A DNA stretch of 64,000 bases from an uncultured Methyloversatilis sp. GTDB taxonomy: Bacteria; Pseudomonadota; Gammaproteobacteria; Burkholderiales; Rhodocyclaceae. The stretch spans positions 468 through 64,467 of the forward strand of contig CAYZII010000003.1 in the NCBI GenBank assembly GCA_964478415.1. Reading direction: 5' to 3'. The translations under genes and the position numbers were made by a program. The first letter of the stretch is position 1, and each line of letters opens with the position of its first letter. Below are positions 1 through 64,000 of the stretch, piece after piece. The notes below the pieces were generated by a model. The model did not search any database. It saw only the letters and a program-made list of their open reading frames with translations, and was not told the DNA's origin.

Positions 1-56
1 TCTGTCCAACCGGTTCGCTGAAGTTCGACATCAAGGGTCTGTCGAAGCTGATCTGA
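1..56 (+). CDS. 3' end of an upstream gene (partial, runs off window); possibly a 4Fe-4S ferredoxin-type protein
   Basis: Frame from nt 3 reads CPTGSLKFDIKGLSKLI then TGA at 54-56. C-P-x-G resembles the last Cys of a ferredoxin cluster motif. NosH/NapH-like identity is only a contextual guess. Confidence 0.25.
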   Translation, partial: CPTGSLKFDIKGLSKLI

Positions 57-93
57 GCGCTGGTGCCGCTTCGCAAAGTTAAAATCCATCGCC

Positions 94-978
94 ATGATCC
101 ATTGCGAAAACCTCTCGAAGTCTTTCCGTCGCGCGCGCGTGCTGGACGGCATCAATCTCGACATCACACTCGGGGAACGCATCGCGCTGATCGGCTCGAA
201 CGGCGCCGGCAAGACGACGCTGATCCGCTGCCTGCTCGGAGAATACATGCATGAGGGCAAGGTGACCATCGACGGCCGGGCGCCACGCACGGAGCGCACC
301 GCGGTGCTCGGCAAGATCGGCTTCGTGCCGCAACTGCCACCGCCATTGAAGATGCCGGTGGGCCAGTTGATCGAATTCTCCGCCCGGCTGTCCGGCGCTG
401 ACCCGAAACAGATCCAGGCGATCTCCGAAAGGCTCGGGCTACCCATCGATGCGATCCGCAGCCGGCCTTTCAACCGTCTCTCCGGCGGAATGAAACAGAA
501 GCTCTTGATCGCGATCGCGCTCGGCCGCAATGCCAAGCTCCTGATCATGGACGAGCCAGCCGCCAACCTCGACCCCGCGGCCCGGCGTATCTTCTTCGAG
601 CTCTTGGCCGAGCGTCAGGATGACGCGACGATGATCATCTCCAGTCACCGCATCGACGAAGTAGCCGCATTGGTCAACCGCGTGATCGAGATGGACATGG
701 GCCGGATCGTACTCGACGACAAGGTCGCCGATGACGTGTCTCTGACCGGTGTCTCCGCCTGCCGCATCGTCGTGCGACGCACCGATCCGGCGTTCGCCAA
801 GGCACTGGCCGGCTGGAAATTCACCAGCGATGCCGACGGCCTGATCTGGCAAGGCGAAGTCGCCGGCCCGGACCGCCTGCGTTTCCTGGGCATGGTTTCG
901 CGCTATGTCGCGCTGATCGCCGATCTTTCGCTGACGGAAAAAATCGGCGCTGGGGATGCGGCACGGAGGCTGCAATGA
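94..978 (+). CDS. nosF: ABC transporter ATP-binding protein, NosF-like
   Basis: 294-aa ORF with Walker A GSNGAGKT, ABC signature LSGGMKQK and Walker B LLIMDEP. 4-nt overlap with the downstream NosL-like gene. Confidence 0.8.
   Translation: MIHCENLSKSFRRARVLDGINLDITLGERIALIGSNGAGKTTLIRCLLGEYMHEGKVTIDGRAPRTERTAVLGKIGFVPQLPPPLKMPVGQLIEFSARLSGADPKQIQAISERLGLPIDAIRSRPFNRLSGGMKQKLLIAIALGRNAKLLIMDEPAANLDPAARRIFFELLAERQDDATMIISSHRIDEVAALVNRVIEMDMGRIVLDDKVADDVSLTGVSACRIVVRRTDPAFAKALAGWKFTSDADGLIWQGEVAGPDRLRFLGMVSRYVALIADLSLTEKIGAGDAARRLQ
937..964 (-). repeat. Dispersed repeat core, reverse orientation, at nosF 3' end
   Basis: Reverse complement GTGCCGCATCCCCAGCGCCGATTTTTTC, versus hand consensus GTGCCGTCCCGCCAGCGCCGAGTTTTC. 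Confidence 0.6.
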
Positions 979-1466
979 AGCGCCGCGCATTCCTTGGGAC
1001 GATGTTTGCCGTCTCGCCGCTCGCCGCATCGCTCGCGGCGCTGGGCGGCTGCGGCAGGGAGGAAGGCTGGCCGGAAGGCATGCAGCCGATCAAATGGGAT
1101 CGCGACACCTGTGTCGTTTGCAACATGGTGATCTCGGACCGCCGCTTCGCCGCTGAGTTGCGTGGTGGACCGAAGAACAACGTGTTCAAGTTCGACGATC
1201 CCGGCTGCATCGCGCTGTTCCTGCACGACAAGGCAGATAAATTTCCATGGATTCGCGAACCGGCAACCAAGATCTGGGTCGCCGACGTGACCAGTCCCGT
1301 CGATGCGGTGCGTTGGCTCGATGCGAAAACCGCCCACTATGTCGCGAAGTATTCGCCGATGGGTTATAACTTCGGCGCCGTCGCCCATCCCCAGGCCGGC
1401 TCGGTCGATTTCGCGACGATGGCCGAACACGTTGTCGCCAAGGTCAGAAAGAGCGTCAAACAATGA
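975..1466 (+). CDS. nosL: NosL-family copper-chaperone-like lipoprotein
   Basis: 163 aa with lipobox LGGC. NosL-like motif DTCVVCNMVISDRRFAAE ... FKFDDPGC. Confidence 0.75.
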   Translation: MKRRAFLGTMFAVSPLAASLAALGGCGREEGWPEGMQPIKWDRDTCVVCNMVISDRRFAAELRGGPKNNVFKFDDPGCIALFLHDKADKFPWIREPATKIWVADVTSPVDAVRWLDAKTAHYVAKYSPMGYNFGAVAHPQAGSVDFATMAEHVVAKVRKSVKQ

Positions 1467-2290
1467 AACAGCTCTGGCTCACCGCCCGCCTCGACATCGT
1501 CGAATCGCTGCGTTCGCGCTGGTTTCTGATCTACACCGGCGTGTTCGGCGGCATCGTCGCGCTCCTGTTCCTCTTTGGTCTGACCGAATCGCGCGTGCTC
1601 GGCTTCATCGGCCTGTCCCGCCTGCTGGTGACCTACATCCAGCTGACGATGGCGATCTTGCCGATTTTCGTGCTGATCACGACAGTGCGTTCGGTGGCCG
1701 GCGACCGCGAGGCCGGCGTCTATGAATACTTGTTGTCGTTGCCGGTCTCATTGGGCGCCTGGTTCTGGGGCAAGATTCTCGGCCGCTATCTGGTGATTTT
1801 CGCGCCGGTGTTCCTAGCGATGCTCGCCGCCGTCGGCATCGCGATGATCAAGGAGATCGAGATTCCCTGGGAGATGTTCGGCTACTACACGGCGCTTCTC
1901 GCCGCGATGGCCGCCTGCTTCCTGGGCTTGGGAATGCTGATCTCGGCCATCGCGAAAAGCACCGACATGGCCCAGGGCGCGGCCTTCCTGACCTGGCTGA
2001 TCCTGCTCTTGTTCCTCGATCTGATCCTGCTCGGCGTGTTGATCCAGGGACGCGTCGCTCCAGAAGTCGCGATCGGCATCGCGCTGGCAAACCCCCTGCA
2101 GGTCTTTCGCACCGCCGCGCTGGCCCTGTTCGATCCGCAGCTGATCGTGCTCGGCCCAGCCGCCTATGTGATCCTCGATACTTTCGGCGCCAGCGGTTAC
2201 AAACTGTTCGCGCTCGCCTATCCGACGGCGCTCGGGCTGCTGGCCGCGGGCCTGGGGTATGTGATTTTCCGGCGCGGAGATTTGCCGTGA
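1463..2290 (+). CDS. nosY: ABC-2 type permease, NosY-like
   Basis: 275 aa with multiple hydrophobic segments. ATGA start/stop overlap with nosL. Sits in the same operon as the ABC ATPase. Confidence 0.7.
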   Translation: MKQLWLTARLDIVESLRSRWFLIYTGVFGGIVALLFLFGLTESRVLGFIGLSRLLVTYIQLTMAILPIFVLITTVRSVAGDREAGVYEYLLSLPVSLGAWFWGKILGRYLVIFAPVFLAMLAAVGIAMIKEIEIPWEMFGYYTALLAAMAACFLGLGMLISAIAKSTDMAQGAAFLTWLILLLFLDLILLGVLIQGRVAPEVAIGIALANPLQVFRTAALALFDPQLIVLGPAAYVILDTFGASGYKLFALAYPTALGLLAAGLGYVIFRRGDLP

Positions 2291-2781
2291 TCCGCTGGCG
2301 GCGCGCTTTCCTCGCGGCAATATTTCTCTGGCTGCCGCTGACGAGCCAGGCCGCAGAAGCCTCGGCGCTCTTCGACGCTACGCTCACTGCTCCCGATGAC
2401 AGGCCGCAGGCGATGGCACAATGGAAAGGCAAGCCGCTGATCGTCAATTTCTGGGCGCGCTGGTGCGGCCCCTGCCGCGACGAGATGCCGGCACTGAAAG
2501 CGATCGCCGACAAATACCGCAGCCAGGGAATCACGGTGATCGGCATCGCGATCGAGGAGAACAGCGCGAATGCACGGGATTTCCTGAAAGCCTACGAGGT
2601 CGATTACCCGAACTTCTTCGCCGGTGCTTACGGCACCGAGCTGATGAAGGCGCTTGGCAATACCAGGGCCGGCCTGCCTTTCACCATCTTCATCGACCGC
2701 CAGGGCATGCCCATCGGCCACAAGGTGGGGCGCATCAGCCGGGGCGAACTCGAGGCTGCTGCCGCTGCCCTGCTCAATTGA
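2287..2781 (+). CDS. TlpA/ResA-like periplasmic thiol:disulfide oxidoreductase
   Basis: 164 aa with a signal-like N-terminus and thioredoxin-fold motif FWARWCGPCRDEMP. 4-nt overlap with nosY. Confidence 0.8.
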   Translation: MIRWRRAFLAAIFLWLPLTSQAAEASALFDATLTAPDDRPQAMAQWKGKPLIVNFWARWCGPCRDEMPALKAIADKYRSQGITVIGIAIEENSANARDFLKAYEVDYPNFFAGAYGTELMKALGNTRAGLPFTIFIDRQGMPIGHKVGRISRGELEAAAAALLN

Positions 2782-2783
2782 GG

Positions 2784-3512
2784 ATGTCAGCCCCCCGCCA
2801 CGCGCTCGACGAAAGTTTTGGCCGCCACGCGGTGCCGCCGCAGGAGAGGCGCCACCGCATCCGGCGCATGTTCGACGCGATCGCGCCGCGTTACGACCTG
2901 ATGAACGACCTGATGAGCTTCGGCATCCACCGGCTGTGGAAACGCCGGCTGGCCAGTCGCTGTAAGGGCATGACCGGCTTCGTCGTCGATCTGGCGGGCG
3001 GCACCGGCGATGTCGCGCGGCGACTCGTGCGTGCCGACCGCATCGTCACCGTCTGCGATCCCGGCATCGAAATGATGAAAGTCGGTGCTGGAAAGACGGC
3101 ACCGATCCACTGGATCGCCGGCGAGGCCGAGGCGCTGCCCTTTGCGACCGGCAGCGTCGATCTGCTGACGATCTCGTTCGGCATCCGCAACGTCACCCAG
3201 CTTGCCGCGGCGCTTTCTGAGATCCATCGTGTAATCAAGCCCGGCGGACGCTTCGTCTGTCTCGAATTCTCGCGTCCGGCCTGGTGGCTGGCGCCGTTCT
3301 ACGATCTCTATTCGTGGCTGGTGATTCCGCGCCTCGGCGCCGCGGTGGCGCGCGCATCCGGCGCCTACCAGTATCTGGTCGAATCGATCCGGCGTTTTCC
3401 CGATCAGCGTGAGTTCGCCGATCTGCTCACCGCAGCCGGCTTTCGCGAGGTGCGTTGGGAAAATCTCTCATTCGGCATCGCCTGCCTGCATTTCGGAACC
3501 AAGGCCGCATGA
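2784..3512 (+). CDS. ubiE: Demethylmenaquinone/ubiquinone C-methyltransferase (UbiE/MenG family)
   Basis: Internal ATG 2784 of ORF 2421..3512. RMFDAIAPRYDLMNDLMSFGIHRLWKR plus SAM motif VVDLAGGTGD. The upstream part of the ORF overlaps the tlpA frame and is Arg-rich noise. Confidence 0.85.
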   Translation: MSAPRHALDESFGRHAVPPQERRHRIRRMFDAIAPRYDLMNDLMSFGIHRLWKRRLASRCKGMTGFVVDLAGGTGDVARRLVRADRIVTVCDPGIEMMKVGAGKTAPIHWIAGEAEALPFATGSVDLLTISFGIRNVTQLAAALSEIHRVIKPGGRFVCLEFSRPAWWLAPFYDLYSWLVIPRLGAAVARASGAYQYLVESIRRFPDQREFADLLTAAGFREVRWENLSFGIACLHFGTKAA

Positions 3513-4432
3513 AGCTCGAACCGCCCGGCGCGCTGATCGCATCGCCACCACCGCCGTGGCGCATCTGGTGGCTGGCGGCTCGTCCGCGCACCTTGCCGCT
3601 CTCCCTGACACCGGTGCTGGTCGGTCTGTCACTCGCTTGGGCAGAGGGCGCGACGCCGCGGGTGCTGGCCGCGCTGGCGACGCTGGCTGCGGCGCTCCTG
3701 ATCCAGATCGGCACCAACCTGTACAACGATGCCGCCGATTTCGAGCGCGGCAACGATTCGCCCGGCCGGCTGGGCCCCTTGCGTGTCACCGCCGCTGGTT
3801 GGGTGAGCCCCCGGCAGGTACGTTTCGCTGCCTATCTGGCTTTCGGCAGCGCCTTTGGGCTCGGCACCACCCTCGCCTGGCTCGGCGGCTGGCCGATCGT
3901 TCTCATCGGTCTGGCCGCGCTGGCCGCGGGGCTGGCCTATTCCGGCGGGCCGCGGCCGATCTCGCATACGCCGTATGGCGAACTGTTCGTCTGGTTCTTC
4001 TTTGGTGTGCTCGCCGTCGCCGGGACACACTGGCTTCAGGCGCAGCGCCTCTCTCCCACCGCGCTGCTCGCCGGCGCGGCGCTGGGCCTGCCGGCGGCCG
4101 CGGTGTTGCTCGTCAATAATCTGCGCGACCTCATCCCCGACCGCGCCGCCGGCCGCGTGACGCTGGCCGCGCTGCTGGGCGATCGGCCGGCACGCGACAC
4201 TCATGCGGTGCTGATGATCGCGCCATTCGGTTTCCTGCCCGCGCTCGCCGCGCTGCTGCCCAACAGCCCCGGCGTCTGGCTTGCGCTGGTCGCGCTGCCG
4301 GCCAGCCTCGCCGTGGTCAAACGGATGCGCAGCGCGCACGGGCATGCTTTCAACGAGGTGCTGGCCGCCACGGCGCGCGCCCAGTTCCTGTTCGGTCTTT
4401 TCCTCGCCATCGGTTTTCTGCTCCCATTATGA
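3509..4432 (+). CDS. menA: 1,4-dihydroxy-2-naphthoate polyprenyltransferase
   Basis: ATG 3509 overlaps the ubiE stop (ATGA). UbiA-superfamily motif [14 protein letters not shown]. Many hydrophobic segments. Confidence 0.85.
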
Positions 4433-5256
4433 CGTTTAAATGGACTTCCGCCGGCAATTACGGTGACATCCTCTACGAACTCTCCGGCGATGGCATCGCG
4501 AAGATTTCGATCAACCGTCCGCAGCGCCGCAACGCCTTCCGCCCAGAAACCGTGATGGAACTAATGGATGCCTTCACCCGCGCCCACCGCGACCCGGAGG
4601 TCGGCGTGATCATCCTCACCGGTGTCGGCGACAAAGCCTTCTGTTCGGGAGGGGATCAGACCGTGCGCGGCGATGATGGCGGCTATCACGATGCTGCGAC
4701 CGGCACGCCGCATCTGAACGTGCTCGATTTGCAGATGCAGATCCGCCGCCTACCGAAGCCTGTCGTTGCGATGGTCGCCGGCTATGCGATCGGTGGTGGC
4801 CATGTGCTGCATCTGGTCTGCGATCTGACCATTGCCGCCGACAATGCGCGTTTCGGCCAGACCGGCCCGCGTGTCGGCAGCTTCGATGCGGGCCTGGGCG
4901 CAGGCCTGCTGGCACGCGCGATCGGCATCAAACGCGCGAAGGAAATCTGGTTCCTGTGCAGGCAATACGATGCCCAGACCGCGCTCGCCTGGGGCCTGGT
5001 CAACGCCGTCGTGCCGCTCGAGTAACTCGAAGACGAGACCGTCGCCTGGTGCCGCGAGATGCTCAAGCTCTCGCCGACGGCGCTCAGGATGATCAAGGCC
5101 GGCTTCAACGCCGATACCGATGGACTGGCCGGCATCCAAGAACTCGCCGGGCAAGCCACCGGGCTCTTTTACATGACCGCAGAAGGACAGGAAGGCCGCA
5201 ATGCCTGGCTCGAAAAGCGGCCGCCGGATTTCTCCAAATTCCGCCGCCGGCCATAA
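4429..5256 (+). pseudogene. menB: 1,4-dihydroxy-2-naphthoyl-CoA synthase interrupted by one in-frame TAA
   Basis: ORFs 4429..5025 and 5059..5256 are in the same frame, split only by TAA at 5023-5025. The joined product ...[23 protein letters not shown]...[29 protein letters not shown] is collinear with crotonase-fold MenB. Confidence 0.85.
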
Positions 5257-5442
5257 GCACGCGGAGTGTCTTATGATGGCGAACCTCTGCATAACGGCAC
5301 GAGCGGGATGGGATGCAAGGCGTTTGGTGCACAGCATGCGAGACATATCAAGTAGATAGGCGAGCATCCGAGCACCGCGCAACGCAGCAGACCGCCCGCA
5401 CAGCAAGTTAGGCAGAGGTTTCAAGGCGATAAGGAGCAGAAT

Positions 5443-5673
5443 ATGACCTCTTTCGATCGCATCACCATTAATCCCGCCATCATGAACGGTCAGCCCACTA
5501 TCCGCGGCATGCGCTTGACCGTCCGCCGCGTCGTCGAAGCGGTGGCGCTCTATCCCGACCGCGCCGAACTGTTACGCGAATATCCCGAGCTCGAAGAAGA
5601 AGATATTCGCCAGGCCTTGGCGTTTGCCGCGAGCAATCTCGCGGATGAAACGCTACCCCTGCTGGCGGCGTGA
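5443..5673 (+). CDS. DUF433-family antitoxin-like protein
   Basis: 76 aa. ITINPAIMNGQPTIRGMRLTVRRVVE is typical of DUF433. GTGA overlap with the downstream PIN-like gene. AAGGAG Shine-Dalgarno sequence upstream. Confidence 0.7.
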   Translation: MTSFDRITINPAIMNGQPTIRGMRLTVRRVVEAVALYPDRAELLREYPELEEEDIRQALAFAASNLADETLPLLAA

Positions 5674-6038
5674 TCTCGCTGCTTTTCGATCAGGGGTTGC
5701 CACGCTCCGCAGCGGTGGCGTTACGGGAGGCAGGATGGCTGGTTACGCATGTCGCCGAAATCGGACTATCCAAAGCTAGCGATTCTGCCATCATCGACTA
5801 TGCGCGCACCCACGGCTGCCATATCGTCACACTGGATGCCGATTTTCATGCACTGCTGGCGATCTCCGGCGCCCGTGCGCCTTCTGTGCTGCGGCTGCGT
5901 ATCGAAGGACTCAGAGCCACTGAACTTGCCGATCTGCTGAAACGTCTCTGGCCGCAAATCTCGGCGGCCATCAGCGCCGGCGCGCTCGTCACCGTGACGG
6001 AAAAACAAGTGCGCATCAAAGGCTTGCCGATCGCGTGA
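5670..6038 (+). CDS. DUF5615/PIN-like (Mut7-C-like) putative toxin
   Basis: 122 aa with GTG start. FDQGLPRSAAVALREAGW...IVTLDADFHALLA pattern. Paired with the DUF433 gene. Confidence 0.6.
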   Translation: MISLLFDQGLPRSAAVALREAGWLVTHVAEIGLSKASDSAIIDYARTHGCHIVTLDADFHALLAISGARAPSVLRLRIEGLRATELADLLKRLWPQISAAISAGALVTVTEKQVRIKGLPIA

Positions 6039-7111
6039 CCACGACCCTTCTCATTGCCGAGATCATTCCCTATCGCCTGCCGCTCAAGCGTCCCTGGGTC
6101 GGGGCGTCCGTGACGCTGACCGAGCGGCGCGGGGTGTTATTACGGCTCGTCGATGAGGACGGCCTGGCAGGCTGGGGCGATTGTGCGCCACTGCCCAGCC
6201 GCAGGGATCCGCAGGCGGTCATCGATGCGCTCGCCACCTGGTCGTGCCGTCCCGCCAGCGCCGAGTTTTCGAAGTGGCTCGGCGCCCGGCGGGACGATTT
6301 CTTTTCTGCCAGCGCCGAGTTTCAACATTTGCCTGCCGAAGCGCGCTGGGCGATCGAAACCGCGCTGGCGGATCTCGCCGCGCAGCGTGCCGGCCTGCCG
6401 CTGTGGCGGCATCTGGGCGGGACGTCGAATGAGGTCGAAGTCAATGCCGCGCTCGGTCCTCTCGACGAAGCATTGCCCGAGCGCCTCGTCGCCGCGCAGG
6501 CGCAAGGCTATCGCATCGGCAAGATCAAGGTGGGCCTGGCGCCTGTCGAAGAGGAGATCGCCCGCCTGCGCGCGCTGGATACGCCACTCTCGCTGCGTCT
6601 CGATGCCAATCGCGCATTCGACGATGATGCGGCGGAGCGTTTCCTGACGGCGCTCGCCGACCTGCCGATCGAGGCGGTCGAAGAGCCGTTTCAGCGGCCG
6701 TCGTTGGCAAAACTCGCCGCGCTGCAGGCGAGGCTCCCCTTCCCGCTCGCGCTCGATGAATCGCTGCCTGACTTTCCCCTCGCCGCAGTGATTGAAGCCC
6801 GCGCAGTACGTCGCCTGGTGCTGAAACCGGCGCGGCTGGGCGGTATCGCTGCGACGCTAGCGATCGCGCGCGAGGCGCAGGCGGCCGGCATCGAGGTCGT
6901 GCTCACCTCGGTAGTCGATTCGGCGGTCGGTGTCACTGCCGCCACCCATCTGGCCGCGGCACTCTCGCCCGATCTCACACATGGCCTGGGCACCAGTGCG
7001 TGGCTCGCGGAGGATGTCGCGCAGCCGCTGCCCATCCTCGGCGGTTCGATGAAACTGCCAGAGGCAGCGGGATTAGGTCTCACCCCGGCAACGGTTCGGG
7101 CCGGTGGATGA
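6035..7111 (+). CDS. menC: o-succinylbenzoate synthase (enolase superfamily)
   Basis: GTG 6035 overlaps the toxin stop. Motifs YRIGKIKVG, LRLDANRAF, VEEP. Carries the 83-nt repeat at 6244-6326 in frame. Confidence 0.8.
   Translation: MTTTLLIAEIIPYRLPLKRPWVGASVTLTERRGVLLRLVDEDGLAGWGDCAPLPSRRDPQAVIDALATWSCRPASAEFSKWLGARRDDFFSASAEFQHLPAEARWAIETALADLAAQRAGLPLWRHLGGTSNEVEVNAALGPLDEALPERLVAAQAQGYRIGKIKVGLAPVEEEIARLRALDTPLSLRLDANRAFDDDAAERFLTALADLPIEAVEEPFQRPSLAKLAALQARLPFPLALDESLPDFPLAAVIEARAVRRLVLKPARLGGIAATLAIAREAQAAGIEVVLTSVVDSAVGVTAATHLAAALSPDLTHGLGTSAWLAEDVAQPLPILGGSMKLPEAAGLGLTPATVRAGG
6244..6326 (+). repeat. 83-nt composite repeat element, in frame inside menC
   Basis: The core is followed by GGCGGGACG (6288-6296), complementary to CGTCCCGCC (6248-6256). 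GCCAGCGCCGAGTTT is repeated exactly 54 nt downstream (6254 and 6308). Confidence 0.85.
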
Positions 7112-9464
7112 AGAAGCCCTGCCCGAAGCCGATGCCGATCTCGACGAGCTTGTCCTGGATGTCCTGATTCTCGACCCACTCGGCGATCACGTCGAGGGAT
7201 AGATCGCAGCCGATCTGGGCGATCGCATTGACGATCACGAAATCGGTCTTCTCTTCATGCACGGCACGCACGAAGCTGCCGTCGATCTTGATCGCGCTCA
7301 CCGGCAGCGTCTTCAAATAGGCAAACGAAGACAGCCCTGCCCCGAAATCATCGAGGCAGAAACGGCAGCCGAGTCGGGAAAGCTCGGCGATCAGGCGCTG
7401 CGCCTCGCCCAGGTGTTGAATCGCTGCCGTCTCGGTGATCTCGAACATCAGGCGTTTCGGCTCGATGCGGCTGGCTTTAAGCTGCTGCTGCAGGTAAGCA
7501 GTGAAATCGGCCTGCGACAACGTCCCGCCGGACAGATTGATCGCATAGCTGGCGCGATCCTCCGGATGGCGGGTCACGTAATCGAGAAAGGTCTCCAGCA
7601 CCCAGCGGTCGAGCAGATGGGCATAACCAAACCTTTCGACGGCGGAGAGCACCCGGCCGGGCGGAACCGCGATGCCGTGCTCGTCGAGCACGCGTAACAG
7701 GATTTCATAATGTTCGCGGTCGTCTTGCGCCTTCAAAGGCATGATGCGCTGCCGATACAACCGCAGACGCTGTGCGGCGAGGGAGGCGTCGAAACGCGCC
7801 GCCCATTGCATCTCTTCGTCGAGGGCGCGTATGCCGGCATGGGAAGGTGAATGCACCTCGACGCGGCCGCGTCCCTGGTTCTTCGCGTGATAGCAGGCTG
7901 TGTCGGCGCGCCCGAGTACCTCGCTGATGGTCATCTCAGGCTCCAGCCTGGCGATGCCGATGCTGGCGCCGATGTGGAAATGACGCGCTTCATATCGGAA
8001 ACGATGGGCTGCGATCTGCGCAACGATACGTTGCGCGATGCCGACACCTTCCTCGAGTGCGCAGTCGAACAACAGTAAACCGAATTCGTCGCCGCCGATG
8101 CGTGCCAGCAGGCTGCGATCGTTGTCCCCTTCGCCCGGCGTCGGCACGCAGACGCGCATCAGCTCGACGATCTCGACCAACAGCGCATCGCCGGCGGCGT
8201 GGCCACAGGTGTCATTGACGAGCTTGAACTGGTCGAGGTCGATGTAGCAGAACACATGGCAGCGTCCATCCTCGCGCACCTGACGCAGCGCCCGCTCGAG
8301 GCGCCCTTCCAAGGCACGGCGGTTCGGCAAGCCGGTGAGCGGGTCATGGAACGCCATGCGCCGCAATTCCTTGAGCAGCGCGCGCCGCTCGGAATCGTCG
8401 CGGAACACCAACACCACACCGCAAGTCTCCCCGGATGTATCATGGGCCACCGAGGGCACGATGGCCGCCGAATCATGCACCGGCAGTTCGCGGCCATCGC
8501 GCGCCAGCAGCAGCGTGTGGTTGGCCATTGCCTGCGGTTTTCCGCTGCGCAGCGCGAGCCGTGCCGGGTTGGGCTGGGGCTGGCGCGTATCCTCATGGAT
8601 CAACGGCATCACGGTTTCGATCGGCTTGCCGCGCGCCTCGGCAATGGACCAGCCGGTGAGCGCTTCGGCAACCGAATTCATGAATTGCACGTCGCCATCG
8701 GCATTGGTCACCACCACGCCATCGCCGACCGAGGCCAGCGTGATGCGCCAGCGCTCCTTTTCAGTGCCCAGTTCGTCGATCAGCTGCTGCAGCCGGTCAC
8801 GCGCCTGATTCAACACCTGGGCCGTCTCGGCCAGTTCCGGCGGCGCATTGGGCGATAGCTCGATACGCGCAGAAAGATCGCCACTGCTGCGGCGACGGGC
8901 CGAGGCGCGGATGGCTTCCAGCGCAGTGAAATTCGCGCGCAGGATCCAATGCATCGCCAGTGCGAGAAGAATGAGTGCACTGAGCGCGGCGAGCATGCCC
9001 GCGCCGAGCAATCGCCACAGGCGTTCTTCGACCGCATCGGGCCGGATCGTGACCACGAGTTGGCCATAGTCACGCCCCCCGATGACGATTCTCTCCTCGC
9101 TGTCGAGAGGAACAAGACCCAGCATCGAAGCAAACCATTCGGGGCGTTGCAGCGGCGGCGGTGCATCCTCGGCCTCGATGGACACGCCATCGCCACTGTA
9201 GCGCACTGCATGAGCCTCGGCCGTGGCCACCTCGCGCCGCATCAGTTGTTCGACGGTCGTGTAATCGTAAAGAATCAGTGGTTCGACGAGGGCCGTCGCC
9301 AGCAGGCGCGCCTCTCGCTGGGCGGTCTGGGTCAAGACCTGGCTGCCGATATCCTTGGCAATCCGTAAGATGACTGCGCCGCCTGTCAGCAACAACAACG
9401 CGCTGATCACCACCAGCGCGATCAGCAGTCGGCTGCGCAACGACAGACGGGCAAGCAGATTCAT
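7080..9464 (-). CDS. Membrane sensor HAMP-PAS-GGDEF-EAL (c-di-GMP turnover)
   Basis: 794 aa with an N-terminal TM segment. RIGGDEFGLLL (GGDEF). EAL-domain motifs EITETAAI, DDFGAG, KIDGSFV. Confidence 0.9.
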   Translation of the reverse strand: MNLLARLSLRSRLLIALVVISALLLLTGGAVILRIAKDIGSQVLTQTAQREARLLATALVEPLILYDYTTVEQLMRREVATAEAHAVRYSGDGVSIEAEDAPPPLQRPEWFASMLGLVPLDSEERIVIGGRDYGQLVVTIRPDAVEERLWRLLGAGMLAALSALILLALAMHWILRANFTALEAIRASARRRSSGDLSARIELSPNAPPELAETAQVLNQARDRLQQLIDELGTEKERWRITLASVGDGVVVTNADGDVQFMNSVAEALTGWSIAEARGKPIETVMPLIHEDTRQPQPNPARLALRSGKPQAMANHTLLLARDGRELPVHDSAAIVPSVAHDTSGETCGVVLVFRDDSERRALLKELRRMAFHDPLTGLPNRRALEGRLERALRQVREDGRCHVFCYIDLDQFKLVNDTCGHAAGDALLVEIVELMRVCVPTPGEGDNDRSLLARIGGDEFGLLLFDCALEEGVGIAQRIVAQIAAHRFRYEARHFHIGASIGIARLEPEMTISEVLGRADTACYHAKNQGRGRVEVHSPSHAGIRALDEEMQWAARFDASLAAQRLRLYRQRIMPLKAQDDREHYEILLRVLDEHGIAVPPGRVLSAVERFGYAHLLDRWVLETFLDYVTRHPEDRASYAINLSGGTLSQADFTAYLQQQLKASRIEPKRLMFEITETAAIQHLGEAQRLIAELSRLGCRFCLDDFGAGLSSFAYLKTLPVSAIKIDGSFVRAVHEEKTDFVIVNAIAQIGCDLSLDVIAEWVENQDIQDKLVEIGIGFGQGFFIHRPEPLPG

Positions 9465-10318
9465 TGCCCTTCGTGCGGCACCACGGTGTCGCGGAAGAAA
9501 CGGCGGTAGTTTTCGTAATCGGCATCCGAGGCGGCGACGAAACCGCGGGGTTTCACCACGCCCAGCTTGCGCGCAGCCTCGGCGAGCACCGCGCGGCCGC
9601 TCTCTTCCTCACGTAGGGCGAGGAAGGCGCGCCGCACCGCTTCGCGTTGGGCGGCAGGTACCTGAGGATGCGCCATGATGGCCAAATCGAAATAAGGCTC
9701 GGACTGCCACAGCACCCGATAAGCAAAGTTCTCGCGCTGCGCGTAATCGGCCATCACCTGGCTGTTGACGCCGGCCGCGGCGACCTGGCCGAACTTAAGC
9801 TGTCCCATCGCCGCTTCTTGCGTGCCGGCGAAAACCGGTTCGACCTTCACCCCCGTTCTGAGCAAGGCATCGTAAGGAACGAAATAGCCGGTGAAACCGT
9901 ACGGATTGGCGAACGCCACTTTTTTTCCGACCAGATCGGTCAGTGCTTTTGCCGGACTGTCGTCGCGCACGACCACCTGGCCACGGATGCCCTCCCCTTC
10001 CTGACGGGCAAGCACGGTGAAACCGAGCTTGGCCCGCTCCGGCGTGAAGAAATGGTTCGAATAGATGAAAGCCAGCTCGCCGCGCGCGGCCATGTCGGTG
10101 GTCTCGTTCGCGGTGCGTGCGACGCGCAGCTCGAGCTTCACGCCGGCGCGTGCGGAAACCCAGGCCAGAATCGGATTCCAGTACTCCGCAGTGAAAGTCA
10201 GCGAGCGGTGGTTGAGTACGCCAAACGGATAAGGACCGCCTGACTCCCAGGCCAGCGCACTCCAGGACACCGACATCAGGACAGAGAAGCTCGCAAACCA
10301 TTTCAGGGAACGTTTCAT
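9461..10318 (-). CDS. PhnD-family periplasmic substrate-binding protein
   Basis: Internal ATG (10318) gives MKRSLKWFASFSVLMSVSWSALA signal peptide. Overall PhnD/phosphonate-SBP-like sequence. 4-nt overlap with the downstream GGDEF-EAL gene. Confidence 0.7.
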   Translation of the reverse strand: MKRSLKWFASFSVLMSVSWSALAWESGGPYPFGVLNHRSLTFTAEYWNPILAWVSARAGVKLELRVARTANETTDMAARGELAFIYSNHFFTPERAKLGFTVLARQEGEGIRGQVVVRDDSPAKALTDLVGKKVAFANPYGFTGYFVPYDALLRTGVKVEPVFAGTQEAAMGQLKFGQVAAAGVNSQVMADYAQRENFAYRVLWQSEPYFDLAIMAHPQVPAAQREAVRRAFLALREEESGRAVLAEAARKLGVVKPRGFVAASDADYENYRRFFRDTVVPHEGQ

Positions 10319-11034
10319 CACTGTCTCCAGAGCAAAGCACCGCCGCTGCCCAGCAGCAACATGCCGATGATATGACGGAAGGCCCGGGGCGTGACATCGA
10401 AATGCACTTTCTGGCCCCAATGCAACCCCAGCCAGGCCGCCGGCGCCATCGCTACGAGCAGCCAGAAATGGCGTGCCTGATAATGCCCGCCGAGCGCGAA
10501 ACCGAGGATGCGCAGCCCGCCATCGACGACCCAAAGCATCGCGATCGTCGCAAGGAACACGGTTTTTTCGAGCTGGCGCAGGCGGAAATACATCACGTAG
10601 AAAGGCCCGCCGGTGCCGAACAACCCACCGACCAGACCGCCGAGCAAGCCAGCAGGGGCCGCCCAGCGACGCGACAGATGAGTGCTTGGCTGAGGTAGGA
10701 ATTGGTAAACGCCAAACAGAAAGACGAAGCCGCCCAGCAGTCTTTTGAGCAGCTGGCCATCGATCAAGGCGTGCAGGAACATCGCCAACGCGATGCCAAT
10801 GAAGGAAAACGGCAACAACGGGCGCAGATCCTGCCAGACGATAAGACGCCGATGGCGCCAGGCCTGGATGATCGAACCGGAATTGTCGAGGATCACGACC
10901 ATCGGCACGACGAACGACAACGGCAGCAGTTGCGCGAGCAGCGGGGAAGCCACCAGCGCCGAGCCGAAGCCGGCGACCCCGCGCACGAAATAGGCAACCA
11001 GCGCGATCAGGCTGGCGAACAGATAGACCTCCAT
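10318..11034 (-). CDS. TauE/SafE (DUF81) family anion exporter-like membrane protein
   Basis: Start chosen at MEVYLFASLIALVAYFVRGVAGFG (ATG 11034; alternative 11064). Highly hydrophobic. Its stop overlaps the SBP start. Confidence 0.65.
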   Translation of the reverse strand: MEVYLFASLIALVAYFVRGVAGFGSALVASPLLAQLLPLSFVVPMVVILDNSGSIIQAWRHRRLIVWQDLRPLLPFSFIGIALAMFLHALIDGQLLKRLLGGFVFLFGVYQFLPQPSTHLSRRWAAPAGLLGGLVGGLFGTGGPFYVMYFRLRQLEKTVFLATIAMLWVVDGGLRILGFALGGHYQARHFWLLVAMAPAAWLGLHWGQKVHFDVTPRAFRHIIGMLLLGSGGALLWRQ

Positions 11035-11131
11035 CGGGGAAGGGTTTTTACCACAGCAGTGCATCGTCTTCGACGGTCCTGCCTTGATCTGTCTCATGGG
11101 CACACGCCGACCTGCTGAATAAAATCGGATT

Positions 11132-12328
11132 ATGTCCCTCCTGCACCACTGGCTTTCCCGCGCCGCCGCCGACCAACCTGCACTGATCCTGCCGGATGGT
11201 GCCACGCTCCGCTATGGCGATCTGGCCAAGCAGGCCGGAAAGACTGGCCTGCAAGCAATCGACGGCGATGCCGGCACACTCGCCCGCGGGCTGATCGAAA
11301 CCGCGCTCGGCGGCGGCACGGCCTTTCCCCTGCCGCCGACACTCGATGCTTCTCACCGCGACAGGCTGATCAGACTGGCCCGTGGCGCCACCGATCCGAA
11401 GCTGGCATTGATCATCGCCACCAGTGGCTCGACGGGGGAACCCAAAGCAGTGAAGCTTTCCTGGCGTGCGATCGCCGCAGGCGCCCGCATCAGCGCACGG
11501 GCAGTGGATCTATGCCCCGGCGATGCCTGGCTCGTCTGTCTGCCGCTCTTTTTCGTTGGCGGCGCGATGATTCTCTACCGTACCTTACGCGCCGGTGCCA
11601 CCGTCGTGGTGCAGGAAGGGTTCGATGTAGCCCGGGTGGCGGATGCACTCGTCGCGCAGCGCATCACCCATCTGTCGCTGGTGCCGGCGATGCTGGCGAA
11701 ACTGATCGAGTGTGCCATGCCGCCAGCGCCGAGTTCGAAATGTGTGCTGGTCGGCGGCCAGGCGCTCTCCCCGACACTGGCGGAAAAGGCACTTGCCGCC
11801 GGCTGGCCGCTCAGGCTGTCCTACGGGATGACCGAGACCTGCGCCACCGCGCTGATCGACGGTCGTCCCCTGCCCGGCGTGCGTGTGCGCCTGTCTGCGG
11901 CGGGCACACTCGAAATCGCCACACCGGCCCGGATGAAAGGTTACCTGGGAGGGTCGCCATCCGGCGAGTGGCTCACGACGCAGGATCTCGCGCAGATCGA
12001 TCCAGACGGCCGGGTGACGATCCTGGGCCGCGCTGACGAGATGCTGATCTCGGGCGGTGTGAATCTCCATCCGCTGGAGATCGAGGCCACGCTCTCGCGC
12101 TGTCCCGGCGTGCGCGAAGCCGGCGTCACCGGTTTGCCCGACCCGCTTTGGGGTGATCTGATCGCCTGCGCCTACGAGGGCGAGGCGCAGGAAGATGCCG
12201 TCGCCGACTGGTGTCGCGCCTGCCTGCCTTCCTCAAGGCGGCCTCGCCGGCTGCTGCGCGTTCCCCGTCTGCCGCGGCTGCCTTCCGGCAAACTGGATCG
12301 CCGCGCCCTACGGCGTCTTTGGTCATGA
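11132..12328 (+). CDS. menE: o-succinylbenzoate-CoA ligase (short AMP-binding enzyme)
   Basis: 398 aa with AMP-binding motif IIATSGSTGEPKAV. ATGA overlap with menF. Contains a repeat core at 11712. Confidence 0.75.
   Translation: MSLLHHWLSRAAADQPALILPDGATLRYGDLAKQAGKTGLQAIDGDAGTLARGLIETALGGGTAFPLPPTLDASHRDRLIRLARGATDPKLALIIATSGSTGEPKAVKLSWRAIAAGARISARAVDLCPGDAWLVCLPLFFVGGAMILYRTLRAGATVVVQEGFDVARVADALVAQRITHLSLVPAMLAKLIECAMPPAPSSKCVLVGGQALSPTLAEKALAAGWPLRLSYGMTETCATALIDGRPLPGVRVRLSAAGTLEIATPARMKGYLGGSPSGEWLTTQDLAQIDPDGRVTILGRADEMLISGGVNLHPLEIEATLSRCPGVREAGVTGLPDPLWGDLIACAYEGEAQEDAVADWCRACLPSSRRPRRLLRVPRLPRLPSGKLDRRALRRLWS
11712..11740 (+). repeat. Dispersed repeat core inside menE
   Basis: GTGCCATGCCGCCAGCGCCGAGTTCGAAA. 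Translated as CAMPPAPSSK. Confidence 0.65.
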
Positions 12329-13638
12329 TCGACTGGCATAGGCTCGCCGAGGCACTTGCTTCACTCGCCGGAAGCGCCCAGCCGGCGCGTTTGCTGAGCG
12401 TCAGCTGCGCACTGCCGCGCTGGCCGGCGGTCACGCCAGTCGGTGAATGGTGTCACTGGCAACGACCCGAGCAAGGCATGCGGCTTTTCGCTGTCGGCTG
12501 TGCCGCCTTCGTCGAAAGCGCAGGCGCGGGGCGTTTCGCGGCGCTCGCCGCCGCACAGCGTGGACTGGCCAATGCTTGGCAGGCCGACGCGACCAGTTGC
12601 AAGCGTGCTTTCGTCGGCTTCGCTTTCACGCCGGAAGGCGGCGCACCCTTCCCGAATGCCCGCCTCTGGGTACCCGAACTGTTGCTTTGCGAAGAGCACG
12701 GGCGGATCGCCCTGACACTGAGCTGTGCGGCAGAACAAGCGGGCAGGGCAGTGCCGCGTTGGCGCAAGCTGTGGCGGGAGTTGACCACGGCATGTGCCGT
12801 CCCGCGAGCGCCGATTTTCCGCATCCAGCGCAATCCCGTTGCCGATCAGGCTTTTCTGGCGCGCGGCCAGGCCGCACTCGCGGCGATCAGACAAGGCGCT
12901 GTCGACAAACTGGTGCTGACCCGTACGTTGCGGGTAACGATGGACCAGCCCATCATGCCGACAGCGTTGATCGGGGAACTGGCACGACAACATCCCGCTT
13001 GTGCGGTGTTCGGCCTCGGCAACGGGCGGAGGAGTTTCCTCGGCGCCTCGCCGGAAACCCTGCTCGCGATCGACAAACAAACTGTAATGGTCGACGCACT
13101 CGCCGGCACGGCCTGGCAGGACACGGTGCAAACGCTCGAAGACGAAAAGAACCGCCGCGAACACGACTGTGTCGCCACCGCGATCATCGAGGCGCTTGCC
13201 GGAGTGTGCAGCGAGATCGATCTGCCGGCAAATCCAGAAGTGATGCAGCTTTCCGGGCTGAGCCACCTGCGTCGCCGTGTCCGGGCGTGCCGTCTGACCG
13301 CAACGAACGCATTCGATCTCCTTGCGCGGCTGCACCCGACCCCAGCCGTCGGCGGCACGCCCACCGCTGACGCGCTCGATTGGCTGGCCGGCCACGGCGA
13401 TACCCGCGCCGCCTGGTATACGGGCGGCTTCGGCTGGATCGACACCAGTGGTGATTGCGACATCGCCGTCGCGTTGCGCTGTGGGCTGTTCGAAGGCTGC
13501 GAAGCGACGCTCTATGCCGGCGCAGGCTTCGTCGCTGGTTCCGATCCAAAGCAGGAGCTCGCCGAAACCGAGGCCAAACTCACAGCGCTGCTGAATGCCT
13601 TGGCGACGCTCGGTCGCCCCAACCGGGCCGTCGCATGA
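12325..13638 (+). CDS. menF: Isochorismate synthase
   Basis: ATG 12325 overlaps the menE stop. Chorismate-binding motifs LHPTPAVGGTP, YAGAGFVAGSDP. Confidence 0.85.
   Translation: MIDWHRLAEALASLAGSAQPARLLSVSCALPRWPAVTPVGEWCHWQRPEQGMRLFAVGCAAFVESAGAGRFAALAAAQRGLANAWQADATSCKRAFVGFAFTPEGGAPFPNARLWVPELLLCEEHGRIALTLSCAAEQAGRAVPRWRKLWRELTTACAVPRAPIFRIQRNPVADQAFLARGQAALAAIRQGAVDKLVLTRTLRVTMDQPIMPTALIGELARQHPACAVFGLGNGRRSFLGASPETLLAIDKQTVMVDALAGTAWQDTVQTLEDEKNRREHDCVATAIIEALAGVCSEIDLPANPEVMQLSGLSHLRRRVRACRLTATNAFDLLARLHPTPAVGGTPTADALDWLAGHGDTRAAWYTGGFGWIDTSGDCDIAVALRCGLFEGCEATLYAGAGFVAGSDPKQELAETEAKLTALLNALATLGRPNRAVA
12794..12821 (+). repeat. Dispersed repeat core inside menF
   Basis: GTGCCGTCCCGCGAGCGCCGATTTTCCG. 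Translated as CAVPRAPIFR. Confidence 0.7.
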
Positions 13639-15347
13639 GTACCGGGGCGCGCAACCTCGCCTGGGCCGATGCCCTGATCGCCGCGCTTGCGGCCAGTGGT
13701 CTGCGTCATGTCGTGCTCTCCCCGGGCGCACGCTCTGCGCCACTCGCCGTCGCCTGTCTGCGGCGGCCGGAAATCATCTGCCATGTCATCAACGACGAGC
13801 GCGCCGCCGGCTTCTTTGCAGTGGGACTGGGCAAGGCAAGCGGCCAGCCTGCGCTGGTGCTGACCACCTCCGGCACCGCCGCGGCGAATCTGCTGCCGGC
13901 GATCGTCGAAGCGAATCTCTCCCACACCCCGCTGATCGCCGTCACTGCCGACCGTCCGCCGGAAATGCTCGGCTGGGGGGCGAACCAGACCATCGACCAG
14001 GTGAAGCTCTTTGGTGATCAGGTGCGCGCCTTTCATACCCTGCCGCCGCCGGACGAGGCGTTCCCACCACGATTTCTGACGACGTTGGCCGCCCGGCTGG
14101 TCGAAACGGCGCTGTTTCCCCACGCCGGGCCGGTGCATCTGAACGTCCCGTTCCGGGAACCCTTGCTGCCCGAGGTCTTACCCGCGCCGCCCGCGTTACC
14201 ACCCGCGCTCGAACTGCATCCCCAGCAGCCAGCACTGCCATCTGACCTCGATACGGTCGCCGCCCGTCTCCAGGCCCGTCCCGGCGTCATCCTCTGCGGG
14301 GAAGCGCGTTATCCCGCCGGCTTTGCCGCCGCCGTGACCCGGCTCGCCGCGCGGCTCGAAGCGCCGATCATCGCCGAAGCCCTGTCCAATCTGCGTTTTG
14401 GCGCTCATGACAAATCACGCATCAGCGCTGATGCAGCGCGTTTCCTGCGCCACACCGCGCCGCCCGCCCCGGCCTGGGTGCTGCGCTTCGGCGCCTTTCC
14501 CGTCTCGCGCACGCTCGAACGCTGGCTGGCGGATCTGGCCGAAACCGAACACCTGCTCGTCGCGCCGCCCGGCAGTTGGCCGGACCCACTGCATCACAGC
14601 GACACACTGTTGCGCGGTGACCCTTTGGACATCGCCGCAGCCCTGGCCGAGAGGTGCCGTCCCGCCAGCGCCGAATTTTCGGAGCGACACGGCGGCCGAC
14701 GGGACATTGTCATTTCTGCCGGTGCCGAATTCCGTCTGGCCTGGCAACGTGCCGAAGCTGGCGTCACGGCTGCCGAAGACCTGCCTTTCTTCGAAGGGAC
14801 GGTCGCGCACCGGCTTCTCGCTGCGCTGCCCGCCGGCGCGCATTGCTTCATCGGGAACTCGCTGGCGATCCGCGCCGTCGATGCCTACTCTGGAAAGAGC
14901 GACAAGCCCCTCACCCTTTACGGCAACCGTGGCGCATCGGGAATCGATGGCAATCTCGCCACCGCGGCAGGAATCGCCGCAGCCAGTGGCGCGCCGATCG
15001 CCCTGCTCGTCGGTGACCTAAGCCTGCTGCACGATTGCGCCAGCCTCGCGCTGCTGAGGGAAAGAAACGCGCTGATCGTCGTGCTCGATAACGGCGGCGG
15101 CGGCATCTTCGACCATCTGCCCTTCGCCCGGATGCTGCCCCCGGCACTGCTCGAACGCGGCTTTATTGCCAAACCCCACGCGGACTTCGCCGCCCTGGCC
15201 CGCGCCTTCGATCTCGCCTATGCGGAAGCGGCCGATCTGCAGGCGCTCGATGCAGTGCTTGCCAAGGCGCTCCAGCACGGCGGCACCTGGCTGCTGCGCG
15301 TCGTGATCGACCGCGGCGCGAGCCGCGCCGGTTTCACTGGTGCTTGA
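13635..15347 (+). CDS. menD: SEPHCHC synthase (ThDP-dependent)
   Basis: ATG 13635 overlaps the menF stop. N-terminus NLAWADALIAALAASGLRHVVLSPGARSAPLA. ThDP motif GNRGASGIDG. Carries the 83-nt repeat at 14654-14736. Confidence 0.9.
   Translation: MSTGARNLAWADALIAALAASGLRHVVLSPGARSAPLAVACLRRPEIICHVINDERAAGFFAVGLGKASGQPALVLTTSGTAAANLLPAIVEANLSHTPLIAVTADRPPEMLGWGANQTIDQVKLFGDQVRAFHTLPPPDEAFPPRFLTTLAARLVETALFPHAGPVHLNVPFREPLLPEVLPAPPALPPALELHPQQPALPSDLDTVAARLQARPGVILCGEARYPAGFAAAVTRLAARLEAPIIAEALSNLRFGAHDKSRISADAARFLRHTAPPAPAWVLRFGAFPVSRTLERWLADLAETEHLLVAPPGSWPDPLHHSDTLLRGDPLDIAAALAERCRPASAEFSERHGGRRDIVISAGAEFRLAWQRAEAGVTAAEDLPFFEGTVAHRLLAALPAGAHCFIGNSLAIRAVDAYSGKSDKPLTLYGNRGASGIDGNLATAAGIAAASGAPIALLVGDLSLLHDCASLALLRERNALIVVLDNGGGGIFDHLPFARMLPPALLERGFIAKPHADFAALARAFDLAYAEAADLQALDAVLAKALQHGGTWLLRVVIDRGASRAGFTGA
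14654..14736 (+). repeat. 83-nt composite repeat element, in frame inside menD
   Basis: Same length and architecture as 6244-6326. 66/83 identical by hand alignment; the first 21 nt are identical. Second half-core lies 54 nt downstream. Confidence 0.85.
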
Positions 15348-17421
15348 GCAAAGCCAGGCACGCTTCGCCCGGCAGCGGTTTGCCAAACAGATAGCCTTGC
15401 AGAACGTCACACCCCAGGCGGACGAGAAAATCGCGCTGCGCTTGTGTCTCGACGCCTTCAGCCACCACCCGCAGCCCGAGATTTTTCGCCAGCGCAATGG
15501 TCGCCGAGCAAATCGCCGCATCGTTCGCATCGCTTTCCAGATCGCAGACGAAAGTACGGTCGATTTTGAGCACCTGGATCGGCAGGCGCTTCAGATAGGC
15601 GAGCGACGAATAGCCGGTACCGAAATCGTCGATGGCGAGCGCCACGCCCAGGTCGCGCAACGCCCCGAGCTGCCGCACGGCTTCTTCGGGATCGGCCATA
15701 GCCACGGACTCGGTGATTTCGAGTTCCAGATCGCCGGCCGCAAGACCATGTCGCTCGAGCGCGGCGAGAATCTCCTTGCCCAGACCGGCATCCCGCAACT
15801 GGTGTGCGGACAGATTGAGCGCAAGACGGACGTTTGAAACGCCGGCGGCCCGCCAGGCGGCGAACTGCCGGCAGCCCTCTTCGAGCACCCATTGCCCAAG
15901 CTGCCCGATCAGACCGGCTTCTTCGGCGATAGTGACGAAGCGCTCCGGAGAAATCCAGCCGCGTTGCGGATGCTGCCAGCGCACTAGCGCCTCGAAAGCG
16001 ACGATCCGGCCGGTACACGCCTCGATCTGCGGCTGGAAATGCAAGTGCAGCGCCCCTTTGTCCAGCGCAACGCGCAAATCGCGCTCGAGTGCCAGGCGCT
16101 CGGCCGCGGCTTTGGTGAGGTCCTCGGTGAAGAAATGCAGCTGGTTGCGGCCATGCTCTTTCGCGTAATACATCGCGGTGTCGGCGTGTTTGAGCAGCGT
16201 GCCAGCATCCTGGCCGTCGCGCGGGAAGAGGCTGATGCCGATGCTCGGCGTCGAATGAAGCAGCTGGCCGTCGAGCCGATACGGTCTGGCGAGCGCCTCG
16301 AGGAGCTTCGTGCTGGCATTGAGCGCATGAATTTCCGCCTCCAGGCCGGTGAGCACGACGACGAATTCGTCACCCCCGAGGCGCGCGACGATGTCCGATT
16401 CACGCACACAGGCCTGCAGCCGTCGGCCGACTTCGACGAGCAGCTGATCGCCGACATGATGGCCGAGCGTATCGTTGATATTCTTGAAGCGGTCCATGTC
16501 GATCAGCACCAGCGCCACCTGTTTGCCATCGCGCCGCGCCGTGGCGAGCGCCTGTTCGAGCCGGCTACGCAGGCTGTAGCGATTGTCGAGCCCGGTCAGC
16601 GCATCGTGATAGGCGAGATGCTCGATATGGCGCAGCATGGCCTGGCGCTCGAGCGCACGCTGGTAACCCTGCCTTCCCACCCAACCGATGCCCACCAGCC
16701 CCACCAGCCAGATCACACCATGACCGATGCCGAGATCGATTGCGGTCGCTCGTATGCGTTGGTAATAGGGTTCGAGTGGCAGATTCACGCCGGTGGCGCC
16801 GCGCATGTCGCCAACCTGATAGCCGAGGATGCCGTGACAGCGCACGCAGACTTCCTCCATGAACCAGGCCTTCAGATAGCGTAGATAAGGCTTGCCATCA
16901 ATTGCGGCAATTTCCCAGACCTCATTCTTGATGCCGAGTTCGAATTCTTCGAGCTGTTTCTTCTCCCAAGCATCAGGGGCATTGATCGGATTGAGAAAGC
17001 GCAAGCCGACGATGCGGCCGCGTGCTCCGCCGGTCATCGCCGCATAGTCGTCCATCATCTCGCGCACCATCATCGCCGGCGCGCGTAAGGTGAGCTTCAT
17101 GCCGTCGGTCGTCACCACATCGCGTTCCGGAATATGATTCAACAGCGGAGAAGGCTGCGCCTGCGGTGTCACGCGCACATAGACGCCGGAGTGTTTCATC
17201 GCCCAGCACCGGAAAGCCATGTCCTTGTCGCGCACCGCTCGCGCTTCGGCATAGGCCATCTCGAGCGTCTGCCGCTCATGACTGCGTAATCCCCAATACA
17301 AGGACGCGGCGACGATCAGCGTCCATAACACTGCCCCGGCCACGGCCAGACGCACCGCAGTCTTCGGGTTTTCTTTGGGAGAGAGGCTTTTCTCAGGCAT
17401 CGAGGTATCGTATTGGCGCAT
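15334..17421 (-). CDS. DUF3365 (CxxCH haem-type sensor)-GGDEF-EAL protein
   Basis: CVRCHG motif in a periplasmic-like N-domain. RLGGDEFVVVL, FEALVRW, DDFGTGYSSL. Start uncertain (ATG 17421 or 17400). Confidence 0.85.
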   Translation of the reverse strand: MRQYDTSMPEKSLSPKENPKTAVRLAVAGAVLWTLIVAASLYWGLRSHERQTLEMAYAEARAVRDKDMAFRCWAMKHSGVYVRVTPQAQPSPLLNHIPERDVVTTDGMKLTLRAPAMMVREMMDDYAAMTGGARGRIVGLRFLNPINAPDAWEKKQLEEFELGIKNEVWEIAAIDGKPYLRYLKAWFMEEVCVRCHGILGYQVGDMRGATGVNLPLEPYYQRIRATAIDLGIGHGVIWLVGLVGIGWVGRQGYQRALERQAMLRHIEHLAYHDALTGLDNRYSLRSRLEQALATARRDGKQVALVLIDMDRFKNINDTLGHHVGDQLLVEVGRRLQACVRESDIVARLGGDEFVVVLTGLEAEIHALNASTKLLEALARPYRLDGQLLHSTPSIGISLFPRDGQDAGTLLKHADTAMYYAKEHGRNQLHFFTEDLTKAAAERLALERDLRVALDKGALHLHFQPQIEACTGRIVAFEALVRWQHPQRGWISPERFVTIAEEAGLIGQLGQWVLEEGCRQFAAWRAAGVSNVRLALNLSAHQLRDAGLGKEILAALERHGLAAGDLELEITESVAMADPEEAVRQLGALRDLGVALAIDDFGTGYSSLAYLKRLPIQVLKIDRTFVCDLESDANDAAICSATIALAKNLGLRVVAEGVETQAQRDFLVRLGCDVLQGYLFGKPLPGEACLALLKHQ

Positions 17422-17434
17422 CGCCATCTTAACC

Positions 17435-17448
17435 TTGACTTTCATCAA
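17435..17448. promoter_or_regulatory. FNR/Dnr/NnrR-type box TTGAC-TTTC-ATCAA
   Basis: 9/10 match to TTGAT-N4-ATCAA. Lies in the divergent region between the DUF3365-GGDEF-EAL gene and the nosD paralog. Confidence 0.55.
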
Positions 17449-17482
17449 CGCCAAAAGGGGCGTCCTGCGGTCAAATTGTGGC

Positions 17483-18724
17483 ATGCCGTCCCTTTTCCCA
17501 CCGCGACGTCCAGCGATGCTCCCTGCTGCCCTCGTTGGCCTGCTACTTCCGCTGTTTGCGATGGGAGTCGCGGATGCGGCACCCACACTTCAGGCGCTCA
17601 TCGACGCCGCCGCGCCGGGTAGCATCGTTCGCGTGTCCGCCGGGGTGCATGCCGGTCCAATCGTCATCGCGAAACCGCTGATCCTCGATGGTGCGGCTCA
17701 GGCCGAAATCCGCGGCAACGGCCGCGGCACGGTCGTGCATATTCGTGGCAGCGGTGTCACCCTCCGCGGTTTCACGATCCGCGGCAGCGGCAGTTTGCAC
17801 GATGCCGTCGATGCCGGCATCCTCGCCGAGGGCAGTGATCATCTGATCGAAGACAACCGCCTGGAAGACGTGCTGTTCGGCATCCACCTGAAACAGACGC
17901 AACGCACGCGGGTGCGTCACAACGCGGTGATCGGCAAGAACGCAGAACTGTCGATGCGCGGTGATGCACTGCGCATGTGGCACGGCGCCCACAACCGCAT
18001 CGAAAACAACCGTTTCCGCCGTGCCCGTGATCTCACCTTCATCAATTCACGGGACAGCGTCATCGCAGGCAATCATTTCAGCGACGGACGTTACGGCATG
18101 CAGATCGTCTTCTCGCCACGTTTGACGATCGAAAACAATCGCATCGAACAGATGGCCACCGGCATCGTCGTGCTCTACTCGCGCGATGTGACGCTGAGCG
18201 GCAACTTGATCGCCCATGCGCTCACCGGCGGCGGTGCCGGCATTGTGTTCAAGGAAAGCGACAGCGGTCGCGTGATCGGTAACACCGTGCTGCATTGCAC
18301 GGTGGGGCTCAAAGTCGACGCTCCGCCGGAAAAGATCGGCCTGCTCGAGGTTCGTGACAACCGCTTCGCGCACAACATCAATGGGCTGTTCTTTTACGGC
18401 GAGGCCGGTGGCCATCGGTTCGCACGCAACCGTTTCGAGAACAATCTCACCACGGTGGCGATCAGCGGCGTCGGCGCCGCAGCGGCGAATGTCTGGCACA
18501 ACAATCGTTGGGATGAATACCAAGGCTTCGATCTCGATCGTGACGGCATCGGCGATACCCCGTTTGAGGCCTGGCTGTTCGCCGACCGTATCTGGATGGA
18601 GACGCCAATGGCGAGTTTCTTCCGTAACTCGCCGGTGCTCGAGCTGATCGATTTCCTCGAACGCCTGGCGCCGTTTTCGGCGCCGTACCGGATACTATCC
18701 GATCCCGCTCCCCTGATGCAGTAA
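17483..18724 (+). CDS. NosD-like periplasmic beta-helix (copper-enzyme maturation family) protein
   Basis: Signal peptide LLLPLFAMGVADA. Repeated parallel beta-helix units (IEDNRL, IENNRF, IAGNHF, IENNRI, LSGNLI, IGNTVL). Alternative start ATG 17516. Confidence 0.75.
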   Translation: MPSLFPPRRPAMLPAALVGLLLPLFAMGVADAAPTLQALIDAAAPGSIVRVSAGVHAGPIVIAKPLILDGAAQAEIRGNGRGTVVHIRGSGVTLRGFTIRGSGSLHDAVDAGILAEGSDHLIEDNRLEDVLFGIHLKQTQRTRVRHNAVIGKNAELSMRGDALRMWHGAHNRIENNRFRRARDLTFINSRDSVIAGNHFSDGRYGMQIVFSPRLTIENNRIEQMATGIVVLYSRDVTLSGNLIAHALTGGGAGIVFKESDSGRVIGNTVLHCTVGLKVDAPPEKIGLLEVRDNRFAHNINGLFFYGEAGGHRFARNRFENNLTTVAISGVGAAAANVWHNNRWDEYQGFDLDRDGIGDTPFEAWLFADRIWMETPMASFFRNSPVLELIDFLERLAPFSAPYRILSDPAPLMQ

Positions 18725-18735
18725 GGAAAGCCACC

Positions 18736-19461
18736 ATGTTGCAGACACTCCCACTCAGATTCGCGCTCCTTGCCATTGGCTGCTCGCTGCCCCTCCTCGC
18801 TGGACCCACGCGTGCCGCGGCGCCAGAGCAGGAATCCGGCAAGGAGATCTACGACCCGTGCGCAGCCTGCCACGGTGATCTTGGTCAAGGTGGCAAACGC
18901 GGCGAATATCCTCGCATCGCCGGTCAGCGTGCAGCTTACATCGAATACACGTTAAAAAAATTCCGTTCGCGCGAGCGCATCAATATTCCGATGTTTCCCT
19001 ACACCCAGGAGCGCGAACTGCCCGATGCGGACATCAAGGCCGTGGCCGCCTATCTGGCGAGCATCGAGCTGCCGACGAAAATCCCCGAGTTCAAACCCAC
19101 CGACGACGCTTTGACCCGCCTGCTGGCGATGGAGAAAGTGATGATCATCCCGAAGCTGGAAGGCGATCTCGCGAACGGCAAAAAGCTCTATCAGGAGGAA
19201 TGCGCGTATTGTCACGGCGTCAATGGTCGCGGCAAGGGACGCTTCCCGATGCTGGTCGGGCAATACACGAATTATCTGCAGAAACAGATCTCTGCCTTCA
19301 TCAAAGGCGAGCGGCCACATGACATGGTGGCCGACGACGACGACGAAGACGAGGATGACAAGCGCAAAGCAGCACCGGCCAAGCCGGGGGTGCTCAATCG
19401 CCTGACCGAAAAAGACCTCCAGGACGTCATGGCCTACATCACCCACCTGCAGGACGAATGA
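18736..19461 (+). CDS. Dihaem class I cytochrome c (c4-like)
   Basis: 241 aa with a signal peptide. Two CxxCH motifs (CAACHG, CAYCHG). Acidic run DDDDEDEDD. Confidence 0.85.
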   Translation: MLQTLPLRFALLAIGCSLPLLAGPTRAAAPEQESGKEIYDPCAACHGDLGQGGKRGEYPRIAGQRAAYIEYTLKKFRSRERINIPMFPYTQERELPDADIKAVAAYLASIELPTKIPEFKPTDDALTRLLAMEKVMIIPKLEGDLANGKKLYQEECAYCHGVNGRGKGRFPMLVGQYTNYLQKQISAFIKGERPHDMVADDDDEDEDDKRKAAPAKPGVLNRLTEKDLQDVMAYITHLQDE

Positions 19462-20057
19462 ACACGCCCGCTCGAGCCGCAATACCAGCGCCGGATTTTG
19501 CTGGCGAAACGGTGCCGGGCAACCGCGGCATCTGGGTCGGCATCTTCTGCGTGCTGGTCGAGTTCCTGCTGCTGTTCTGCGTCTATTTCATCGCCAAGGC
19601 ACATCACGGGGCGGCTTTCGAGAAAGGCCCGGACCAGCTCGCCACCATTGCCGGTGTCGCGATCACACTGCTGCTGCTCAGCAGCGGCTACTGCATGGTC
19701 AAGGCCGTCGCAACCATCCGCAACGACCGTCGGCGCGCAGCTTTTGGCTGGGTAGCGGCCGCCTTCCTGCTCGGGCTCGGTTACCCGGTCATCAAGTTCT
19801 TCGAGATCCGTTGGAACGTCGCCCATGGCATCGATGGCGCCGCCGGCATCTTCTACATCGTCTATTACTATCTGACGCTGAATCACCTGGTGCATGTCAG
19901 CTGGGGGCTGCTCGGTCTGGGCTGGGTTGCGGTACGCACCCTGCTCGGCGTCTACTCGGCGCGTGATCATAGCGGTCTCGAAGCCGCCGCAATGTACTGG
20001 CACACCACTGACGTGCTGTGGCTGATCATCTTTCCCTTCTTCTACGTGTTGCGATGA
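19458..20057 (+). CDS. norE: Cytochrome oxidase subunit III-like protein (NorE/NirO family)
   Basis: 199 aa with about 5 TM segments and a haem-copper oxidase subunit III-like sequence. ATGA overlaps on both sides. Confidence 0.75.
   Translation: MNTPARAAIPAPDFAGETVPGNRGIWVGIFCVLVEFLLLFCVYFIAKAHHGAAFEKGPDQLATIAGVAITLLLLSSGYCMVKAVATIRNDRRRAAFGWVAAAFLLGLGYPVIKFFEIRWNVAHGIDGAAGIFYIVYYYLTLNHLVHVSWGLLGLGWVAVRTLLGVYSARDHSGLEAAAMYWHTTDVLWLIIFPFFYVLR
19474..19500 (+). repeat. Dispersed repeat core (weaker) at norE 5' end
   Basis: GAGCCGCAATACCAGCGCCGGATTTTG with the same spacing of GxGCCG and CCAGCGCCG blocks. Translated as AAIPAPDF. Confidence 0.45.
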
Positions 20058-20335
20058 AACACACCGCAGAGCGCACCTGGCTGATGCTGATTGGCCTGAC
20101 TGGCCTGGGCGCATGGTTCGCCGAGACCGGCCAGCCCGGCTGGCCGTTGACACTTTTCGTCGCCGCCCTGATCGCTTTCAAGGGACGACTGGTGATCGAT
20201 CACTACATGGAGATCACCCCCGCCCATCCACGCATTCGCCGCATCCTGCATGGCTTCGTCACTGTCGTGCCACTGCTGGTGATCCTCAGCCACGGCTGGA
20301 GTGACGTATTGAAAAGCCTGACCAGCCTGAAATAA
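20054..20335 (+). CDS. Small membrane protein (NorF/NirP- or CoxIV-like)
   Basis: ATG 20054 overlaps the norE stop. 93 aa with 3 hydrophobic segments. Its position after norE mirrors norEF/nirOP pairs. Confidence 0.5.
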   Translation: MKHTAERTWLMLIGLTGLGAWFAETGQPGWPLTLFVAALIAFKGRLVIDHYMEITPAHPRIRRILHGFVTVVPLLVILSHGWSDVLKSLTSLK

Positions 20336-20416
20336 ACGTGGCATGCGAACCGTCCGTGAATCGAGGCATCGGGCGATACAATCGACCTGCCGCTTACCCC
20401 CCGTAGAAACTCGGCG

Positions 20417-20912
20417 ATGATGAAGAAGCTCATGGCAACCCTGGCCGGCGCACTCTTTTTCCCGTGCATCGCTTGCGCCGATCTGCCGCGCGGCAATTGC
20501 CTGAGGCCCGCCGCGCGCACTGACCTGTCGCACTGCGATTTCACGCAGCACAGACTGAGCGGTCTCGATCTTTCCGTGGTGCGCCTTGTCGGCGCCAAGC
20601 TCGACAACGCCGATCTGAGGAAGACCAAGCTCAGCGGAGCCGACCTGTCCGGTGCCAGCGCCAAATGGGCCAATTTCAGCTTTGCCGAGTTCTCCAATGC
20701 CAATCTGCGTCGACTTCAGTAAAGCAAAACTCGTCGGCACCCGACTGCTTGGTGCGACATTGCGCCACGCGCGTTTCCTCAATGCGGATCTCGCCGGCGC
20801 GAACTTCACCAATGCCGATGTCTGGAATGCCGACTTCAGCCACTCTGTCCACCACCCGACATCGGCCGAGGAGGCGCTGATCGAACCATTCGTTGTCCGC
20901 GAACGACGCTGA
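20417..20912 (+). pseudogene. Secreted pentapeptide-repeat protein, apparent frameshift near 20700-20712
   Basis: ORF 20417..20722 (signal peptide plus A[DN][LF]xx repeats) stops after ...FAEFSNANLRRLQ. The repeats continue in ORF 20652..20912 (VDFSKAKLVGTRLLGATLRHARFLNADLAGANFTNADVWNADF) in another frame. Confidence 0.55.
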
Positions 20913-21003
20913 GCGCGGAATCAGCCGGCGCTTCTCCGCTCAGCGGCCAGAAACCTCACCCAACCAGTGTACCCACTGCTTCGGTCGATCTCACGGCCAG
21001 GCT

Positions 21004-21017
21004 TTGATGAGCGTCAA
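21004..21017. promoter_or_regulatory. FNR/Dnr/NnrR-type box TTGAT-GAGC-GTCAA
   Basis: 9/10 match to TTGAT-N4-ATCAA. Ends 65 nt upstream of the norQ ATG. Confidence 0.55.
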
Positions 21018-21081
21018 GGACGCATGTCGCTGCCGACCGTAAAGTAGCATCACTCCATCCTGCGCCCGTTTGCGCACCATC

Positions 21082-21864
21082 ATGACCGCATTACCTTTCT
21101 ACGAACCCGCCGGCAACGAGATCGAGCTATTCGAGCACGCCCATCGCAACCGCCTCCCGGTGTTGATCAAGGGCCCGACCGGCGTGGGCAAGACACGCTT
21201 CGTCGCCTACATGGCGGCAAGGCTGGGCCTGCCGCTCTACACGGTCGCCTGTCACGACGATCTGACCGCTGCCGACCTGGTCGGCCGCCATCTGATCACC
21301 GATGGCGCGACCTACTGGTCGGACGGCCCGCTGACGCGGGCAGTGCGCGAAGGTGGCATCTGCTACCTCGACGAAGTGGTCGAAGCGCGCAAGGACACCA
21401 CCGTGGTGATCCATCCGCTCGCCGACCATCGCCGGGTGCTGCCGATCGACCGCACCGGCGAAGTACTGCACGCACCAGACAACTTCATGCTCGTGGTCTC
21501 CTACAACCCGGGCTACCAGAACTTCCTGAAAGGCATGAAACCCTCGACGCGCCAGCGCTTCGTCGCATTGCGCTTCGATTTTCCCGATGCGGCGCGCGAG
21601 GAGGCGATCCTCGTCGGCGAGACCGGCTGCGATGCGATGACGGCGAAGCGGCTTGTCTCCATCGGCCGTTCCTTGCGCGCGCTCAAGGACGTCGATCTCG
21701 AAGAGGTGGCCAGCACGCGGCTGCTGGTTTACGCGGCGATCCTGATCCGCGACGGCATGGCACCGACCGATGCCTGTCGCGCAGCGATCGTCGAGGCGCT
21801 CACCGACGATCGGGAAGTGGCCGCGGCGCTCGAAGAAGTCGTGCTTGCTACCTTCGGGAAATGA
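21082..21864 (+). CDS. norQ: CbbQ/NirQ/NorQ-family AAA+ (MoxR-like) ATPase
   Basis: Walker A GPTGVGKT. Whole-length NorQ-like sequence. First ATG at 21082; the ORF opens at TTG 21070. Confidence 0.9.
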   Translation: MTALPFYEPAGNEIELFEHAHRNRLPVLIKGPTGVGKTRFVAYMAARLGLPLYTVACHDDLTAADLVGRHLITDGATYWSDGPLTRAVREGGICYLDEVVEARKDTTVVIHPLADHRRVLPIDRTGEVLHAPDNFMLVVSYNPGYQNFLKGMKPSTRQRFVALRFDFPDAAREEAILVGETGCDAMTAKRLVSIGRSLRALKDVDLEEVASTRLLVYAAILIRDGMAPTDACRAAIVEALTDDREVAAALEEVVLATFGK

Positions 21865-22253
21865 ATGTCGAGCGCAAAGTTCCTGGGCAAGGACTGGCGA
21901 TCACGGCCGAGTCGCTGTTTCTCGTCAACCTGATGTTGGCACCGGGACTGGCCTTTCTCGCGCTTGCCTGGTTGTGGATCAAACACAGGAACGATGCCTC
22001 GCCGCTGGCGCGCTGTCATCTCGACCAGACTTTCTTCGTCAGTCTCTGGGGCGGTGCGCTGATCGTCATCATTTGCGCCTTGTTCCTGTTCTTCCTCGGC
22101 TGGGATTGGGAATGGACCTGGGTAGCCGTGATTCTCTACTTCACCTGCGTGCATTCCACGTTGATCCTGCTCGGGATGCTCGGACTGGCGAAAGCGCTGG
22201 CTGGAAAAACTTACGTCTATCCGTGGATCGGTCCGCGCTGCGAAGGTATCTAG
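21861..22253 (+). CDS. Hypothetical membrane protein between norQ and norD
   Basis: 130 aa with 3-4 hydrophobic segments and Trp-rich WDWEWTW. ATGA overlap with norQ. norD ATG follows its stop immediately. Confidence 0.6.
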   Translation: MNVERKVPGQGLAITAESLFLVNLMLAPGLAFLALAWLWIKHRNDASPLARCHLDQTFFVSLWGGALIVIICALFLFFLGWDWEWTWVAVILYFTCVHSTLILLGMLGLAKALAGKTYVYPWIGPRCEGI

Positions 22254-24119
22254 ATGGAAGAATGGATCGGCAGCCTCTGGGATCGCTGGATCAGGGAGGT
22301 GGCGCGGCGCGACTATCCGGCCGCGGCCGTCGAACTGAAAGATCTCGAAAAAACGCTCGGCGTGATTTTCCGTGCGCTCGGTGGCGATCCGGGCTTGCGC
22401 ATCGCCGCGGCGGCGGATCAGGCGCATGGCGCACGGCGGCGGTTTTTGCAGCGCATCGCTGGCATCCACGATCGTGCTGCCCATGCCGCCCTCGATCACG
22501 AAACCCTGCGCCTGCCCCCGCGACTTGCCGTCCTGCCAACGCCGAGTTTGAACCGCGACCTCTACGTCTGGCTCGTGGCGCTGGCGGGAAGCAGCGGCCC
22601 GGCGCTGGAGCGATTCGCGCATGAATGGATCGTGCAGAACCAGTTTGCGGTCTGGGCCACCTTGCAACGCTATCCCGGCCTGAAGATGCGCTACCAGCGG
22701 CTCGTCGAGGCCCATCTGGCGGAACGGATCGCCCCGGAAAAGATGCCGCCCGATGAAGCGGCGCAGGAACGGGCAGTGCGGCAGGCGCTCATCGGTCCGG
22801 GAAGTGTCACAGAACTGCCCCCTTTGCGGCGTGCAAAGGCAAAAGCGCTGCAGCCGGTGCCGCTATGGCTCTACCCTGCACCCCCGGCTGAGATGAAGCG
22901 ACGCAGGGGGAGCCCTACCGCGCACGAAACCGAAGACGCGGAACAGCCGAAGGAGCAGCAGGTCGAGAACAAGCGCTACCAGGCCGAGCGTGGCGAGATG
23001 CCCGAGAACGAGTCGCCGCTGATCCTGTTGTTTCGCGCCGAAAGCTTGCTCTCTTGGGCCGAGTATCTGCGCGTCAACCGGGCGCTCGACGAAGACGAAA
23101 ACCCTGATGCCGGCCGCGCCGCCGAGACGCTCGACAAGCTCACGCTGGCGGAGGGCGAGCAGCGCGTCGCCTCGAAGGTGCGCTTCGATCTCGACCTGCC
23201 GGCGGCGGCCGAGGACGATCTGCCGCTCGGGCCGGGCATTCCGCTGCCCGAGTGGGATTGGAAGCGCCGCGTGATGAAACCCAACTTCTGCCGCCTGCAG
23301 ACGATGGTGGCACGCGAGAGTACGCCGCAGCCGCTGCCCGAACACCTGCGGCGACACGCCAGGAAGCTCGAGAATCAGTTCGCCGCGCTGGCGCCGGTGC
23401 GGCGCTGGCAAAAGGCCCAGCCGGAAGGCGCGGAGATCGACATCGACGCCTGTGTGCGCATCGCCGCCGATCGCCTGGCGGGCTTTCATTTTTCCGGGGC
23501 GGGCGCCTACCTGAACCATCGTCCGACTGAACGCGACCTCGCCTGTCTGGTGCTCGCCGATCTGTCGCTGTCTACCGACGCCTATGCCAATGACGCACAA
23601 AAGGTGATCGACGTGATCCGCGACAGCCTGATGCTGTTCGGCGAGGCACTGTCGGCGACCGGCGATGCCTTCGCCTTTTACGGCTTCTCGTCGCTGAAAA
23701 GGAGCTTCGTGCGCTTCCATGAGATCAAGCCCTTCGACCGGCCACTCGATGCGGTGGCGCGCGGGCGCATCGCCGCATTGAAACCCGGTTACTACACTCG
23801 CATGGGCGCGGCAGTGCGCCGCAGCACCCAGCTCCTCAACCAGCAGCCGGCCAACCGTCGTCTGCTCTTGATCCTCTCCGACGGCAAGCCGCACGACATC
23901 GATCTCTACGAAGGCCGTTACGGTATCGAGGACACGCGCAAGGCGCTCATCGAAGCGCGCGAGGAGGGCATCAAGCCCTTCTGTGTCACGATCGACCGCG
24001 AAGGCGCCGGCTATCTGCCACACCTCTTTGGACCGGCTGGCTACACGGTCGTCAGGAAGCCCGAAGACCTGCCCGACCGGCTGCCGCTGCTTTATGCCCA
24101 ATTGACGGGGAATGCGTGA
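22254..24119 (+). CDS. norD: NorD-type von Willebrand factor A protein (NorQ partner)
   Basis: 621 aa. C-terminal VWA domain with MIDAS-like ADLSLSTD. ILSDGKPHD. Adjacent to norQ. Confidence 0.85.
   Translation: MEEWIGSLWDRWIREVARRDYPAAAVELKDLEKTLGVIFRALGGDPGLRIAAAADQAHGARRRFLQRIAGIHDRAAHAALDHETLRLPPRLAVLPTPSLNRDLYVWLVALAGSSGPALERFAHEWIVQNQFAVWATLQRYPGLKMRYQRLVEAHLAERIAPEKMPPDEAAQERAVRQALIGPGSVTELPPLRRAKAKALQPVPLWLYPAPPAEMKRRRGSPTAHETEDAEQPKEQQVENKRYQAERGEMPENESPLILLFRAESLLSWAEYLRVNRALDEDENPDAGRAAETLDKLTLAEGEQRVASKVRFDLDLPAAAEDDLPLGPGIPLPEWDWKRRVMKPNFCRLQTMVARESTPQPLPEHLRRHARKLENQFAALAPVRRWQKAQPEGAEIDIDACVRIAADRLAGFHFSGAGAYLNHRPTERDLACLVLADLSLSTDAYANDAQKVIDVIRDSLMLFGEALSATGDAFAFYGFSSLKRSFVRFHEIKPFDRPLDAVARGRIAALKPGYYTRMGAAVRRSTQLLNQQPANRRLLLILSDGKPHDIDLYEGRYGIEDTRKALIEAREEGIKPFCVTIDREGAGYLPHLFGPAGYTVVRKPEDLPDRLPLLYAQLTGNA
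22525..22553 (+). repeat. Dispersed repeat core inside norD
   Basis: TTGCCGTCCTGCCAACGCCGAGTTTGAAC. Translated as LAVLPTPSLN. Confidence 0.65.
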
Positions 24120-24222
24120 GATTCTCCATCGTTCTTTCTGGAACGTCGGCTTTCGTCTCTTCTTTCTGTTTGCCTGTCTTGTGGCGCGATCTTTCCGCTG
24201 GGATGGGAGCTTATGTTCTCTA

Positions 24223-24273
24223 GTGCCATGCCATCAGCGCCGAGTTTCGTCCCGTCTCCGCTGCGATGGCATG
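24223..24273 (+). repeat. Dispersed repeat, intergenic hairpin-forming copy
   Basis: GTGCCATGCCATCAGCGCCGAGTTTCG... CATGCCATC (24227-24235) pairs with GATGGCATG (24265-24273). Confidence 0.7.
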
Positions 24274-24553
24274 TCTCCGAGATTCTCTTTGGCTCTGGTT
24301 GAGCGTTATTTGCCTTTTCTCCCCGCGCCGCCCATCGATGGCCGGGCGCACTGAGGGTAAACTCCACACCATGAACGCCAGGCTGCGCATATCCCGTTCC
24401 GCTTCGGGCATCGTCCCCGAAGCTGCCACCGGCTGGCTGCGCTTCGGCGTCATGGCGGTGCCGCAAACCGCTCCACCAGCGATGTTCCTTCCATCCTGAA
24501 ATCTGCTGCCGGCGACTTATGCCGGATTGTCGTCTTATTGGAAGGAGCCTTCT

Positions 24554-25726
24554 ATGACTACGCACACCCTCGAATCCACCCCGGCCGTCGTGCCAGCCTC
24601 CGACCCCGATCCCATTCTTGGCGGCCGCGTCGAGCTGCAATTGCTCACCACGCTGAAGTGCAACCTCAAATGCAGCTATTGTTCGCTCGGCGTCGGCGAC
24701 GTGCTCGGCTCGCAGACCGAAATCGAGTACGACATCGACCAGCTCGCCCGTTTCATCGATACCCATCTGCAAGGCAAGGAAATCTACGTCACCTTCTATG
24801 GTGGTGAGCCGACCCTGAACCGCCGCATGATGGAAGACGTAATGCGGCGCTTCCCAGAATTCCGCTATCAATTGCAGACCAACGGCACGTTGCTCGACGA
24901 CCTGCCGGACTGGGTGCTGGCGAAGCTTTCGAACATCCTCGTCTCGATCGACGGTGGCGAAACGATTACCGACGGCTATCGGGGCCGCGGCATCTGGCGC
25001 CAGGTGATCACCAACCTGCACAAGGTGCACGACAAGGTCGGCGGCACGATCACCGCGCGTGTCACCTGGGGCAACCCTGACACCACCTTCGAGGAACTCG
25101 ACGAACTGGCCACCACGATCGAAGCGATCGACTACGTCTATTGGCAGTTCGTCGCCGACGAGATGTATTTCGGCGATTCGGTCGACAAACGCAAGGCCGT
25201 ACTGGTGAAGCTGATCGACAAGTTCTTCGCCAGTAGCGACACGCTGTATCCGTTCATCCCGATCATGGGCATCGTCAGAAACAAATTGCTGCCCAACCGC
25301 GGCGTCGAGCTCTATGGCGGGCTCACCCAGTGCCGCGTCTCGTCGCATTTGATCAACGTGATGCCCAACGGCCAGATCTACCCCTGCCCGGACATGATGT
25401 ATGCCCACGAGATGCAAATGGGCGAGATCCAAGGCAACTGGCTGAAAAAAAGCCCGCTGCAGCCAACCGCCGAGATGCCGTGCGAGACTTGCGAAGCCTT
25501 TCCCTGGTGTCGGCGCAACTGCATGAAGAACCTCTGGCTCGGTTACGTGAAGAAAGACGGGCGCTACCGCCAGAACGTCGTCGAGCCGATCTGCGAACTG
25601 ATCCGCTTCATGGGTCGTGAGATCGACCGGCACGATCCGCACGGCTGGTTCGCACGCCTGCCCCTGCCGGTGAGGAAACGGCTCGTCGACAACGAGGTCT
25701 ACGAATATGTCGAGATCATGCCCTGA
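24554..25726 (+). CDS. Radical SAM protein with C-terminal SPASM domain
   Basis: CNLKCSYC (Cx3Cx2C), FYGGEPTLN, SPASM CETCEAFPWCRRNC (Cx2Cx5Cx3C). ATG 24554 is preceded by GGAAGGAG. Confidence 0.85.
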   Translation: MTTHTLESTPAVVPASDPDPILGGRVELQLLTTLKCNLKCSYCSLGVGDVLGSQTEIEYDIDQLARFIDTHLQGKEIYVTFYGGEPTLNRRMMEDVMRRFPEFRYQLQTNGTLLDDLPDWVLAKLSNILVSIDGGETITDGYRGRGIWRQVITNLHKVHDKVGGTITARVTWGNPDTTFEELDELATTIEAIDYVYWQFVADEMYFGDSVDKRKAVLVKLIDKFFASSDTLYPFIPIMGIVRNKLLPNRGVELYGGLTQCRVSSHLINVMPNGQIYPCPDMMYAHEMQMGEIQGNWLKKSPLQPTAEMPCETCEAFPWCRRNCMKNLWLGYVKKDGRYRQNVVEPICELIRFMGREIDRHDPHGWFARLPLPVRKRLVDNEVYEYVEIMP

Positions 25727-26480
25727 AGACAGCGCTGCCTTGCCGAGCGCAGGCGCAGACGCACCGGAACTGACCGACGCCGACATCCTCGATGCGATGC
25801 GGCATGTCCCGGGCTACATCGATATCAGCACCGAGGATTTCCGCACCATCTATCAACTCGCCTGGCAACATGCGCGGACCCGGGTAGGCAGCACCGTGGC
25901 TGAGCGCACCGGGCCGGTGGGCAGGCGCGGTTACTGGCACAAATGGCGTGGAGTGAAGACGGGCGCACCGCCGCGTATCGATGGCGAGGAAATATTCTGG
26001 TCATGGCTCGGTGCATTGTTGGCCATCGGCCTGTTGGCCTGGCTGGGCCAACGTTTCTTGATCCCGCATGGGCTGACACTGTTGATCGCCCCCTTCGGAG
26101 CATCCGCGGTACTGTTGTTTGGCGCCCCCCGCAGTCAGCTGGCCCAGCCGCGCAATCTGCTCGGTGGCCACGCCTTCTCGGCGCTGATGGGCGTCTTGTC
26201 CTGGAAGCTCTGTGCTGCACTGCCGGGTCTGTCTGCGCCGGGTCTGGCAGAGGCGTTGTCGGTAGCGACGGCGCTCGCAGTAATGCACCTGACGCGCACC
26301 CTGCATCCCCCGGGCGGTGCGACAGCCCTGACTGCCGTCATCGGCGGGGCGCAGATCCATGCGCTGGGTTTCTCCTACGTCTTCATCCCGGTCACTCTTG
26401 GAGCGCTGATCCTGCTCGCCGTCGGCCTGGTATTCAACAATCTGCCGCGCTCACGACGCTATCCGGAGTTCTGGTTCTGA
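25707..26480 (+). CDS. HPP-family membrane protein with about 90-aa soluble N-terminal extension
   Basis: Literal HPPGGATALTAV motif and 4-5 TM segments. 20-nt overlap with the radical SAM gene. Confidence 0.8.
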   Translation: MSRSCPEDSAALPSAGADAPELTDADILDAMRHVPGYIDISTEDFRTIYQLAWQHARTRVGSTVAERTGPVGRRGYWHKWRGVKTGAPPRIDGEEIFWSWLGALLAIGLLAWLGQRFLIPHGLTLLIAPFGASAVLLFGAPRSQLAQPRNLLGGHAFSALMGVLSWKLCAALPGLSAPGLAEALSVATALAVMHLTRTLHPPGGATALTAVIGGAQIHALGFSYVFIPVTLGALILLAVGLVFNNLPRSRRYPEFWF

Positions 26481-26652
26481 TCCCTTTCAGCGATGCTCCT
26501 TGCATGCCTCCGGACTGGCGTTGCGCAGGCCGGGAAGCCGCCCCTTGCCTCTGTTTGGTTGCCGCCGCTGCGCTTGACCTTTGCTTCGCCCGTGCCGGCC
26601 TGCACCGCAACGGGTGTGCCCCATTGTCACGGGAAGGGTCGCACGCCGGTTT

Positions 26653-27090
26653 TCAGGGTTTCTTCCCGGGCCGATAAGGACAGTCTTCCCTGAGACAATC
26701 ACAATAGAGGTAAAGCGCGTGTTCGACGATGCGGAAGCCACGCTCCTTGGCCACCTTGTTCTGTCGGCGCTCGATTTCCGGATCGATGAACTCCTCGACA
26801 TGGCCGCATTGGCGGCAGACCAGATGATCGTGGTGCTTACCATCCTTGAGTTCGAACACCGACTTGCCGGATTCGAAATGATGCCGTTCGAGCAGCCCCG
26901 CCTGCTCGAACTGGGTCAGCACACGATACACGGTGGCCAGCCCGATATCGACCTTTTCGGCCAGCAACAGCCGATAGACGTCTTCAGCGGAAAGATGGCG
27001 CTCGGTCGACCTGCGGAACAGATCGAGGATCGTCATGCGTGGCACGGTTGCTTTGAGGCCGATGTTTTGCAGTTCTGCGCGGTCGGTCAT
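26653..27090 (-). CDS. fur: Ferric uptake regulator family protein
   Basis: 145 aa from ATG 27090. [16 protein letters not shown] and a winged-helix N-terminal domain. Divergent from bamE, a common arrangement. Confidence 0.9.
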
Positions 27091-27159
27091 GGAGGGTCGA
27101 TTCGCGATCGGGTGGATGGTCGTATGATATAGCTTTGGCCCGTTTGCATACATTTTCCC

Positions 27160-28328
<1,169 letters not shown>

Positions 28329-28445
28329 GACCACCCTCGCGCCGAGGCAGCGCGAACCGGCAACTTCGGCTAAAATGGCGCAGTTTTGCCAACGCCCTGG
28401 TTTTGCAGGGTTGTTGCGCCGCATCAGTCACCCAGGAGCCCGATT

Positions 28446-29568
28446 TTGACTTCATTCCCGCCTGCATTGCTCGCACTCGCCGACGGGACGGTATTTCGGG
28501 GCAAGGGCATCGGCGCCGAAGGCAGCAGCGTCGGTGAAGTGGTCTTCAATACCGCGATGACTGGCTATCAGGAGATTCTCACCGATCCCTCCTACACGCG
28601 CCAGATCGTCACCCTCACCTACCCGCACATCGGCAACACCGGCATCAATCGCGAAGACGTTGAATCCGGCCGCATCTATGCCGCCGGCCTGGTGATTCGC
28701 AACCTGCCGCCGCTCCCCTCGAATTTCCGCTCCGAACAAACGCTCAGCGCCTATCTGCAGAATGAAAACGTCGTCGCCATCGCCGACATCGACACCCGTA
28801 AGCTCACCCGCATCCTGCGCGAGAAAGGCGCGCAGGCAGGCTGTCTGATGTGCGGCGGTAGCCTCGACGCCGACGAGGCGATCGAGAAGGCACGCGCTTT
28901 CCCTGGGCTGGCGGGCATGGACCTCGCGAAGGTTGTATCGACCCGCCAACCTTATCCGTGGTCCGAGGGGGAATGGAAACTCGGCGTTGGCTATACGGCA
29001 CCCGCACAAGACAAATTTCATGTCGTCGCCTACGATTTCGGTGTCAAACGCAACATCCTGCGCATGCTCGCCAGCCGCGGCTGCCGACTCACCGTGGTGC
29101 CGGCGCAAACGCCGGCGCGTGATGTGCTGGCGATGAATCCGGATGGGGTGTTATTCTCGAACGGTCCCGGCGATCCGGAACCCTGCGACTATGCGATTGC
29201 CGCAATCCGCGAGCTGCTCGACGAGAAGCTTCCCGCCTTTGGCATTTGTCTCGGCCATCAGCTGATGGGCCTGGCTGCCGGCGCCAGGACGCTGAAAATG
29301 AAATTCGGCCATCATGGCGCGAACCATCCGGTCAAGGACCTCGATACCGGCCAGGTGCTGATCACCAGTCAGAACCACGGCTTCGCGGTCGATCCTGCCA
29401 CCCTGCCTGCCAATGTGCGCGTCACCCATGTCTCGCTGTTCGATGGCTCCTTGCAAGGCATGGCCTGGAATGACCGTCCGGCGTTGTGTTTCCAGGGTCA
29501 CCCCGAGGCGAGCCCCGGCCCCCATGACGTCGCCTATCTGTTCGATCGTTTCATCGGGATGATGAAAG

Positions 29569-29585
<17 letters not shown>
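28446..29585 (+). CDS. carA: Carbamoyl-phosphate synthase small subunit
   Basis: TTG 28446 is preceded by AGGAG. N-terminus (M)[18 protein letters not shown]. GATase motif GICLGHQ. Confidence 0.9.
28975..29002 (-). repeat. Dispersed repeat core, reverse orientation, inside carA linker
   Basis: Reverse complement GGTGCCGTATAGCCAACGCCGAGTTTCC. Confidence 0.65.
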
Positions 29586-32792
<3,207 letters not shown>

Positions 32793-32796
<4 letters not shown>

Positions 32797-33269
32797 ACAA
32801 GATTCCTCTTACTCTGAATGGCGCTAAACAGCTCAAGGAAGAGCTGCACCGTCTGAAAACTGTCGAACGTCCGGCGGTGATCGCCGCGATCGCCGAGGCG
32901 CGCTCGCACGGCGATCTGTCGGAAAACGCCGAATACGACGCCGCCAAAGAGCGTCAGGGATTCATCGAGGGCCGCATCGCCGAGATCGAAGCCAAACTCG
33001 CCAATGCGCAGATCATCGACCCGAAAGCACTCGATGCCGACGGTCGTGTGGTGTTCGGCGCCACCGTCGAAATCGAAGACATTGAGGCTGGGCAGACGGT
33101 CACCTACCAGATCGTCGGAGACGACGAGGCGGATCTGAAGCGGAACAAGATCTCGCTCAATTCGCCAGTTGGGCGCGCGCTGATCGGCAAGTTCGCCGGC
33201 GATGTCGTCGAGGTGCGCACGCCAGGAGGATTGCGGGAATACGAAATCCTCGATGTGCGCTACGAGTAA
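32793..33269 (+). CDS. greA: Transcription elongation factor GreA
   Basis: 158 aa. [19 protein letters not shown]...[20 protein letters not shown]. Confidence 0.95.
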
Positions 33270-33297
33270 GGGATTTTCCCGGCCAGCCTGACGAAGT

Positions 33298-33930
33298 TCA
33301 GGACTGCTTGCCGTAATCCTTGAACTTTTCGATTACGCGCGCCATTTCCTCGGCAGGCAGGAGCTTCGGCGTACCCAGTTGCAGCACGCGCCAGTACTGT
33401 TCGCACAGCGTTTCTAATTCGATGGCGAGCGCGAGCGTCTCGGCCAGATCGCTGCCGAACACTACCATGCCATGATGCGCCATCAGACAGGCGCGGCGGC
33501 CTGCCAACGCGGCGAGAATCGCATCGGAAAGTGCCTGCGTGCCGAAGGTGGCATAAGTGGCACAACGCACCGTATCTCCGCCGAAGCGTGCGATCATGTA
33601 ATGGAAAGGTGGAATCTCGAGCTCCTGACAGGCGAGCGCGGTGGCAAACGGCGAGTGGGCATGCAAGATCGCACCCGCCTCAGCGCGCGCGGCATAGATG
33701 TCACGATGGAAACGCCATTCTGACGAAGGCTTGCGCCGGCCTTGCGCCTCGCCCGTCAAGGAGACCTTGACGATGTCCGCCGGCTCGCAGGTGTCATAAG
33801 CCATGCCGGTCGGCGTGATCAGGAACCCCTCTTCACAGCGCACGCTGACATTGCCGGCCGCGCCGCGATTGATCCCGGAAGCATTCATCGCCCGGGCGGT
33901 GGCCAGCACTGTGGCAGCCAGATCGCTCAT
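33298..33930 (-). CDS. Class II aldolase/adducin-family protein (fuculose-1-P aldolase-like)
   Basis: 210 aa. GNVSVR, ILHAHSPFATALA, MAHHGMVVFG. 4-nt overlap with the upstream mtnA-like gene. Confidence 0.8.
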   Translation of the reverse strand: MSDLAATVLATARAMNASGINRGAAGNVSVRCEEGFLITPTGMAYDTCEPADIVKVSLTGEAQGRRKPSSEWRFHRDIYAARAEAGAILHAHSPFATALACQELEIPPFHYMIARFGGDTVRCATYATFGTQALSDAILAALAGRRACLMAHHGMVVFGSDLAETLALAIELETLCEQYWRVLQLGTPKLLPAEEMARVIEKFKDYGKQS

Positions 33931-34898
33931 GGGGCCAGCCGCGTGAGCTCGGCAGGCCCGATCCGGCCCTGCTCGGTGATGAATTCCGTGATCAACGCCG
34001 CCGGCGTGATGTCGAAGGCAGGATTGGCGACCGGTGTGTGCAGCGCGCCGAACTCCTCGGCGGCACGCTCCTCGATCGGAATCCCCGCCCCAGTCGGACA
34101 GGCGAAGTCGACCGTCGACAATGGCGCAGCGACATAGAACGGCACCTGGTGAGCCTGCGCCGCGAGCGCCTTCAGATAGGTGCCGATCTTGTTCGCCGTG
34201 TCGCCATTGACGGCGATGCGGTCGGCGCCGACGATCACGACATCCACCCTGCCCTGCATCATCAACAGGCCGGCAGCATTGTCGGCGATGAAGGTGTGCG
34301 CCACCCTGGCTTGGGCAAGTTCCCAGGCGGTGAGCCGCCCCTGGTTGCGGGGCCGCGTTTCCGACACCCAGACATGCACGTCGATGCCTGCCGCATGAGC
34401 GGCATAGACAGGTGCCAGCGCCGTGCCATGGGCGACGGTGGCGAGCCAGCCGGCATTGCAGTGCGTCATCACCGCCACCCGCCCTTTGCGCTGCGCAATG
34501 GCTTCAAGGATCGGCAAACCGTGGCGGCCGATCGCGGCATTCGCCTCGGCATCTTCGCGGGCAATCGCGCGTGCCTCCTCCCAGGCATCACGGCCTGCGG
34601 CCACAGCCTTTTTCATCCGCTGCAGCGCCCAGTGCAGATTCACGGCGGTTGGCCGTGTCGCCGCCAGTGTGGCAAGGATCTCGTCGAGCGGTTTGCTTTC
34701 GGCGAGGCCGAGCGCGACTCCATAGGCCGCCGTGGCACCGATCAGCGGTGCGCCGCGCACCTGCATCGCGCGGATCGCATGCGCCGCGCCGGCCAGATCC
34801 TTAAGCCGCACGAAGACCGTCTCCTGCGGCAAGCGCGTCTGATCGAGGATGACGACGCTACCATCCTTCTCCTGGATCGGACAGAGCGCGTAGTTCAC
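33927..34898 (-). CDS. mtnA: S-methyl-5-thioribose-1-phosphate isomerase family (eIF-2B-like)
   Basis: 323 aa. VILDQTRLP, RGAPLIGATAAYG, VIVGADRIAVNGDTANKIGT. Confidence 0.8.
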   Translation of the reverse strand: MNYALCPIQEKDGSVVILDQTRLPQETVFVRLKDLAGAAHAIRAMQVRGAPLIGATAAYGVALGLAESKPLDEILATLAATRPTAVNLHWALQRMKKAVAAGRDAWEEARAIAREDAEANAAIGRHGLPILEAIAQRKGRVAVMTHCNAGWLATVAHGTALAPVYAAHAAGIDVHVWVSETRPRNQGRLTAWELAQARVAHTFIADNAAGLLMMQGRVDVVIVGADRIAVNGDTANKIGTYLKALAAQAHQVPFYVAAPLSTVDFACPTGAGIPIEERAAEEFGALHTPVANPAFDITPAALITEFITEQGRIGPAELTRLAP

Positions 34899-34901
34899 GA
34901 T

Positions 34902-37634
34902 TCAGCTCAGTTTGCCGTGGCAGTGCTTGTATTTCTTGCCGGAACCGCAGGGACAGGGATCGTTCCTGCCAATCTTGGGCATCGTGCGCTCCTGCGGCAG
35001 CGGTTTCTTTTCACCCTTAGCGGCGCTGGCCAGCGCTTCGTCATAGTCGGCATGATGGTATTGCACGTTGTCGACCTGTGGATGCGCCTGCTCGGCCTCC
35101 TGCATCTGTGTCTCGCTGCGTATCTCGACCGTCATCAACAGGCGGGTGACCTCGTTGCGCACCGTGGTCAACAAGGCCTCGAACAGTTCGAAGGCCTCGC
35201 GCTTGTATTCCTGTTTCGGATTCTTCTGCGCATAGCCGCGCAGATGGATGCCCTGGCGCAAATGATCGAGCGCGGCCAGGTGCTCGCGCCAATGGTTGTC
35301 GAGACTCTGCAGCATCACGCTGCGCTCGAAACTTTGCCAGGCGGCGAGATCGACCTTGGCCACTTTCTCCGCATAGGCGGCATCGGCGGCAGCGAGGATG
35401 CGCTGGAGCAAATCGTCGTCGCCGAGTTTCGGCTCGTCCTTGACCCACTGGACGATTGGCAGCTTGAGGGCCAACTCGCCCGCCAGCGCCGTCTCCAAGC
35501 CGGGAAGGTTCCATTGCTCTTCGACGCTGTCGGCCGGCACGAACTCCCGGAACAGGTCGTGAATCACGCCCTGGCGCATCGCACTGATGGTATCGGAGAT
35601 GTCGTGAGCATCGAGTAGTTCGTTGCGCTGCTGGTAGATCACCTTGCGCTGATCATTGGCGACGTCGTCATACTCGAGCAGCTGCTTGCGGATGTCGAAA
35701 TTGCGTTGTTCCACCTTGCGTTGCGCCGATTCGATCGAGCGCGTCACCAGCGGGTGTTCGATCGGCTCGCCCTCGGGAATCTTCAGCCGCACCATGATGG
35801 CATTCAGGCGGTCGCCGGCGAAGATCTTCAGCAGCGGGTCTTCGAGGGACAGATAAAAGCGTGACGAACCGGGATCGCCCTGCCGCCCGGCGCGACCACG
35901 CAACTGGTTGTCAATACGGCGCGATTCGTGTCGCTCGGAGCCGATGATATGCAATCCGCCGGCGGCGATCACCTGGTCGTGCAAAGCCTGCCATTCGTTC
36001 CGCAGTGCGGTGATCTTGGCTTCCTTCTCCTCGGGCGAAAGCTTGGCATCGGCACGGATCATTTCGATCTGCTTTTCGACATTGCCACCGAGCACGATGT
36101 CGGTGCCGCGACCAGCCATGTTGGTGGCGATCGTGATCATGCCGGGACTCCCTGCCTGGGCGACGATCTCGGCCTCGCGCGCATGCTGCTTGGCATTCAG
36201 CACCTGATGGGGCAAGCCTGCCTTGCTAAGCAGCTTGGAGAGGAGCTCGGAATTCTCGATCGAGGTGGTGCCAACCAGCACGGGCTGGCCGCGACGATGA
36301 CAGTCCTGGATGTCGGCCAGGATGGCCTGGTATTTCTCATTTGCGGTGCGATAGATCTGGTCGTTGAGATCTTTGCGGATCATCGGTTTGTTGGTCGGGA
36401 TGACCACCGTCTCCAGGCCGTAGATTTGCTGAAATTCATAAGCCTCCGTATCCGCCGTGCCGGTCATGCCGGCGAGCTTCTCGTAGAGGCGGAAATAGTT
36501 CTGGAAGGTGATCGAGGCCAGCGTCTGGTTCTCGGACTGGATCGGCACGCCTTCCTTCGCCTCGACGGCCTGGTGCAGGCCATCGGACCAGCGCCGGCCG
36601 ATCATCAGGCGGCCGGTGAATTCATCGACGATGATCACCTCACCGTTCTGCACCACGTAATGCTGATCGCGATGGAACAGGTGATGGGCGCGTAGCGCGG
36701 CATAGAGGTGATGAATCAGCAGGATGTTGTGCGGATCGTAGAGACTGCTGCCCTCCGGCAGCAGACCGAGCTCGACGAGGATGCGTTCGGCCTTTTCGTG
36801 CCCCTGTTCGGTGAGCAACACGGAGTGGTTCTTCAAATCGACGATGAAGTCGCCGGTATCTTTTTCTTCGGGGCTCTGGGCCGCAACCCCCTTGTCCAGC
36901 AGCGGCGGCACGGCGTTCATTTTGATGTAGAGATCGGTATGCTGCTCGGCCTGGCCGGAGATGATCAACGGCGTCCTGGCCTCGTCGATCAGGATCGAAT
37001 CCACCTCGTCGACGATCGCGTAGTGAAGTCCACGCTGCACACGGTCACTCGCGGCATAGACCATGTTGTCGCGCAGGTAGTCGAAGCCGAATTCGTTGTT
37101 GGTGCCATAGGTGATGTCGGCAGCATAGGCAGCCTGCTTCTCGGCGTGGCTCATCTGTGGCAGGTTGCAGCCGACCGTCAGGCCAAGGAAGTGATAGACC
37201 TTGCCCATCCATGCCGCGTCGCGGCTGGCCAGATAGTCATTGACAGTGACGACGTGCACCCCCTTGCCGGTCAGTGCGTTCAGATAGGCCGGCAAAGTGG
37301 CCACCAGGGTCTTGCCCTCGCCGGTGCGCATCTCGGCGATCTTGTTGTCGTTAAGCACCATGCCACCGATCAGCTGCACATCGAAGTGCCGCATGCCAAG
37401 CACGCGCCGTGCCGCTTCGCGCACCACGGCGAAGGCTTCGGGCAACAGGCTCTCGAGCGTCTCGCCATTCGCCAGGCGTGCTTTGAAGGCAGGGGTCTGG
37501 GCGGCCAGTTCCTCGTCGCTCATCGCCTGCATGCGCGGTTCCAGCGCATTGATGGCCTTGACGACGACGGAATACTGCTTCAGCAGCCTGTCATTGCGGC
37601 TGCCGAAAATCTTTTTCAGAAAACCGGAAATCAT
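34902..37634 (-). CDS. secA: Preprotein translocase ATPase SecA
   Basis: 910 aa. MRTGEGKT Walker A. C-terminal zinc motif [14 protein letters not shown]. Confidence 0.97.
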
Positions 37635-37731
37635 CGGATCGCGCCTTGAAATGCGGGAAGCCGCCGTGCGCCAGGCGCTGCGGCAGCGAAGTATGGAATC
37701 TTACCACGCGGGGGCTGGCGCGCTCCGGCCG

Positions 37732-38670
37732 TCAGCGGCGCGCGAGCTTGCTTTCGCTTCTACCGAGGAAACGTTCGGGGTTCTGCGCTACCCCTTTCAG
37801 GCGCACCTCGAAATGCAGATGGGGACCGGTGCTGCGCCCAGTCGAGCCAACCGTGGCGATCTGCTGGCCGCGCTGCACAAATTCGCCGGGTTTGACAAGC
37901 ACGGTGGCGGCATGGGCATAGCGGGTGACGAGTTCGTCCCCATGATCGATCTCCACGACATTGCCATACTCCGGATGACGTTCGGCACTCAGCACGATAC
38001 CCGGGGCGGCGGTCAGGATCGGGGTGCCGGGCGGCGCGGTAAAATCGATGCCTTCGTGCAGCGCCATCTGACCGGTAAAGGGATCAGTGCGCCAGCCGAA
38101 GCCCGAGGCACGCACACCATCGGGCACGGGATTTGCCGAGAAAAGCAGGCTGCTACGGAGACGCTCTTCGAGGATGCGGTTTTCCAGGCTCGCCAAAACC
38201 TCGCTCTTCGCCTCGACCTGCCGCGTCAGATCGTCGAGGGCGCGTTGCAAGGCTTGTTCATCCAGCTTGTCCGGCGCCACCAGCGGCCCCCCACGGGCTA
38301 TGCCGCTGACCAGCGGCACCGGCTTGAGTTCCTTGATCTTGACGCCGGCGAGTCCAGCCAGACGTTCGCCCAGGGAGTCGAGTTCCAGGAGTTGCGCCTG
38401 CATCTGGCCCAGCCGGGTGGCCATATTGACAAGGTTCTCGCGCACCATGTCGCGCGTCTTCGCGGCCTCTTCGAGGCTGATGCTGCGCAGCGTTTCTTCC
38501 AGGAATGACAGACGCATCGAGGCGGCATGGCGCAGGGTCAGAAAGGAAAACGTCGCTGAGAGCGTCACGACCATGACGATCAAGGCAGTTGCGGCTAGAA
38601 GCAGATGACGCCCGGTCAACGTGATGCTGCGGGCAGTCGCCATGCGATCGGAGACGAGAATTATCTGCAC
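37732..38670 (-). CDS. M23-family metallopeptidase with N-terminal TM/coiled-coil region
   Basis: 312 aa. HEGIDF, GSTGRSTGPHLHFEV. Confidence 0.85.
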   Translation of the reverse strand: MQIILVSDRMATARSITLTGRHLLLAATALIVMVVTLSATFSFLTLRHAASMRLSFLEETLRSISLEEAAKTRDMVRENLVNMATRLGQMQAQLLELDSLGERLAGLAGVKIKELKPVPLVSGIARGGPLVAPDKLDEQALQRALDDLTRQVEAKSEVLASLENRILEERLRSSLLFSANPVPDGVRASGFGWRTDPFTGQMALHEGIDFTAPPGTPILTAAPGIVLSAERHPEYGNVVEIDHGDELVTRYAHAATVLVKPGEFVQRGQQIATVGSTGRSTGPHLHFEVRLKGVAQNPERFLGRSESKLARR

Positions 38671-38745
38671 GCGTATACTCCCTCATTGATCCGACTAACC
38701 AGATGCGCCGACTCGACGCTTCACCAGGAAACCCGCACGCGCCAA

Positions 38746-39225
38746 ATGCTGCCTGCTCGCCCACGTGGATCGCTGACCGATCATCTGGCCAGCAGTAAGA
38801 CCTTCGCCCGACTGGCCGATCAGGCGCAACGTCTGCATCGGCTTCAGATGCTTCTCGAAGCGATGCTGCCAATCCACTTGGCAAGCGCAGCGCGCATCGC
38901 CAACCTGAAGCGTGGCAAGGTCATCATCCACGCCGGCAGCGGCGCGGTCGCGGTCAAGCTCAGGCAAATGGCGCCACGGCTCACCGCAGGGTTCGTGCAA
39001 CAGGGGCAGGAGGTTAGCGGAATCGAGGTACGGGTGCAACCCGGCGGGCGAATTTCCTTACCTTCCAGAAAAGTTTCTCCAAGGAAACTGGGGGTTCAGG
39101 CGAAGCGCTCACTCACATCGCTGGCTGCCGGCTTGCCCGAAGATTCGCCGTTGCGCGCCGCCATCGTCAGACTGATCGCCAGCGCCGAAGGCAAAAAAGC
39201 TGGCGAGAAGGACCTCAAACGATGA
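38746..39225 (+). CDS. DUF721 (DciA-like) protein
   Basis: Start at ATG 38746 (MLPARPRGSL...). KRGKVIIHAGSGAVAVKLRQMAPRL resembles DUF721. Position between secA/M23 and lpxC. Confidence 0.55.
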   Translation: MLPARPRGSLTDHLASSKTFARLADQAQRLHRLQMLLEAMLPIHLASAARIANLKRGKVIIHAGSGAVAVKLRQMAPRLTAGFVQQGQEVSGIEVRVQPGGRISLPSRKVSPRKLGVQAKRSLTSLAAGLPEDSPLRAAIVRLIASAEGKKAGEKDLKR

Positions 39226-39400
39226 CCAGCAGCCGTTCAAACGCCAGTAGCGCGAACAACACGAGGGCGAAGACCAGCGCGTATTTCGCGATCCGCCAGG
39301 CAAGACGCAGATAGCGTTTCTCGCCGGTAAACAGGAATGCCAGGATGCCTGCGCCGATGGCGATCGCTGCCAGGATGCCGACGATGCGCAGGAACAGCAT
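39215..39400 (-). CDS. Possible small two-TM membrane protein
   Basis: 61-aa ORF, strongly hydrophobic. No recognisable family. Overlaps the DUF721 gene 3' end by 11 nt. Confidence 0.3.
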   Translation of the reverse strand: MLFLRIVGILAAIAIGAGILAFLFTGEKRYLRLAWRIAKYALVFALVLFALLAFERLLVIV

Positions 39401-39429
39401 GGTTCAATCCATTGGAAAGAGCCAGAACT

Positions 39430-40350
39430 TCATGCGAATTGCACGTCTGGATACAGCCGCGCCACGCGCGCCGGCGTCATTGCGGCGTGCTCGAAGGTCA
39501 CCCACTCCCAGGCCGTGGCATCCGCCAGCAAGGCGCGCAGCAGGCGGTTGTTCAGCGCATGGCCCGATTTGTGGGCGCTGAAGGCGGCCAGCAGCGGCGC
39601 ACCGAGCAGGTACAGATCGCCGATCGCATCCAGCACCTTGTGGCGCACGAACTCATCGGGCACGCGCAGCCCGTCCGGGTTGAGCACGCGGTATTCGTCC
39701 ATCACGATCGCGTTCTCGAGACTGCCGCCGAGGGCCAGGCCCTGGGCCTGCATGGTCTCGATGTCCTGCATGAAGCCGAAAGTGCGCGCCCGGGCAATGT
39801 TGCGGATGTAGGACTGGTCGGCGAAATCGATCGCCACTTGCGTGCCGGATTTGTCGACGGCGGGGTGATTGAAACGGATCGAGAATTCGAGCCGGAAACC
39901 TTCATAGGGCGAAAGACGCGCCCATTTGTCGCCCTCTTTCACCTCGACGGATTTCTTGATGCGCAGAAAGCGCTTGGCCGCGTCCTGCTCCTCGATGCCG
40001 GCCGACTGGAGCAGAAACACGAAAGGCGCGGCAGAACCATCCAGGATCGGAATTTCCTCGCCATCGACATCGACATGCAGGTTGTCTATCCCTAAGCCCG
40101 CCAGCGCGGACATCAGATGCTCGACAGTACCCAGTTTGGCACCCTCCTTTTCCAAGCACGAGGCCAGCCGGGTATCGCCGACCGCGAGTGGACTGGCCTT
40201 GATATCGACGACCGGAGTCAGATCGACGCGATGGAATACGATGCCGGTACCAGGCAAAGCGGGACGCAGCACGAGCGTGACCTTGGCGCCGGAATGCAAA
40301 CCGACACCAGTGGTCTTGACGATGGATTTGATGGTGCGCTGTTTGAGCAT
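39430..40350 (-). CDS. lpxC: UDP-3-O-acyl-GlcNAc deacetylase
   Basis: 306 aa. [30 protein letters not shown]. Confidence 0.95.
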
Positions 40351-40385
40351 GCCTCGATTTTACCCGCCTGATGGCCTGAAAAGTC

Positions 40386-40425
40386 CGAAAAAACGGACAA
40401 AAAACGGCGTGCACAGGCACGCCGT
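40386..40425 (-). terminator. Rho-independent terminator downstream of the DUF2892 gene
   Basis: Minus strand reads ACGGCGTGC-CTGT-GCACGCCGT (9-bp stem) followed by TTTTTTGTCCGTTTTTTCGG. Confidence 0.7.
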
Positions 40426-40452
40426 CGCAGGATGGGAAACCGAGGCTGGAGA

Positions 40453-40644
40453 TTATTTTTTCTCGGTGGGGCAGGTACTGATGCCCAACAGCGGATAGAG
40501 CGCACAAAAGCCGACCAATCCAGTCGCCAGCGGCACGACGCCGATCCAGGCCCAAACGGGACCCCCCATCAGCGCCCAGACGATCAGGGCCAAGCCGACA
40601 ACGATGCGCAGGATACGATCGACACCACCAACGTTCTGTTTCAT
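40453..40644 (-). CDS. DUF2892 (YgaP-like) small inner-membrane protein
   Basis: 63 aa. VGGVDRILRIVVGLALIVWAL...GFCALYPLLGISTC. Confidence 0.7.
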   Translation of the reverse strand: MKQNVGGVDRILRIVVGLALIVWALMGGPVWAWIGVVPLATGLVGFCALYPLLGISTCPTEKK

Positions 40645-40727
40645 CTTCGTGCCTCCTAGGGGGTTGTAACGACATGAATTAGAACATGTGCGCAGGATTT
40701 CGTTCAGTAACCATTGTCACAGAGGGT

Positions 40728-41369
40728 TCACCCGGCGATACGGCGTAAGCCGGCCGGGTCGAGAATCTCGATCTGTTCGCGGCCGAGACGCACCAGCCCC
40801 TGCTCGGCGAAGCCTTTCAGCAAGCGGCTGACCATCTCGCGCACACTGCCCAGCTCGTCGGCGAGCTGCTGGTGGGTGACGTTCAGCATCCGTCCCTTGC
40901 CGAGCAGCAGATTCGCCAGTCGCTGGTCGAGCTTGCGAAAGGCGACTTCCTCGACGAGCTGCATCAACTCGGCGATGCGCTCGGCAAACAGCGAAAAAAC
41001 GAAGTCACGGAACGCCGGGGTTGCGAGCAGCGCATCGAAAAGCTCGGGGGGCAGCAGGATCAGCTCGCTGTCGGTTTCCGTCACCCCAAGGGCGTTGTAA
41101 TTGGTGCGCCCGAGCAGGCAGCTCGAGGTGATGATGCAGCTTTCTCCGGGCAGCACCTTGTAGAGTGGCAACTCGCGGCCGTTTGCAGCCCTCTTGAGGA
41201 CGCGGATGGCGCCACTCATGACGAGAGGGAAACCCTGACAGGGCTGGCGTTCGTCGAACAGCACCGTCCCGGCCGGTACGCGCAGGCGCTGCCCTTCGGC
41301 AGCCAGACGCTTCGCCAGCGCAGCGGGTAATGCCTGCATCACCGGATACAGCTCGGCGAGGGCGGCCAT
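40728..41369 (-). CDS. Crp/Fnr-family transcriptional regulator
   Basis: 213 aa. cNMP-binding-like N-domain. HTH THQQLADELGSVREMVSRLL with the E-x-x-S-R recognition motif of FNR-box binders. No N-terminal Cys cluster. Confidence 0.85.
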   Translation of the reverse strand: MAALAELYPVMQALPAALAKRLAAEGQRLRVPAGTVLFDERQPCQGFPLVMSGAIRVLKRAANGRELPLYKVLPGESCIITSSCLLGRTNYNALGVTETDSELILLPPELFDALLATPAFRDFVFSLFAERIAELMQLVEEVAFRKLDQRLANLLLGKGRMLNVTHQQLADELGSVREMVSRLLKGFAEQGLVRLGREQIEILDPAGLRRIAG

Positions 41370-42133
41370 CAGGCAAACTCCGCGATCACCGGCGCATGAT
41401 CCGACGGGCGCTCGCGCTTGCGCAGCGCGATATCGATCGTGCAGGCACGGCAGCGCTCAGCCAGCGGTTGCGAGACCAGGATGTGATCGATGCGCAACCC
41501 ATGATTGCGCCGGAACGCCATCATCCGGTAATCCCACCAGGAAAAGCTCTTCTCAGGCTGGGGGAAGAGCCGGAAGGCATCGATGAGGCCGAGTTCGAGG
41601 AAACGGCGGAAAGCGGCACGTTCCGGCTCACTCACCAGCACCTGCCCCTGCCATGCCTGTGGATCATGCACGTCCCGGTCTTCCGGCGCGATGTTGAAAT
41701 CGCCGAGCAGCGCCAAGTGCGGATGACGCTCCAGCTCGTCTTTCAGCCAGCGGGCGAGTGCCTCGAGCCAAGCGAGCTTGTAGGCATATTTGTCGGAGCC
41801 CACCGCCTGACCATTCGGCATATAGGCACAGATACAGCGCACGCCATCGACCGTCGCGGCGAGCAGGCGTTTTTGTCCATCCTCGAAACCCGGCAGATCG
41901 CGCACCACCTCGCTCGCTTCGTTCCGCGTGAGCAGCGCCACGCCATTGTAGGTCTTCTGCCCGTTATGTAACCCCTGGTAACCCGCGGCAGCGAGTTCCG
42001 CGAATGGAAAGCCGGCGTCTTCGGTCTTCGTCTCCTGCAGACAGACCACAGCCGGCTGCCTGCTGGCCAGCCAGTCCAGCAGATGTGGCAGTCTGACCTT
42101 CAGCGAATTGACGTTCCAGGTGGCCAGCTTCAA
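41369..42133 (-). CDS. xthA: Exodeoxyribonuclease III
   Basis: TTG 42133 gives (M)KLATWNVNSLKVRL. C-terminus RPSDHAPVIAEF. Confidence 0.9.
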   Translation of the reverse strand: MKLATWNVNSLKVRLPHLLDWLASRQPAVVCLQETKTEDAGFPFAELAAAGYQGLHNGQKTYNGVALLTRNEASEVVRDLPGFEDGQKRLLAATVDGVRCICAYMPNGQAVGSDKYAYKLAWLEALARWLKDELERHPHLALLGDFNIAPEDRDVHDPQAWQGQVLVSEPERAAFRRFLELGLIDAFRLFPQPEKSFSWWDYRMMAFRRNHGLRIDHILVSQPLAERCRACTIDIALRKRERPSDHAPVIAEFA

Positions 42134-42137
42134 TGCG

Positions 42138-42608
42138 TTAGCGCCCCTTTTCCTTCGGATAGCCCGCGGCATCGAGCAGCCGCTGCCAGTCGGATAGCCG
42201 CCAGCCGACGACGTTCTTCGTGCCGGCGGTGAGCACGGGCACGACAGCCTCACCACCTCCCACGACTTTCCTCAGCGCTTCGACGTCTTCCTTGGTTGTG
42301 ACACTTTTCTCGGTGAAGGGAATACCGCGCGATTTCAGGTAGTCCCGCCCTTCGTTGCACCCTTCCTTGCAATCGGGACTGACATAGAGGGTCACCGGGA
42401 AATTCGCCATCGCCTCGCGCACCACATACGGGAGGGTAGGATCCGCCGCCGGCGCTCCGTGACGCATCGCCTGGGCTTTCCCGGCCATCGAGGGCGGCGG
42501 GCGATCGCCATAATGCACCTTGCCGTGTTCATCGACCCAGCGGTAGTACTGCGCAGCGCAAACACCGGCACTCAGGCTCAACACGCAAAACATGGCAAAG
42601 CGTTTCAT
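42138..42608 (-). CDS. DUF4124 plus glutaredoxin-like fusion, secreted
   Basis: Signal peptide. YYRWVDEHGKVHYGDRPP (DUF4124). C-terminal thioredoxin-fold VTLYVSPDCKEGC. Confidence 0.7.
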   Translation of the reverse strand: MKRFAMFCVLSLSAGVCAAQYYRWVDEHGKVHYGDRPPPSMAGKAQAMRHGAPAADPTLPYVVREAMANFPVTLYVSPDCKEGCNEGRDYLKSRGIPFTEKSVTTKEDVEALRKVVGGGEAVVPVLTAGTKNVVGWRLSDWQRLLDAAGYPKEKGR

Positions 42609-42626
42609 GACGCCTTCCTTTTTCGT

Positions 42627-44663
42627 TCAGGCAGCAGGCTCGACCATGCCATTATGGCGCAACAGCGCCTCGAATGATGGCTCCCGGCCACGGAAAGCCT
42701 TGAAGGATTCGAGCGCCGGGCGCGAGCCGCCGACGGCGAGAATCTCGCGCCAGAAGCGCTCGCCGGTCACCGCATCGAGCACCGTGCCGACCTCGGGGAC
42801 GACCTCCTCGAACGCGGCATAGGCATCGGCGGAGAGCACCTCGGCCCATTTGTAGCTGTAATAGCCCGCCGCATAACCACCAGCGAAGATGTGGGAGAAG
42901 CTGTGGGGAAAACGATTCCACTCGGGTGGCACGATCACCGCGACTTCGCGGCGCACCTCGTCGAGTAGCTGCATGAAATCCTTGCGATTCTCCCAATGCA
43001 GGCGCAGATCGAAGAGCGCGAACTCGATCTGGCGCAGCATAAACAGCCCGCTTTGGAAGTTCTTCGCCGCGATCATCTTGTCGAACAGGGCGCGCGGCAA
43101 TGGTTCGCCCGTGTCGACATGGGCGCTCATATCCTTGAGCACGTCCCATTCCCAGCAGAAGTTTTCCATGAACTGGCTGGGCAGCTCGACGGCATCCCAC
43201 TCGACCCCATCGATGCCGGAGACCGCAAGCTCATCGACTTCGCTGAGCAGGTGGTGCAGGCCGTGGCCGGTTTCGTGGAACAGTGTCAACACGTCGTCGT
43301 GGGTGAGCAGCGCAGGCTTGCCCGCCAGCGGTGGCGTGAAATTGCAGCACAGGTAAGCGAGCGGCGTCTGGATCGTGCCGTCTTTCCAGCGCCGACCGAT
43401 CGCATCGGCCATCCACGCGCCGCCGCGCTTGGTCTCGCGCGCATAGAGATCGAGAAAGAACTGGCCGACGAGTCGCCCTTGCCGCTCGATGCGGAAAAAC
43501 AGCACATCGGGATGCCAGGCCGGCGCCTGATCCGCCACGATCCTGACGCCGAAAAGGGTTTCGATGCAGCGGAACAGCCCCCCGAGCACCTTGGGCAGAG
43601 GGAAGTACTGTTTCACTTCGTCGTCGGAAAAGCTGTAGCGCGCCTGTTTGAGCTTTTCGGACGCCCAGGAGATATCCCAGCTCGCCAGTTCTTTCAAACC
43701 CAACTCGCGCGCCGCAAAGTCGCGCAGCTCGGCGAGATCGCGCTCGGCAAACGGTCTGGCGCGTGCCGCGAGATCGCGTAAGAAAGCGGCTACTTGCGCA
43801 GGCGAATCGGCCATTTTCGGTGTCAGCGAGAGCTCGGCATAGTTCGCAAAACCGAGCAGGCGAGCTTCCTCGGCGCGCAGTTCGAGGATGCGCTCGATCA
43901 ATGGCCCGTTGTCCCATTCAGGCTTGCCGAACTCGGAGGCACGCGTCGCGTAGGCGCGATACATCCGGTAACGCAAATCACGATCGTCGGCGTACTGCAT
44001 CACCGGCAGATACGACGGCGCATGAAGGGTGAACTTCCAACCCGCTTTGCCTTCTTTTTCGGCAGCCGCCCGCGCCGCCGCCTTGACATCCTCTGGCAGA
44101 CCAGCGAGGACAGCCTCGTCGCTGACCCATTCCAGATGGGCATTGGTGGCATCGAGCAGATTCTCGGCGAACTTCGCGCCCAGCGCCGAGAGCTCCTGCT
44201 GGATGGTGAGGAAACGCGGCTTCTTCTCAGCCGGCAATTCCGCCCCCGCGAGACGGAAATCACGCAGTTCGTGAGCGACGATGCGCCGGCGCACCGGGTT
44301 CAGATGCGCATACTCGGAACTAGCGGCGAGCGCCTTGTATTTCTCATAGAGCGTGACATTCTGGCCCAGTTCGGCGTAAAAGCGCGTCACTTCCGGCAAC
44401 AACGCGTTATAGGCATCGCGCCATTCGGGAACATCATTCACGCCGTGCATGTGCTGCACCAGCCCCCAGGCGCGCCCGAGCCGCTCGCCAGCATCGGTGA
44501 GGGGCTGAACGAAAGCCTCCCAGGTCGGCGGGGAGTCAGGGCGCTCCAGCCGTGTCAGCAATCCACGGTATTCATCGATCAGCTGGCGGATCGCCGGGGC
44601 GACGTGTTCGGGCCGGATTTCCGCGAAACGCGGCAGCCCGCTGAAATCGAGCAATGGGTTCAT
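42627..44663 (-). CDS. prlC: Oligopeptidase A (M3 family)
   Basis: 678 aa with zinc motif FHETGHGLHH. Confidence 0.95.
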   Translation of the reverse strand: MNPLLDFSGLPRFAEIRPEHVAPAIRQLIDEYRGLLTRLERPDSPPTWEAFVQPLTDAGERLGRAWGLVQHMHGVNDVPEWRDAYNALLPEVTRFYAELGQNVTLYEKYKALAASSEYAHLNPVRRRIVAHELRDFRLAGAELPAEKKPRFLTIQQELSALGAKFAENLLDATNAHLEWVSDEAVLAGLPEDVKAAARAAAEKEGKAGWKFTLHAPSYLPVMQYADDRDLRYRMYRAYATRASEFGKPEWDNGPLIERILELRAEEARLLGFANYAELSLTPKMADSPAQVAAFLRDLAARARPFAERDLAELRDFAARELGLKELASWDISWASEKLKQARYSFSDDEVKQYFPLPKVLGGLFRCIETLFGVRIVADQAPAWHPDVLFFRIERQGRLVGQFFLDLYARETKRGGAWMADAIGRRWKDGTIQTPLAYLCCNFTPPLAGKPALLTHDDVLTLFHETGHGLHHLLSEVDELAVSGIDGVEWDAVELPSQFMENFCWEWDVLKDMSAHVDTGEPLPRALFDKMIAAKNFQSGLFMLRQIEFALFDLRLHWENRKDFMQLLDEVRREVAVIVPPEWNRFPHSFSHIFAGGYAAGYYSYKWAEVLSADAYAAFEEVVPEVGTVLDAVTGERFWREILAVGGSRPALESFKAFRGREPSFEALLRHNGMVEPAA
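43375..43397 (+). repeat. Dispersed repeat core-like sequence inside prlC (antisense to gene)
   Basis: GTGCCGTCTTTCCAGCGCCGACC: the 8-nt and 10-nt blocks match at the correct spacing. Encodes the conserved-looking GRRWKDGT on the minus strand. Confidence 0.45.
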
Positions 44664-44711
44664 GGTGTGTTGATGAAGGCAAAGAGAGGGATTTCAACAC
44701 CTCGCGGCAGG

Positions 44712-44740
44712 GTGCCGTCTAGCCAGCGCCGAATTTCAGC
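44712..44740 (+). repeat. Dispersed repeat core at purC stop / prlC upstream junction
   Basis: GTGCCGTCTAGCCAGCGCCGAATTTCAGC. The TCA at 44736-44738 is the purC stop codon on the minus strand. Confidence 0.7.
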
Positions 44741-45611
44741 GCGTTAAACGTTGCAACGCTTCCCGATACTTCGCCGCCGTCTTCTCGATGATCTCGGCCG
44801 GCAGATGCGGGCCGGGCGCCTGCTTGTTCCAGTCGAGCGTTTCCAGATAATCGCGCACGAACTGCTTGTCGAAGCTGGTCGGACTTACGCCGACGGCATA
44901 GCTGTCGGCCGGCCAGAAGCGGGAGGAATCAGGGGTCAGCACCTCGTCGATCAGGTACAGAGTGCCTGCCGCATCTAGACCAAACTCGAACTTGGTGTCG
45001 GCTATGATGATGCCGCGCGTCAAGGCATATTCGGCCGCTTCGCTATAGAGGCGCAACGCGACGTCGCGCACCTGTCGGGCGAGCGCCGGCCCGATGGTCT
45101 GTTCGACCGTGGCGAAATCGATGTTTTCATCATGAGTGCCGAGCTGCGCCTTCGTCGAGGGGGTAAACAGCGGCTGCGGCAGCTTTTCCGCGAGACGCAG
45201 CCCCGGCGGCAACGTGATCCCGCAGACCTGACCCGTTTTCTGATAATCCTTCCAGCCGGAACCGATCAGGTAACCGCGCACCACCGCCTCGATTGGCAGG
45301 GGCTCGAGCCTCTTGACGACGATCGCGCGGCCGCGCACCTGCTCGCGCTCACCGGGCTGTACGACGGATTCCGGATCGATGCCGGTCAACTGATTGGGAA
45401 TGATGTGCGCGAGCTTCGCGAACCAGAAGTTGGCCAGCGCGGTCAATACTTCACCTTTGCCGGGGATCGGGTCCGGCAGGATCACGTCGAAGGCGGAGAG
45501 CCGGTCGGTGGTGACGATCAGCATCTTGTCGTCGCCGACCGCGTAGATGTCACGCACCTTGCCGCGGTTGATCAGCGGCAGGCTGTGGATCGAGGATTCG
45601 AAGAGGAGCAT
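44736..45611 (-). CDS. purC: SAICAR synthase (long form)
   Basis: 291 aa. [16 protein letters not shown]. Confidence 0.95.
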
Positions 45612-45699
45612 TTCAATACGGATGGGTCTCAGGTTTCAGCGATTCTAGCAACCAGTGAGCAACGAGAACTTTCCCACGCATCCTGTTGGCCACCTCCGT

Positions 45700-46806
45700 T
45701 CACACCCCCGCCTGCAAAGTGATGGCGAGTTCCACTTGCCGGCCTTCACGCAGAACGCCGATCGTGACGACCTCGCCCACCGCGTGATCATCGAGCCTGG
45801 CGAACAGCTCCCGGACATTGCGCACCGCCTTGCCGCCCACCGCGACGATGATGTCACCCGGTACCAGCGAGCCATCCGCTGCGATCTGGACACCACGCAG
45901 GCCGGCAGCTGCAGCGGACGAATCCGGCAACACGCGCAGCACCACGACGCCCTCGACACCCAGCTGTCGCGTCAAACGCAGGTTGATCCCTTCATCGACC
46001 TCGATGCCCAAGGCCGGCCGGATGTATTTCCCCTTGGCGATCAATTGTGGCACGACGCGATTGACGGTATCGACCGGCACCGCGAAACCGATCCCCGCGC
46101 TGGCCCCGCTGGGACTGTAGATCGCGGTGTTGATGCCGATCAGGCGTCCGGCGGAATCGAGCAGCGGCCCGCCGGAATTGCCGGGATTGATCGCGGCGTC
46201 GGTCTGGATCAGATGTTCGATGCTGCGGCCATTTTCTGCGCGGAGCGAGCGGTCCAGCGCCGAGACGATGCCGGTCGTCAGTGTCCAGTCGAGACCGAAC
46301 GGATTGCCGATCGCGAACACCTTCTGCCCCACCTTCAGATCATGACTGGAGCCGAGCGGCACCGGCGGGGGGCGCTTGAAACCGACACCGATCTTCAGCA
46401 CGGCGATGTCGTGACTGGGCGAGGCACCCACCAGCGCGGCGCGGAAGCTGCGTCCGTCGGCCAGTTTCACGAGCGCCTCGCTCGCCCCTTCGATGACATG
46501 GTAGTTGGTCACGACGTGACCTGCGTCGTCCCAGATGAATCCCGAGCCGGTGCCACGCGGCACCGTGAAGACGTTGCGCGTCCACACATCCATCACCGCG
46601 GCGCGTGTGCTGATATAGACGACACTGTCCTTCGCGTTTTCGAACAGCGCTATCGTGGCCTGCTCATCGGCCGCCAGATCACCGCGCGCAGTCACCGTAC
46701 GGGGCTGGGCCTCGCGGCCAGATTCCAGAAACAACCTAGCACCCTGCCAGGTCAGGAGAACGATAACGATCAACAGCGCCGCACGCCATAGGCTGGTAGT
46801 CTTCAT
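45700..46806 (-). CDS. S1C trypsin-like serine protease with single PDZ (DegS/DegP-like)
   Basis: 368 aa with an N-terminal TM segment. TDAAINPGNSGGPLL. C-terminal PDZ. Confidence 0.9.
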   Translation of the reverse strand: MKTTSLWRAALLIVIVLLTWQGARLFLESGREAQPRTVTARGDLAADEQATIALFENAKDSVVYISTRAAVMDVWTRNVFTVPRGTGSGFIWDDAGHVVTNYHVIEGASEALVKLADGRSFRAALVGASPSHDIAVLKIGVGFKRPPPVPLGSSHDLKVGQKVFAIGNPFGLDWTLTTGIVSALDRSLRAENGRSIEHLIQTDAAINPGNSGGPLLDSAGRLIGINTAIYSPSGASAGIGFAVPVDTVNRVVPQLIAKGKYIRPALGIEVDEGINLRLTRQLGVEGVVVLRVLPDSSAAAAGLRGVQIAADGSLVPGDIIVAVGGKAVRNVRELFARLDDHAVGEVVTIGVLREGRQVELAITLQAGV

Positions 46807-47150
46807 TATGGTTTGCGTTCCTCCAAGAGCTGATCGTGCTCATCACGTTCGCGCATCGTCCAATAGACGATGCCCAACGCCAGCACCGCGCCGGCCAGCG
46901 CCGCGATCTTGTCCGCGCCGGTGACTTCGGGATCGAGTGACTCGAAGGCATTGAGCCAGAGCAGCATGAACACCTGCTGGATGAGCTGGAGCAGGGAAAT
47001 TACGACGATCACCGCGATGACCACGGACAGGACGATCGCGATGATCTGCCCGAATCGAAGCGTTCGTAAAAACTCAGCGGCGCCCATTCCTGACAAAAGC
47101 GCTCGAAGCGGGAAAGTCGTTGCTTGTCCATTGCCAGAACGAATTTGCAC
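46806..47150 (-). CDS. Hypothetical membrane protein between ftsH and degP-like
   Basis: 114-aa ORF with two hydrophobic segments. 1-nt overlap with the degP-like start. Directly abuts the ftsH stop. Start uncertain. Confidence 0.4.
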   Translation of the reverse strand: MQIRSGNGQATTFPLRALLSGMGAAEFLRTLRFGQIIAIVLSVVIAVIVVISLLQLIQQVFMLLWLNAFESLDPEVTGADKIAALAGAVLALGIVYWTMRERDEHDQLLEERKP

Positions 47151-49004
47151 TCAGGAAGCTGTCGGGTGCGGCGTCTCACCCGAAAAAGCAACGGTTTTGT
47201 CGAGATCGGTGGTCAGTGCGGCGATCGCGCTTTCATCGAGGGTTTCCCTGGCGAGCAGCTCGTTCGCACAACGCTCGAGGATGGCGCGGTTTTTTTCCAG
47301 TATCCGGTAGGCACGCTGGAACACGCCCATCACAATGCTGCGGATCGCTTGGTCGATGCGCCCTTGGGTGGCTTCGGAGACACGACAGCCGCCGGAGACC
47401 ATCTCAGGCACGTCGAGGAAACGTGGCCGCTGGGCGTCATAAGCGATGTAGCCCAAATCTTCATCCATGCCATAACGGGTGATCATGTCGCGTGCGATGT
47501 CGGTCGCCTTGGCGAGATCGTCGGCCGCGCCGGTCGAGAGCTTGCCGAAGACGAGCTTTTCCGCCGCCCGCCCGCCAAGCAGCACGGCGATCCTGTTTTC
47601 CAGCTCTTCGCGTGTCATCAGATAGCGGTCTTCGGTCGGACGCTGGATCGTATAGCCGAGCGCGCCGATGCCGCGCGGAATGATCGACACCTTATGCACC
47701 GGATCGGTACCCGGTAAGGAGAGTGCGACCAGCGCATGACCCATCTCGTGATAGGCCACGGTGCGCCGCTCCTGCTCGTTGAGGACGCGGCTCTTCTTTT
47801 CCAGACCGGCAACGATGCGCTCCACCGCGGCGGTGAAATCTGCCATGCCCACGGCATTGGCGTGGCGCCGCGTGGCGATCAGTGCCGCCTCATTGACGAG
47901 GTTGGCGAGATCGGCGCCGGAAAAGCCGGTGGTCAGCGCGGCCACCTGCTCCAGATCGACCTCGGGCGCCAGCGTGATCTTGCGCGCATGGACGCGCAGG
48001 ATGTCGAGCCGGCCCTTCTTGTCCGGCCGGTCGACCAGCACCTGGCGGTCGAAGCGGCCAGCTCGCAGCAGCGCCGGATCGAGGATTTCCGGCCGGTTCG
48101 TCGCGGCGAGGATGATCAGGCCCACCGAGGAATCGAAGCCATCCATCTCGGTGAGCAACTGGTTCAGGGTCTGCTCGCGCTCGTCATGACCGCCGATGGG
48201 ACCAGCCGCGCCGCGCGCCCGGCCGAGCGCATCGAGCTCGTCGATGAAGATGATCGCCGGGGCTTTCTCGCGCGCCTGCTCGAACAGATCGCGCACCCGT
48301 GCCGCACCGACCCCGACGAACATCTCGACGAATTCCGATCCGGAAATCGAGAAAAATGGTACCCCCGCCTCACCCGCCACCGCCTTGGCAAGCAGGGTCT
48401 TGCCGGTGCCGGGCGGGCCGACCAGCAACACGCCTTTCGGGATGCGTGCGCCGAGGCGGCCGTATTCGCGCGGGTTCTTCAGGAAATCCACCACTTCACG
48501 CAATTCCGCCTTCGCCTCATCGACGCCGGCGACGTCGTCGAAGGTCACCCCGGTATCCCTCTCGACATAGATTTTGGCGCGGCTCTTGCCGATCGTCATG
48601 AAGCCGCCCATACCCTGCTTCTCGGCGAACTTGCGGAACAGGAAGAACCACACCGCGAAGAAGGCCAGCGCGGGGACAATCCACGACAGCAGATCGCGCA
48701 GGAAAGTGCTCTCGATCACCCGCCGGTAGGGCACACCGTATTCCGAGAGCCGCGCCGCGAGATCGGGTTCGACACGCGTGGCGACGATCATCGTCTTGCC
48801 TTTGGCATCAGGCGATTTGAGCTTGCCGGTGAGCACCTTGTCGGTGACCATTACTTCGGCCACCCGCCCTTCTTTCAAAGCCTGTTCGAATTCGCTGTAA
48901 GGCACCTGCTCGATGCTGCGGCTCGCTTGCCACCAGTCCTGCGCGATCAGCAGCATGATGGCCGCAAAAACCCAGTAGAGCATGTTCCATTGCTTCTGTT
49001 CCAT
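47151..49004 (-). CDS. ftsH: ATP-dependent zinc metalloprotease FtsH family (possibly a second, stress-associated copy)
   Basis: 617 aa. [22 protein letters not shown]. Confidence 0.93.
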
Positions 49005-49016
49005 CTTCGTTTCCTT

Positions 49017-49943
49017 TCAGCGCCAAATACCACCCACGCGCCAACGTGGCCTGGTTTGGAGAGGCAGACCAGACCAGCGCCAATCTTCTTCAGCGATGCG
49101 CTGCCGCGAACTTTCCATCGTCAGCAGGCGAGCGATGCGCTCTTCAGTCGCCGGGTGGGTACGTAACCATGAAGGTTCGGGGTTGCCCCATCCCGGCAAC
49201 AGCCAGGCGCGCCACGAGCGCGTCGCCTGCTCGATGCGACTCAAGGCAGAGGCTAGACCCAGCGGATCGCCGGTCAATCGCACGGCTGTCAGATCGGCAT
49301 CGAATTCTCGCACCCGCGACAGGCCAAGTTGCACCAGCAAAGCCAGATGCGGAGAAAACAGCAGCAGTAACAAGCCATACCATTGCAGCTCGATCGCCCC
49401 GGCGAGCCAGGCCGGCAAGGAGAAGAGCAACAATACCTGTGCGGTCAGCGCGAACAAGGATGTCAAGCGGCTGACGTAATCGGCCATCCCCATCACCCTG
49501 AGATCACCGTGGGCGATATGCGCGATCTCGTGGGCGAGCACGCCGGCCAGCTCACGCCAATTCAGCTGTTGCAGCAGACCTTCGGTGAGCGCGATATGGG
49601 CGTCATCGCGCGAGCCTACCGCAAAAGCATTCGCCAGCGGGCTGGGAACGCGGTATAGGCGCGGAACCTGCGTCAGTCCGGCACGGCCAGCGAGTTCCGC
49701 CACCAGTCGATGCAACGCAGGCGCCGCGGCAAACGACAATGGCCTAGCCCGATACAGCGTCAGCGTCAGACGCCCAGCCGCCGCCGGTTCGATCAACAGC
49801 ACCAGCAACGAAGCACCTAGCGCGAGCCACATCCCTTGCGTCCCGAGCAACAGCCAAGCGGCCATTGCGGCGATGGCCAGCAGCACGCCAACGAGCAGCA
49901 GCGTCTGCAGCCGATTGATCAGCGCATGACGCTGAAGATTCAT
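49017..49943 (-). CDS. M48-family zinc protease (HtpX-like)
   Basis: 308 aa with 4 TM segments. HEIAHIAHGD. Confidence 0.85.
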   Translation of the reverse strand: MNLQRHALINRLQTLLLVGVLLAIAAMAAWLLLGTQGMWLALGASLLVLLIEPAAAGRLTLTLYRARPLSFAAAPALHRLVAELAGRAGLTQVPRLYRVPSPLANAFAVGSRDDAHIALTEGLLQQLNWRELAGVLAHEIAHIAHGDLRVMGMADYVSRLTSLFALTAQVLLLFSLPAWLAGAIELQWYGLLLLLFSPHLALLVQLGLSRVREFDADLTAVRLTGDPLGLASALSRIEQATRSWRAWLLPGWGNPEPSWLRTHPATEERIARLLTMESSRQRIAEEDWRWSGLPLQTRPRWRVGGIWR

Positions 49944-50254
49944 TCGCTCCCCAGGCAGCGCAGCTGGGTGCGCAATCGGTCGATTTCTTCGAGCAGGTCG
50001 GCGACCAGTGCGGCCAGCTCCGGTTGGGCATCGAAATCGCGCTCCAGCTGATGCATGCGCCGCGCGCGGCGCAACGTTTCTTCAGCCAGGCGCCACACGC
50101 CCGCCACGCTTTCGGCATGCGGAAACAACCCCGCTTCGAGATGGGCGAGCAGCCAGTCGGCTTCCACGTCGCAAGCGGCGGCAGCCTGCTCGAGGGTGAG
50201 CCAGCTTTCCTCGAGCAACGTGCCGATCAGAACATCATTCTCGTTCATACTCAT
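49940..50254 (-). CDS. cbpM: Chaperone-modulator CbpM-like (MerR-type fold)
   Basis: 104 aa immediately downstream of and overlapping the cbpA-like gene. Confidence 0.7.
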
Positions 50255-51186
50255 CTCCCGGCGCGCGGATCGAAGGCCAGCTCACGCGCCATCGTTTCGT
50301 AGAGTTCGCGCGCCCGTGGCGTATCGGCCGGCGGCACCCTGATCTGTAGGTTCAACAGCAGATCCCCTGGCGGCTCGGCAGGCAGGCCTTTGCCACGCAC
50401 GCGCAATTGCTGACCAGGCTGAGCACCAGCGGGGATACGCACCTTGACACTGCCGTCGGGTAGCTCGATCGGGATCACCGCGCCGAGCGCCGCTTCCCAA
50501 GGGGCCAGCGGCAAACTCATATGCAGATCCCGGCCAGCGACGCGAAAACGGGGGTGCGGATTGAAATGCACCTCGAGCAGAAGATCCCCTGCCGGCGCAT
50601 TGCCGATACCTGGCACGCCTTGTCCAACCAGCCGGATGATCTGTCCCTCCCGGACGCCTTTGGGAATCTTCACGTTCAGCACGCGGGTATCCAGTATCAG
50701 ATGCCCCTGCGCATCGAGCCGTGGCGCGCGCAGGCTGATCTGGCGCGTGGCGCCGCGATAGGCATCCTCGAGATCGAGATAGATTTTCGCGTGATGGTCT
50801 CCCCCGCGTGCATGGAAGCCGCTGCCGCGATGGACGCGCCCGCCTAAGCCACCAAACAGTTCGGCGAAGAAATCCGAAAACTCTGCCGCTTCGTGAGGAG
50901 AGAAACCCTGTCCGGAAAACTCGAAGCCGGCATCCCAGCCGGGCGGCGGACGGAATTCCTGACCGGGCCGATAGCCCTGGGCCAGCTGATCATAGGCGGC
51001 GCGCTTTTCCGGATCGGACAGCACGGCGTAGGCCTCATTGACCTCCTTCATGCGCTGTTCTGCATCCGGCTCTTTCGAGACATCGGGATGGTACTTGCGC
51101 GCCAGCCTGCGGAAGGCTTTCTTGATCTCATCCTGTGTCGCATCGCGCGCCACGCCCAATACATCGTAATAGTTCTTGAATTCCAT
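50251..51186 (-). CDS. cbpA: DnaJ-class curved-DNA-binding protein CbpA
   Basis: 311 aa. J-domain YYDVLGV...YHPDVSK. No zinc-finger region. Confidence 0.9.
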
Positions 51187-51218
51187 ACCTGCCCCGTTAC
51201 TCGATTCAGTCGATGATC

Positions 51219-51248
51219 AGATGGGGGTTGCTCGGTCTGCCTATCAAG
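51219..51248 (-). promoter_or_regulatory. Sigma-32-like promoter for cbpA-cbpM
   Basis: Minus strand reads CTTGATA-N14-CCCCCATCT, versus consensus CTTGAAA / CCCCATNT. Confidence 0.55.
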
Positions 51249-51249
51249 T

Positions 51250-51280
51250 CCCTTGAATTGGATTACTCTACTCCCATTTG
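51250..51280 (+). promoter_or_regulatory. Sigma-32-like promoter for hsp20
   Basis: CCCTTGAA-N14-TCCCATTT about 30 nt upstream of the hsp20 ATG. GGAGA Shine-Dalgarno sequence follows. Confidence 0.55.
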
Positions 51281-51308
51281 AAATGCATCATCGCCGAAGG
51301 AGACGGAT

Positions 51309-51815
51309 ATGAAGCTCGACAATCTGAAGGAAAATGTGAGCTCACTATGGGACAGCGTCGCCGAGGGGTGGCGGCATTTATGGCATTCGGCACGCAATGC
51401 CCTGACACGTTTTCGGCCCAGCGAGAAAACGCAATTGCCAAAAGCCGAGGAGATCGATGATCGCGCCTTCGAGCCATCCTTCGGCTGGGCGATGGTAGGC
51501 GGCGAGGTCTTCGAGGACGAGAACCGCGTCATCGTGCGCGTCGAACTGCCTGGCATCGACAAGCGTGACATCGATATCCGCGTGCAGCAGGGTGATCTGG
51601 TGATCAGTGGTGAGAAGCGTTTCGCCAGCGAATCCACCAGTGGCTGCTGGCACCGGATAGAATGCGCCTATGGCAGCTTCACGCGCGTGATTCCGCTGCC
51701 TGCCGCGGTCAGGAGCGACGAAGCGCGTGCCTCTTACCAGAACGGCATACTGCGCATCGAGTTGCCGAAACTCTCGCCGGGTTTACACAAGTCGCGTCCG
51801 ATCCCGATCGACTAG
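51309..51815 (+). CDS. Hsp20/alpha-crystallin small heat-shock protein
   Basis: 168 aa. VIVRVELPGIDKRDIDIRV...GILRIELPK. Confidence 0.9.
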   Translation: MKLDNLKENVSSLWDSVAEGWRHLWHSARNALTRFRPSEKTQLPKAEEIDDRAFEPSFGWAMVGGEVFEDENRVIVRVELPGIDKRDIDIRVQQGDLVISGEKRFASESTSGCWHRIECAYGSFTRVIPLPAAVRSDEARASYQNGILRIELPKLSPGLHKSRPIPID

Positions 51816-54041
51816 GAGGCCGGCCACCCAGGCCTGACCGAGCGACAGGCCACCGTCGTTAGGCGGTACTGCCTGCGCCTCGATCAGTGCGATGCCGTGG
51901 CCCGCAAGCCCGCTGCGCAATGCTGCACTCAGCAGGCGGTTCAGCAGGCAGCCGCCGGCGGCGGCGACGGTGCGGATGCCAGTGCGTGCGGCAAAGGCGC
52001 TGAGCCAGTCAGTCAGGGCGGCAGCGAACGTCGCATGGAACAGCGCCGCACCGGCGCTGGCATCCTCGCAGTCTTCCAGCCAGCCGAACAACGTCAGGAG
52101 ATCGAGACCGCCCTCGGCAGTGAGTCGCCATCCTCCTTCCAGCGGGGCAGCCGGTCCATGCCGCGCAGCCAGCCCCTCGAGCAGCATCGCGGCCTGCCCC
52201 TCGAAACTGATACGCCGACGTACTCCCAACAATCCCGCCGCGGCGTCGAACAGCCGGCCCGCGCTCGCGGTCGGCGGACAATGGAAGTCGCGCTCGAGCA
52301 TCTGAGCCACGGTTCCCGCCGCCGGTTCGTCAGCAAACCGCCGCACGATCTCCTCTCCCCGACCCAGGCAGTGCAGCACGGCAGCTGCCATGCGCCAAGG
52401 CTCGCGGGCCGCGACATCGCCTCCCGGCAGCGGCAAAGGTCGCAGATGTGCAAGGCGCTCGCAATCCGCACCATCGACGCGTAACAGCTCGCCGCCCCAG
52501 GCCGTGCCATCCGTGCCGAGCCCGACGCCGTCGAGCGCCAGTCCCAAGACCGGCGACGTGATGCGATGTTCGGCACAGACCGCAGCGATATGCGCATGGT
52601 GGTGCTGCACCCCAAGTGCCGGAATGCCGTGTTCCGCTGCAAAAGCCGCGGCGAAACGCGTTGAAAAGAAATCTGGGTGCAGGTCGTGGGCGACCGCCTC
52701 GGGCCGCACCTCGAGGATGTGCAACAGATGTGCGACGGTCTCCTCGAAGAAGCCGCAGGCGGCGGCATTGTCGAGATCGCCGACATGCTGCGAGACGAAA
52801 GCCTCTTCCCCGCGCGTGACACAGATCGTGTTCTTGAACCAGCCGCCGACGGCGAGCACCGGTGGCAACGGCTGTGGCAGCCGGATCGCCCGGGGCACAT
52901 AGCCGCGCGCACGACGGATGAAGCCCCCGCCAACACTGGCGCGCCGCACCGAATCGTCGCAACGGATCACGATGTCCCGATCGTGCAGCAAAAACGCATC
53001 GGCGATACCGGCAAGCCGCTCCCGGGCTTCCTCGTTGCCGATCACCAGCGGCTCGCCATGCGGATTGGCGCTGGTCATCACCAGCGCCATCTGCGGCGCG
53101 TCGTGAAAGAGCAGATACTGGATCGGGGTGACCGGCAGCATCAGCCCGATCTCGGCGAGCCCTGGCGCTACGCCGGGCAATTCGTTTTTCTTCTCCAGCA
53201 AGACGATCGGCCGCTCCGGCGAGGTCAAGAGTGCCGCCTCGCCAGCGCAGAGTTTTGCATGACGTGCGGCTTGCCCGAGATCCCCGACCATCACCGCGAA
53301 GGGCTTTTCCTCGCGCTGCTTGCGCGCACGCAAGGCCGCGACGACGGCGGCGTTCGTCGCATCGCAGGCGAGATGAAAACCGCCCAGTCCTTTGATCGCG
53401 ACGATCCGGCCGGCTTGCAATAGCTCGAGCGCCGTTGCGATCGGATCGCCGGCCAAAGGTCGGCCCGAAGCATCGCAAAGCGTCAAACGCGGCCCGCACT
53501 GCGGACAGCAGATCGTCTCGGCATGGAAGCGTCTGTCGCGTGGATCACGATATTCCCGCTCACAGTCCGGGCAGAGCGGGAATACCGCCATGCTGGTCTG
53601 CGGCCGGTCATAGGGCAGCCGCCGCGTGATCGTGTAACGTGGCCCGCAGTGGGTGCAGGTGATGAACGGATGACGGTAGCGGCGATTGGCGGGATCGAAC
53701 AGTTCGGCAAGGCAGTCGCTGCAAGTCGCCGTGTCATGACCGATCGCGGTGACGATCCGTCCGCCGGCACTCTCGATGATGCGGAATTCGCGCAGGTGGA
53801 GCGGCTCGCTGGATGTCACCTCCACCGCATCGATGCGTGCCAGCGGTGGCGCTGCGCTTATCAGCCGCGCAATGAAGGTCTGCAACGCCGCATCTGCGCC
53901 TTCGAGATGGATCTCGACGCCCGCGGCGTCGTTCCTCACCCAGCCGGAGAGTCCGAGTTCCTGTGCCAGCCGCCACACGTAAGGACGAAAACCGACCCCT
54001 TGCACGACGCCCCTGACACGTATGCGTATCGCATCAACCAC
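51783..54041 (-). CDS. hypF: [NiFe] hydrogenase maturation carbamoyltransferase HypF
   Basis: GTG 54041. Acylphosphatase [12 protein letters not shown]. Zinc fingers [23 protein letters not shown]. YrdC and Kae1-like domains. Confidence 0.93.
53231..53258 (+). repeat. Dispersed repeat core inside hypF (antisense to gene)
   Basis: GTGCCGCCTCGCCAGCGCAGAGTTTTGC, about 23/27 to the consensus by hand count. Confidence 0.6.
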
Positions 54042-54906
54042 GAAGCCCCGCGACGCCTTTCTCGATCCAGGCAAACCACGTGTCCATGCCCGCGCCGGTC
54101 TTCGCCGAGACCTGCAGCACTTCGAGCAATGGATTGACGCGGCGCGCGTTGGCAACCGCCCTGTCGGGATCGAAATCGACGTGTGGCAACAGATCCGTCT
54201 TGTTGATCAGCATCAGCCGCGCGGCGCGGAACATGTCCGGGTATTTGAGCGGCTTGTCCTCGCCTTCGGTGACCGAGAGGATCACCACCTTGCCGGCTTC
54301 GCCGAGATCGAAGGCCGCCGGGCAGACGAGATTGCCGACGTTCTCGATCATCAGCACGCCGCCGTTTGCCAGCGGCAGCTTCTCCAACGCATGGCCGACC
54401 ATGTGGGCATCAAGATGGCAGCCCTTGCCCGTGTTGATCTGCACCGCCGGTGCGCCGGTGGCGCGGATACGTTCGGCATCGAAGCTGGTCTGCTGGTCGC
54501 CCTCGATCACCGCGATCGGCACCTTGCCTTTCAGCCCCTCGATGGTCTTCACGAGCAGCGTCGTCTTGCCCGAGCCGGGGCTGGAGACGAGGTTGAGAGC
54601 CAATACGCCGCGGGCGGCGAAAAAATCGCGGTTCTGCGCGGCGAAGGCATTGTTCTTCGCCAGGATGTCCTGCTCCAGACGCAACGTACGGCCGTGGTCG
54701 TGCGCATGCCCCGTCGGGCGGTAGCCATGTTGCCCCTCGGCGGCATGGGCATGCGTGTGATCATGCTCGCTGCCGTGGCCATGCGTCTGGGCATGGTCGT
54801 GCGGGTGACTGTGGGTCGTGCCGTCCGCATGGGTATGTTCGTGGGTATGGACGGTTTGCCCTTCGATTTTCGTTTCGCCTTCGCCGCAGCCGCAGGTCGT
54901 GCACAT
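54034..54906 (-). CDS. hypB: Hydrogenase nickel-incorporation GTPase HypB with His-rich tract
   Basis: N-terminus [10 protein letters not shown]. About 50-aa His-rich region. P-loop [11 protein letters not shown]. Confidence 0.95.
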
Positions 54907-54912
54907 GATGCT

Positions 54913-55254
54913 TCACTCCACTTCCAGGTCGATGATGCGCAGCGCGTCGCCACCGGTCACCTGCACCGGAAAACCGCCACAATGCGCGCAGGGATCATAA
55001 ACGTTCGCCAGCGGCGTGTCCCGGCCGCACTGCACACACCGTCCCGCCCCCGGGGTCGCGACGATCTCGAGCCGGGCGCCCTCGGTAATGCCACCTCGCA
55101 TCACGACGTCGAAACAGAACGCGAAGGCCTCGCGCTCGACACCGGAGAGCTGGCCGATCTCGACGCGCACGCTGCTCACATGGTCAAACCCTTCGCGTGC
55201 CGCCGCCTCCTCGATCAGCTCGCGCACACTCACGGCCAGCGACATTTCATGCAT
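54913..55254 (-). CDS. hypA: Hydrogenase nickel-insertion protein HypA
   Basis: 113 aa. MHEMS start. CVQCG...CAHCG zinc site. Confidence 0.9.
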   Translation of the reverse strand: MHEMSLAVSVRELIEEAAAREGFDHVSSVRVEIGQLSGVEREAFAFCFDVVMRGGITEGARLEIVATPGAGRCVQCGRDTPLANVYDPCAHCGGFPVQVTGGDALRIIDLEVE

Positions 55255-55263
55255 GAAACAATT

Positions 55264-55731
55264 TTACTCGCCCAAGCCAAGGAGCTTGCGGCGTGTCCCG
55301 GAAACGGGCGAGCCATCCTCGGCCTGTGGCTGCACTGCCGGCATGTCGAGTGCGATCAGGCAGGCACGCGCGGTGGCCAGTGCGGTCTCCTGATCGGCGA
55401 AAGGTTTCATGTCGGAAATCAACGGGCAGGCAAGATAGTCGCCGAGCCCCTCTTCGTGGTTCGGCAAAAAGGCGAAAGTGCCAGCCGGATACTCGCGGAA
55501 AACACGTTCATGCGGTGCTGGAACCGGCCACTCTGCGACCGCCGGCAACAGCAGCAGCTGGATGCCCCAAGGGGTGACCAGCACACCACGCCAGTCGTCG
55601 CCCTGGCGCGCGAAACCGACCACGGCGACGGTAAGCCTGGGATTCAGAAACGGCAATCCGGCCATACGCTCGGTCTCGATACGCCGGAAGGTGGCTTCGA
55701 TCAGCGGGCCGGGGTTTTCAACGTGAAACAT
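55264..55731 (-). CDS. hybE: [NiFe] hydrogenase assembly chaperone HybE-like
   Basis: Start taken at ATG 55731 (MFHVENPGPLIEATFRRIETERMAGLPFLNP...). The longer ORF start at 55779 would overlap hyaD. Confidence 0.7.
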   Translation of the reverse strand: MFHVENPGPLIEATFRRIETERMAGLPFLNPRLTVAVVGFARQGDDWRGVLVTPWGIQLLLLPAVAEWPVPAPHERVFREYPAGTFAFLPNHEEGLGDYLACPLISDMKPFADQETALATARACLIALDMPAVQPQAEDGSPVSGTRRKLLGLGE

Positions 55732-55758
55732 GCCGTTCTGCCAGCGCCGATTTTCAGC
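55730..55758 (+). repeat. Dispersed repeat core filling the hyaD-hybE junction
   Basis: ATGCCGTTCTGCCAGCGCCGATTTTCAGC. Contains the hybE start (CAT 55729-55731) and the hyaD stop (TCA 55754-55756). Confidence 0.7.
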
Positions 55759-56230
55759 GGCGCGCCGGTGGGAGGCCACGCTGCGCCAGCACGTCCACGG
55801 TACACGCGACCAGTTCCGGCACCCGAGCGGCGAGGGTCGGGGTCAGCTCCATGCCGAGGTCGAGCGACAACGGCTGGGCGCCGAGCACGATTGTCTCTTG
55901 CGGCGCGGCGCCGATGAATTCGAGCGCCGCCAACACATCGGGCAGACCGATGCCGTGCGGCGAGAGGTTGCGGCGGAAGAACACCGGCACCTCGGCGCCG
56001 GTCAGCTCGATCAGCGTGCCCGGCGGCCTACCGTCGTCGATCGCGTCGATCACCACCAGCAGGTCGAGATGGGAGAGCTCCTCGAGCATCTCCATGCTCG
56101 AAGTACCGCCATCGATGGCAACCACCCCCGTAGGCAGCACGTAATCGCGTTCGAGGGCTTCGATAACGCGCACACCCAGCCCTTCATCGGCGCGGATCAT
56201 GTTGCCTACGCCGAGTATGACGGCTTTCAT
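55754..56230 (-). CDS. hybD: Hydrogenase maturation endopeptidase (HyaD/HybD family)
   Basis: 158 aa. ILGVGNMIRADEGLGVRV. Confidence 0.9.
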   Translation of the reverse strand: MKAVILGVGNMIRADEGLGVRVIEALERDYVLPTGVVAIDGGTSSMEMLEELSHLDLLVVIDAIDDGRPPGTLIELTGAEVPVFFRRNLSPHGIGLPDVLAALEFIGAAPQETIVLGAQPLSLDLGMELTPTLAARVPELVACTVDVLAQRGLPPARR

Positions 56231-56236
56231 GCCGAC

Positions 56237-57943
56237 CTACACCACCTTCACCGAAACGCTACTGCGCTTGTCCTTGTCGGTCAGATGGATCGCACAGGCG
56301 ATGCACGGGTCGAACGAATGCACGGTGCGCAGCACCTCGAGCGGCTGCTCGGGATCGGCGATCGGATTGTCAAGGAGTGAAGCCTCATACGGGCCCGGCT
56401 CGTCCTTCTCGTTGCGCGGACAGGCATTCCAGGTCGATGGCACGACGCACTGGTAGTTCTTGATCTTGCCGTCGTTGATGACGACCCAGTGCGACAGCAC
56501 GCCGCGCGGCGCCTCGTGGAAGCCCACACCCATCACCTCGCCCTTCGGGAAACTCGGCGCATTGAAAGTCTTGGTATCTCCCTTGGCGATGTTGTTGACC
56601 AGCAGCTGCCACTGTTCGGCGAGCTGATCGACCATCACCGCGCAACGCACCGCGCGGGCGGCATGGCGGCCGATCGTCGAATGCAACGCTTCGAGACCGA
56701 CCTTGGTCTTGGCCAGTGAAGACACCAGGTCGAGCGCGGCGGTCGCATATTTCTTCGTCGGCTCGTGGCCGGCGGCGAACATCGCCAGCACGTTCGCCAG
56801 TGGCCCGACCTGCGCCGGCTTGCCGTAGAAAGTCGGCGACTTGAGCCAGGAATACTTGCCGTCGGCCTGGAAGTCGGTGTATTTCGGTTTCGTCTCGCCC
56901 TGGTAGGGATGCAACGGCTTTTGCGTGCTGTAGTCGTACCAGGAGTGCTTAACCGACTCTTCGACCCCCTTGCCCCAGAACTGGTCGTCGAAGGCCACGA
57001 TCGGCTTGAATTTCGCGATGTTGCCACCTTCGATGTATCCCCCAGGCAACGCGAACTGCGTCCCTTTCGTATCGAGCGGAATGTCCGGCACACACAGGTA
57101 GTTCGTCACACCCGCGCCATACTTGGTCCAGTCGGCATAGAAGGCGCCGACCGCGGCGACATCGACCAGATAGACGTTCTTGACGAAGTCGGCCAGTTCG
57201 TCGATGTAGGCCTTGATCGCCATCAGCCGCTCGACGGTGAGCACCGACTGCGCGTCGGTGGCGATCGGGTTGGCCACGCCGCCGACCGCCAGGTTCTGGA
57301 TGTGCGGCGTCTTCGAGCCGAGGATCGAGACGATCTTGTTGGCCTTCCTCTGCACTTCGAGCGCCTGCAGATAGTGGGCCACGGCGAGCAGATTCACTTC
57401 TGGCGGCAGCTTCATCGCCGGATGGCCCCAGTAGCCGTTGGTGAAGATGCCGAGCTGGCCGCCATTGACGAATCCGGCCAGACGCTCTTTGACCGCGCGC
57501 ATCTCGTGCTTGCCGTTGCGGTTCCAGGACGACAGGCTCTCGGCGAGGCTCGCGGTCTTGTCCGGATCGGCTTTCAATGCCTGCGTGACATCGACCCAAT
57601 CGAGCGCCGACAGGTGATAGAAGTGCACGATGTGGTCATGCACCGCGTGCGCCAGGATGATCAGGTTGCGAATGTACTGGGCGTTGAGCGGCACCTCGAG
57701 CTGCAGCGCATTTTCGACCGCGCGTACCGAAGCGATCGCATGCACGGTGGTACATACGCCGCAGATGCGTTGCGTGATCGTCCAAGCGTCGCGCGGATCG
57801 CGGCCGAGCAGGATCAGCTCGACGCCGCGCCACATCTGGCCGGACGACCAGGCTTTCTTCACCCGGCCGCCGTCGACATCGACGTCGATGCGCAGGTGGC
57901 CCTCGATGCGGGTAATCGGATCAATCGTAATGCGTTTCGCCAT
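56237..57943 (-). CDS. hybC: [NiFe] hydrogenase large subunit (uptake, Hyb-type context)
   Basis: 568 aa. RIEGHLRI, RICGVCTTVH. C-terminus DPCIACAIH followed by a 15-aa extension. Confidence 0.97.
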   Translation of the reverse strand: MAKRITIDPITRIEGHLRIDVDVDGGRVKKAWSSGQMWRGVELILLGRDPRDAWTITQRICGVCTTVHAIASVRAVENALQLEVPLNAQYIRNLIILAHAVHDHIVHFYHLSALDWVDVTQALKADPDKTASLAESLSSWNRNGKHEMRAVKERLAGFVNGGQLGIFTNGYWGHPAMKLPPEVNLLAVAHYLQALEVQRKANKIVSILGSKTPHIQNLAVGGVANPIATDAQSVLTVERLMAIKAYIDELADFVKNVYLVDVAAVGAFYADWTKYGAGVTNYLCVPDIPLDTKGTQFALPGGYIEGGNIAKFKPIVAFDDQFWGKGVEESVKHSWYDYSTQKPLHPYQGETKPKYTDFQADGKYSWLKSPTFYGKPAQVGPLANVLAMFAAGHEPTKKYATAALDLVSSLAKTKVGLEALHSTIGRHAARAVRCAVMVDQLAEQWQLLVNNIAKGDTKTFNAPSFPKGEVMGVGFHEAPRGVLSHWVVINDGKIKNYQCVVPSTWNACPRNEKDEPGPYEASLLDNPIADPEQPLEVLRTVHSFDPCIACAIHLTDKDKRSSVSVKVV

Positions 57944-57961
57944 TTTGTTATCTCCAATCGA

Positions 57962-59125
57962 TCAGGCTTCACGCGGCAGCACCGGGAAGCGGCGGGTGAT
58001 GATGACATAGCCGAGCACCTCGATCGAGAACATGCCGACGGTGACGAGGATCTCGGTGAGCGACGGGAAGTAGTGGAAATTCACGCCGGAGGTCTCGGCG
58101 CCGATCACGGTCTGATAACCGATCAGGTAGCCATTGAGCCGCAGCAGTGAACCGGCGAGCATCAACAGGATGCCGGCGATGAACAGGCGCGCCGGGTTGC
58201 GGCGCTGCGCCTGCGTACCGATGACGAAGAACGGCAGGACGAAGCAGAGCATTTCCAGCCAGAAAAACAGCGCTTCGAGCGTGGCTGCAAAAGCGAGCGA
58301 CAGCGCACCGCGCACGAGCAGGTCGCCGACACGCACGATGAGATAGGTCGCCAGCACGCCGAGCATCACCTTCGCCAGCGGTGTCAAGAGGTGCATCTCG
58401 ATCGAGCGCCGGTAGGCAGACGAGGCCAGGCAGGACTCGAACAGCACCACCGCATACCCCATCGTGATCGCGGTGAGCAGATACAGCGCCGGCTGCAACG
58501 GTGTTTGCCACAGCGGATGGATCTGCGGCCCCATCACGACGAGCAGCGTGCCCAGCGACGACTGGTGCATCATCGGCAGCAGCGTGCCCAGCGCGACGAT
58601 CGCGAACATCACCTTGGAGAGCTTGCGTTTCGCCTCGGTCATGCCGAACTTCTCGAGGAAGGTCGGCGCGAATTCGATCCACATCACGATGATGTAGAGC
58701 GTGATGCAGATCGCCACCTCGAACATCACCGAGTTCGGGTTTACCGACCAGGGCCAGTACATATTCCAGACGTTCCACCAGCGGCCCAGATCGACGATCA
58801 CTGCCACACCGGCGAGCGTATAGCCGAACAGGCTGGCCAGGAGCGCCGGCCGCACCAACGGGTGATACTCGCCGCGGTTGAAGATGTAGACCAGCATCGC
58901 GACCGAAAAGCCGCCGCAGGCGAAGGCCGAACCGATCATCACATCGACGACGATCCAGATGCCCCACGGGTAGCCATCGTTCAGGTTTGTGACGCTGCCC
59001 AGGCCATAGAGGAAACGCACCAGCAGGATGGCCGCCATCACGGCGATCAAGACGCCGGCGGTGAGCGTCACCGCGTTGAAGAGCGGACCACCGACTGGAG
59101 CCGGTTTGGCATGATGGCTGCTCAT
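57962..59125 (-). CDS. hybB: NrfD/HybB-type integral membrane quinone-interacting subunit
   Basis: 387 aa with about 10 TM segments. ATGA overlap with hybA. Confidence 0.85.
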   Translation of the reverse strand: MSSHHAKPAPVGGPLFNAVTLTAGVLIAVMAAILLVRFLYGLGSVTNLNDGYPWGIWIVVDVMIGSAFACGGFSVAMLVYIFNRGEYHPLVRPALLASLFGYTLAGVAVIVDLGRWWNVWNMYWPWSVNPNSVMFEVAICITLYIIVMWIEFAPTFLEKFGMTEAKRKLSKVMFAIVALGTLLPMMHQSSLGTLLVVMGPQIHPLWQTPLQPALYLLTAITMGYAVVLFESCLASSAYRRSIEMHLLTPLAKVMLGVLATYLIVRVGDLLVRGALSLAFAATLEALFFWLEMLCFVLPFFVIGTQAQRRNPARLFIAGILLMLAGSLLRLNGYLIGYQTVIGAETSGVNFHYFPSLTEILVTVGMFSIEVLGYVIITRRFPVLPREA

Positions 59126-60123
59126 GACTCGTCTCCTTCATCCGGCTTGACATTGCGCTTGGCGACCCAGGTCAGTGCGCCCAGCACGGCGATCGGCATC
59201 ACCAGTCCGCCATAGAGCGTGTGCTGGATCGTTTCCGACGTCGCCGCCGACGAAGAGGGCGGCAGCTTCGGCATACCAACCTTCTCAAAAGGCACGCCGG
59301 AGAGCTTGAGCACTTGTGTACCGCCGTATTCGGTCTCGCCGTAGATATGCTGCTGGTAGTTGCCGACCACGCCTTCATACCGTTGATCGGGCTCCTCGCG
59401 CCACTTGACACCGGGGGCGGCGGCATCGCCAAGGCGGCCACGCGGATAGGTGGTGATGCTGCCAGGTTTCAGGGACAGGCGGCGCTTCGCTTCGGCGAGT
59501 AGATCGGCGGTGCGGCCGAACAGCGTCGCGCCGGTCGGACACACCTCGGCACAGGCCGAGTAGTGGCCATCCTTGTGACGATGCCTGCACAGCTCGCATT
59601 TGCCGATGCGGCCGGTCGGGCTGTCGTATTGATACTTCGGGATGCCGAACGGACACGCCGCGACGCAGTAACGGCAGCCGATGCACTTGTCCGGGTTGTA
59701 TTTGACGATGCCGGTCACCGGATCCTTGGTCATCGCCGAGACCGGGCAGGCCGAGACGCAGGACGGATCCGCACAATGCATGCACGAAGTCTTCATGAAG
59801 GCATAACCGTTCTTCTCGGCGTCCTTTGTTTCCATCGTGCCGTGGCGGTACATCTTGATCAGGTTGAAGGTGTAGCCGCTGGTGTCGAGCGGCGTATCCC
59901 AAAGATGGTCCACGGTGTTGAATTCGGGCGGATTGCCGTTCGCCTCCTTGCAGGCCGCCACACAGGCCTTGCAGCCGACACACAGCGTCGCGTCATAGAG
60001 CAGACCCAGAGCGCCTTCCGGCACCTTGTGGGTTTCGCGCGCCTCGGCCAGCGGAGTGGCGGTACCCGCCACCATGCCGGTAACGGCGAGCGCCCCTTTG
60101 AGAAATTCGCGTCGCGTGCTCAT
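59122..60123 (-). CDS. hybA: Tat-exported 4x[4Fe-4S] ferredoxin-type subunit HybA
   Basis: ATG 60123 after GGAGG. Tat motif TRREFLKG. Several CxxCxxCxxxCP motifs. C-terminal TM anchor. Confidence 0.9.
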   Translation of the reverse strand: MSTRREFLKGALAVTGMVAGTATPLAEARETHKVPEGALGLLYDATLCVGCKACVAACKEANGNPPEFNTVDHLWDTPLDTSGYTFNLIKMYRHGTMETKDAEKNGYAFMKTSCMHCADPSCVSACPVSAMTKDPVTGIVKYNPDKCIGCRYCVAACPFGIPKYQYDSPTGRIGKCELCRHRHKDGHYSACAEVCPTGATLFGRTADLLAEAKRRLSLKPGSITTYPRGRLGDAAAPGVKWREEPDQRYEGVVGNYQQHIYGETEYGGTQVLKLSGVPFEKVGMPKLPPSSSAATSETIQHTLYGGLVMPIAVLGALTWVAKRNVKPDEGDES

Positions 60124-60124
60124 C

Positions 60125-61330
60125 TCACGCCTCCGCTTTGGGCTTGGCTTCTTTGGTCTTTTCCAGTTCGGCGGCCTGATGCGACAGGCCAAGATTCCTC
60201 GCCAGCATCGCCGCACCGCCCGCCGCCGCACCGGCGATCGCCGCCAGCGCCGCCGCCGAAGCGAAGCTCGACCCCTTGCCGACCTCTTCGCTGATGCGTG
60301 GATACTGCAAGGGCGGCGCGACATTGAGCATCTTTGCGACGGTGTGGATCGGCTTGGTGAAACCGACACCCTTCTCGGTACAGCCGATGCAGGGGTGACC
60401 GCAGCCGACCGGCCAGTTGCCCTCGCCGGCATCGCCGAAGCCAATCGTCGGGCAGTTGGCATAGGTTTCCGGCCCCTTGCAGCCGAGCTTGTAGAGGCAA
60501 TAACCTTTCCGATGTCCCTCATCGCCGAAGGCCATCGCGAAGCGGCCGGCGTCGAAATGGGCACGGCGCTCGCAGTTCTCATGGATCAGGCGACCGTAGG
60601 CGAACAGCGGCCGGCCAAGCTTATCGGTTGCCGGCAAGCTACCGAAAGTCAGAAAATGCACGGCCGTGGCGAGGAAGTTGTAGGGGTTGGGCGGGCAGCC
60701 GGGGATCGTCACCACCGGTTTGCCGAGAATCTCTGCGGCACCCGCCGAACCGGTGGGACTCGAATCCCAGCCGGAAATCGATGGCACCGTGGAAGGCATG
60801 CCGCCCCACGAAGCGCAGGAACCGATCGCGATCACCGCCGCCGCATCCGCCGCACATTCCTTGAGCAGATCGATCGCGGTATGGCCGCCGATCTTGCAGT
60901 AGATGCCGTTTTCCTTGGTCGGGATCGCGCCCTCGACGACGAGGATGTACTTGCCCTTGTTCGCGGCCATCGCATCCTTGCGCGCTTTCTCGGCCTGGTG
61001 GCCGGCCGCCGCCATCAACGTCTCGTGGTAATCGAGCGAGATCACGTCGAGGATCAGCTTCTCCAGTGTCGGATGCTCGGCACGCAGTAGCGACTCGGAA
61101 CAGCCAGTGCACTCCTGGAAATGCAGCCAGATCACCGATGGCCGCTTCGCCGATTCGATTGCCTTCGCCACCGACGCTTCGGCGCCGGCAGGCAACCCCA
61201 GGGTGCCGGCAAGCCCGGCACAGAATTTGAGAAAGTCACGGCGCGGCATGCCGAGCCGCCGTTCGAGATCTTCCGGTCCCTGCCAATCGAAATCGGACTG
61301 GAACCCAATGCCAGTCGTGTTCGGCTTCAT
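60125..61330 (-). CDS. hybO: [NiFe] hydrogenase small subunit, Tat signal
   Basis: 401 aa. RRDFLKF. WLHFQECTGCSES. C-terminal hydrophobic anchor. Confidence 0.95.
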   Translation of the reverse strand: MKPNTTGIGFQSDFDWQGPEDLERRLGMPRRDFLKFCAGLAGTLGLPAGAEASVAKAIESAKRPSVIWLHFQECTGCSESLLRAEHPTLEKLILDVISLDYHETLMAAAGHQAEKARKDAMAANKGKYILVVEGAIPTKENGIYCKIGGHTAIDLLKECAADAAAVIAIGSCASWGGMPSTVPSISGWDSSPTGSAGAAEILGKPVVTIPGCPPNPYNFLATAVHFLTFGSLPATDKLGRPLFAYGRLIHENCERRAHFDAGRFAMAFGDEGHRKGYCLYKLGCKGPETYANCPTIGFGDAGEGNWPVGCGHPCIGCTEKGVGFTKPIHTVAKMLNVAPPLQYPRISEEVGKGSSFASAAALAAIAGAAAGGAAMLARNLGLSHQAAELEKTKEAKPKAEA

Positions 61331-61463
61331 GGTGTGGCTTTCCTCCTGTTTTTTCCGCTCTAACGCCGCATCGCCGACCTCGGGCCACCCGCGGTCAATG
61401 AAACGCAGGCGGCCACGGTCGGCAGTTCAGGCGTTCCACGCTACGCGGCCCCCTGGATGCGTA

Positions 61464-61479
61464 TGCAGGATTTAGGCCA
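61464..61479 (-). promoter_or_regulatory. Sigma-54-like promoter upstream of hybO
   Basis: Minus strand reads TGGCCTAAATCCTGCA. GG and GC elements have the canonical spacing of TGGCAC-N5-TTGCA. About 134 nt upstream of the hybO ATG. Confidence 0.5.
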
Positions 61480-61568
61480 GGCTGTCAAAGACAAGGCGGA
61501 AATCAAAAATTCAATGTCTTACGCCCGACCAAGCACACCCGAAAAGACCTCGAATGATTATTTACTAA

Positions 61569-62936
61569 TCACTCCTGATAACCAGTTTCCGGAAGTGGCA
61601 GTGTGAGCCGAAACACCGCCCCCCCATGTGGATGGTTGGCGGCGGCTAGCTCTCCGCCGTGGCGCTCGACAATACCGTAACTGATCGCCAAGCCGAGCCC
61701 CGTGCCTTGACCGACCGGTTTCGTGGTGAAGAAAGGATCGAACAGTCGTGGCAGGTTTTCCGCCGCGATGCCAGGGCCGTTGTCGTGGAATTCGATGATG
61801 GCGTGTCTCTCTTCGCTGCGGCCGCTGATTTCGAGCCGCGGTTGAAGAACCTTCGCGGTGGCATCGGCAGCGTTCTGCACCAGGTTCATCACCACCTGCT
61901 GAATCTGGCCGGGAATGCCTTCGACGATCAGCTGCGGCGGCAGATCACGCACGATCTCGAGCCGCGCACCTACGCCCTTGCCAACCCAGTGCAAGGCGCG
62001 TTCGATCACCGCGACGAGATCGAAACGCTCACGCTCGCCGCCACCGCGTGCCGAAAAGCGTTTCAAGGCATCGACGATGTCACGCGTGCGTTCCGCGCCT
62101 TCGAGCAGGCCGTCGATCAGCGAAGGCAGATCGGCGAGCAGCCGGTCGATGCGCAAATCGCGGCGCAATTTGGTTAGCGCGGCGGCCTCCGTGCCTCGAT
62201 GCACGGCGTCGAGATAACGCTGCAGCCGCTCAGCATAGCGCTTCAGCGTCACCGCATTGCCATAGACGAAGCTGATCGGATTGTTGAGCTCGTGCGCCAC
62301 ACCGGCGACCAGACGGCCGAGCGAGGCCATCTTCTCCGACTGCACGAGCTGTTGCTGCGCGGTCTTCAAGTCCTCGTGCGCGCGGCGCAGCGCCTGATAG
62401 GCCCGCCGCAACTCGCCGATCGGGCGCCCGGTGATCACATAGCCGAGCAACTTGCCGGTTCCCCCAAAGCGTGGCGTCCAGTTCATCGAGACAGGGATCA
62501 CGCTGCCGTTGGCCGCCTTGAGCCGCATTTCGCAATCTTCGACCGGCGCATCACGCTGTTCGGCAAACAGTTTCGTGGCATGGGCGCGCGATTCTTCGTC
62601 GGCGAACAGGTCGAACACCGGTCGCCTCTTCAGCGCCTCGGCTTCCATGCCGAGCATCGAGGCGAGCGCAGGATTGACGCTCTCGATGATGCCGGCGCGG
62701 TTGCAGACGATCAGCATGTCGGACATCGCGGTGAGCACCGAGGCGATGAACTGCTGCGATTCCTCGAGCGCGGCGTTTTTCTCTTCGAGCGTCACCTCGT
62801 ATTGCAGGAGATCGTTGTAGACCTCATCCATCTTGCGGATGACGTCGAGCCAGACCTCTTCGCCCGCCGCGGCGCCGGCACGCGCGACGAGATCATCGAA
62901 GGCGGCGATGGGCGAATCTTTTTGTGACCTTTTCAT
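61569..62936 (-). CDS. PAS-HisKA-HATPase soluble histidine kinase (HoxJ/HupT-like by context)
   Basis: 455 aa with no TM segment. H-box VAGVAHELNNP. G-boxes DNGPGI, GTGLGL. Lies next to a regulatory hydrogenase gene. Confidence 0.8.
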   Translation of the reverse strand: MKRSQKDSPIAAFDDLVARAGAAAGEEVWLDVIRKMDEVYNDLLQYEVTLEEKNAALEESQQFIASVLTAMSDMLIVCNRAGIIESVNPALASMLGMEAEALKRRPVFDLFADEESRAHATKLFAEQRDAPVEDCEMRLKAANGSVIPVSMNWTPRFGGTGKLLGYVITGRPIGELRRAYQALRRAHEDLKTAQQQLVQSEKMASLGRLVAGVAHELNNPISFVYGNAVTLKRYAERLQRYLDAVHRGTEAAALTKLRRDLRIDRLLADLPSLIDGLLEGAERTRDIVDALKRFSARGGGERERFDLVAVIERALHWVGKGVGARLEIVRDLPPQLIVEGIPGQIQQVVMNLVQNAADATAKVLQPRLEISGRSEERHAIIEFHDNGPGIAAENLPRLFDPFFTTKPVGQGTGLGLAISYGIVERHGGELAAANHPHGGAVFRLTLPLPETGYQE

Positions 62937-62981
62937 GCCGAAATTCTGCGCTGGTAGGACGGCACAGTGACGGGGATACGC

Positions 62982-63380
62982 CTAGAGCGCAGACCAGTCG
63001 AGCACAGGCAAGCCCGGCACATGGGCAAAAGCGTGATCGGCACTGACGAGCGTGCAACCGGCGGCCAACGCATGCGTGGCGATGAGCAGATCCATCGGAG
63101 CCAGGGGTGTGCCGCGCGTCTCCAGATCGCTACGCAGGCGCGCATAACATTGTGCGCACTCCGAATCCCAAGGCATCACTGGCGCGATGATCAGGAACTG
63201 CTCGACGATACGGCGTAAATTGGCGTTGATCGGCCGGCGCACCAAGCCGTAGCGAAGCTCGGCTTCCGTGATGACCGAGATGCAGAAGGACTGCTCGGCG
63301 ATGCGTTGGGCAAGCCGGGAAGCAGCGCCTTTGACCAGCGCAGACACGGCATTGGTGTCGAGCATCAGCGTCGGGCTCAT
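62982..63380 (-). CDS. vapC: PIN-domain toxin VapC
   Basis: 132 aa. [11 protein letters not shown]...ITEAELRYG...DLLIATHA. 4-nt overlap with vapB. Confidence 0.85.
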
Positions 63381-63634
63381 GGCCAGTCGCGTTCGCTGGC
63401 TGGACCCTGATCCCGCAAATCATCCAAAGCGGACAACTCTTCCTCGGAAATTCCAGCGAGCAATTGATCACGCAGCTTCAGCCAGTCGAGGAACTTACGG
63501 TTGCAGGGGCTCAGGATCACCTCACCCGTCTCCGGATCGCGGCGGATCAGCACTTCATCGCCCTCGAAGCGAAACTCCGCCGGCAGGCGCACCGCCTGAC
63601 TGCGGCCATTCTTGAACAATTTGGCGGTTTGCAT
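63377..63634 (-). CDS. vapB: AbrB/SpoVT-type antitoxin VapB
   Basis: ATG 63634. [32 protein letters not shown]. Confidence 0.8.
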
Positions 63635-63652
63635 CGCGAGACCCCCTTCATG

Positions 63653-63666
63653 ATGGTATATACCAT
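63653..63666. promoter_or_regulatory. Perfect 14-bp palindrome ATGGTATATACCAT, candidate vapBC operator/promoter
   Basis: Lies 19 nt upstream of the vapB ATG in an AT-rich patch. Contains TATA-like hexamers on both strands. Confidence 0.5.
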
Positions 63667-63701
63667 GTCTTATACCACCGACAGGAAAAGGTTGCAAGAA
63701 T

Positions 63702-64000
63702 TCAATGCACCGTGCACACCATGCAAGGATCGAAGCTGCGCACCACGTGATGGACGGCGGCCGGGATCGTGCCATGCTCCGGCACGGATAGACCGACGAG
63801 CGCCTGCTCCAGGGGGCCGGGCTGGCCGATAGCGTCGCGCGGCGAGAAATTCCAGGTGGTCGGCGCGACGATCTGGTAGCCGTGGATCACACCGCGCCGC
63901 ACCGTGAGCCAGTGGCCGAGCGCGCCACGTGCCGCCTCGACGAGGCCGACGCCGCTGCAATCGTCGGCCAGCGGCTTGTGCCGACACCAGGGCGCGGCGA
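63702..64000 (-). CDS. Regulatory (H2-sensing) [NiFe] hydrogenase large subunit, 3' part (HoxC/HupV-like), partial
   Basis: Frame stays open to the window edge: ...[36 protein letters not shown]...[11 protein letters not shown] then stop directly after the final His (no C-terminal extension). Confidence 0.8.

Follow-up and report, generated by a model that had tools for sequence, protein, structure and literature searches.

A 25-nt asymmetric word over-represented in Sulfuricystis and its relatives: a putative DNA uptake sequence

What kind of short motif recurs many times, mostly inside genes, along a single stretch of bacterial DNA? The question is raised by a stretch of 64 kb (the window, by which we mean the whole stretch analysed). 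A sequence-only reading of it had proposed a strongly over-represented, strand-polar motif in at least 13 copies and had offered three options, namely a DNA uptake sequence, a polar signal of the Chi or KOPS type, or a MITE/REP-like family.

Results

Definition and abundance of the word

All 13 copies were found again and the over-representation was confirmed. Counting sites with at most 4 mismatches from TGCCGTCNNNCCAGCGCCGANTTT, we observed 16 in the window (3, 5, 3, 3 and 2 at distances 0 to 4, and 0 at distance 5) compared to only one in 890 kb of loci from unrelated high-GC genomes (0, 0, 0, 0 and 1). For the 13-mer CAGCGCCGAGTTT with at most 2 mismatches the window gave 19 matches, where 2.9 were expected from shuffles (shuffle maximum 7). 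With a position weight matrix (PWM) built from the copies, 15 window sites scored 26-41 bits and one scored 16.7 bits, and the rest of the 64 kb stayed at or below 8 bits.

The word is a sharp-edged sequence of 25 nt, (G)TGCCGTC-YYG-CCAGCGCCGA-s-TTTy, which is not palindromic and in which all 25 positions are strongly specified. In the logo of 213 word copies the conservation falls to background at both ends and the flanks are not conserved. For the 15 window copies the information content of the 27-nt matrix is ~32 bits; it is higher for the copies from metagenomes. A search of the available literature collection did not find the word sequence in any paper.

The window contains 15 full copies, 11 on the plus and 4 on the minus strand, and one half copy on the plus strand. 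The coordinates first proposed were correct for all 13 copies except that the one placed at 937 runs from 938 to 964; two full copies (3076 and 62939) and the half copy (6298) had been missed. The features are as follows:

938..964, minus: word copy GTGCCGCATCCCCAGCGCCGATTTTTT, PWM 32.8; antisense, in the C-terminal tail of the ABC-transporter ATPase gene 94-978 (Pfam ABC_tran); frame EKIGAGDAAR
3076..3102, minus: word copy GTGCCGTCTTTCCAGCACCGACTTTCA, PWM 35.9; antisense, in the ubiE/menG-type methyltransferase gene 2421-3512 (Pfam Ubie_methyltran); frame MKVGAGKTAP
6244..6270, plus: perfect word copy, PWM 40.6, 0 mismatches to the consensus of the sequence-only reading; sense in menC (Pfam MR_MLE), CRPASAEF
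6280..6295, plus: CGGCGCCCGGCGGGAC, inverted variant of the word core, middle of one 54-nt in-frame module
6298..6324, plus: half copy, PWM 16.7, closing the 54-nt module, with CCAGCGCCGAGTTTCA at 6309-6324
11712..11738, plus: word copy, PWM 30.8; sense in menE (Pfam AMP-binding), AMPPAPS
12794..12820, plus: word copy, PWM 36.2; sense in menF (Pfam Chorismate_bind), AVPRAPIF
14654..14735, plus: word copy (14654-14680), PWM 40.8, and behind it a degenerate 54-nt module; sense in menD, CRPASAEFSERHGGRRDIVISAGAEF
19474..19500, plus: weaker word copy, PWM 26.5; at the start of norE (Pfam COX3), AAIPAPDF
22525..22551, plus: word copy, PWM 34.9; sense in norD
24223..24273, plus: variant word copy (24223-24249), PWM 32.1, with a co-varying inverted arm GATGGCATG; nnrS remnant downstream of norD
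28975..29001, minus: word copy, PWM 36.7; antisense in carA
43375..43401, plus: word copy without the T-run, PWM 26.3; antisense in prlC, AIGRRWKDGT, variable loop
44712..44738, plus: word copy between prlC and purC, PWM 40.3; non-coding by codon score
53231..53257, plus: word copy, PWM 36.0; antisense in hypF
55730..55756, plus: word copy, PWM 36.0; near the 3' end of the uncharacterised ORF 54022-55917
62939..62965, minus: word copy, PWM 37.8; 3 nt upstream of the start of ORF 61569-62936

Pfam supports the gene names menC, menE, menF, menD and norE. The norD ORF matched no Pfam family; its neighbourhood (norQ-type CbbQ/AAA_5, nosD, cytochrome c) agrees with the name. The nnrS remnant is homologous to the nnrS start of L284/L285. 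No Pfam match was obtained for ORF 54022-55917. The last three bases of the copy between prlC and purC (44736-44738) overlap the stop codon of purC, whose ORF is 44736-45611 on the minus strand.

Reading frames and strand orientation

As had been claimed, the copies lie mostly inside genes: 12 of the 15 window copies are in coding sequence. The wider copy set is ~65% coding and ~35% non-coding, with copies in excess in non-coding DNA, and across both sets 65-80% of the copies are within genes. Their orientation ignores the direction of the gene (57 sense and 75 antisense). The copies fall into all six reading frames, though unevenly (54/27/23/16/7/5). The two sense frames described for the window genes, CRPASAEF and A-V-P-P-A-P, were recovered, and antisense copies read mostly K-[VIL]-G-A-G-x-[TA]-A.

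The proposed strand polarity did not hold. The ratio of 11:2 (p=0.022, two-sided binomial) becomes 11:4 once the missed copies are counted (p=0.12), on a strand whose GC skew is negative throughout. The motif-bearing metagenome contigs (769 kb) carry 102 plus and 100 minus copies, and the strand counts by the sign of the GC skew (27:29 vs 29:28) show no relation. Both orientations are mixed within single long contigs, with the order - + - - + + - - in a 646-kb contig and - - + + + + - in a 242-kb contig. Neighbouring copies share their orientation in 49 cases vs 33 (p=0.097). The occurrence of the word is independent of the direction of transcription and of replication. For the union of sites in the syntenic men-nor-car region we counted 14:5, a local excess of one orientation (p=0.064).

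Distribution within the clade

Besides the window organism, Sulfuricystis multivorans and S. thermophila carry the word, as do related uncultured organisms and metagenome-assembled genomes (MAGs). In 61 kb around carB from three more distant genera (Denitratisoma, Nitricoxidivorans and Thiobacillus) strong copies were absent, and two of these genera showed a single weak PWM match each. The word is restricted to one clade of Rhodocyclales-type Betaproteobacteria, namely Sulfuricystis and its relatives. Small 'dialect' differences exist within the clade: position 22 is C in 86% of the metagenome copies and mostly G, A or T in the window. We counted 15 full copies in the 64-kb window, 9 copies in 45 kb of S. 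multivorans, 5 full copies and a half copy in 22 kb of S. thermophila and 3 copies in 23 kb of the MAG L242, overall about 1 per 4-8 kb. Extrapolated from these partial loci, this density corresponds to roughly 350-650 copies per genome of 2.6-2.7 Mb. The hosts are environmental, free-living sulfur oxidisers.

Origin of the copies

The suggestion that copies accumulated in place rather than by insertion is borne out by the alignments. In a six-genome codon alignment the carA copy shows no indel relative to Denitratisoma, Nitricoxidivorans or Thiobacillus; it overlies the conserved EW[KR]LGxGY, flanking codons have been recruited, and orthologous copies occur in S. multivorans and MAG L242. The coding copies show no indel relative to orthologues without the word. 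The norD site (22525) is also occupied in S. multivorans and S. thermophila in a gap-free alignment, the hypF site (53231) has an orthologous copy in metagenome locus L223, and an aldolase copy of S. multivorans and L165 aligns to non-word sequence of the window with no net length change. An intergenic copy upstream of a crp-like gene corresponds to a gap of 20-26 nt in the window. Copies at orthologous sites are common to genomes that are ~20% diverged (carA, hypF, norD and menD, at 69-82% flank identity). The word arises by in-place substitution and not by insertion.

Compared with distant homologues, the three copies checked (carA, prlC and menD) lie in variable stretches of the protein. 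The menD copy falls into a gappy region of the homologue alignment, and an orthologous CRPxxx[DE]F is found in ~47 of 120 MenD homologues. The prlC copy had been taken for native conserved coding sequence; the prlC product matches solved oligopeptidase A structures, and relative to these PDB structures the copy sits in a loop with a 4-residue indel, so that view is not upheld.

The 54-nt module

At some word copies a 54-nt in-frame module nucleates, in which a half word and an inverted variant of the word are each followed by a spacer. It is tolerated within ORFs that encode unrelated proteins, in either of two frames, and, unlike the 25-nt word, behaves as a copy-number-variable indel: its copy number differs between close relatives and it expands in tandem. 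Among the window, S. multivorans and S. thermophila the number of units varies in menC (0, 1, 2), and in the same order of genomes it is 0/0/3 in menE, 1/1/0 in menD and 0/2/1 in nnrS. In menC a hairpin (-23.6 kcal/mol, z -6.2) has the copy at 6244 as its left arm, and the variant copy at 24223 forms a hairpin with its inverted arm (z -4.1). The modules of S. thermophila have an identical spacer in different genes, which points to copies from one source. Outside Sulfuricystis modules are rare, with 3 units at 2 sites vs 219 PWM matches in 769 kb.

Discussion

Of the three options first offered, a DNA uptake sequence fits best, and we give an even chance to the reading that the word is a putative DNA uptake, or uptake-enhancing, sequence. 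It would then mark DNA as self and be recognised, in double-stranded form, by the competence machinery. Word-bearing fragments would be preferred for uptake and then recombined; any point mutation that brings a near-match closer to the word would therefore spread by molecular drive, and the word would accumulate on either strand wherever the encoded peptide is tolerated. This reading would imply natural competence of the hosts, word-biased uptake and a protein that reads the word; no competence gene was found in the 64-kb window. The pattern of copies is that expected of a word which resembles uptake sequences and has accumulated by drive in a new lineage.

A rather unlikely alternative, though the strongest of those we weighed, is a driven or selected recognition site for another genome-wide DNA transaction, such as a hotspot of recombination or repair, a mark of self vs non-self for a defence or nuclease system, or the site of a chromosome-organising protein. 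Hundreds of sites would then be kept by selection or biased gene conversion. Such a site would carry the same signature, an over-represented word with sharp edges that is symmetric between the strands and originates in place, and the information content of the 15 window copies is in keeping with a specific interaction of a protein or a guide with DNA. In reverse complement the word contains GCTGGCGG, one base off the Chi site of E. coli. However, the known site families are either few and palindromic (parS, matS, Noc, SlmA) or short and polar (Chi, KOPS). We know of no such family that is a 25-nt asymmetric word mostly within genes in six frames, and the word, which lacks polarity, differs from them in those respects. 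There is precedent for an abundant word with a dedicated reader protein in NTS/Ssn, the NTS/SRM sites being hairpin-forming and intergenic (PMC11893778).

Less probable still is a small mobile element that has the word as its target or has left it as a footprint, either of the REP/REPIN-RAYT type or an in-frame MITE/RPE-like element, with the solo words as decayed or half elements. The 54-nt module would suit an element of this kind, since its inverted variant forms strong hairpins with the word, its copy number varies between orthologues and its spacer recurs in different genes of S. thermophila; the gap opposite the crp-like copy points the same way. The solo words behave differently. In the 213-copy logo analysis we detected no terminal repeats, target duplication or conserved flanks around them, coding copies arise without indels, and the intragenic share is unlike that of REP/REPIN. 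The word itself is not a palindrome and a general inverted or hairpin partner was not found among the copies, modules are rare outside Sulfuricystis, and no transposase was seen in the window. For the 25-nt word we thus consider the MITE/REP option unlikely.

A replication-oriented polar signal like Chi or KOPS is very improbable, as the orientation is mixed in single long contigs and unrelated to GC skew, and the biases that would favour it (11:4 on the uniformly negative-skew strand of the window, 14:5 in the syntenic region, and the likeness of neighbours) are not significant.

Comparison to known repeat and uptake systems

Chi and KOPS are short (5-8 nt), polar and co-oriented with replication. 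We rejected identity with them: the word has 25 nt, and its orientation is mixed in long contigs and independent of GC skew.

REP/REPIN sequences are palindromic and extragenic, spread by insertion via RAYT transposases, and flank the RAYT gene. The word resembles them in being short, GC-rich and, by extrapolation, present in hundreds of copies, some of which pair with an inverted partner into hairpins. It differs in arising without indels, and identity was rejected since the word is asymmetric and mostly intragenic. The Rickettsia palindromic elements (RPE) are in-frame palindromic insertions in genes of ~100-150 nt. Only the module is comparable, with its hairpin, its length as a multiple of three and its tolerance in ORFs of unrelated proteins; it is much shorter, always nucleates at a pre-existing 25-nt word and expands in tandem. 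MITE/RPE identity of the word itself was rejected, as it shows no indel relative to empty orthologues and no terminal repeats.

NTS is an abundant Neisseria repeat with a hairpin of ATTCCC-N8-GGGAAT core, which is intergenic, clusters around particular genes, is read by a dedicated protein (NTS/Ssn) and interacts with natural transformation (PMC11893778). The likeness is that of an abundant genomic repeat; the word is neither a hairpin nor an intergenic repeat clustered around particular genes.

The USS of the Pasteurellaceae has a 9-nt core (AAGTGCGGT or ACAAGCGGT) and AT-rich flanks, ~29-32 bp in total. In H. influenzae 65% of USS are in ORFs, with comparable counts for the two orientations and a bias in reading frame, and they arise through mutation, not insertion, where the protein is poorly conserved (PMC2817400). 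The word shares the coding fraction (~65%), the frame bias, the orientation balance and the origin by mutation; its length is of the same order as that of the extended USS and its 3' end is likewise T-rich. Uptake sequences in general number hundreds to thousands per genome, far above expectation, and originate in place by mutation and recombination at tolerant positions, with a reading-frame bias; the carA, prlC and menD copies and the frame counts of the word agree with this mode of origin. However, the consensus is unrelated, the word is fully specified over 25 positions in place of a core with loose flanks, and its hosts belong to a different lineage and are free-living, whereas those of USS are host-associated.

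The DUS of the Neisseriaceae, ATGCCGTCTGAA and its dialects, is 10-12 nt long, has the minor pilin ComP as its receptor and raises both uptake and transformation. It has an essential CTG core, and exact inverted pairs that act as intergenic terminators are typical. The word differs in length (25 nt vs the 10-12 nt of the GCCGTCTGAA type), has Y-Y-G and no fixed CTG at positions 9-11, and is mostly coding, compared to ~35% of DUS in ORFs (PMC2817400). Exact inverted terminator pairs of the word were not found, the nearest opposed pair being >400 nt apart, and hairpins came only from the rare 54-nt module. It is also more information-rich than the DUS or the USS core, and its density is 4-8 times lower than that of DUS or USS. 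Like the DUS, the word is non-palindromic, hugely over-represented, found inside and outside genes on both strands in about equal numbers, and clade-specific with dialect-like variation, and its hosts also belong to the Betaproteobacteria. The 5' half of the word has TGCCGTC in common with ATGCCGTCTGAA, which is suggestive only (chance probability ~0.014-0.022). To our knowledge DNA uptake sequences have so far been described in no families other than those of Neisseria and Haemophilus; if the present reading is true, words of this type extend beyond them.

Copies and shape of the word

The 25-nt word is a real motif and occurs far above chance. When up to two mismatches were allowed, the 13-mer CAGCGCCGAGTTT matched 19 times in the window compared to 2.9 matches expected from dinucleotide shuffles. 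Scored with a weight matrix derived from the copies, 15 sites reached 26-41 bits and one half site 16.7 bits, and no position in the rest of the window scored above 8 bits. The scan recovered all 13 copies listed in the sequence-only reading, which had overlooked two full copies and one half copy:

3076-3102, minus strand, full copy of the word
62939-62965, minus strand, full copy of the word
6298-6324, half copy of the word

Sorted by mismatches to TGCCGTCNNNCCAGCGCCGANTTT, the window contains 3, 5, 3, 3 and 2 sites with zero, one, two, three and four mismatches, respectively, and none with five. In unrelated high-GC genome fragments totalling 890 kb, the same classes hold 0, 0, 0, 0 and 1 sites. 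This negative control comprises 120 loci that were retrieved from the genome collection with the pattern GTGCCGTC-N4-CCAGCGCCGA. As the true spacing of the word is N3, these loci hold single chance matches only. The spacing of the copies along the window (coefficient of variation 0.82) was indistinguishable from random for 15 points, and the window gave no match to Rfam families and no tRNA.

Public metagenome contigs were then searched with the correctly spaced pattern, giving at least 120 loci (769 kb). The matrix detected 219 sites in these loci, 85 of which deviate from the exact search pattern and were therefore not selected by the search. The logo of 213 distinct metagenome copies reads (G)TGCCGTC-[C/T][C/T]G-CCAGCGCCGA-[C]-TTT-[T/C], with a conservation of 95-100% at most positions. 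Directly beyond positions 1-26 the information is at background, and this drop at both edges indicates a discrete 25-nt word rather than the conserved core of a longer element. Position 22 is C in 86% of the metagenome copies, whereas it is mostly G, A or T in the window; the organism of the window thus uses a slightly different dialect of the word.

Organisms carrying the word

Judged by carB, which shows 92% identity to that of Sulfuricystis multivorans, the window is Rhodocyclales-type betaproteobacterial DNA. A look-up of the exact carB sequence of the window gave no recorded match. Several relatives resemble the window in the density of the word: the 64 kb of the window contain 15 copies, 45 kb of S. 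multivorans contain 9, 22 kb of S. thermophila contain 5 full ones and a half copy, and 23 kb of a Rhodocyclaceae MAG (carB identity 88%) contain 3. Around the carB genes of Ca. Nitricoxidivorans, Denitratisoma and a Thiobacillus MAG (83-85% identity) there were no strong copies. Two weak lone matches were found at 768-794 of the Thiobacillus MAG locus (22.5 bits) and at 22500-22526 of the Ca. Nitricoxidivorans locus (16.8 bits). This is more than predicted, since the 890 kb control holds only one match of at least 12 bits, and the two matches could be relics or a divergent dialect. De novo 11-mer counts gave no alternative dialect in the loci of these three organisms, which at 15-23 kb each are too short to tell.

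The peptide encoded by the word in menD, CRP[AV][SGN][AT][DE]F, occurs at the same position in ~47 of 120 MenD homologues. As many of these are only ~60% identical to the MenD of the window, the clade bearing the word must be broad and the menD copy old. In a scan of IMG/VR only 38 stretches matched, several of them with multiple copies, and these were indistinguishable from host DNA in prophage calls. One of the viral-database entries (IMGVR_UViG_3300009945_000063) carries five copies at ~880-2400, one per tandem unit of ~316 nt. The unit borders, GCCTAAC...GTTAGGC, resemble an integron attC site, and the entry apparently consists of small, nearly identical cassettes in a row, with the word in each.

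Orientation of the copies

Strand polarity was the central inference of the sequence-only reading, and it did not hold. Once the overlooked copies are added, the window shows 11 plus to 4 minus copies (p=0.12), and the strands are used 102:100 in the metagenome loci. Orientation did not follow GC skew either (27:29 in loci with positive skew, 29:28 in loci with negative skew), and both orientations are intermixed within individual contigs (646 kb and 242 kb long). The independence of orientation from gene direction, which had also been proposed, was borne out by the metagenome copies (57 sense, 75 antisense). Adjacent copies showed a weak tendency towards like orientation (49 vs 33) and the syntenic region of the window a local excess of 14:5, neither of which is significant. 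Where neighbours in the metagenome loci point in opposite directions, 23 pairs are divergent (minus then plus) and 10 convergent (p=0.035), which is possibly noise.

Coding context and origin of the copies

Coding sequence tolerates the word, as had been suggested: 12 of the 15 window copies and ~65% of the metagenome copies are coding. The window copies lie in an ABC ATPase gene, ubiE/menG, menC, menE, menF, menD, norE, norD, carA, prlC, hypF and one unknown ORF (the names norD and hypF are those of the earlier reading). We called reading frames by codon log-odds trained on window genes; calling by GC3 was dropped as unreliable. The coding metagenome copies occupy all six frames with a clear bias (54/27/23/16/7/5). 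In H. influenzae 65% of the uptake signal sequences (USS) are found in ORFs, and they show near-equal orientations, a reading-frame bias and a location at poorly conserved protein positions (Findlay and Redfield, PMC2817400). The coding fraction and frame usage of the word closely resemble these figures.

In carA the word overlies the protein motif EW[KR]LGxGY, which is also conserved in genomes without the word. In the word-bearing genomes the codons after this motif are altered and complete the word, and an alignment of six genomes revealed no length change. The counterpart of an aldolase copy (S. multivorans and metagenome locus L165) is a non-word sequence of equal length in the window and a half-decayed word in the Rhodocyclaceae MAG. 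The prlC copy had been taken for native conserved sequence; it lies instead in a loop that differs by a four-residue indel from solved structures of oligopeptidase A. Genomes with a flank identity of only 69-82% have copies in common at the same site of carA, hypF, norD and menD. Between genes, genomes with and without the word can differ by a gap of 20-26 nt.

Hairpins and the 54-nt module

We consider a REP, MITE or hairpin family unlikely. The word is asymmetric, opposed copies in the metagenome loci are never nearer than ~400 nt, and solo copies folded no better than shuffles. A hairpin partner for every copy was rejected, as complementarity to a copy's own flanks equalled that of shuffled pairings.

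Some copies bear a 54-nt module of 18 codons, in frame and in 0-3 tandem units, with the layout GTGCCGTCCCG-[CCAGCGCCGAsTyTyC-N9-CGGCGCCCGGCGGGAC-GyyyTCATTTCCG]n-CCAGCGCCGAsTTT. Its inner 16-mer CGGCGCCCGGCGGGAC corresponds to the word core in inverted and variant form, and word plus module therefore fold into a strong hairpin (-23.6 kcal/mol, z -6.2 for menC of the window). The module accounts for the hairpins at 6244 and 14654 and for the half copy at 6298.

Sites of the module
Window: 6244-6324; 14654-14735
S. multivorans locus: 11020-11110; 18980-19100
S. thermophila locus: 2409-2540; 7919-8080; 20436-20510
Metagenome loci: L205, ~2400-2560; L124, ~430-520

Module units per gene (window; S. 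multivorans; S. thermophila)
menC: 1; 0; 2
menE: 0; 0; 3
menD: 1 (degenerate); 1; 0
nnrS: 0 (remnant); 2; 1

The menC and menE modules of S. thermophila have an identical spacer, which points to one source instead of independent slippage, and translation in two different frames in different genes marks the module as a DNA-level entity. It is not limited to the men operon: nnrS has it too, as do two loci outside the men genes on a metagenome contig. Beyond Sulfuricystis it is rare (two sites with three units in the 769 kb). The 18 extra residues in MenC, MenD, MenE and NnrS represent a separate and unusual repeat expansion that is tolerated within proteins.

Three features of the surrounding genes were also observed. 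Downstream of norD (24120-24305) the window retains a 5' fragment of nnrS of just ~200 nt; S. multivorans and S. thermophila have the full-length gene in this position, and homology to them ends shortly after the copy at 24223. In the window, codon 199 of menB (4429-5256) is an in-frame stop (…VVPLE*LEDETV…); over 275 residues the product shows 89% identity to MenB of S. multivorans. A nonsense mutation, a pseudogene or an error in the assembly could explain the stop. Between menB and menC a DUF433/DUF5615 pair, probably a toxin-antitoxin system, lies at 5452-6035 in the window and at 1906-2498 in the S. multivorans locus; it is not found at that place in S. thermophila.

Interpretation and comparison with known systems

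Judging from sequence, we regard the chances that the word is a DNA uptake sequence as evenly balanced. The word is sharp and asymmetric, occurs on both strands and in all frames with a non-coding excess, arose by substitution, lies in variable protein stretches where checked and is confined to a single clade, with dialects. DNA uptake sequences are known to show this combination, and we know of no other kind of motif that does. By extrapolation a genome would carry hundreds of copies. Under the uptake model the module would supply extra word-like sequence to an allele and could travel among word sites via short-homology conversion. On the other side, a literature search on Sulfuricystis and competence returned no report of natural competence for these bacteria, the word is unusually long, its density is several-fold below that of the uptake sequences in Neisseria or Haemophilus, and inverted pairs of the terminator type are absent (nearest opposed copies ~400 nt).

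We consider it unlikely that another genome-wide recognition system reads the word. It is also unlikely that the word is, instead of an uptake tag, a 25-nt address for an undescribed system writing or copying short DNA patches into the chromosome, with the 54-nt module as its mobile, self-expanding form. Such a system could work by templated short-patch conversion from a single-stranded DNA donor or as a word-targeting mini-element, and would constitute a new kind of coding-tolerated selfish DNA. A mobile-element origin of the word is improbable. A polar Chi/KOPS-type role is hardly credible given the equal use of strands, the absent link to GC skew and the mixed order within single contigs. 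An NTS/Ssn-type motif was rejected because its architecture differs from that of the word.

We found no paper containing the word in a literature search. Theory on whether uptake sequences evolve by molecular drive or by selection was built on the Neisseriaceae and the Pasteurellaceae. A 2025 survey (10.1101/2025.10.24.684340) ties sequence-specific uptake to just these two host-associated families, by the DNA uptake sequence (DUS) and the USS, respectively. If the uptake reading is true, the word would be a third, independent case in free-living, sulfur-oxidising, partly thermophilic Betaproteobacteria, and the generality of the drive-versus-selection theory would become testable. It would also indicate natural competence where none has been described, and adding the word to donor DNA could raise transformation and so provide a genetics handle for these organisms.

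The word differs from the neisserial DUS ATGCCGTCTGAA in length and in the CTG core, and it does not have the defining sequence features of the USS; it thus belongs to neither family. The DUS and the 5' half of the word have TGCCGTC in common; by chance, 1.4-2.2% of comparable sequences would show a run of this length. We treat this likeness as a lead and not as a test. Should the uptake reading be true, the common TGCCGTC would raise the question whether uptake specificity in the Betaproteobacteria goes back to a single origin.

Follow-up and report, generated by a model that had tools for sequence, protein, structure and literature searches.

A 54-nt hairpin module nested in a dispersed 24-nt word and read in frame in menC and other housekeeping genes of Sulfuricystis-like bacteria

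The 83-nt segment at 6244-6326 in the menC gene is a composite of two nested repeats, a 24-nt word and a 54-nt hairpin module. We interpret the module as a selfish repeat that resembles Rickettsia palindromic elements (RPEs) and lands only in the word. In the explanation favoured here, which we consider rather probable, it parasitises the word as selfish or neutral DNA and spreads by copying. The window, i.e., the whole stretch of DNA that was analysed, was 64,000 nt long. The letters at 6244-6326 were exactly those quoted in the preliminary description of the window, in which the 83 nt had been treated as one element sitting in frame within menC. The parts of the composite and its host were as follows.

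6035..7111, plus strand: menC ORF (translation), o-succinylbenzoate synthase of the enolase superfamily, host of the element
6245..6268, plus strand: 24-nt word TGCCGTCCCGCCAGCGCCGAGTTT, encoding CRPASAEF, a perfect match to the family consensus
6269..6322, plus strand: 54-nt (18-codon) module, consisting of loop, inverted word, tail and duplicated 15-mer (ortholog gap and nhmmer)
6278..6296, plus strand: inverted word CTCGGCGCCCGGCGGGACG, 3' arm of the hairpin, with the family-wide A-versus-CC bulge
6308..6322, plus strand: duplicated half-word GCCAGCGCCGAGTTT at the module end, an exact repeat of 6254-6268

The identity of menC was indicated by PDB matches to enolase-superfamily/OSBS chains and by orthologs named o-succinylbenzoate synthase. 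The menC module was matched by the nhmmer unit model at 6254-6306 with E = 7e-14. The register of the module was ambiguous by 15-17 nt, so that 6254-6307 is equivalent to the interval given above. The direct repeat of 15 nt noted earlier was indeed exact, with its copies starting at 6254 and 6308 and a spacing of 54 nt. The inverted repeat was also real, and the 9 bp first ascribed to it understated the pairing, which was twice as long (9 + 9 bp, interrupted by one bulge, around a 10-nt loop). The hairpin folded with -23.9 kcal/mol as DNA, with z = -3.6 against shuffles.

The extent of the insertion was obtained from the alignment with MenC orthologs of related genera, in which the absence of the module appeared as an 18-residue gap. 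The first 24 nt of the segment, TGCCGTCCCGCCAGCGCCGAnTTT, were a pre-existing word and were not inserted. The peptide CRPASAEF was ancestral, because at least 14 of the 22 MenC orthologs from related genera had a CRPASADF-like sequence at the same position. Insertion of the whole 83 nt (27 aa) was ruled out, since the orthologs retained a homologous segment for the first 24 nt. This result goes part of the way towards refuting the original proposal, of which an in-frame insertion of 54 nt or 18 aa stood. The PDB alignments alone suggested no insertion because the region was variable in distant homologs, and close orthologs were needed. The comparison with orthologs and relatives agreed with the proposal that the insert was lineage-specific, and its presence or absence was polymorphic. 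Furthermore, the insert was the only low-confidence internal loop, between two capping-domain helices, in the AlphaFold model of MenC, which had a mean pLDDT of 88 and values of pLDDT <50 only at residues 75-92.

A second composite was located in menD, and the word of menE was occupied by modules in related genomes. The features of these two sites in the window were as follows.

13635..15347, plus strand: menD ORF (SEPHCHC synthase), which carries the second composite; PDB MenD match with E = 2.7e-88
14655..14678, plus strand: 24-nt word of menD, TGCCGTCCCGCCAGCGCCGAATTT; a solo word at the orthologous menD site of the relative L118 (18828)
14679..14732, plus strand: 54-nt module of menD, decayed, with a weakened hairpin (nhmmer E = 3e-13; fold z = -0.13)
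11713..11736, plus strand: solo word of menE, in the frame AMPPAPS; three 54-nt modules at the orthologous site of L118 and Sulfuricystis thermophila

The menD partner at 14654-14736 was equal in length to the menC copy, with 82% identity without gaps and unrelated flanks. The two copies shared one ORF frame, as had been described, with menC reading CRPASAEFSKWLGARRDDFFSASAEFQ and menD reading CRPASAEFSERHGGRRDIVISAGAEFR. The alignment of MenD from the window with that of L118 gave a clean 18-aa gap, and that of MenE gave a clean 54-aa gap. The likeness to RPEs suggested earlier was in agreement with these gaps against orthologs, as a palindromic repeat was found in frame within otherwise normal enzymes. 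The menD of Sulfuricystis multivorans had the same insertion as the menD of the window (L169, 18524/18578), and the MenE of S. thermophila differed from that of L118 in unit 3 only. Moreover, L118 possessed period-54 arrays in menE and in menC, the latter at the same site as the menC module of the window. The units of L118 menC were the same as unit 1 of menE, which indicates transfer between loci. The module counts between relatives were 1/3/0 for menC, 0/3/0 for menE and 1/0/1 for menD. Tandem copies at one site thus numbered 0 to 3 in related genomes, each copy adding 18 residues in one of at least three frames, and the units within an array were nearly identical.

The window probably derives from a metagenome-assembled genome (MAG), in which the composite might be produced by an assembly or chimera artefact, or the menC-menD resemblance might be due to chance. 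This explanation is hardly credible and was refuted. An identical MenC was encoded in an independent Logan assembly (SRR11582145). Two cultured species with complete genomes, as well as several MAGs, also had the element. Chance was excluded by the counts in the window, where the 15-mer with <=2 mismatches occurred 12 times against 0.40 expected and the 25-mer with <=3 mismatches occurred 7 times against 0.00 expected.

The module was made up of the last 15 nt of the word, a loop of ~10 nt, the inverted word, in which the A/CC bulge was fixed, and a tail of 11 nt. It was found only at words, and its hairpin was formed with the resident word. All of the arrays (10/10) began at a perfect word, and the inverted arm and the bulge were shared by 20/20 collected units. 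The module hairpins had z = -3.6 to -5.6, with the L118 array at z = -5.6. In addition, the dialects covaried in the module hairpins, with GAG/CTC in one and GAC/GTC in the other. As the module occurs solely at pre-existing words, it offers a manageable system for studying how one repeat can be the parasite of another.

The module was confined to one small lineage, whereas the word was family-wide. In the protein census, the module was read in three frames in a total of 22 housekeeping proteins, each of which came from Sulfuricystis or Rhodocyclaceae MAGs; the hosts included S. multivorans, S. thermophila and related MAGs. Six more arrays were found by scanning metagenomes for the unit junction, all at six loci of one metagenome (Ga0209172), and the exact-match pattern used probably misses diverged units. 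No further full module was detected in ~1.3 Mb of loci with the nhmmer unit model. Beyond menC and menD, the window held no other copy of the full composite; copies did occur in other genes of related genomes. Among the modules that were assigned to a gene and studied at the DNA level, 10/10 lay inside ORFs. The module was placed in linkers or termini in other hosts, such as the C-terminus of PcnB, RseA, ZipA and FlhF, and a recB-like ORF in L014 carried it in another frame. The window had no match to Rfam models at the gathering threshold, and the interval 6100-6500 had none even at E <= 1. No paper describing the word or the module was found in the searchable literature, the motif string matching unrelated papers only, and the accessible portion of the Sulfuricystis literature contained nothing on repeats. 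In Rhodocyclaceae/Sterolibacteriaceae, the word and the module will cause difficulties when genes are annotated, orthologs are aligned and MAGs are assembled.

The 18-residue peptide might itself be a selected protein feature, for instance a linker or an interaction motif, given that many proteins contain it in translated form and tolerate it. The frames in use were Gly/Ala/Pro/Ser-rich and flexible, which is compatible with such a role. One DNA sequence, however, was read in three frames to give unrelated peptides, beginning with ASADSPKQGGARRD, AVPPAPTFRSESAPGGT and KVGAGGNESVPPGADS, and selection on the peptide was effectively refuted by this result. Moreover, the copy number varied between close orthologs, the insert was modelled as a disordered loop, and the conservation was at the nucleotide level. 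A selected peptide is accordingly very improbable.

Many features of the module were similar to those of RPEs: it was palindromic, translated, fold-compatible, lineage-restricted and variably present, and it lay in frame in many unrelated housekeeping genes. RPEs are ~100-150 bp in length and fall into some ten families; their host is an intracellular parasite of the Alphaproteobacteria (Ogata et al. 2000/2002, per PMC10969869). Neither the need for a pre-existing target word nor tandem arrays are known for them. In contrast, the module was 54 nt long, always lay within the 24-nt word, was half made of the word, was tandemly variable (0-3), and occurred in free-living sulfur-oxidising Betaproteobacteria (Sterolibacteriaceae/Rhodocyclaceae). 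Its separation from the RPE families is by unit size and host. In-frame read-through palindromes are best documented in Rickettsia, and the module is a second, mechanistically different example.

The spread of the module is probably due to slippage and to copying that depends on homology. In the copying step, a 3' end lying in one word would prime on a module-bearing word elsewhere, copy the 54 nt and then re-anneal via the duplicated 15-mer; template switching, SDSA or gene conversion could provide the route. The arrays would then expand and contract by slippage. Survival of the module would be limited to loops, linkers and termini, where a protein can tolerate an insert of this length (3 x 18) that is free of stop codons and translated into a peptide rich in Gly/Ala/Pro/Ser. 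With 24 nt and 15 nt, the anchors are short for an event that depends on RecA, which speaks against copying. Under the copying explanation, the module and the word represent a case of short dispersed homologies seeding protein insertions. Since the hosts S. multivorans and S. thermophila are free-living and cultivable, the gain, loss and inter-locus transfer of arrays could be followed.

The 54-mer might instead be a non-autonomous transposable element (MITE, RPE or REPIN-like), with a trans-acting enzyme inserting the hairpin of word plus inverted word site-specifically into the word. Such an element would account for the direct repeat flanking the insert, for the target that was always a perfect word, and for the presence/absence polymorphism at several genes. 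The hairpin bulge was kept in every one of the 20 units, the array orientation alternated in a BIME-like manner, and many unrelated genes were occupied, as by RPEs (PMC10969869). A protein recognising a specific structure would also fit the invariant A/CC bulge and the arrays starting always from the perfect consensus word, and a dedicated enzyme (HUH/RAYT-like or integrase-like) encoded outside the window could conceivably act on the module. The unit ends, however, were devoid of terminal inverted repeats, the inverted repeat being internal (word versus inverted word). The flanking repeat consisted in every case of one and the same stretch of the word (15-17 nt), which is different from the target duplication of variable sequence produced by a MITE, and the near-identical tandem units looked like the products of slippage. 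Furthermore, no transposase, RAYT or integrase was found among the Pfam-scanned ORFs of the 64-kb window. An attC/integron origin was rejected, because the R''/R' boxes (RYYYAAC ... GTTRRRY) were absent from all units; the genuine attC sites in L132 (GCCTAAC...GTTAGGC) differed and were separate from the word. We therefore regard a transposable 54-mer as a serious but rather unlikely alternative to copying.

Two other classes of repeat were compared with the module. Its units alternated in orientation and formed hairpins, as in REP/BIME elements, and the variable tandem arrays were like BIME-2 (1-3 extra units). REPs, in contrast, are small palindromes that are almost exclusively extragenic and largely species-specific, while the module unit was not self-complementary and mostly intragenic, and the word was common to several genera. 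REP/BIME/REPIN elements are reportedly mobilised by RAYT transposases (Bertels & Rainey 2011; Nunvar et al. 2010). The module also resembled coding VNTRs in its frame-preserving period of 54 nt, its near-identical units and a copy number that varied among close relatives. VNTRs are locus-specific, whereas the module occurred at >=20 unrelated loci and was anchored on a genome-wide word.

The consensus of the word was TGCCGTCCCGCCAGCGCCGA[C/G]TTT, which is 24 nt long and non-palindromic. It was present in 12-14 copies in the 64-kb window compared with ~0.4 expected, and its position matrix had sharp edges and random flanks. Most of the window words were inside ORFs. Besides those of menC, menD and menE, the following copies were recorded.

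940..963, minus strand: solo word antisense to an ABC-transporter ATPase gene, at the 3' end of the gene; site kept in L118 and S. multivorans, flanks diverged
3078..3101, minus strand: degenerate solo word with 4 mismatches
12795..12818, plus strand: solo word in menF (isochorismate synthase)
22526..22549, plus strand: solo word within a VWA-domain protein gene
24224..24247, plus strand: degenerate word between genes; 9-bp hairpin of its 5' part with an inverted copy farther downstream
28977..29000, minus strand: solo word antisense in carA, encoding KLGVGYTA in an interdomain linker; length unchanged against E. coli CarA
44713..44736, plus strand: intergenic solo word adjoining the purC stop codon
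53232..53255, plus strand: solo word antisense in hypF
55731..55754, plus strand: solo word at the hycI/hybE junction, antisense
62941..62964, minus strand: degenerate solo word with 3 mismatches in a histidine-kinase gene

The word arises and persists in situ, with the length unchanged, in tolerant protein segments. The words of MenC and MenD sat in segments that were variable among homologs, and orthologous word sites were conserved although their flanks diverged. Solo words were rejected as footprints of an inserted element, because CarA and the word-less MenC orthologs showed no length change. The word was found in >117 genomic stretches, nearly all from Rhodocyclaceae genera, with matches in Sulfuritalea, Methyloversatilis, Azonexus, Propionivibrio, Accumulibacter, Sterolibacterium, Rugosibacter, Sulfurisoma and Sulfuricystis. 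Additional copies amounted to 0.06-0.22 per kb in every genome group, and the density was ~1 per 5-15 kb in many Rhodocyclaceae/Sterolibacteriaceae genomes. Within genes the word occurred in all six frames, and it was also intergenic (by a crude GC3-based gene caller that left about half of the sites unclassified). At position 21, most genomes had C and the window had G/A/T, which is dialect variation. The word orientation had no bias with respect to the local GC skew (98 vs 94 in 192 instances), and neighbouring pairs were in the same orientation in 59 cases and opposite in 43. A replication-polar motif (Chi/KOPS/Ter-like) was rejected, as the 10:2 plus-strand excess of the window was gone in the 192 instances.

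By analogy, the word probably persists because of a drive that acts on the DNA itself, as for DNA uptake sequences, although we infer this less firmly than the spread of the module. Like DNA uptake sequences (DUS/USS), it was short and non-palindromic, its copies would by extrapolation number hundreds per genome, and it occurred in two orientations with no replication polarity, family-wide and with dialects. It shared with them the location in tolerant gene segments and several frames, the lack of indels and the stable orthologous sites. It was different from them in its conserved stretch of 24 nt, compared with 12 nt for the DUS of Neisseriaceae and a 9-nt core for the USS of Pasteurellaceae, in its density of ~1 per 5-15 kb against ~1 per kb, and in having few of the inverted terminator pairs that are typical of DUS/USS. 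DUS in Neisseria are bound by the receptor ComP. To our knowledge, DNA uptake sequences are established in only two bacterial families, and we know of no uptake bias, competence or receptor for the bacteria considered here. The DUS/USS properties compared here are reportedly those of Frye et al. 2013, Bakkali et al. 2004 and Findlay & Redfield 2009.

It is possible, though well short of probable, that the word is a third signal of the DUS/USS type across Rhodocyclaceae/Sterolibacteriaceae, perhaps a distant relative of the neisserial DUS, and that the module is a selfish, signal-multiplying derivative in coding sequences. In the comparison with the Neisseriaceae DUS, a 7-mer, TGCCGTC, was common to the word and the 5' end of ATGCCGTCTGAA; the probability of this match by chance was estimated at ~0.01, and it is a lead only. 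If the word is such a signal, natural transformation and its specificity could be studied in the environmentally important family of Accumulibacter, Sulfuritalea, Azonexus and Methyloversatilis, and the module would be an uptake-signal parasite remodelling housekeeping proteins. If the word is such a signal, the module might even be positively driven, with the arrays acting as self-amplifying uptake boosters. With every module an allele gains a half-word in direct orientation and a nearly complete word in inverted orientation, so that alleles rich in modules would undergo uptake and recombination more frequently. The rapid turnover of arrays between close relatives and the DUS/USS-like population features of the word are consistent with this proposal. 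However, neither added copy was a full word, as the inverted one had a fixed change (T to CC) and the direct one was without the 5' third. The restriction of the module to one small lineage, against the family-wide word, also argues against a booster, and a literature search on uptake sequences in Rhodocyclales/Rhodocyclaceae returned nothing. Positive drive is thus distinctly unlikely compared with the selfish or neutral module favoured above.

The 24-mer was without internal complementarity, and pairing required a separate inverted copy. Inverted word pairs were a few among 273 instances. For the degenerate intergenic word of the window, which pairs with its downstream inverted copy, the fold of 24215-24290 had z = -3.7.

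The 83-nt segment at 6244-6326 was found exactly as the preliminary description had given it. Its partner at 14654-14736 was of equal length and 82% identical without gaps, and the DNA surrounding the two copies was unrelated. The two host genes were as follows:

6035-7111, menC, enolase-superfamily OSBS
13635-15347, menD, MenD structure matches (E = 2.7e-88)

Both copies lay in these real genes in one codon phase, and the exact direct repeat, the 15-mer GCCAGCGCCGAGTTT, occurred twice, 54 nt apart. The inverted repeat was also present, but it was longer than the 9 bp with a 31-nt loop first proposed. As single-stranded DNA, the segment folded into a hairpin whose stem was 9+9 bp with a single bulge and whose loop was 10 nt (−23.9 kcal/mol, z = −3.6), while the hairpin of the menD copy had decayed (z = −0.13).

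Close orthologs provided the decisive evidence on insertion, as distant PDB homologs showed only a variable region. The MenC of the window matched a protein of the collection exactly (P0001, 358 aa), and its relatives at 55-69% identity were mostly 329-341 aa long. At least 14 of the 22 MenC orthologs read ...W-A-CRPASADF-x-x-LP..., with one copy of a 24-nt word at the same alignment position, whereas the window MenC reads CRP[ASAEFSKWLGARRDDFFS]ASAEF, an insertion of 18 residues. The lineage-specific insertion is therefore this 54-nt module and not the whole segment of about 27 residues (83 nt) supposed earlier, since the word was already present in those orthologs. In P0002, another MenC, three extra 18-residue units were aligned. 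The word-less orthologs P0033 and P0056 were equal in length to those with a solo word, and the antisense word in carA (KLGVGYTA) occupied an interdomain linker with zero extra residues compared with E. coli CarA; thus, solo words are not insertions. Inserts of +22 and +9 aa were seen at the word site of P0004 and P0018 (alignment A2, columns ~85-145). These inserts may derive from modules through decay, frameshift or partial deletion, in which case the site would be a hotspot.

The AlphaFold model of MenC, built from the ortholog alignment, was confident (mean pLDDT 88, pTM 0.88) with the sole exception of residues 75-92, the insert, where pLDDT was below 50. The insert lay between helices 59-70 and 101-118 of the N-terminal capping domain, and the remainder of the enzyme looks intact in the model.

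The module has a fixed anatomy and depends on the word. All 10 arrays (20 units compared) began at a perfect word, and all 20 units consisted of the 15-mer, a loop of ~10-12 nt, GGCGCCCGGCGGGACG and a tail of ~11 nt. In 20/20 units, the bulge was due to the same T-to-CC change relative to a perfect reverse complement. The loop-proximal pair followed the local dialect, being GAG/CTC in the window and Sulfuricystis multivorans and GAC/GTC elsewhere. The composite was also present in another MAG (L014), within a recB-like ORF and in a reading frame other than that of menC, and a metagenome scan for unit junctions gave six more arrays, all from metagenome Ga0209172. Word-bearing loci of other genera, ~1.3 Mb in total, gave no further full modules with an nhmmer unit model, so the range of the module is much narrower than that of the word.

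When five-frame translations of the module were searched against proteins, 22 module-bearing proteins were recovered, every one belonging to S. multivorans, S. thermophila or a Rhodocyclaceae/Pseudomonadota MAG. They included MenC, MenE, DUF3108, MurA, PcnB, PseG-like, QueG, RseA, FlhF, MltA, TatD, IspH, TrpC, RibD, a chromate transporter, ZipA and an RNA methyltransferase. Across these proteins, the module was read through in three frames (ASADSPKQGGARRD..IS, AVPPAPTFRSESAPGGT.SF and KVGAGGNESVPPGADS.R). Its two Arg-rich open frames were absent from the 22 proteins, which suggests filtering at the peptide level.

Presence/absence polymorphism, proposed earlier as a check, was evident in two syntenic relatives, L118 (a MAG very near S. 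thermophila) and L169 (the complete genome of cultured S. multivorans), where clean 18- and 54-residue gaps appeared in the protein alignments of the men genes.

Table. Number of 54-nt units inserted in the men genes
Gene; window; L118; S. multivorans (L169)
menC; 1; 3; 0 (word decayed: CRPAAAEF)
menE; 0; 3; 0 (word absent too)
menD; 1; 0; 1

Units were near-identical inside one array, and the loop and tail differed between arrays. In L118, the menC units were identical to menE unit 1, and its MenE differed from that of S. thermophila only in the third unit. These three observations are sequence evidence for turnover of the arrays. The module would move between word copies through homology-dependent copying, slippage would alter its copy number, and it would survive where an additional flexible 18-mer does no harm. 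A dedicated enzyme recognising the bulged hairpin is a serious rival to such copying, but no transposase was found in the 64-kb window.

The earlier comparison with the Rickettsia palindromic element held for the mode of action (PMC10969869) and failed for membership of that family. The module differs in its smaller size, its phylum-level lineage, its anchoring on the word and its tandem arrays. Alternating orientation is a trait shared with BIME/REPIN arrays, but this module lies within genes and is not a palindrome by itself. Neither word nor module was found described in the searchable literature.

A repeat search placed copies of the segment's first 25 nt throughout the window. The 15-mer had 12 sites at ≤2 mismatches (0.40 expected), the 25-mer 7 sites at ≤3 mismatches (0.00 expected) and the 24-mer 14 sites at ≤5 mismatches, in surroundings unrelated to each other. 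The copies were located as follows:

Sense in genes: menC, menE, menF, menD, VWA gene
Antisense in genes: ABC ATPase gene 3' end, carA, hypF, hycI/hybE junction
Intergenic: after purC; at 24224

At 24215-24290, a degenerate intergenic word (TGCCATGCCATC...) and a downstream inverted copy formed a 9-bp hairpin (z = −3.7); its TGCCATGCC variant was also present in the menE word at 11713. The ABC-transporter word was kept in all three genomes (window, L118 and S. multivorans), although the flanking DNA had diverged, indels included.

A scan with TGCCGTNNNGCCAGCGCCGANTTT, one genome per species, found the word in at least 117 stretches. Among the matches listed, nearly all were from Rhodocyclaceae-type genera (Sulfuritalea, Methyloversatilis, Azonexus, Propionivibrio, Accumulibacter, Sterolibacterium, Rugosibacter and Sulfurisoma). 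Outside Rhodocyclaceae, the exact word was also seen in Tepidicella, Tepidimonas, Tepidiphilus and one 'Gammaproteobacteria' MAG (L013, L076, L094 and L002), where chance, horizontal transfer or mis-binning may be the source. Further words occurred at 0.06-0.22 per kb in each genome group, the ascertained copy discounted. In a position matrix of 131 instances, information was confined to ~25 nt and the flanks were random, so the word is sharply bounded rather than the terminus of some longer element. By direct reading, none of its frames contains a stop codon, and all six frames were used under a crude frame assignment. Its orientation was independent of local GC skew (98 vs 94), which excludes a polar motif and makes the plus-strand excess in the window a sampling effect. 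Position 21 was C in most genomes (114 of 135; ~85% of copies in other genomes), but only G, A or T in the window (e.g., sites 6265, 14675, 12815 and 44733). This pattern resembles a difference of dialect, and the module's inverted arm co-varied with the position.

The word could be excluded as a transcription signal, REP, attC site or known RNA. DNA uptake sequences (DUS/USS) are conserved across a family with dialect variation, are sharply bounded, lie in either orientation, arise in situ within coding segments that tolerate them and stay stable at orthologous sites. The properties of the word match these, by analogy, although it is longer and less dense than in the two known uptake systems. 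It is possible that the word marks a putative, undescribed uptake-signal system, a reading that is less certain, though more novel.

In addition, the IMG/VR contig L132 carried five paralogous integron cassettes at 883-2239 (−), ~316 nt long except for one of 385 nt, with classical attC sites (GCCTAAC...GTTAGGC) and one word copy in each; an adjoining intI-like ORF (3489-4058, +) resembled integron integrase at its N-terminus, as judged by eye. Between menB and menC, a DUF433/DUF5615 (PIN-like) pair (~5440-6038, +), which lies directly before the menC start and overlaps it, is probably a toxin-antitoxin module; it had the same place in L118, with a HicA toxin also nearby, and in S. multivorans. 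An exact 12-nt tandem duplication (ACGACCTGATGA x2) was conserved at 2893-2916 of the window and 6991-7014 of L118, there within a UbiE-type methyltransferase gene. The men cluster was interrupted by two large GGDEF-EAL signalling proteins (7080-9464, −, and 15334-17586, −), one with PAS/HAMP/LapD-MoxY domains and the other with a Tll0287-like sensor, and this arrangement was kept in relatives.

Follow-up and report, generated by a model that had tools for sequence, protein, structure and literature searches.

A menD segment shared with menC is probably an old copy of a dispersed 24-nt DNA motif followed by a decayed 54-nt hairpin module

Introduction

The menD gene in the 64,000-nt stretch of DNA analysed here (the window) contains a segment, 14654–14736, that closely resembles another at 6244–6326 in a menC-like gene. 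The two genes encode unrelated enzymes of the menaquinone pathway, and the question is how both came to carry the same DNA. A preliminary description of this locus viewed the segment as a discrete 83-nt module that encodes a peptide and is present in frame in two enzymes of one pathway.

Few systems are known in which a genome-wide DNA signal takes precedence over codon choice and adds peptides to proteins: the uptake sequences (DUS and USS) of two bacterial families and the palindromic elements of Rickettsia. Uptake sequences have been reported only in the Neisseriaceae and Pasteurellaceae (bioRxiv 10.1101/2025.10.24.684340). DNA that carries them is preferentially taken up by competent cells via a specific receptor, ComP or ComN.

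Results

The menD and menC segments

Ungapped comparison of the two segments gave 66 identities in 83 positions with the first 21 nt identical, in agreement with the preliminary description, and both segments lie in phase 0 of their own ORF with the translations CRPASAEFSERHGGRRDIVISAGAEFR and CRPASAEFSKWLGARRDDFFSASAEFQ. The menD product is 100% identical to P0001, its homologues are named MenD, and it matches the MenD structure 2x7j in the PDB with E = 2.7e-88. In the 54 nt directly 3' of the first 24, the menD and menC copies are identical at 40 positions. As a comparison, 20,000 random pairs of 54-mers from the window gave 14.4 ± 3.4 identities with a maximum of 30, so that the similarity is far beyond chance. 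The statement that protein homology cannot explain the shared sequence was also borne out, and an underlying DNA element was confirmed.

By contrast, the view of a discrete 83-nt insert in menD did not survive alignment with orthologues. Nearly all MenD and MenC orthologues of the clade also have the first 24 nt, which encode CRPASAEF, and have them at the same position. Relative to the closest MenD orthologue (P0002, 81% identity) only 54 nt (18 aa) are extra. The window's MenC and MenD each have exactly 18 extra residues. The real parts are thus a 24-nt motif, a 54-nt module, and a few unshared flanking bases; 83 is not a multiple of three and is not a natural unit. The idea that both segments are ancestral to their protein families holds in part, since the motif part is ancestral within the clade, whereas more distant MenC and MenD proteins lack it. 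The features of the window are listed in Table 1.

Table 1. Genes, motif copies, and module parts in the 64-kb window
Feature	Position	Strand	Remarks
Weaker motif, 3 mismatches	940..963	-	Close to the end of an ABC ATPase gene, antisense; orthologous copy in L120 at 5030
Weaker motif, 2 mismatches	3078..3101	-	Orthologous copy in L121 antisense in a UbiE/MenG-type methyltransferase gene
menC-like o-succinylbenzoate synthase gene, host of the sister copy	6035..7111	+	Pfam MR_MLE_N and MR_MLE_C; names of homologues; start inferred from the 358-aa P0121
Complete motif in menC	6245..6268	+	In frame CRPASAEF; ancestral within the clade
54-nt module in menC, well preserved	6269..6322	+	9 + 9 bp hairpin with the motif
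Motif in menE, different frame (CAMPPAPSS)	11713..11736	+	Single here; three 54-nt modules at the orthologous L120 site
Motif in menF (isochorismate synthase), different frame	12795..12818	+	Orthologous copy in L121 at 9155
menD (SEPHCHC synthase), host gene	13635..15347	+	Pfam TPP_enzyme_N and TPP_enzyme_C; start inferred from the 570-aa protein P0001
Complete motif TGCCGTCCCGCCAGCGCCGAATTT in menD	14655..14678	+	In frame CRPASAEF, MenD residues 341–348; 0 mismatches to family consensus
Decayed 54-nt (18-codon) module SERHGGRRDIVISAGAEF in menD	14679..14732	+	No counterpart in P0002 and most orthologues
Loop of menD module	14679–14690		
Inverted arm of menD module, GGCGGCCGACGGGACA	14691–14706		Two changes in the otherwise invariant 15-nt core GGCGCCCGGCGGGAC
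Spacer of menD module	14707–14717		
Re-duplicated motif tail of menD module, GCCGGTGCCGAATTC	14718–14732		
Motif in VWA-domain gene	22526..22549	+	24/24 identical to the orthologous S. multivorans site
Degenerate motif in spacer	24224..24247	+	Downstream flank matches the S. multivorans nnrS site, which has two modules
Motif within carA, antisense	28977..29000	-	
Intergenic motif between two minus-strand genes	44713..44736	+	Adjoins the stop codon of the upstream gene
Motif within hypF, antisense	53232..53255	+	
Motif at hycI/hybE junction	55731..55754	+	Strand opposite to the genes
Motif just 5' of the ATG of a PAS histidine-kinase gene	62941..62964	-	Same strand as the gene

Ancestry of the motif and constraint on DNA

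The peptide CRPA[SG]A[DE]F occurs in nearly all MenD and MenC orthologues of the clade and is missing in distant ones. The menD motif is 88–96% identical to its counterparts in three related genomes (L119, L120, and L121), compared with 34–69% for its flanks; in the menD comparisons with the close pair L119–L120 left out, the motif is 88–96% and the flanks are 34–73% identical. By these alignments, the arrival of the motif in menD predates the divergence of the genera. Two minor codons are fixed in the motif, namely CGT, with an 18% share among the codons for Arg, and TTT, with 19% among those for Phe. Fixation at synonymous positions despite minor codons indicates that the constraint acts on DNA.

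This bears on whether CRPASA[DE]F could be a functional peptide motif, convergent or inherited in the two enzymes. Its conservation in many orthologues of both MenC and MenD is what such a motif would show, but the fixed minor codons at synonymous sites do not follow from peptide function, the peptide sits in a low-confidence loop and is missing in more distant homologues, and an identical 24-mer is found antisense, in other frames, and in intergenic DNA. We regard this explanation as extremely unlikely. In the AlphaFold2 model of MenD, pLDDT is 89 overall and 65 and 54 over residues 341–360, and the insert region aligns poorly to solved MenD structures. The sites that carry the motif lie in loops and linkers.

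Extent and dispersal of the motif

The motif has the consensus TGCCGTCYYGCCAGCGCCGANTTT[T], is 24–25 nt long and non-palindromic, and has sharp boundaries. In the window, 10 copies with at most three mismatches were found compared with none in shuffled sequences, and there are 10–13 copies in the 64 kb overall, where none is expected. Five copies were found in 21.7 kb of S. multivorans, and the motif is present in more than 118 stretches from Rhodocyclaceae-type genomes. The density is about 1 per 5–6 kb as based on the window, which by extrapolation would amount to several hundred copies in each genome. The motif is dispersed across the Rhodocyclaceae/Sterolibacteriaceae in both orientations, in all six frames, and in intergenic DNA. 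A position matrix from 232 copies has sharp edges and flanks that hold no information, and the tail CTTT(T) is conserved even though it lay outside the search pattern. The two halves of the motif are always coupled. Matches in Deinococcus, Paraburkholderia, and the like lack the tail and were set aside as chance. Position 21 is G, A, or T in the window and mostly C elsewhere. The nearly uniform conservation over 24 positions resembles template copying more than it does a protein-binding site.

Using a crude GC3 ORF caller to assign copies as coding or intergenic, we found 73 of 237 copies in sense and 78 in antisense orientation; the other 86 are intergenic or unassigned. Approximately 64% lie inside ORFs. 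A signal that acts at the RNA level or in the sense direction only was rejected, since neither orientation clearly outnumbers the other. An Rfam scan of both strands of 5500–16000 yielded no structured RNA at E ≤ 1. All six frames are in use, but there is a frame bias in that two Arg-rich readings, PSRQRRL and SRRWRDG, are avoided. The encoded peptide changes with the frame: AVPPAPTF...PSAPTF in RecB, KVGAGG... in the E2 linker, and CRPASAEF in MenC and MenD.

These data do not fit the 83-nt peptide-coding module of the preliminary description. Apart from the 66/83 identity and the codon phase shared by menC and menD, on which it was built, this proposal has to contend with a first 24 nt that is ancestral at both sites and a length that does not preserve frame, and with the same DNA in many genes outside the pathway. 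Both the motif and the 54-nt module also occur in other frames and on the opposite strand in other proteins (RecB, E2 linker), and in spacers. We therefore consider it very unlikely. The link to the menaquinone pathway does not hold either, as the window alone has at least 10 copies of the motif, spread over unrelated genes and over spacers, and regulation specific to men genes was rejected because the motif is found in many unrelated genes.

We found no polarity of the motif relative to GC skew or replichore; orientation was unrelated to local GC skew (73 of 164 copies), and plus- and minus-strand copies are intermixed on the complete chromosome OW818671.1. This led us to reject a replication-polar signal of the KOPS or Chi type. 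Another explanation is that the motif is an array of sites for a chromosomal DNA-binding protein with a role in, for example, nucleoid organisation, segregation, or repair, with the modules as an incidental mutational by-product. Sharp boundaries, purifying constraint at the DNA level, independence of orientation, and conservation across the clade are all consistent with this. However, parS, matS, SBS, KOPS, and Chi are short, palindromic, or replication-polar, whereas this motif is 24 nt, non-palindromic, and without polarity, and uniform conservation over so many positions is rare for a binding site. We think this explanation improbable.

An inverted partner of the motif was found downstream in 20 of 230 cases and upstream in 14 of 230, and over 95% of copies stand singly and lack a partner with which to form a hairpin. 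The downstream side thus shows no excess of inverted partners over the upstream side, and the hairpin was rejected as the general unit, since few copies have one. There are a few inverted motif pairs with T-runs (L107, L008, L038, and L030). The flanks of the 232 copies contain neither terminal inverted repeats nor target-site duplications, and the ends of the module are a direct repeat of the motif tail; on these grounds MITEs and IS ends were rejected. A search of the full-text literature returned no description of the motif, nor did it show that repeats or uptake sequences had been described for these taxa. The heptamer TGCCGTC is common to the motif and the AT-DUS of Neisseria, which may be coincidence.

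The 54-nt module

Four parts make up the module: a loop of variable sequence, an imperfect inverted arm (GGCGCCCGGCGGGACG) that is nearly invariant, a spacer rich in T, and the last 15–17 nt of the motif once more. The module always lies directly 3' of the motif, and the arm was never found without an upstream motif core. The menD module is in register with 18 other units from five other genomes. The arm is invariant in 18 of these 19 units while the loop and spacer are variable, and it is an imperfect complement with a fixed 1 × 2 internal loop. The menD module is identical to the family consensus at 39 of 54 positions. The modules are of common descent. Recent copying between the menC and menD modules of the window was rejected, as units from other genomes are just as close to either of the two as these are to one another (29/39).

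Units are 54 (or 57) nt long, occur in arrays of one to three, and within one array are identical or nearly so. Copy number varies by site; S. multivorans has one module in menD and two in nnrS, and L120 has three in menC and three in menE. The hosts are menC, menD, menE, the RecB tether, the E2 linker (antisense), the PcnB tail, and intergenic DNA, with differing frames, and the units in the six protein-coding hosts are in frame at permissive sites. A second type of insert is 81 nt (27 aa) long. When we searched 844 kb of related genomes for the part of the module outside the motif, we found one further copy, in L007, which indicates that the module is limited to certain lineages. An assembly artefact is excluded, because independent assemblies show the same architecture, as does the complete genome of S. 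multivorans, which is in culture.

The hairpin of the module depends on the adjacent 24-nt motif. Folding energies of the hairpins are -34 to -41 kcal/mol compared with about -27 to -31 ± 3 for shuffled sequences, with menD being the exception. For the menC copy, the DNA fold has an energy of -23.7 kcal/mol (z = -3.81). In menD, the 6-bp stem GTCCCG/CGGGAC noted in the preliminary description is present, but its fold is not significant (DNA -16.9 kcal/mol compared with -15.1 ± 2.1 for shuffles, z = -0.83). Decay has gone furthest in the menD copy; the arm and the second tail are mutated and the hairpin is lost, while the adjoining motif is still perfect.

Together, these data favour two layers produced by a DNA-level repeat system, rather than protein evolution, as the probable make-up of the menD segment. 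We consider it to be, probably, an old in-frame copy of the dispersed 24-nt motif joined to a decayed 54-nt hairpin add-on. The same peptide would then have been written into unrelated enzymes by a genome-wide DNA repeat and not by protein homology, which seems likely to us.

The main challenge to this order of events is that the hairpin came first. The true unit would then be a mobile REP/REPIN-like hairpin of approximately 53 nt (motif, loop, and arm), or a 78-nt unit of motif, module, and tail, that is mobilised by a dedicated enzyme such as a RAYT or another HUH/Y1 transposase, and the single motifs would be remnants of a 54-nt deletion between direct repeats. The preservation of the invariant arm as an imperfect complement with its fixed internal loop fits this idea, as do arrays in alternating orientation that recall BIMEs, the enrichment of modules in particular lineages, and the fact that a collapse between the 17-nt direct repeats would restore exactly one full motif. 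However, the large excess of singles without a hairpin partner does not. Singles recur at orthologous positions in different genera and have changed less than the adjoining module, which is the opposite of what is expected of dead remnants, and the single motif is non-palindromic. REPs are extragenic, whereas the majority of motif copies are in ORFs. Also, no transposase was found near the men cluster, and sporadic gains of the module are the more parsimonious reading of approximately 60 MenD and 70 MenC orthologues. We judge a hairpin-first origin to be rather unlikely.

Discussion

A two-layer explanation, with an ancestral motif and a module derived from it, seems to us the probable one. 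We propose that the motif is kept by a genome-wide, sequence-specific DNA process. The likeliest process would be a molecular drive like that of uptake signals, in which DNA bearing the motif is preferentially taken up and recombined; the next likeliest would be a sequence-specific DNA-binding or DNA-processing protein. Modules may reach new motif sites via recombination or gene conversion primed on motif repeats or, alternatively, through a putative hairpin-recognising enzyme. Arrays would then grow and shrink by slipped-strand mispairing between direct repeats, and the menD copy would be an old, decaying one. Modules may persist in genes because 54 nt correspond to 18 codons and because the motif sites are in permissive loops, linkers, and tails. 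Homology of 15–24 nt is short for RecA-dependent gene conversion. The constrained imperfect arm fits a structure recognised by an enzyme of the REP/RAYT or IS200 type better than it fits passive slippage.

In several respects the motif appears to behave like a DNA uptake signal sequence. Like the DUS of Neisseriaceae and the USS of Pasteurellaceae, it is short, non-palindromic, sharply defined, probably high in copy number, present in both orientations, and found in coding and intergenic DNA, with a frame bias toward benign peptides and a location at poorly conserved positions of proteins such as loops and linkers (Findlay and Redfield, 2009, PMC2817400; bioRxiv 10.1101/2025.10.24.684340). It is also family-wide with dialect-like variation (at position 21) and occasionally forms inverted pairs that are hairpins ending in T-runs (L107, L008, and L038). 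There are differences. Most motif copies seem to lie outside terminators, and arrays of 54-nt hairpins have no counterpart among DUS or USS. The motif lacks the short core of approximately 9–12 nt of known uptake sequences and is much longer at 24–25 nt (roughly 40 bits), and its density of about 1 per 5 kb, compared with 1 per kb, is 4–5 times lower; both of these observations speak against the uptake reading.

It is nonetheless conceivable, as a tentative reading, that the motif belongs to the DNA uptake-enhancing sequences, as a third family with an evolutionary origin of its own. It would be the first outside the Neisseriaceae and Pasteurellaceae and the longest by far, and might serve as a mark of self-DNA for natural transformation in Rhodocyclaceae of the Sulfuricystis/Sulfuritalea type. 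The peptides CRPASADF, AVPPAPTF, and KVGAGGTA in hundreds of proteins would be the traces of its molecular drive, and the 54-nt hairpin arrays would be a new kind of by-product that adds 18-residue blocks to enzyme loops. If so, the known range and form of such signals would be wider than thought, and Sulfuricystis multivorans offers a cultured organism for testing this. If the motif is instead the substrate of an enzyme, it would represent a new class of repeats that coding regions can accommodate.

The module may be compared with Rickettsia palindromic elements (RPEs) and BIME arrays, both of which it appears to resemble. RPEs are also hairpin repeats found in frame in unrelated metabolic genes, where they add peptides compatible with the fold, and in non-coding DNA (PMC10969869, summarising Ogata et al., 2000, 2002). 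As with RPEs, the module is an in-frame palindromic repeat at permissive sites, the site in MenD being a loop with low pLDDT. However, RPEs are self-contained palindromes of approximately 100–150 bp that are specific to Rickettsia and have no pre-existing target motif (PMC10969869), whereas the module is a 54-nt unit of Rhodocyclaceae that is always 3' of the 24-nt motif, has a re-duplicated motif tail, and forms tandem arrays; it is not an element of the self-contained kind that defines the RPE families.

The REP/BIME/REPIN-RAYT systems of gamma- and betaproteobacteria share with it dispersed short repeats, alternating clusters, specific linkers, imperfect hairpins, and variable copy number in arrays. 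REPs, however, are palindromes found almost solely outside genes, seldom keep their positions from genus to genus, and are linked to RAYTs. The motif is not a palindrome, lies for the most part within genes, and keeps its positions; as a basic unit it is not an extragenic imperfect palindrome. Intragenic minisatellites and MIRU-VNTRs likewise have in-frame tandem units of 50–60 nt with a copy number of 0, 1, 2, or 3 between related genomes, and some units fit exactly between stop and start codons. These VNTRs duplicate local sequence at one locus, whereas the module is found at many unrelated loci and always beside the dispersed motif.

Behaviour otherwise known from uptake sequences and RPEs is seen in a third group of environmental importance, the sulfur-, hydrogen-, and nitrate-cycling Rhodocyclaceae. 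The two-tier architecture is unusual in that it combines a 24-mer deeply conserved in enzyme loops with a lineage-specific, tandemly amplifying 54-nt module that lengthens linkers in steps of 18 residues. In practical terms, the "mystery" peptides that recur among annotated proteins of these genomes, and their polymorphisms in length, are accounted for by the motif. The motif could also serve as a lineage marker, and it poses a hazard to binning and assembly.

Extent and ancestry of the menD and menC segments

The preliminary description had likened an 83-nt segment of menD to one in menC, and this finding is real and larger in extent than was first seen. The segments lie where they were placed, are identical without gaps at 66 of 83 positions including the first 21 nt, and are both read in phase 0 of their ORFs to give the peptides claimed. 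Past the shared head the copies agree at 40 of 54 positions. Random pairs of 54-mers from the window agree at 14.4 ± 3.4 positions (maximum 30), so the similarity is not due to chance. The hosts are a MenD-type ThDP enzyme (Pfam; named homologues; PDB MenD 2x7j, E = 2.7e-88) and a MenC-type enolase-superfamily enzyme (Pfam; named homologues).

We aligned 60 MenD and 70 MenC homologues. The peptide C-R-P-A-[SG]-A-[DE]-F was found at the same position in nearly all MenD and MenC members of the clade; distant MenD proteins have unrelated residues there and distant MenC proteins miss the whole loop. As judged from these alignments, the motif head is ancestral at both sites within the clade. Beyond this ancestral 24-nt head, MenD of the window has exactly 18 residues (SERHGGRRDIVISAGAEF) that are extra relative to its closest orthologue, P0002 (81% identity), and MenC is longer than most MenC proteins by 18 residues (SKWLGARRDDFFSASAEF). 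The insertion therefore measures 54 nt instead of 83 nt, and what had been taken for a discrete 83-nt peptide-coding module is a two-tier DNA repeat system made up of a motif and a 54-nt module. We regard this structural and evolutionary account as probable to very probable. In an AlphaFold2 model of MenD (pLDDT 89, pTM 0.92 overall), values were 65 and 54 over residues 341-360, a stretch between helices 330-340 and 362-375 that holds the peptide of the motif together with most of the insert. Alignment to MenD of B. subtilis is also poor here, and the site is a permissive inter-domain loop.

We also compared the window with syntenic men clusters from S. multivorans AP018718 (L119), MAG JBFMHO01 (L120), and an ENA contig (L121). 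With the close pair L119-L120 set aside, the 24-mer in menD is 88-96% identical versus 34-73% for the flanking 90 nt, and that in menC is 79-92% identical versus 58-79% for the flanks. The frame 1 codons CGT (18% of Arg codons in the window), TTT (19% of Phe codons), CCC, and AGC are fixed in orthologous copies. Because the 24-mer outlasts its flanks and its codons are fixed, the constraint acts on the DNA, with the conserved peptide as a consequence; this comparison shows that synonymous positions of the motif are constrained.

Distribution of the motif

The head of the element, used as a query, has five copies in the window, and the 24-nt pattern TGCCGTCCNGCCAGCGCCGARTTT has ten at up to three mismatches versus none in dinucleotide-preserving shuffles. 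Copies occur on the sense strand of menC, menE, menF, and menD in different frames, in a gene with a VWA domain, on the antisense strand of carA, hypF, and a gene for an ABC ATPase, and in spacers, including the hycI/hybE junction and the region directly upstream of a histidine-kinase start. The motif is not pathway-specific and has no link to the menaquinone pathway. A weaker copy is conserved in position in L121, where it runs antisense within the menaquinone cluster's own gene for a UbiE/MenG-type methyltransferase, and thus five men-cluster genes carry the motif.

Two spacer copies deserve comment. The downstream flank of the degenerate copy at 24224-24247 matches the 5' region of S. multivorans nnrS, a site of two modules, and the window may keep no more than a remnant of nnrS in this spacer. 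At the hycI/hybE junction the gene strand reads TGA-AAATCGGCGCTGGCAGAACGGC-ATG, where TGA is the hycI stop and ATG may be the hybE start; both codons therefore appear to overlap the motif ends, which is reminiscent of MIRU-type repeats that bridge operon genes.

Coordinates of the segments, motif copies, and associated features
Feature	Sequence	Position (strand)	Context
83-nt segment	window	14654-14736	menD; motif 14655-14678, module 14679-14732
83-nt segment	window	6244-6326	menC; motif 6245-6268, module 6269-6322
Weaker motif copy	window	940-963	
Weaker motif copy	window	3078-3101 (-)	position conserved in L121
Motif copy	L121	3415-3438 (-)	methyltransferase gene
Weaker, degenerate motif copy	window	24224-24247	spacer 24120-24500 between VWA-domain and radical-SAM genes
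Motif copy	window	55731-55754 (+)	junction of hycI (55754-56236, -) and hybE (55264-55842, -)
Stop-codon overlap	window	44736	TTTCA, TGA on the other strand
81-nt insert	L121	within 11021-11125	menD
Four motif copies	L143	about 880-2240	IMG/VR contig IMGVR_UViG_3300009945_000063
Inverted motif pair	L107	5036-5110	bordered by A/T runs
Inverted motif pair	L008	2785-2830	bordered by A/T runs
Inverted motif pair	L038	4132-4180	
Inverted motif pair	L030	321-372	
GGDEF-EAL gene	window	7080-9464 (-)	interleaved with men genes
GGDEF-EAL gene	window	15334-17586 (-)	interleaved with men genes

When the first 20 nt of the motif were used to scan genomes of about 185,000 species, at least 118 stretches were returned. 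The matches listed came almost entirely from Rhodocyclaceae/Sterolibacteriaceae assemblies, among them Sulfuritalea, Sulfurisoma, 'Methyloversatilis' MAGs, Azonexus, Propionivibrio, and one complete 3.05-Mb chromosome. A position matrix from 232 copies gave a sharp-edged block, T-G-C-C-G-T-C-Y-Y-G-C-C-A-G-C-G-C-C-G-A-(C)-T-T-T-(T), and the flanks (40 nt on the upstream side, 80 nt on the downstream side) carried no information. The block is non-palindromic, its two halves essentially always co-occur, and its tail is conserved though it lies outside the search pattern. The TTT tail is present in 105 of 130 matches at Rhodocyclaceae-type loci; isolated matches in Deinococcus, Paraburkholderia, Lysobacterales, and Bryobacterales, which served as a control, lack it and are due to chance. 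These data show that the motif family is a dispersed DNA-level motif found across the clade.

Position 21 varies in a dialect-like manner: it is G, A, or T and never C in the window copies, is C in about 80% of copies in other Rhodocyclaceae genomes, and is a mix of G and C in S. multivorans. Full single copies with a CTTT or GTTT tail occur in Tepidicella xavieri (L006), Tepidimonas thermarum (L067), and a Tepidiphilus MAG (L081), thermophilic betaproteobacteria outside Rhodocyclaceae; the motif could have reached them horizontally from neighbours of the Sulfuricystis type, or it could be distributed more widely at low density. The exact motif is on 39 viral-contig stretches in all, a count that does not distinguish prophage or host fragments from genuine phage copies. 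The four copies in L143 span 1.4 kb, and every one is part of a longer repeat (approximately 300-600 nt) whose flanks are conserved.

Strand and frame usage of the motif

With a crude GC3-based ORF map, 237 copies were assigned: 73 to the sense strand of a gene, 78 to the antisense strand, and the other 86 to intergenic DNA or to no class. Each of the six frames is used, with a strong bias: AVPPAPTF (43 copies), CRPASADF (24), and PSRQRRL (6) in sense, and KVGAGGTA (55), KSALAGR (18), and SRRWRDG (5) in antisense. The near balance of 73 sense and 78 antisense copies rules out a sense-specific RNA signal. A replication-polar signal is ruled out as well, since orientation does not agree with local GC skew (73 of 164) and plus- and minus-strand copies are intermixed on chromosome OW818671.1.

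The 54-nt module

In every case the module follows a full motif directly on its 3' side, and it closes with the last 15-17 nt of the motif repeated. In S. multivorans there is one unit in menD and two in nnrS, in JBFMHO01 there are three each in menC and menE and none in menD, and another MAG (L007) has one in recB. A metagenome scan for motif tail, loop, and arm gave 12 further stretches, most of which belong to a single genome, Ga0209172. Where Pfam confirmed the host, the module was located either between two domains or beyond the last one: in the linker that joins the lipoyl domain of an E2 acyltransferase to its E3-binding domain (antisense, reading ...KVGAGGIEHVPPGAASPR...), the tether between the RecB helicase and nuclease domains (frame 2, reading AVPPAPTFRSEVAPGGTSHIPSAPTF), and the C-terminal tail of PcnB. 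One module is in a small membrane protein with a weak VTT/DedA match below Pfam's cut-off (L122), and several are intergenic (L123, L126).

In register, the unit reads CCGAAACGAGGC / GGCGCCCGGCGGGACG / TCTTCATTTCC / GCCAGCGCCGACTTT. It is 54 nt long in all confirmed coding contexts, with a 57-nt variant at three loci (L125, L131, L132); lengths indivisible by three were limited to 53 and 56, and both occur where there is no convincing ORF. Loop and spacer vary, but 18 of the 19 units share an unchanged 16-nt arm. This arm is complementary, imperfectly but in a conserved way, to motif positions 4-18; the pairing gives one stem of 9 bp and one of 5-8 bp, separated by a fixed 1x2 internal loop. 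The arm was never found without a motif core just upstream. Units of one array are identical or nearly so and the loop differs most between loci, which implies that units first dispersed and were then amplified locally in tandem. Overall, modules are rare (one in 844 kb of other genomes versus about 230 motifs) and enriched in a Sulfuricystis-like lineage. These results show that the module is a derived, motif-dependent hairpin, in frame and tandemly amplifiable, at permissive protein sites.

An unrelated in-frame 81-nt insert (27 aa, ISPPHSQTRLAAPHGGEVGLERPGADF) occupies the same motif point in menD of L121 and likewise ends in a re-duplicated motif tail. A similar peptide is in MenC of another genome (P0127), and protein P0003 is also associated with the insert. 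This second insert type marks motif sites as hot spots for events that combine an insert with a repeated tail, and inserts of more than one type seem to be drawn to such sites.

The menD module is the most decayed of the set, with an arm that is invariant elsewhere but substituted at two positions here, a second motif tail altered at three (GCCGGTGCCGAATTC), and 39 of 54 positions identical to the family consensus. A reduced stem had been described in it, and its fold is no better than that of shuffles as DNA (z = -0.83) or RNA (-29.0 versus -27.1 ± 3.2); the menC module has a DNA z of -3.81. The complete motif directly 5' of the decayed module is still a perfect match. At this single locus the motif is maintained and the module is drifting. 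Recent copying from menC to menD is rejected because the two modules are independent family members and not each other's closest relatives.

Comparison with known systems and possible mechanism

Uptake sequences occur in both orientations, in coding and intergenic DNA, with a frame bias toward benign peptides and at poorly conserved positions; they are family-wide with dialects and form occasional inverted pairs with T-runs (PMC2817400; bioRxiv 10.1101/2025.10.24.684340). The behaviour of the motif matches these properties of DUS/USS, but its length is double theirs and its density about five times lower. The inverted motif pairs in L107, L008, L038, and L030 form long hairpins, and those in L107 and L008 look like intrinsic terminators that act in both directions, a role described in Neisseria for DUS in inverted pairs. 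In Rickettsia, palindromic elements are hairpin-forming repeats that lie in frame within metabolic genes unrelated to one another (PMC10969869). The module is alike in this respect, but it is a third the size, motif-dependent, and in tandem arrays. It also recalls BIME/REP clusters, except that the basic unit here is non-palindromic, mostly intragenic, and positionally conserved. By analogy, the system would unite USS-like traits with those of RPE/BIME-like dispersed repeats. No Rfam family matched the element, no MITE hallmarks were found in the flanks of motif copies, and no transposase was found near the men cluster. Full-text literature searches turned up no account of the motif, nor of any uptake sequence or repeat from these taxa.

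A sequence-specific, genome-wide process would keep the motif. We rank an uptake-signal-like drive first because the behaviour of the motif matches published properties of uptake sequences, yet that the motif is itself an uptake signal is a tentative and rather unlikely reading. Modules may travel from one motif site to another when the motif repeats serve as anchors for recombination or gene conversion, or alternatively through a putative hairpin-recognising enzyme; the invariant, imperfect arm favours some recognition by a protein. Arrays would lengthen and shorten by slippage between direct repeats, and only frame-preserving lengths would be retained in coding regions.

Within the men cluster, one of the two large GGDEF-EAL signalling genes has PAS/HAMP/LapD-like domains and the other is Tll0287-like. 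Their interleaving with men genes is conserved in S. multivorans and L120.
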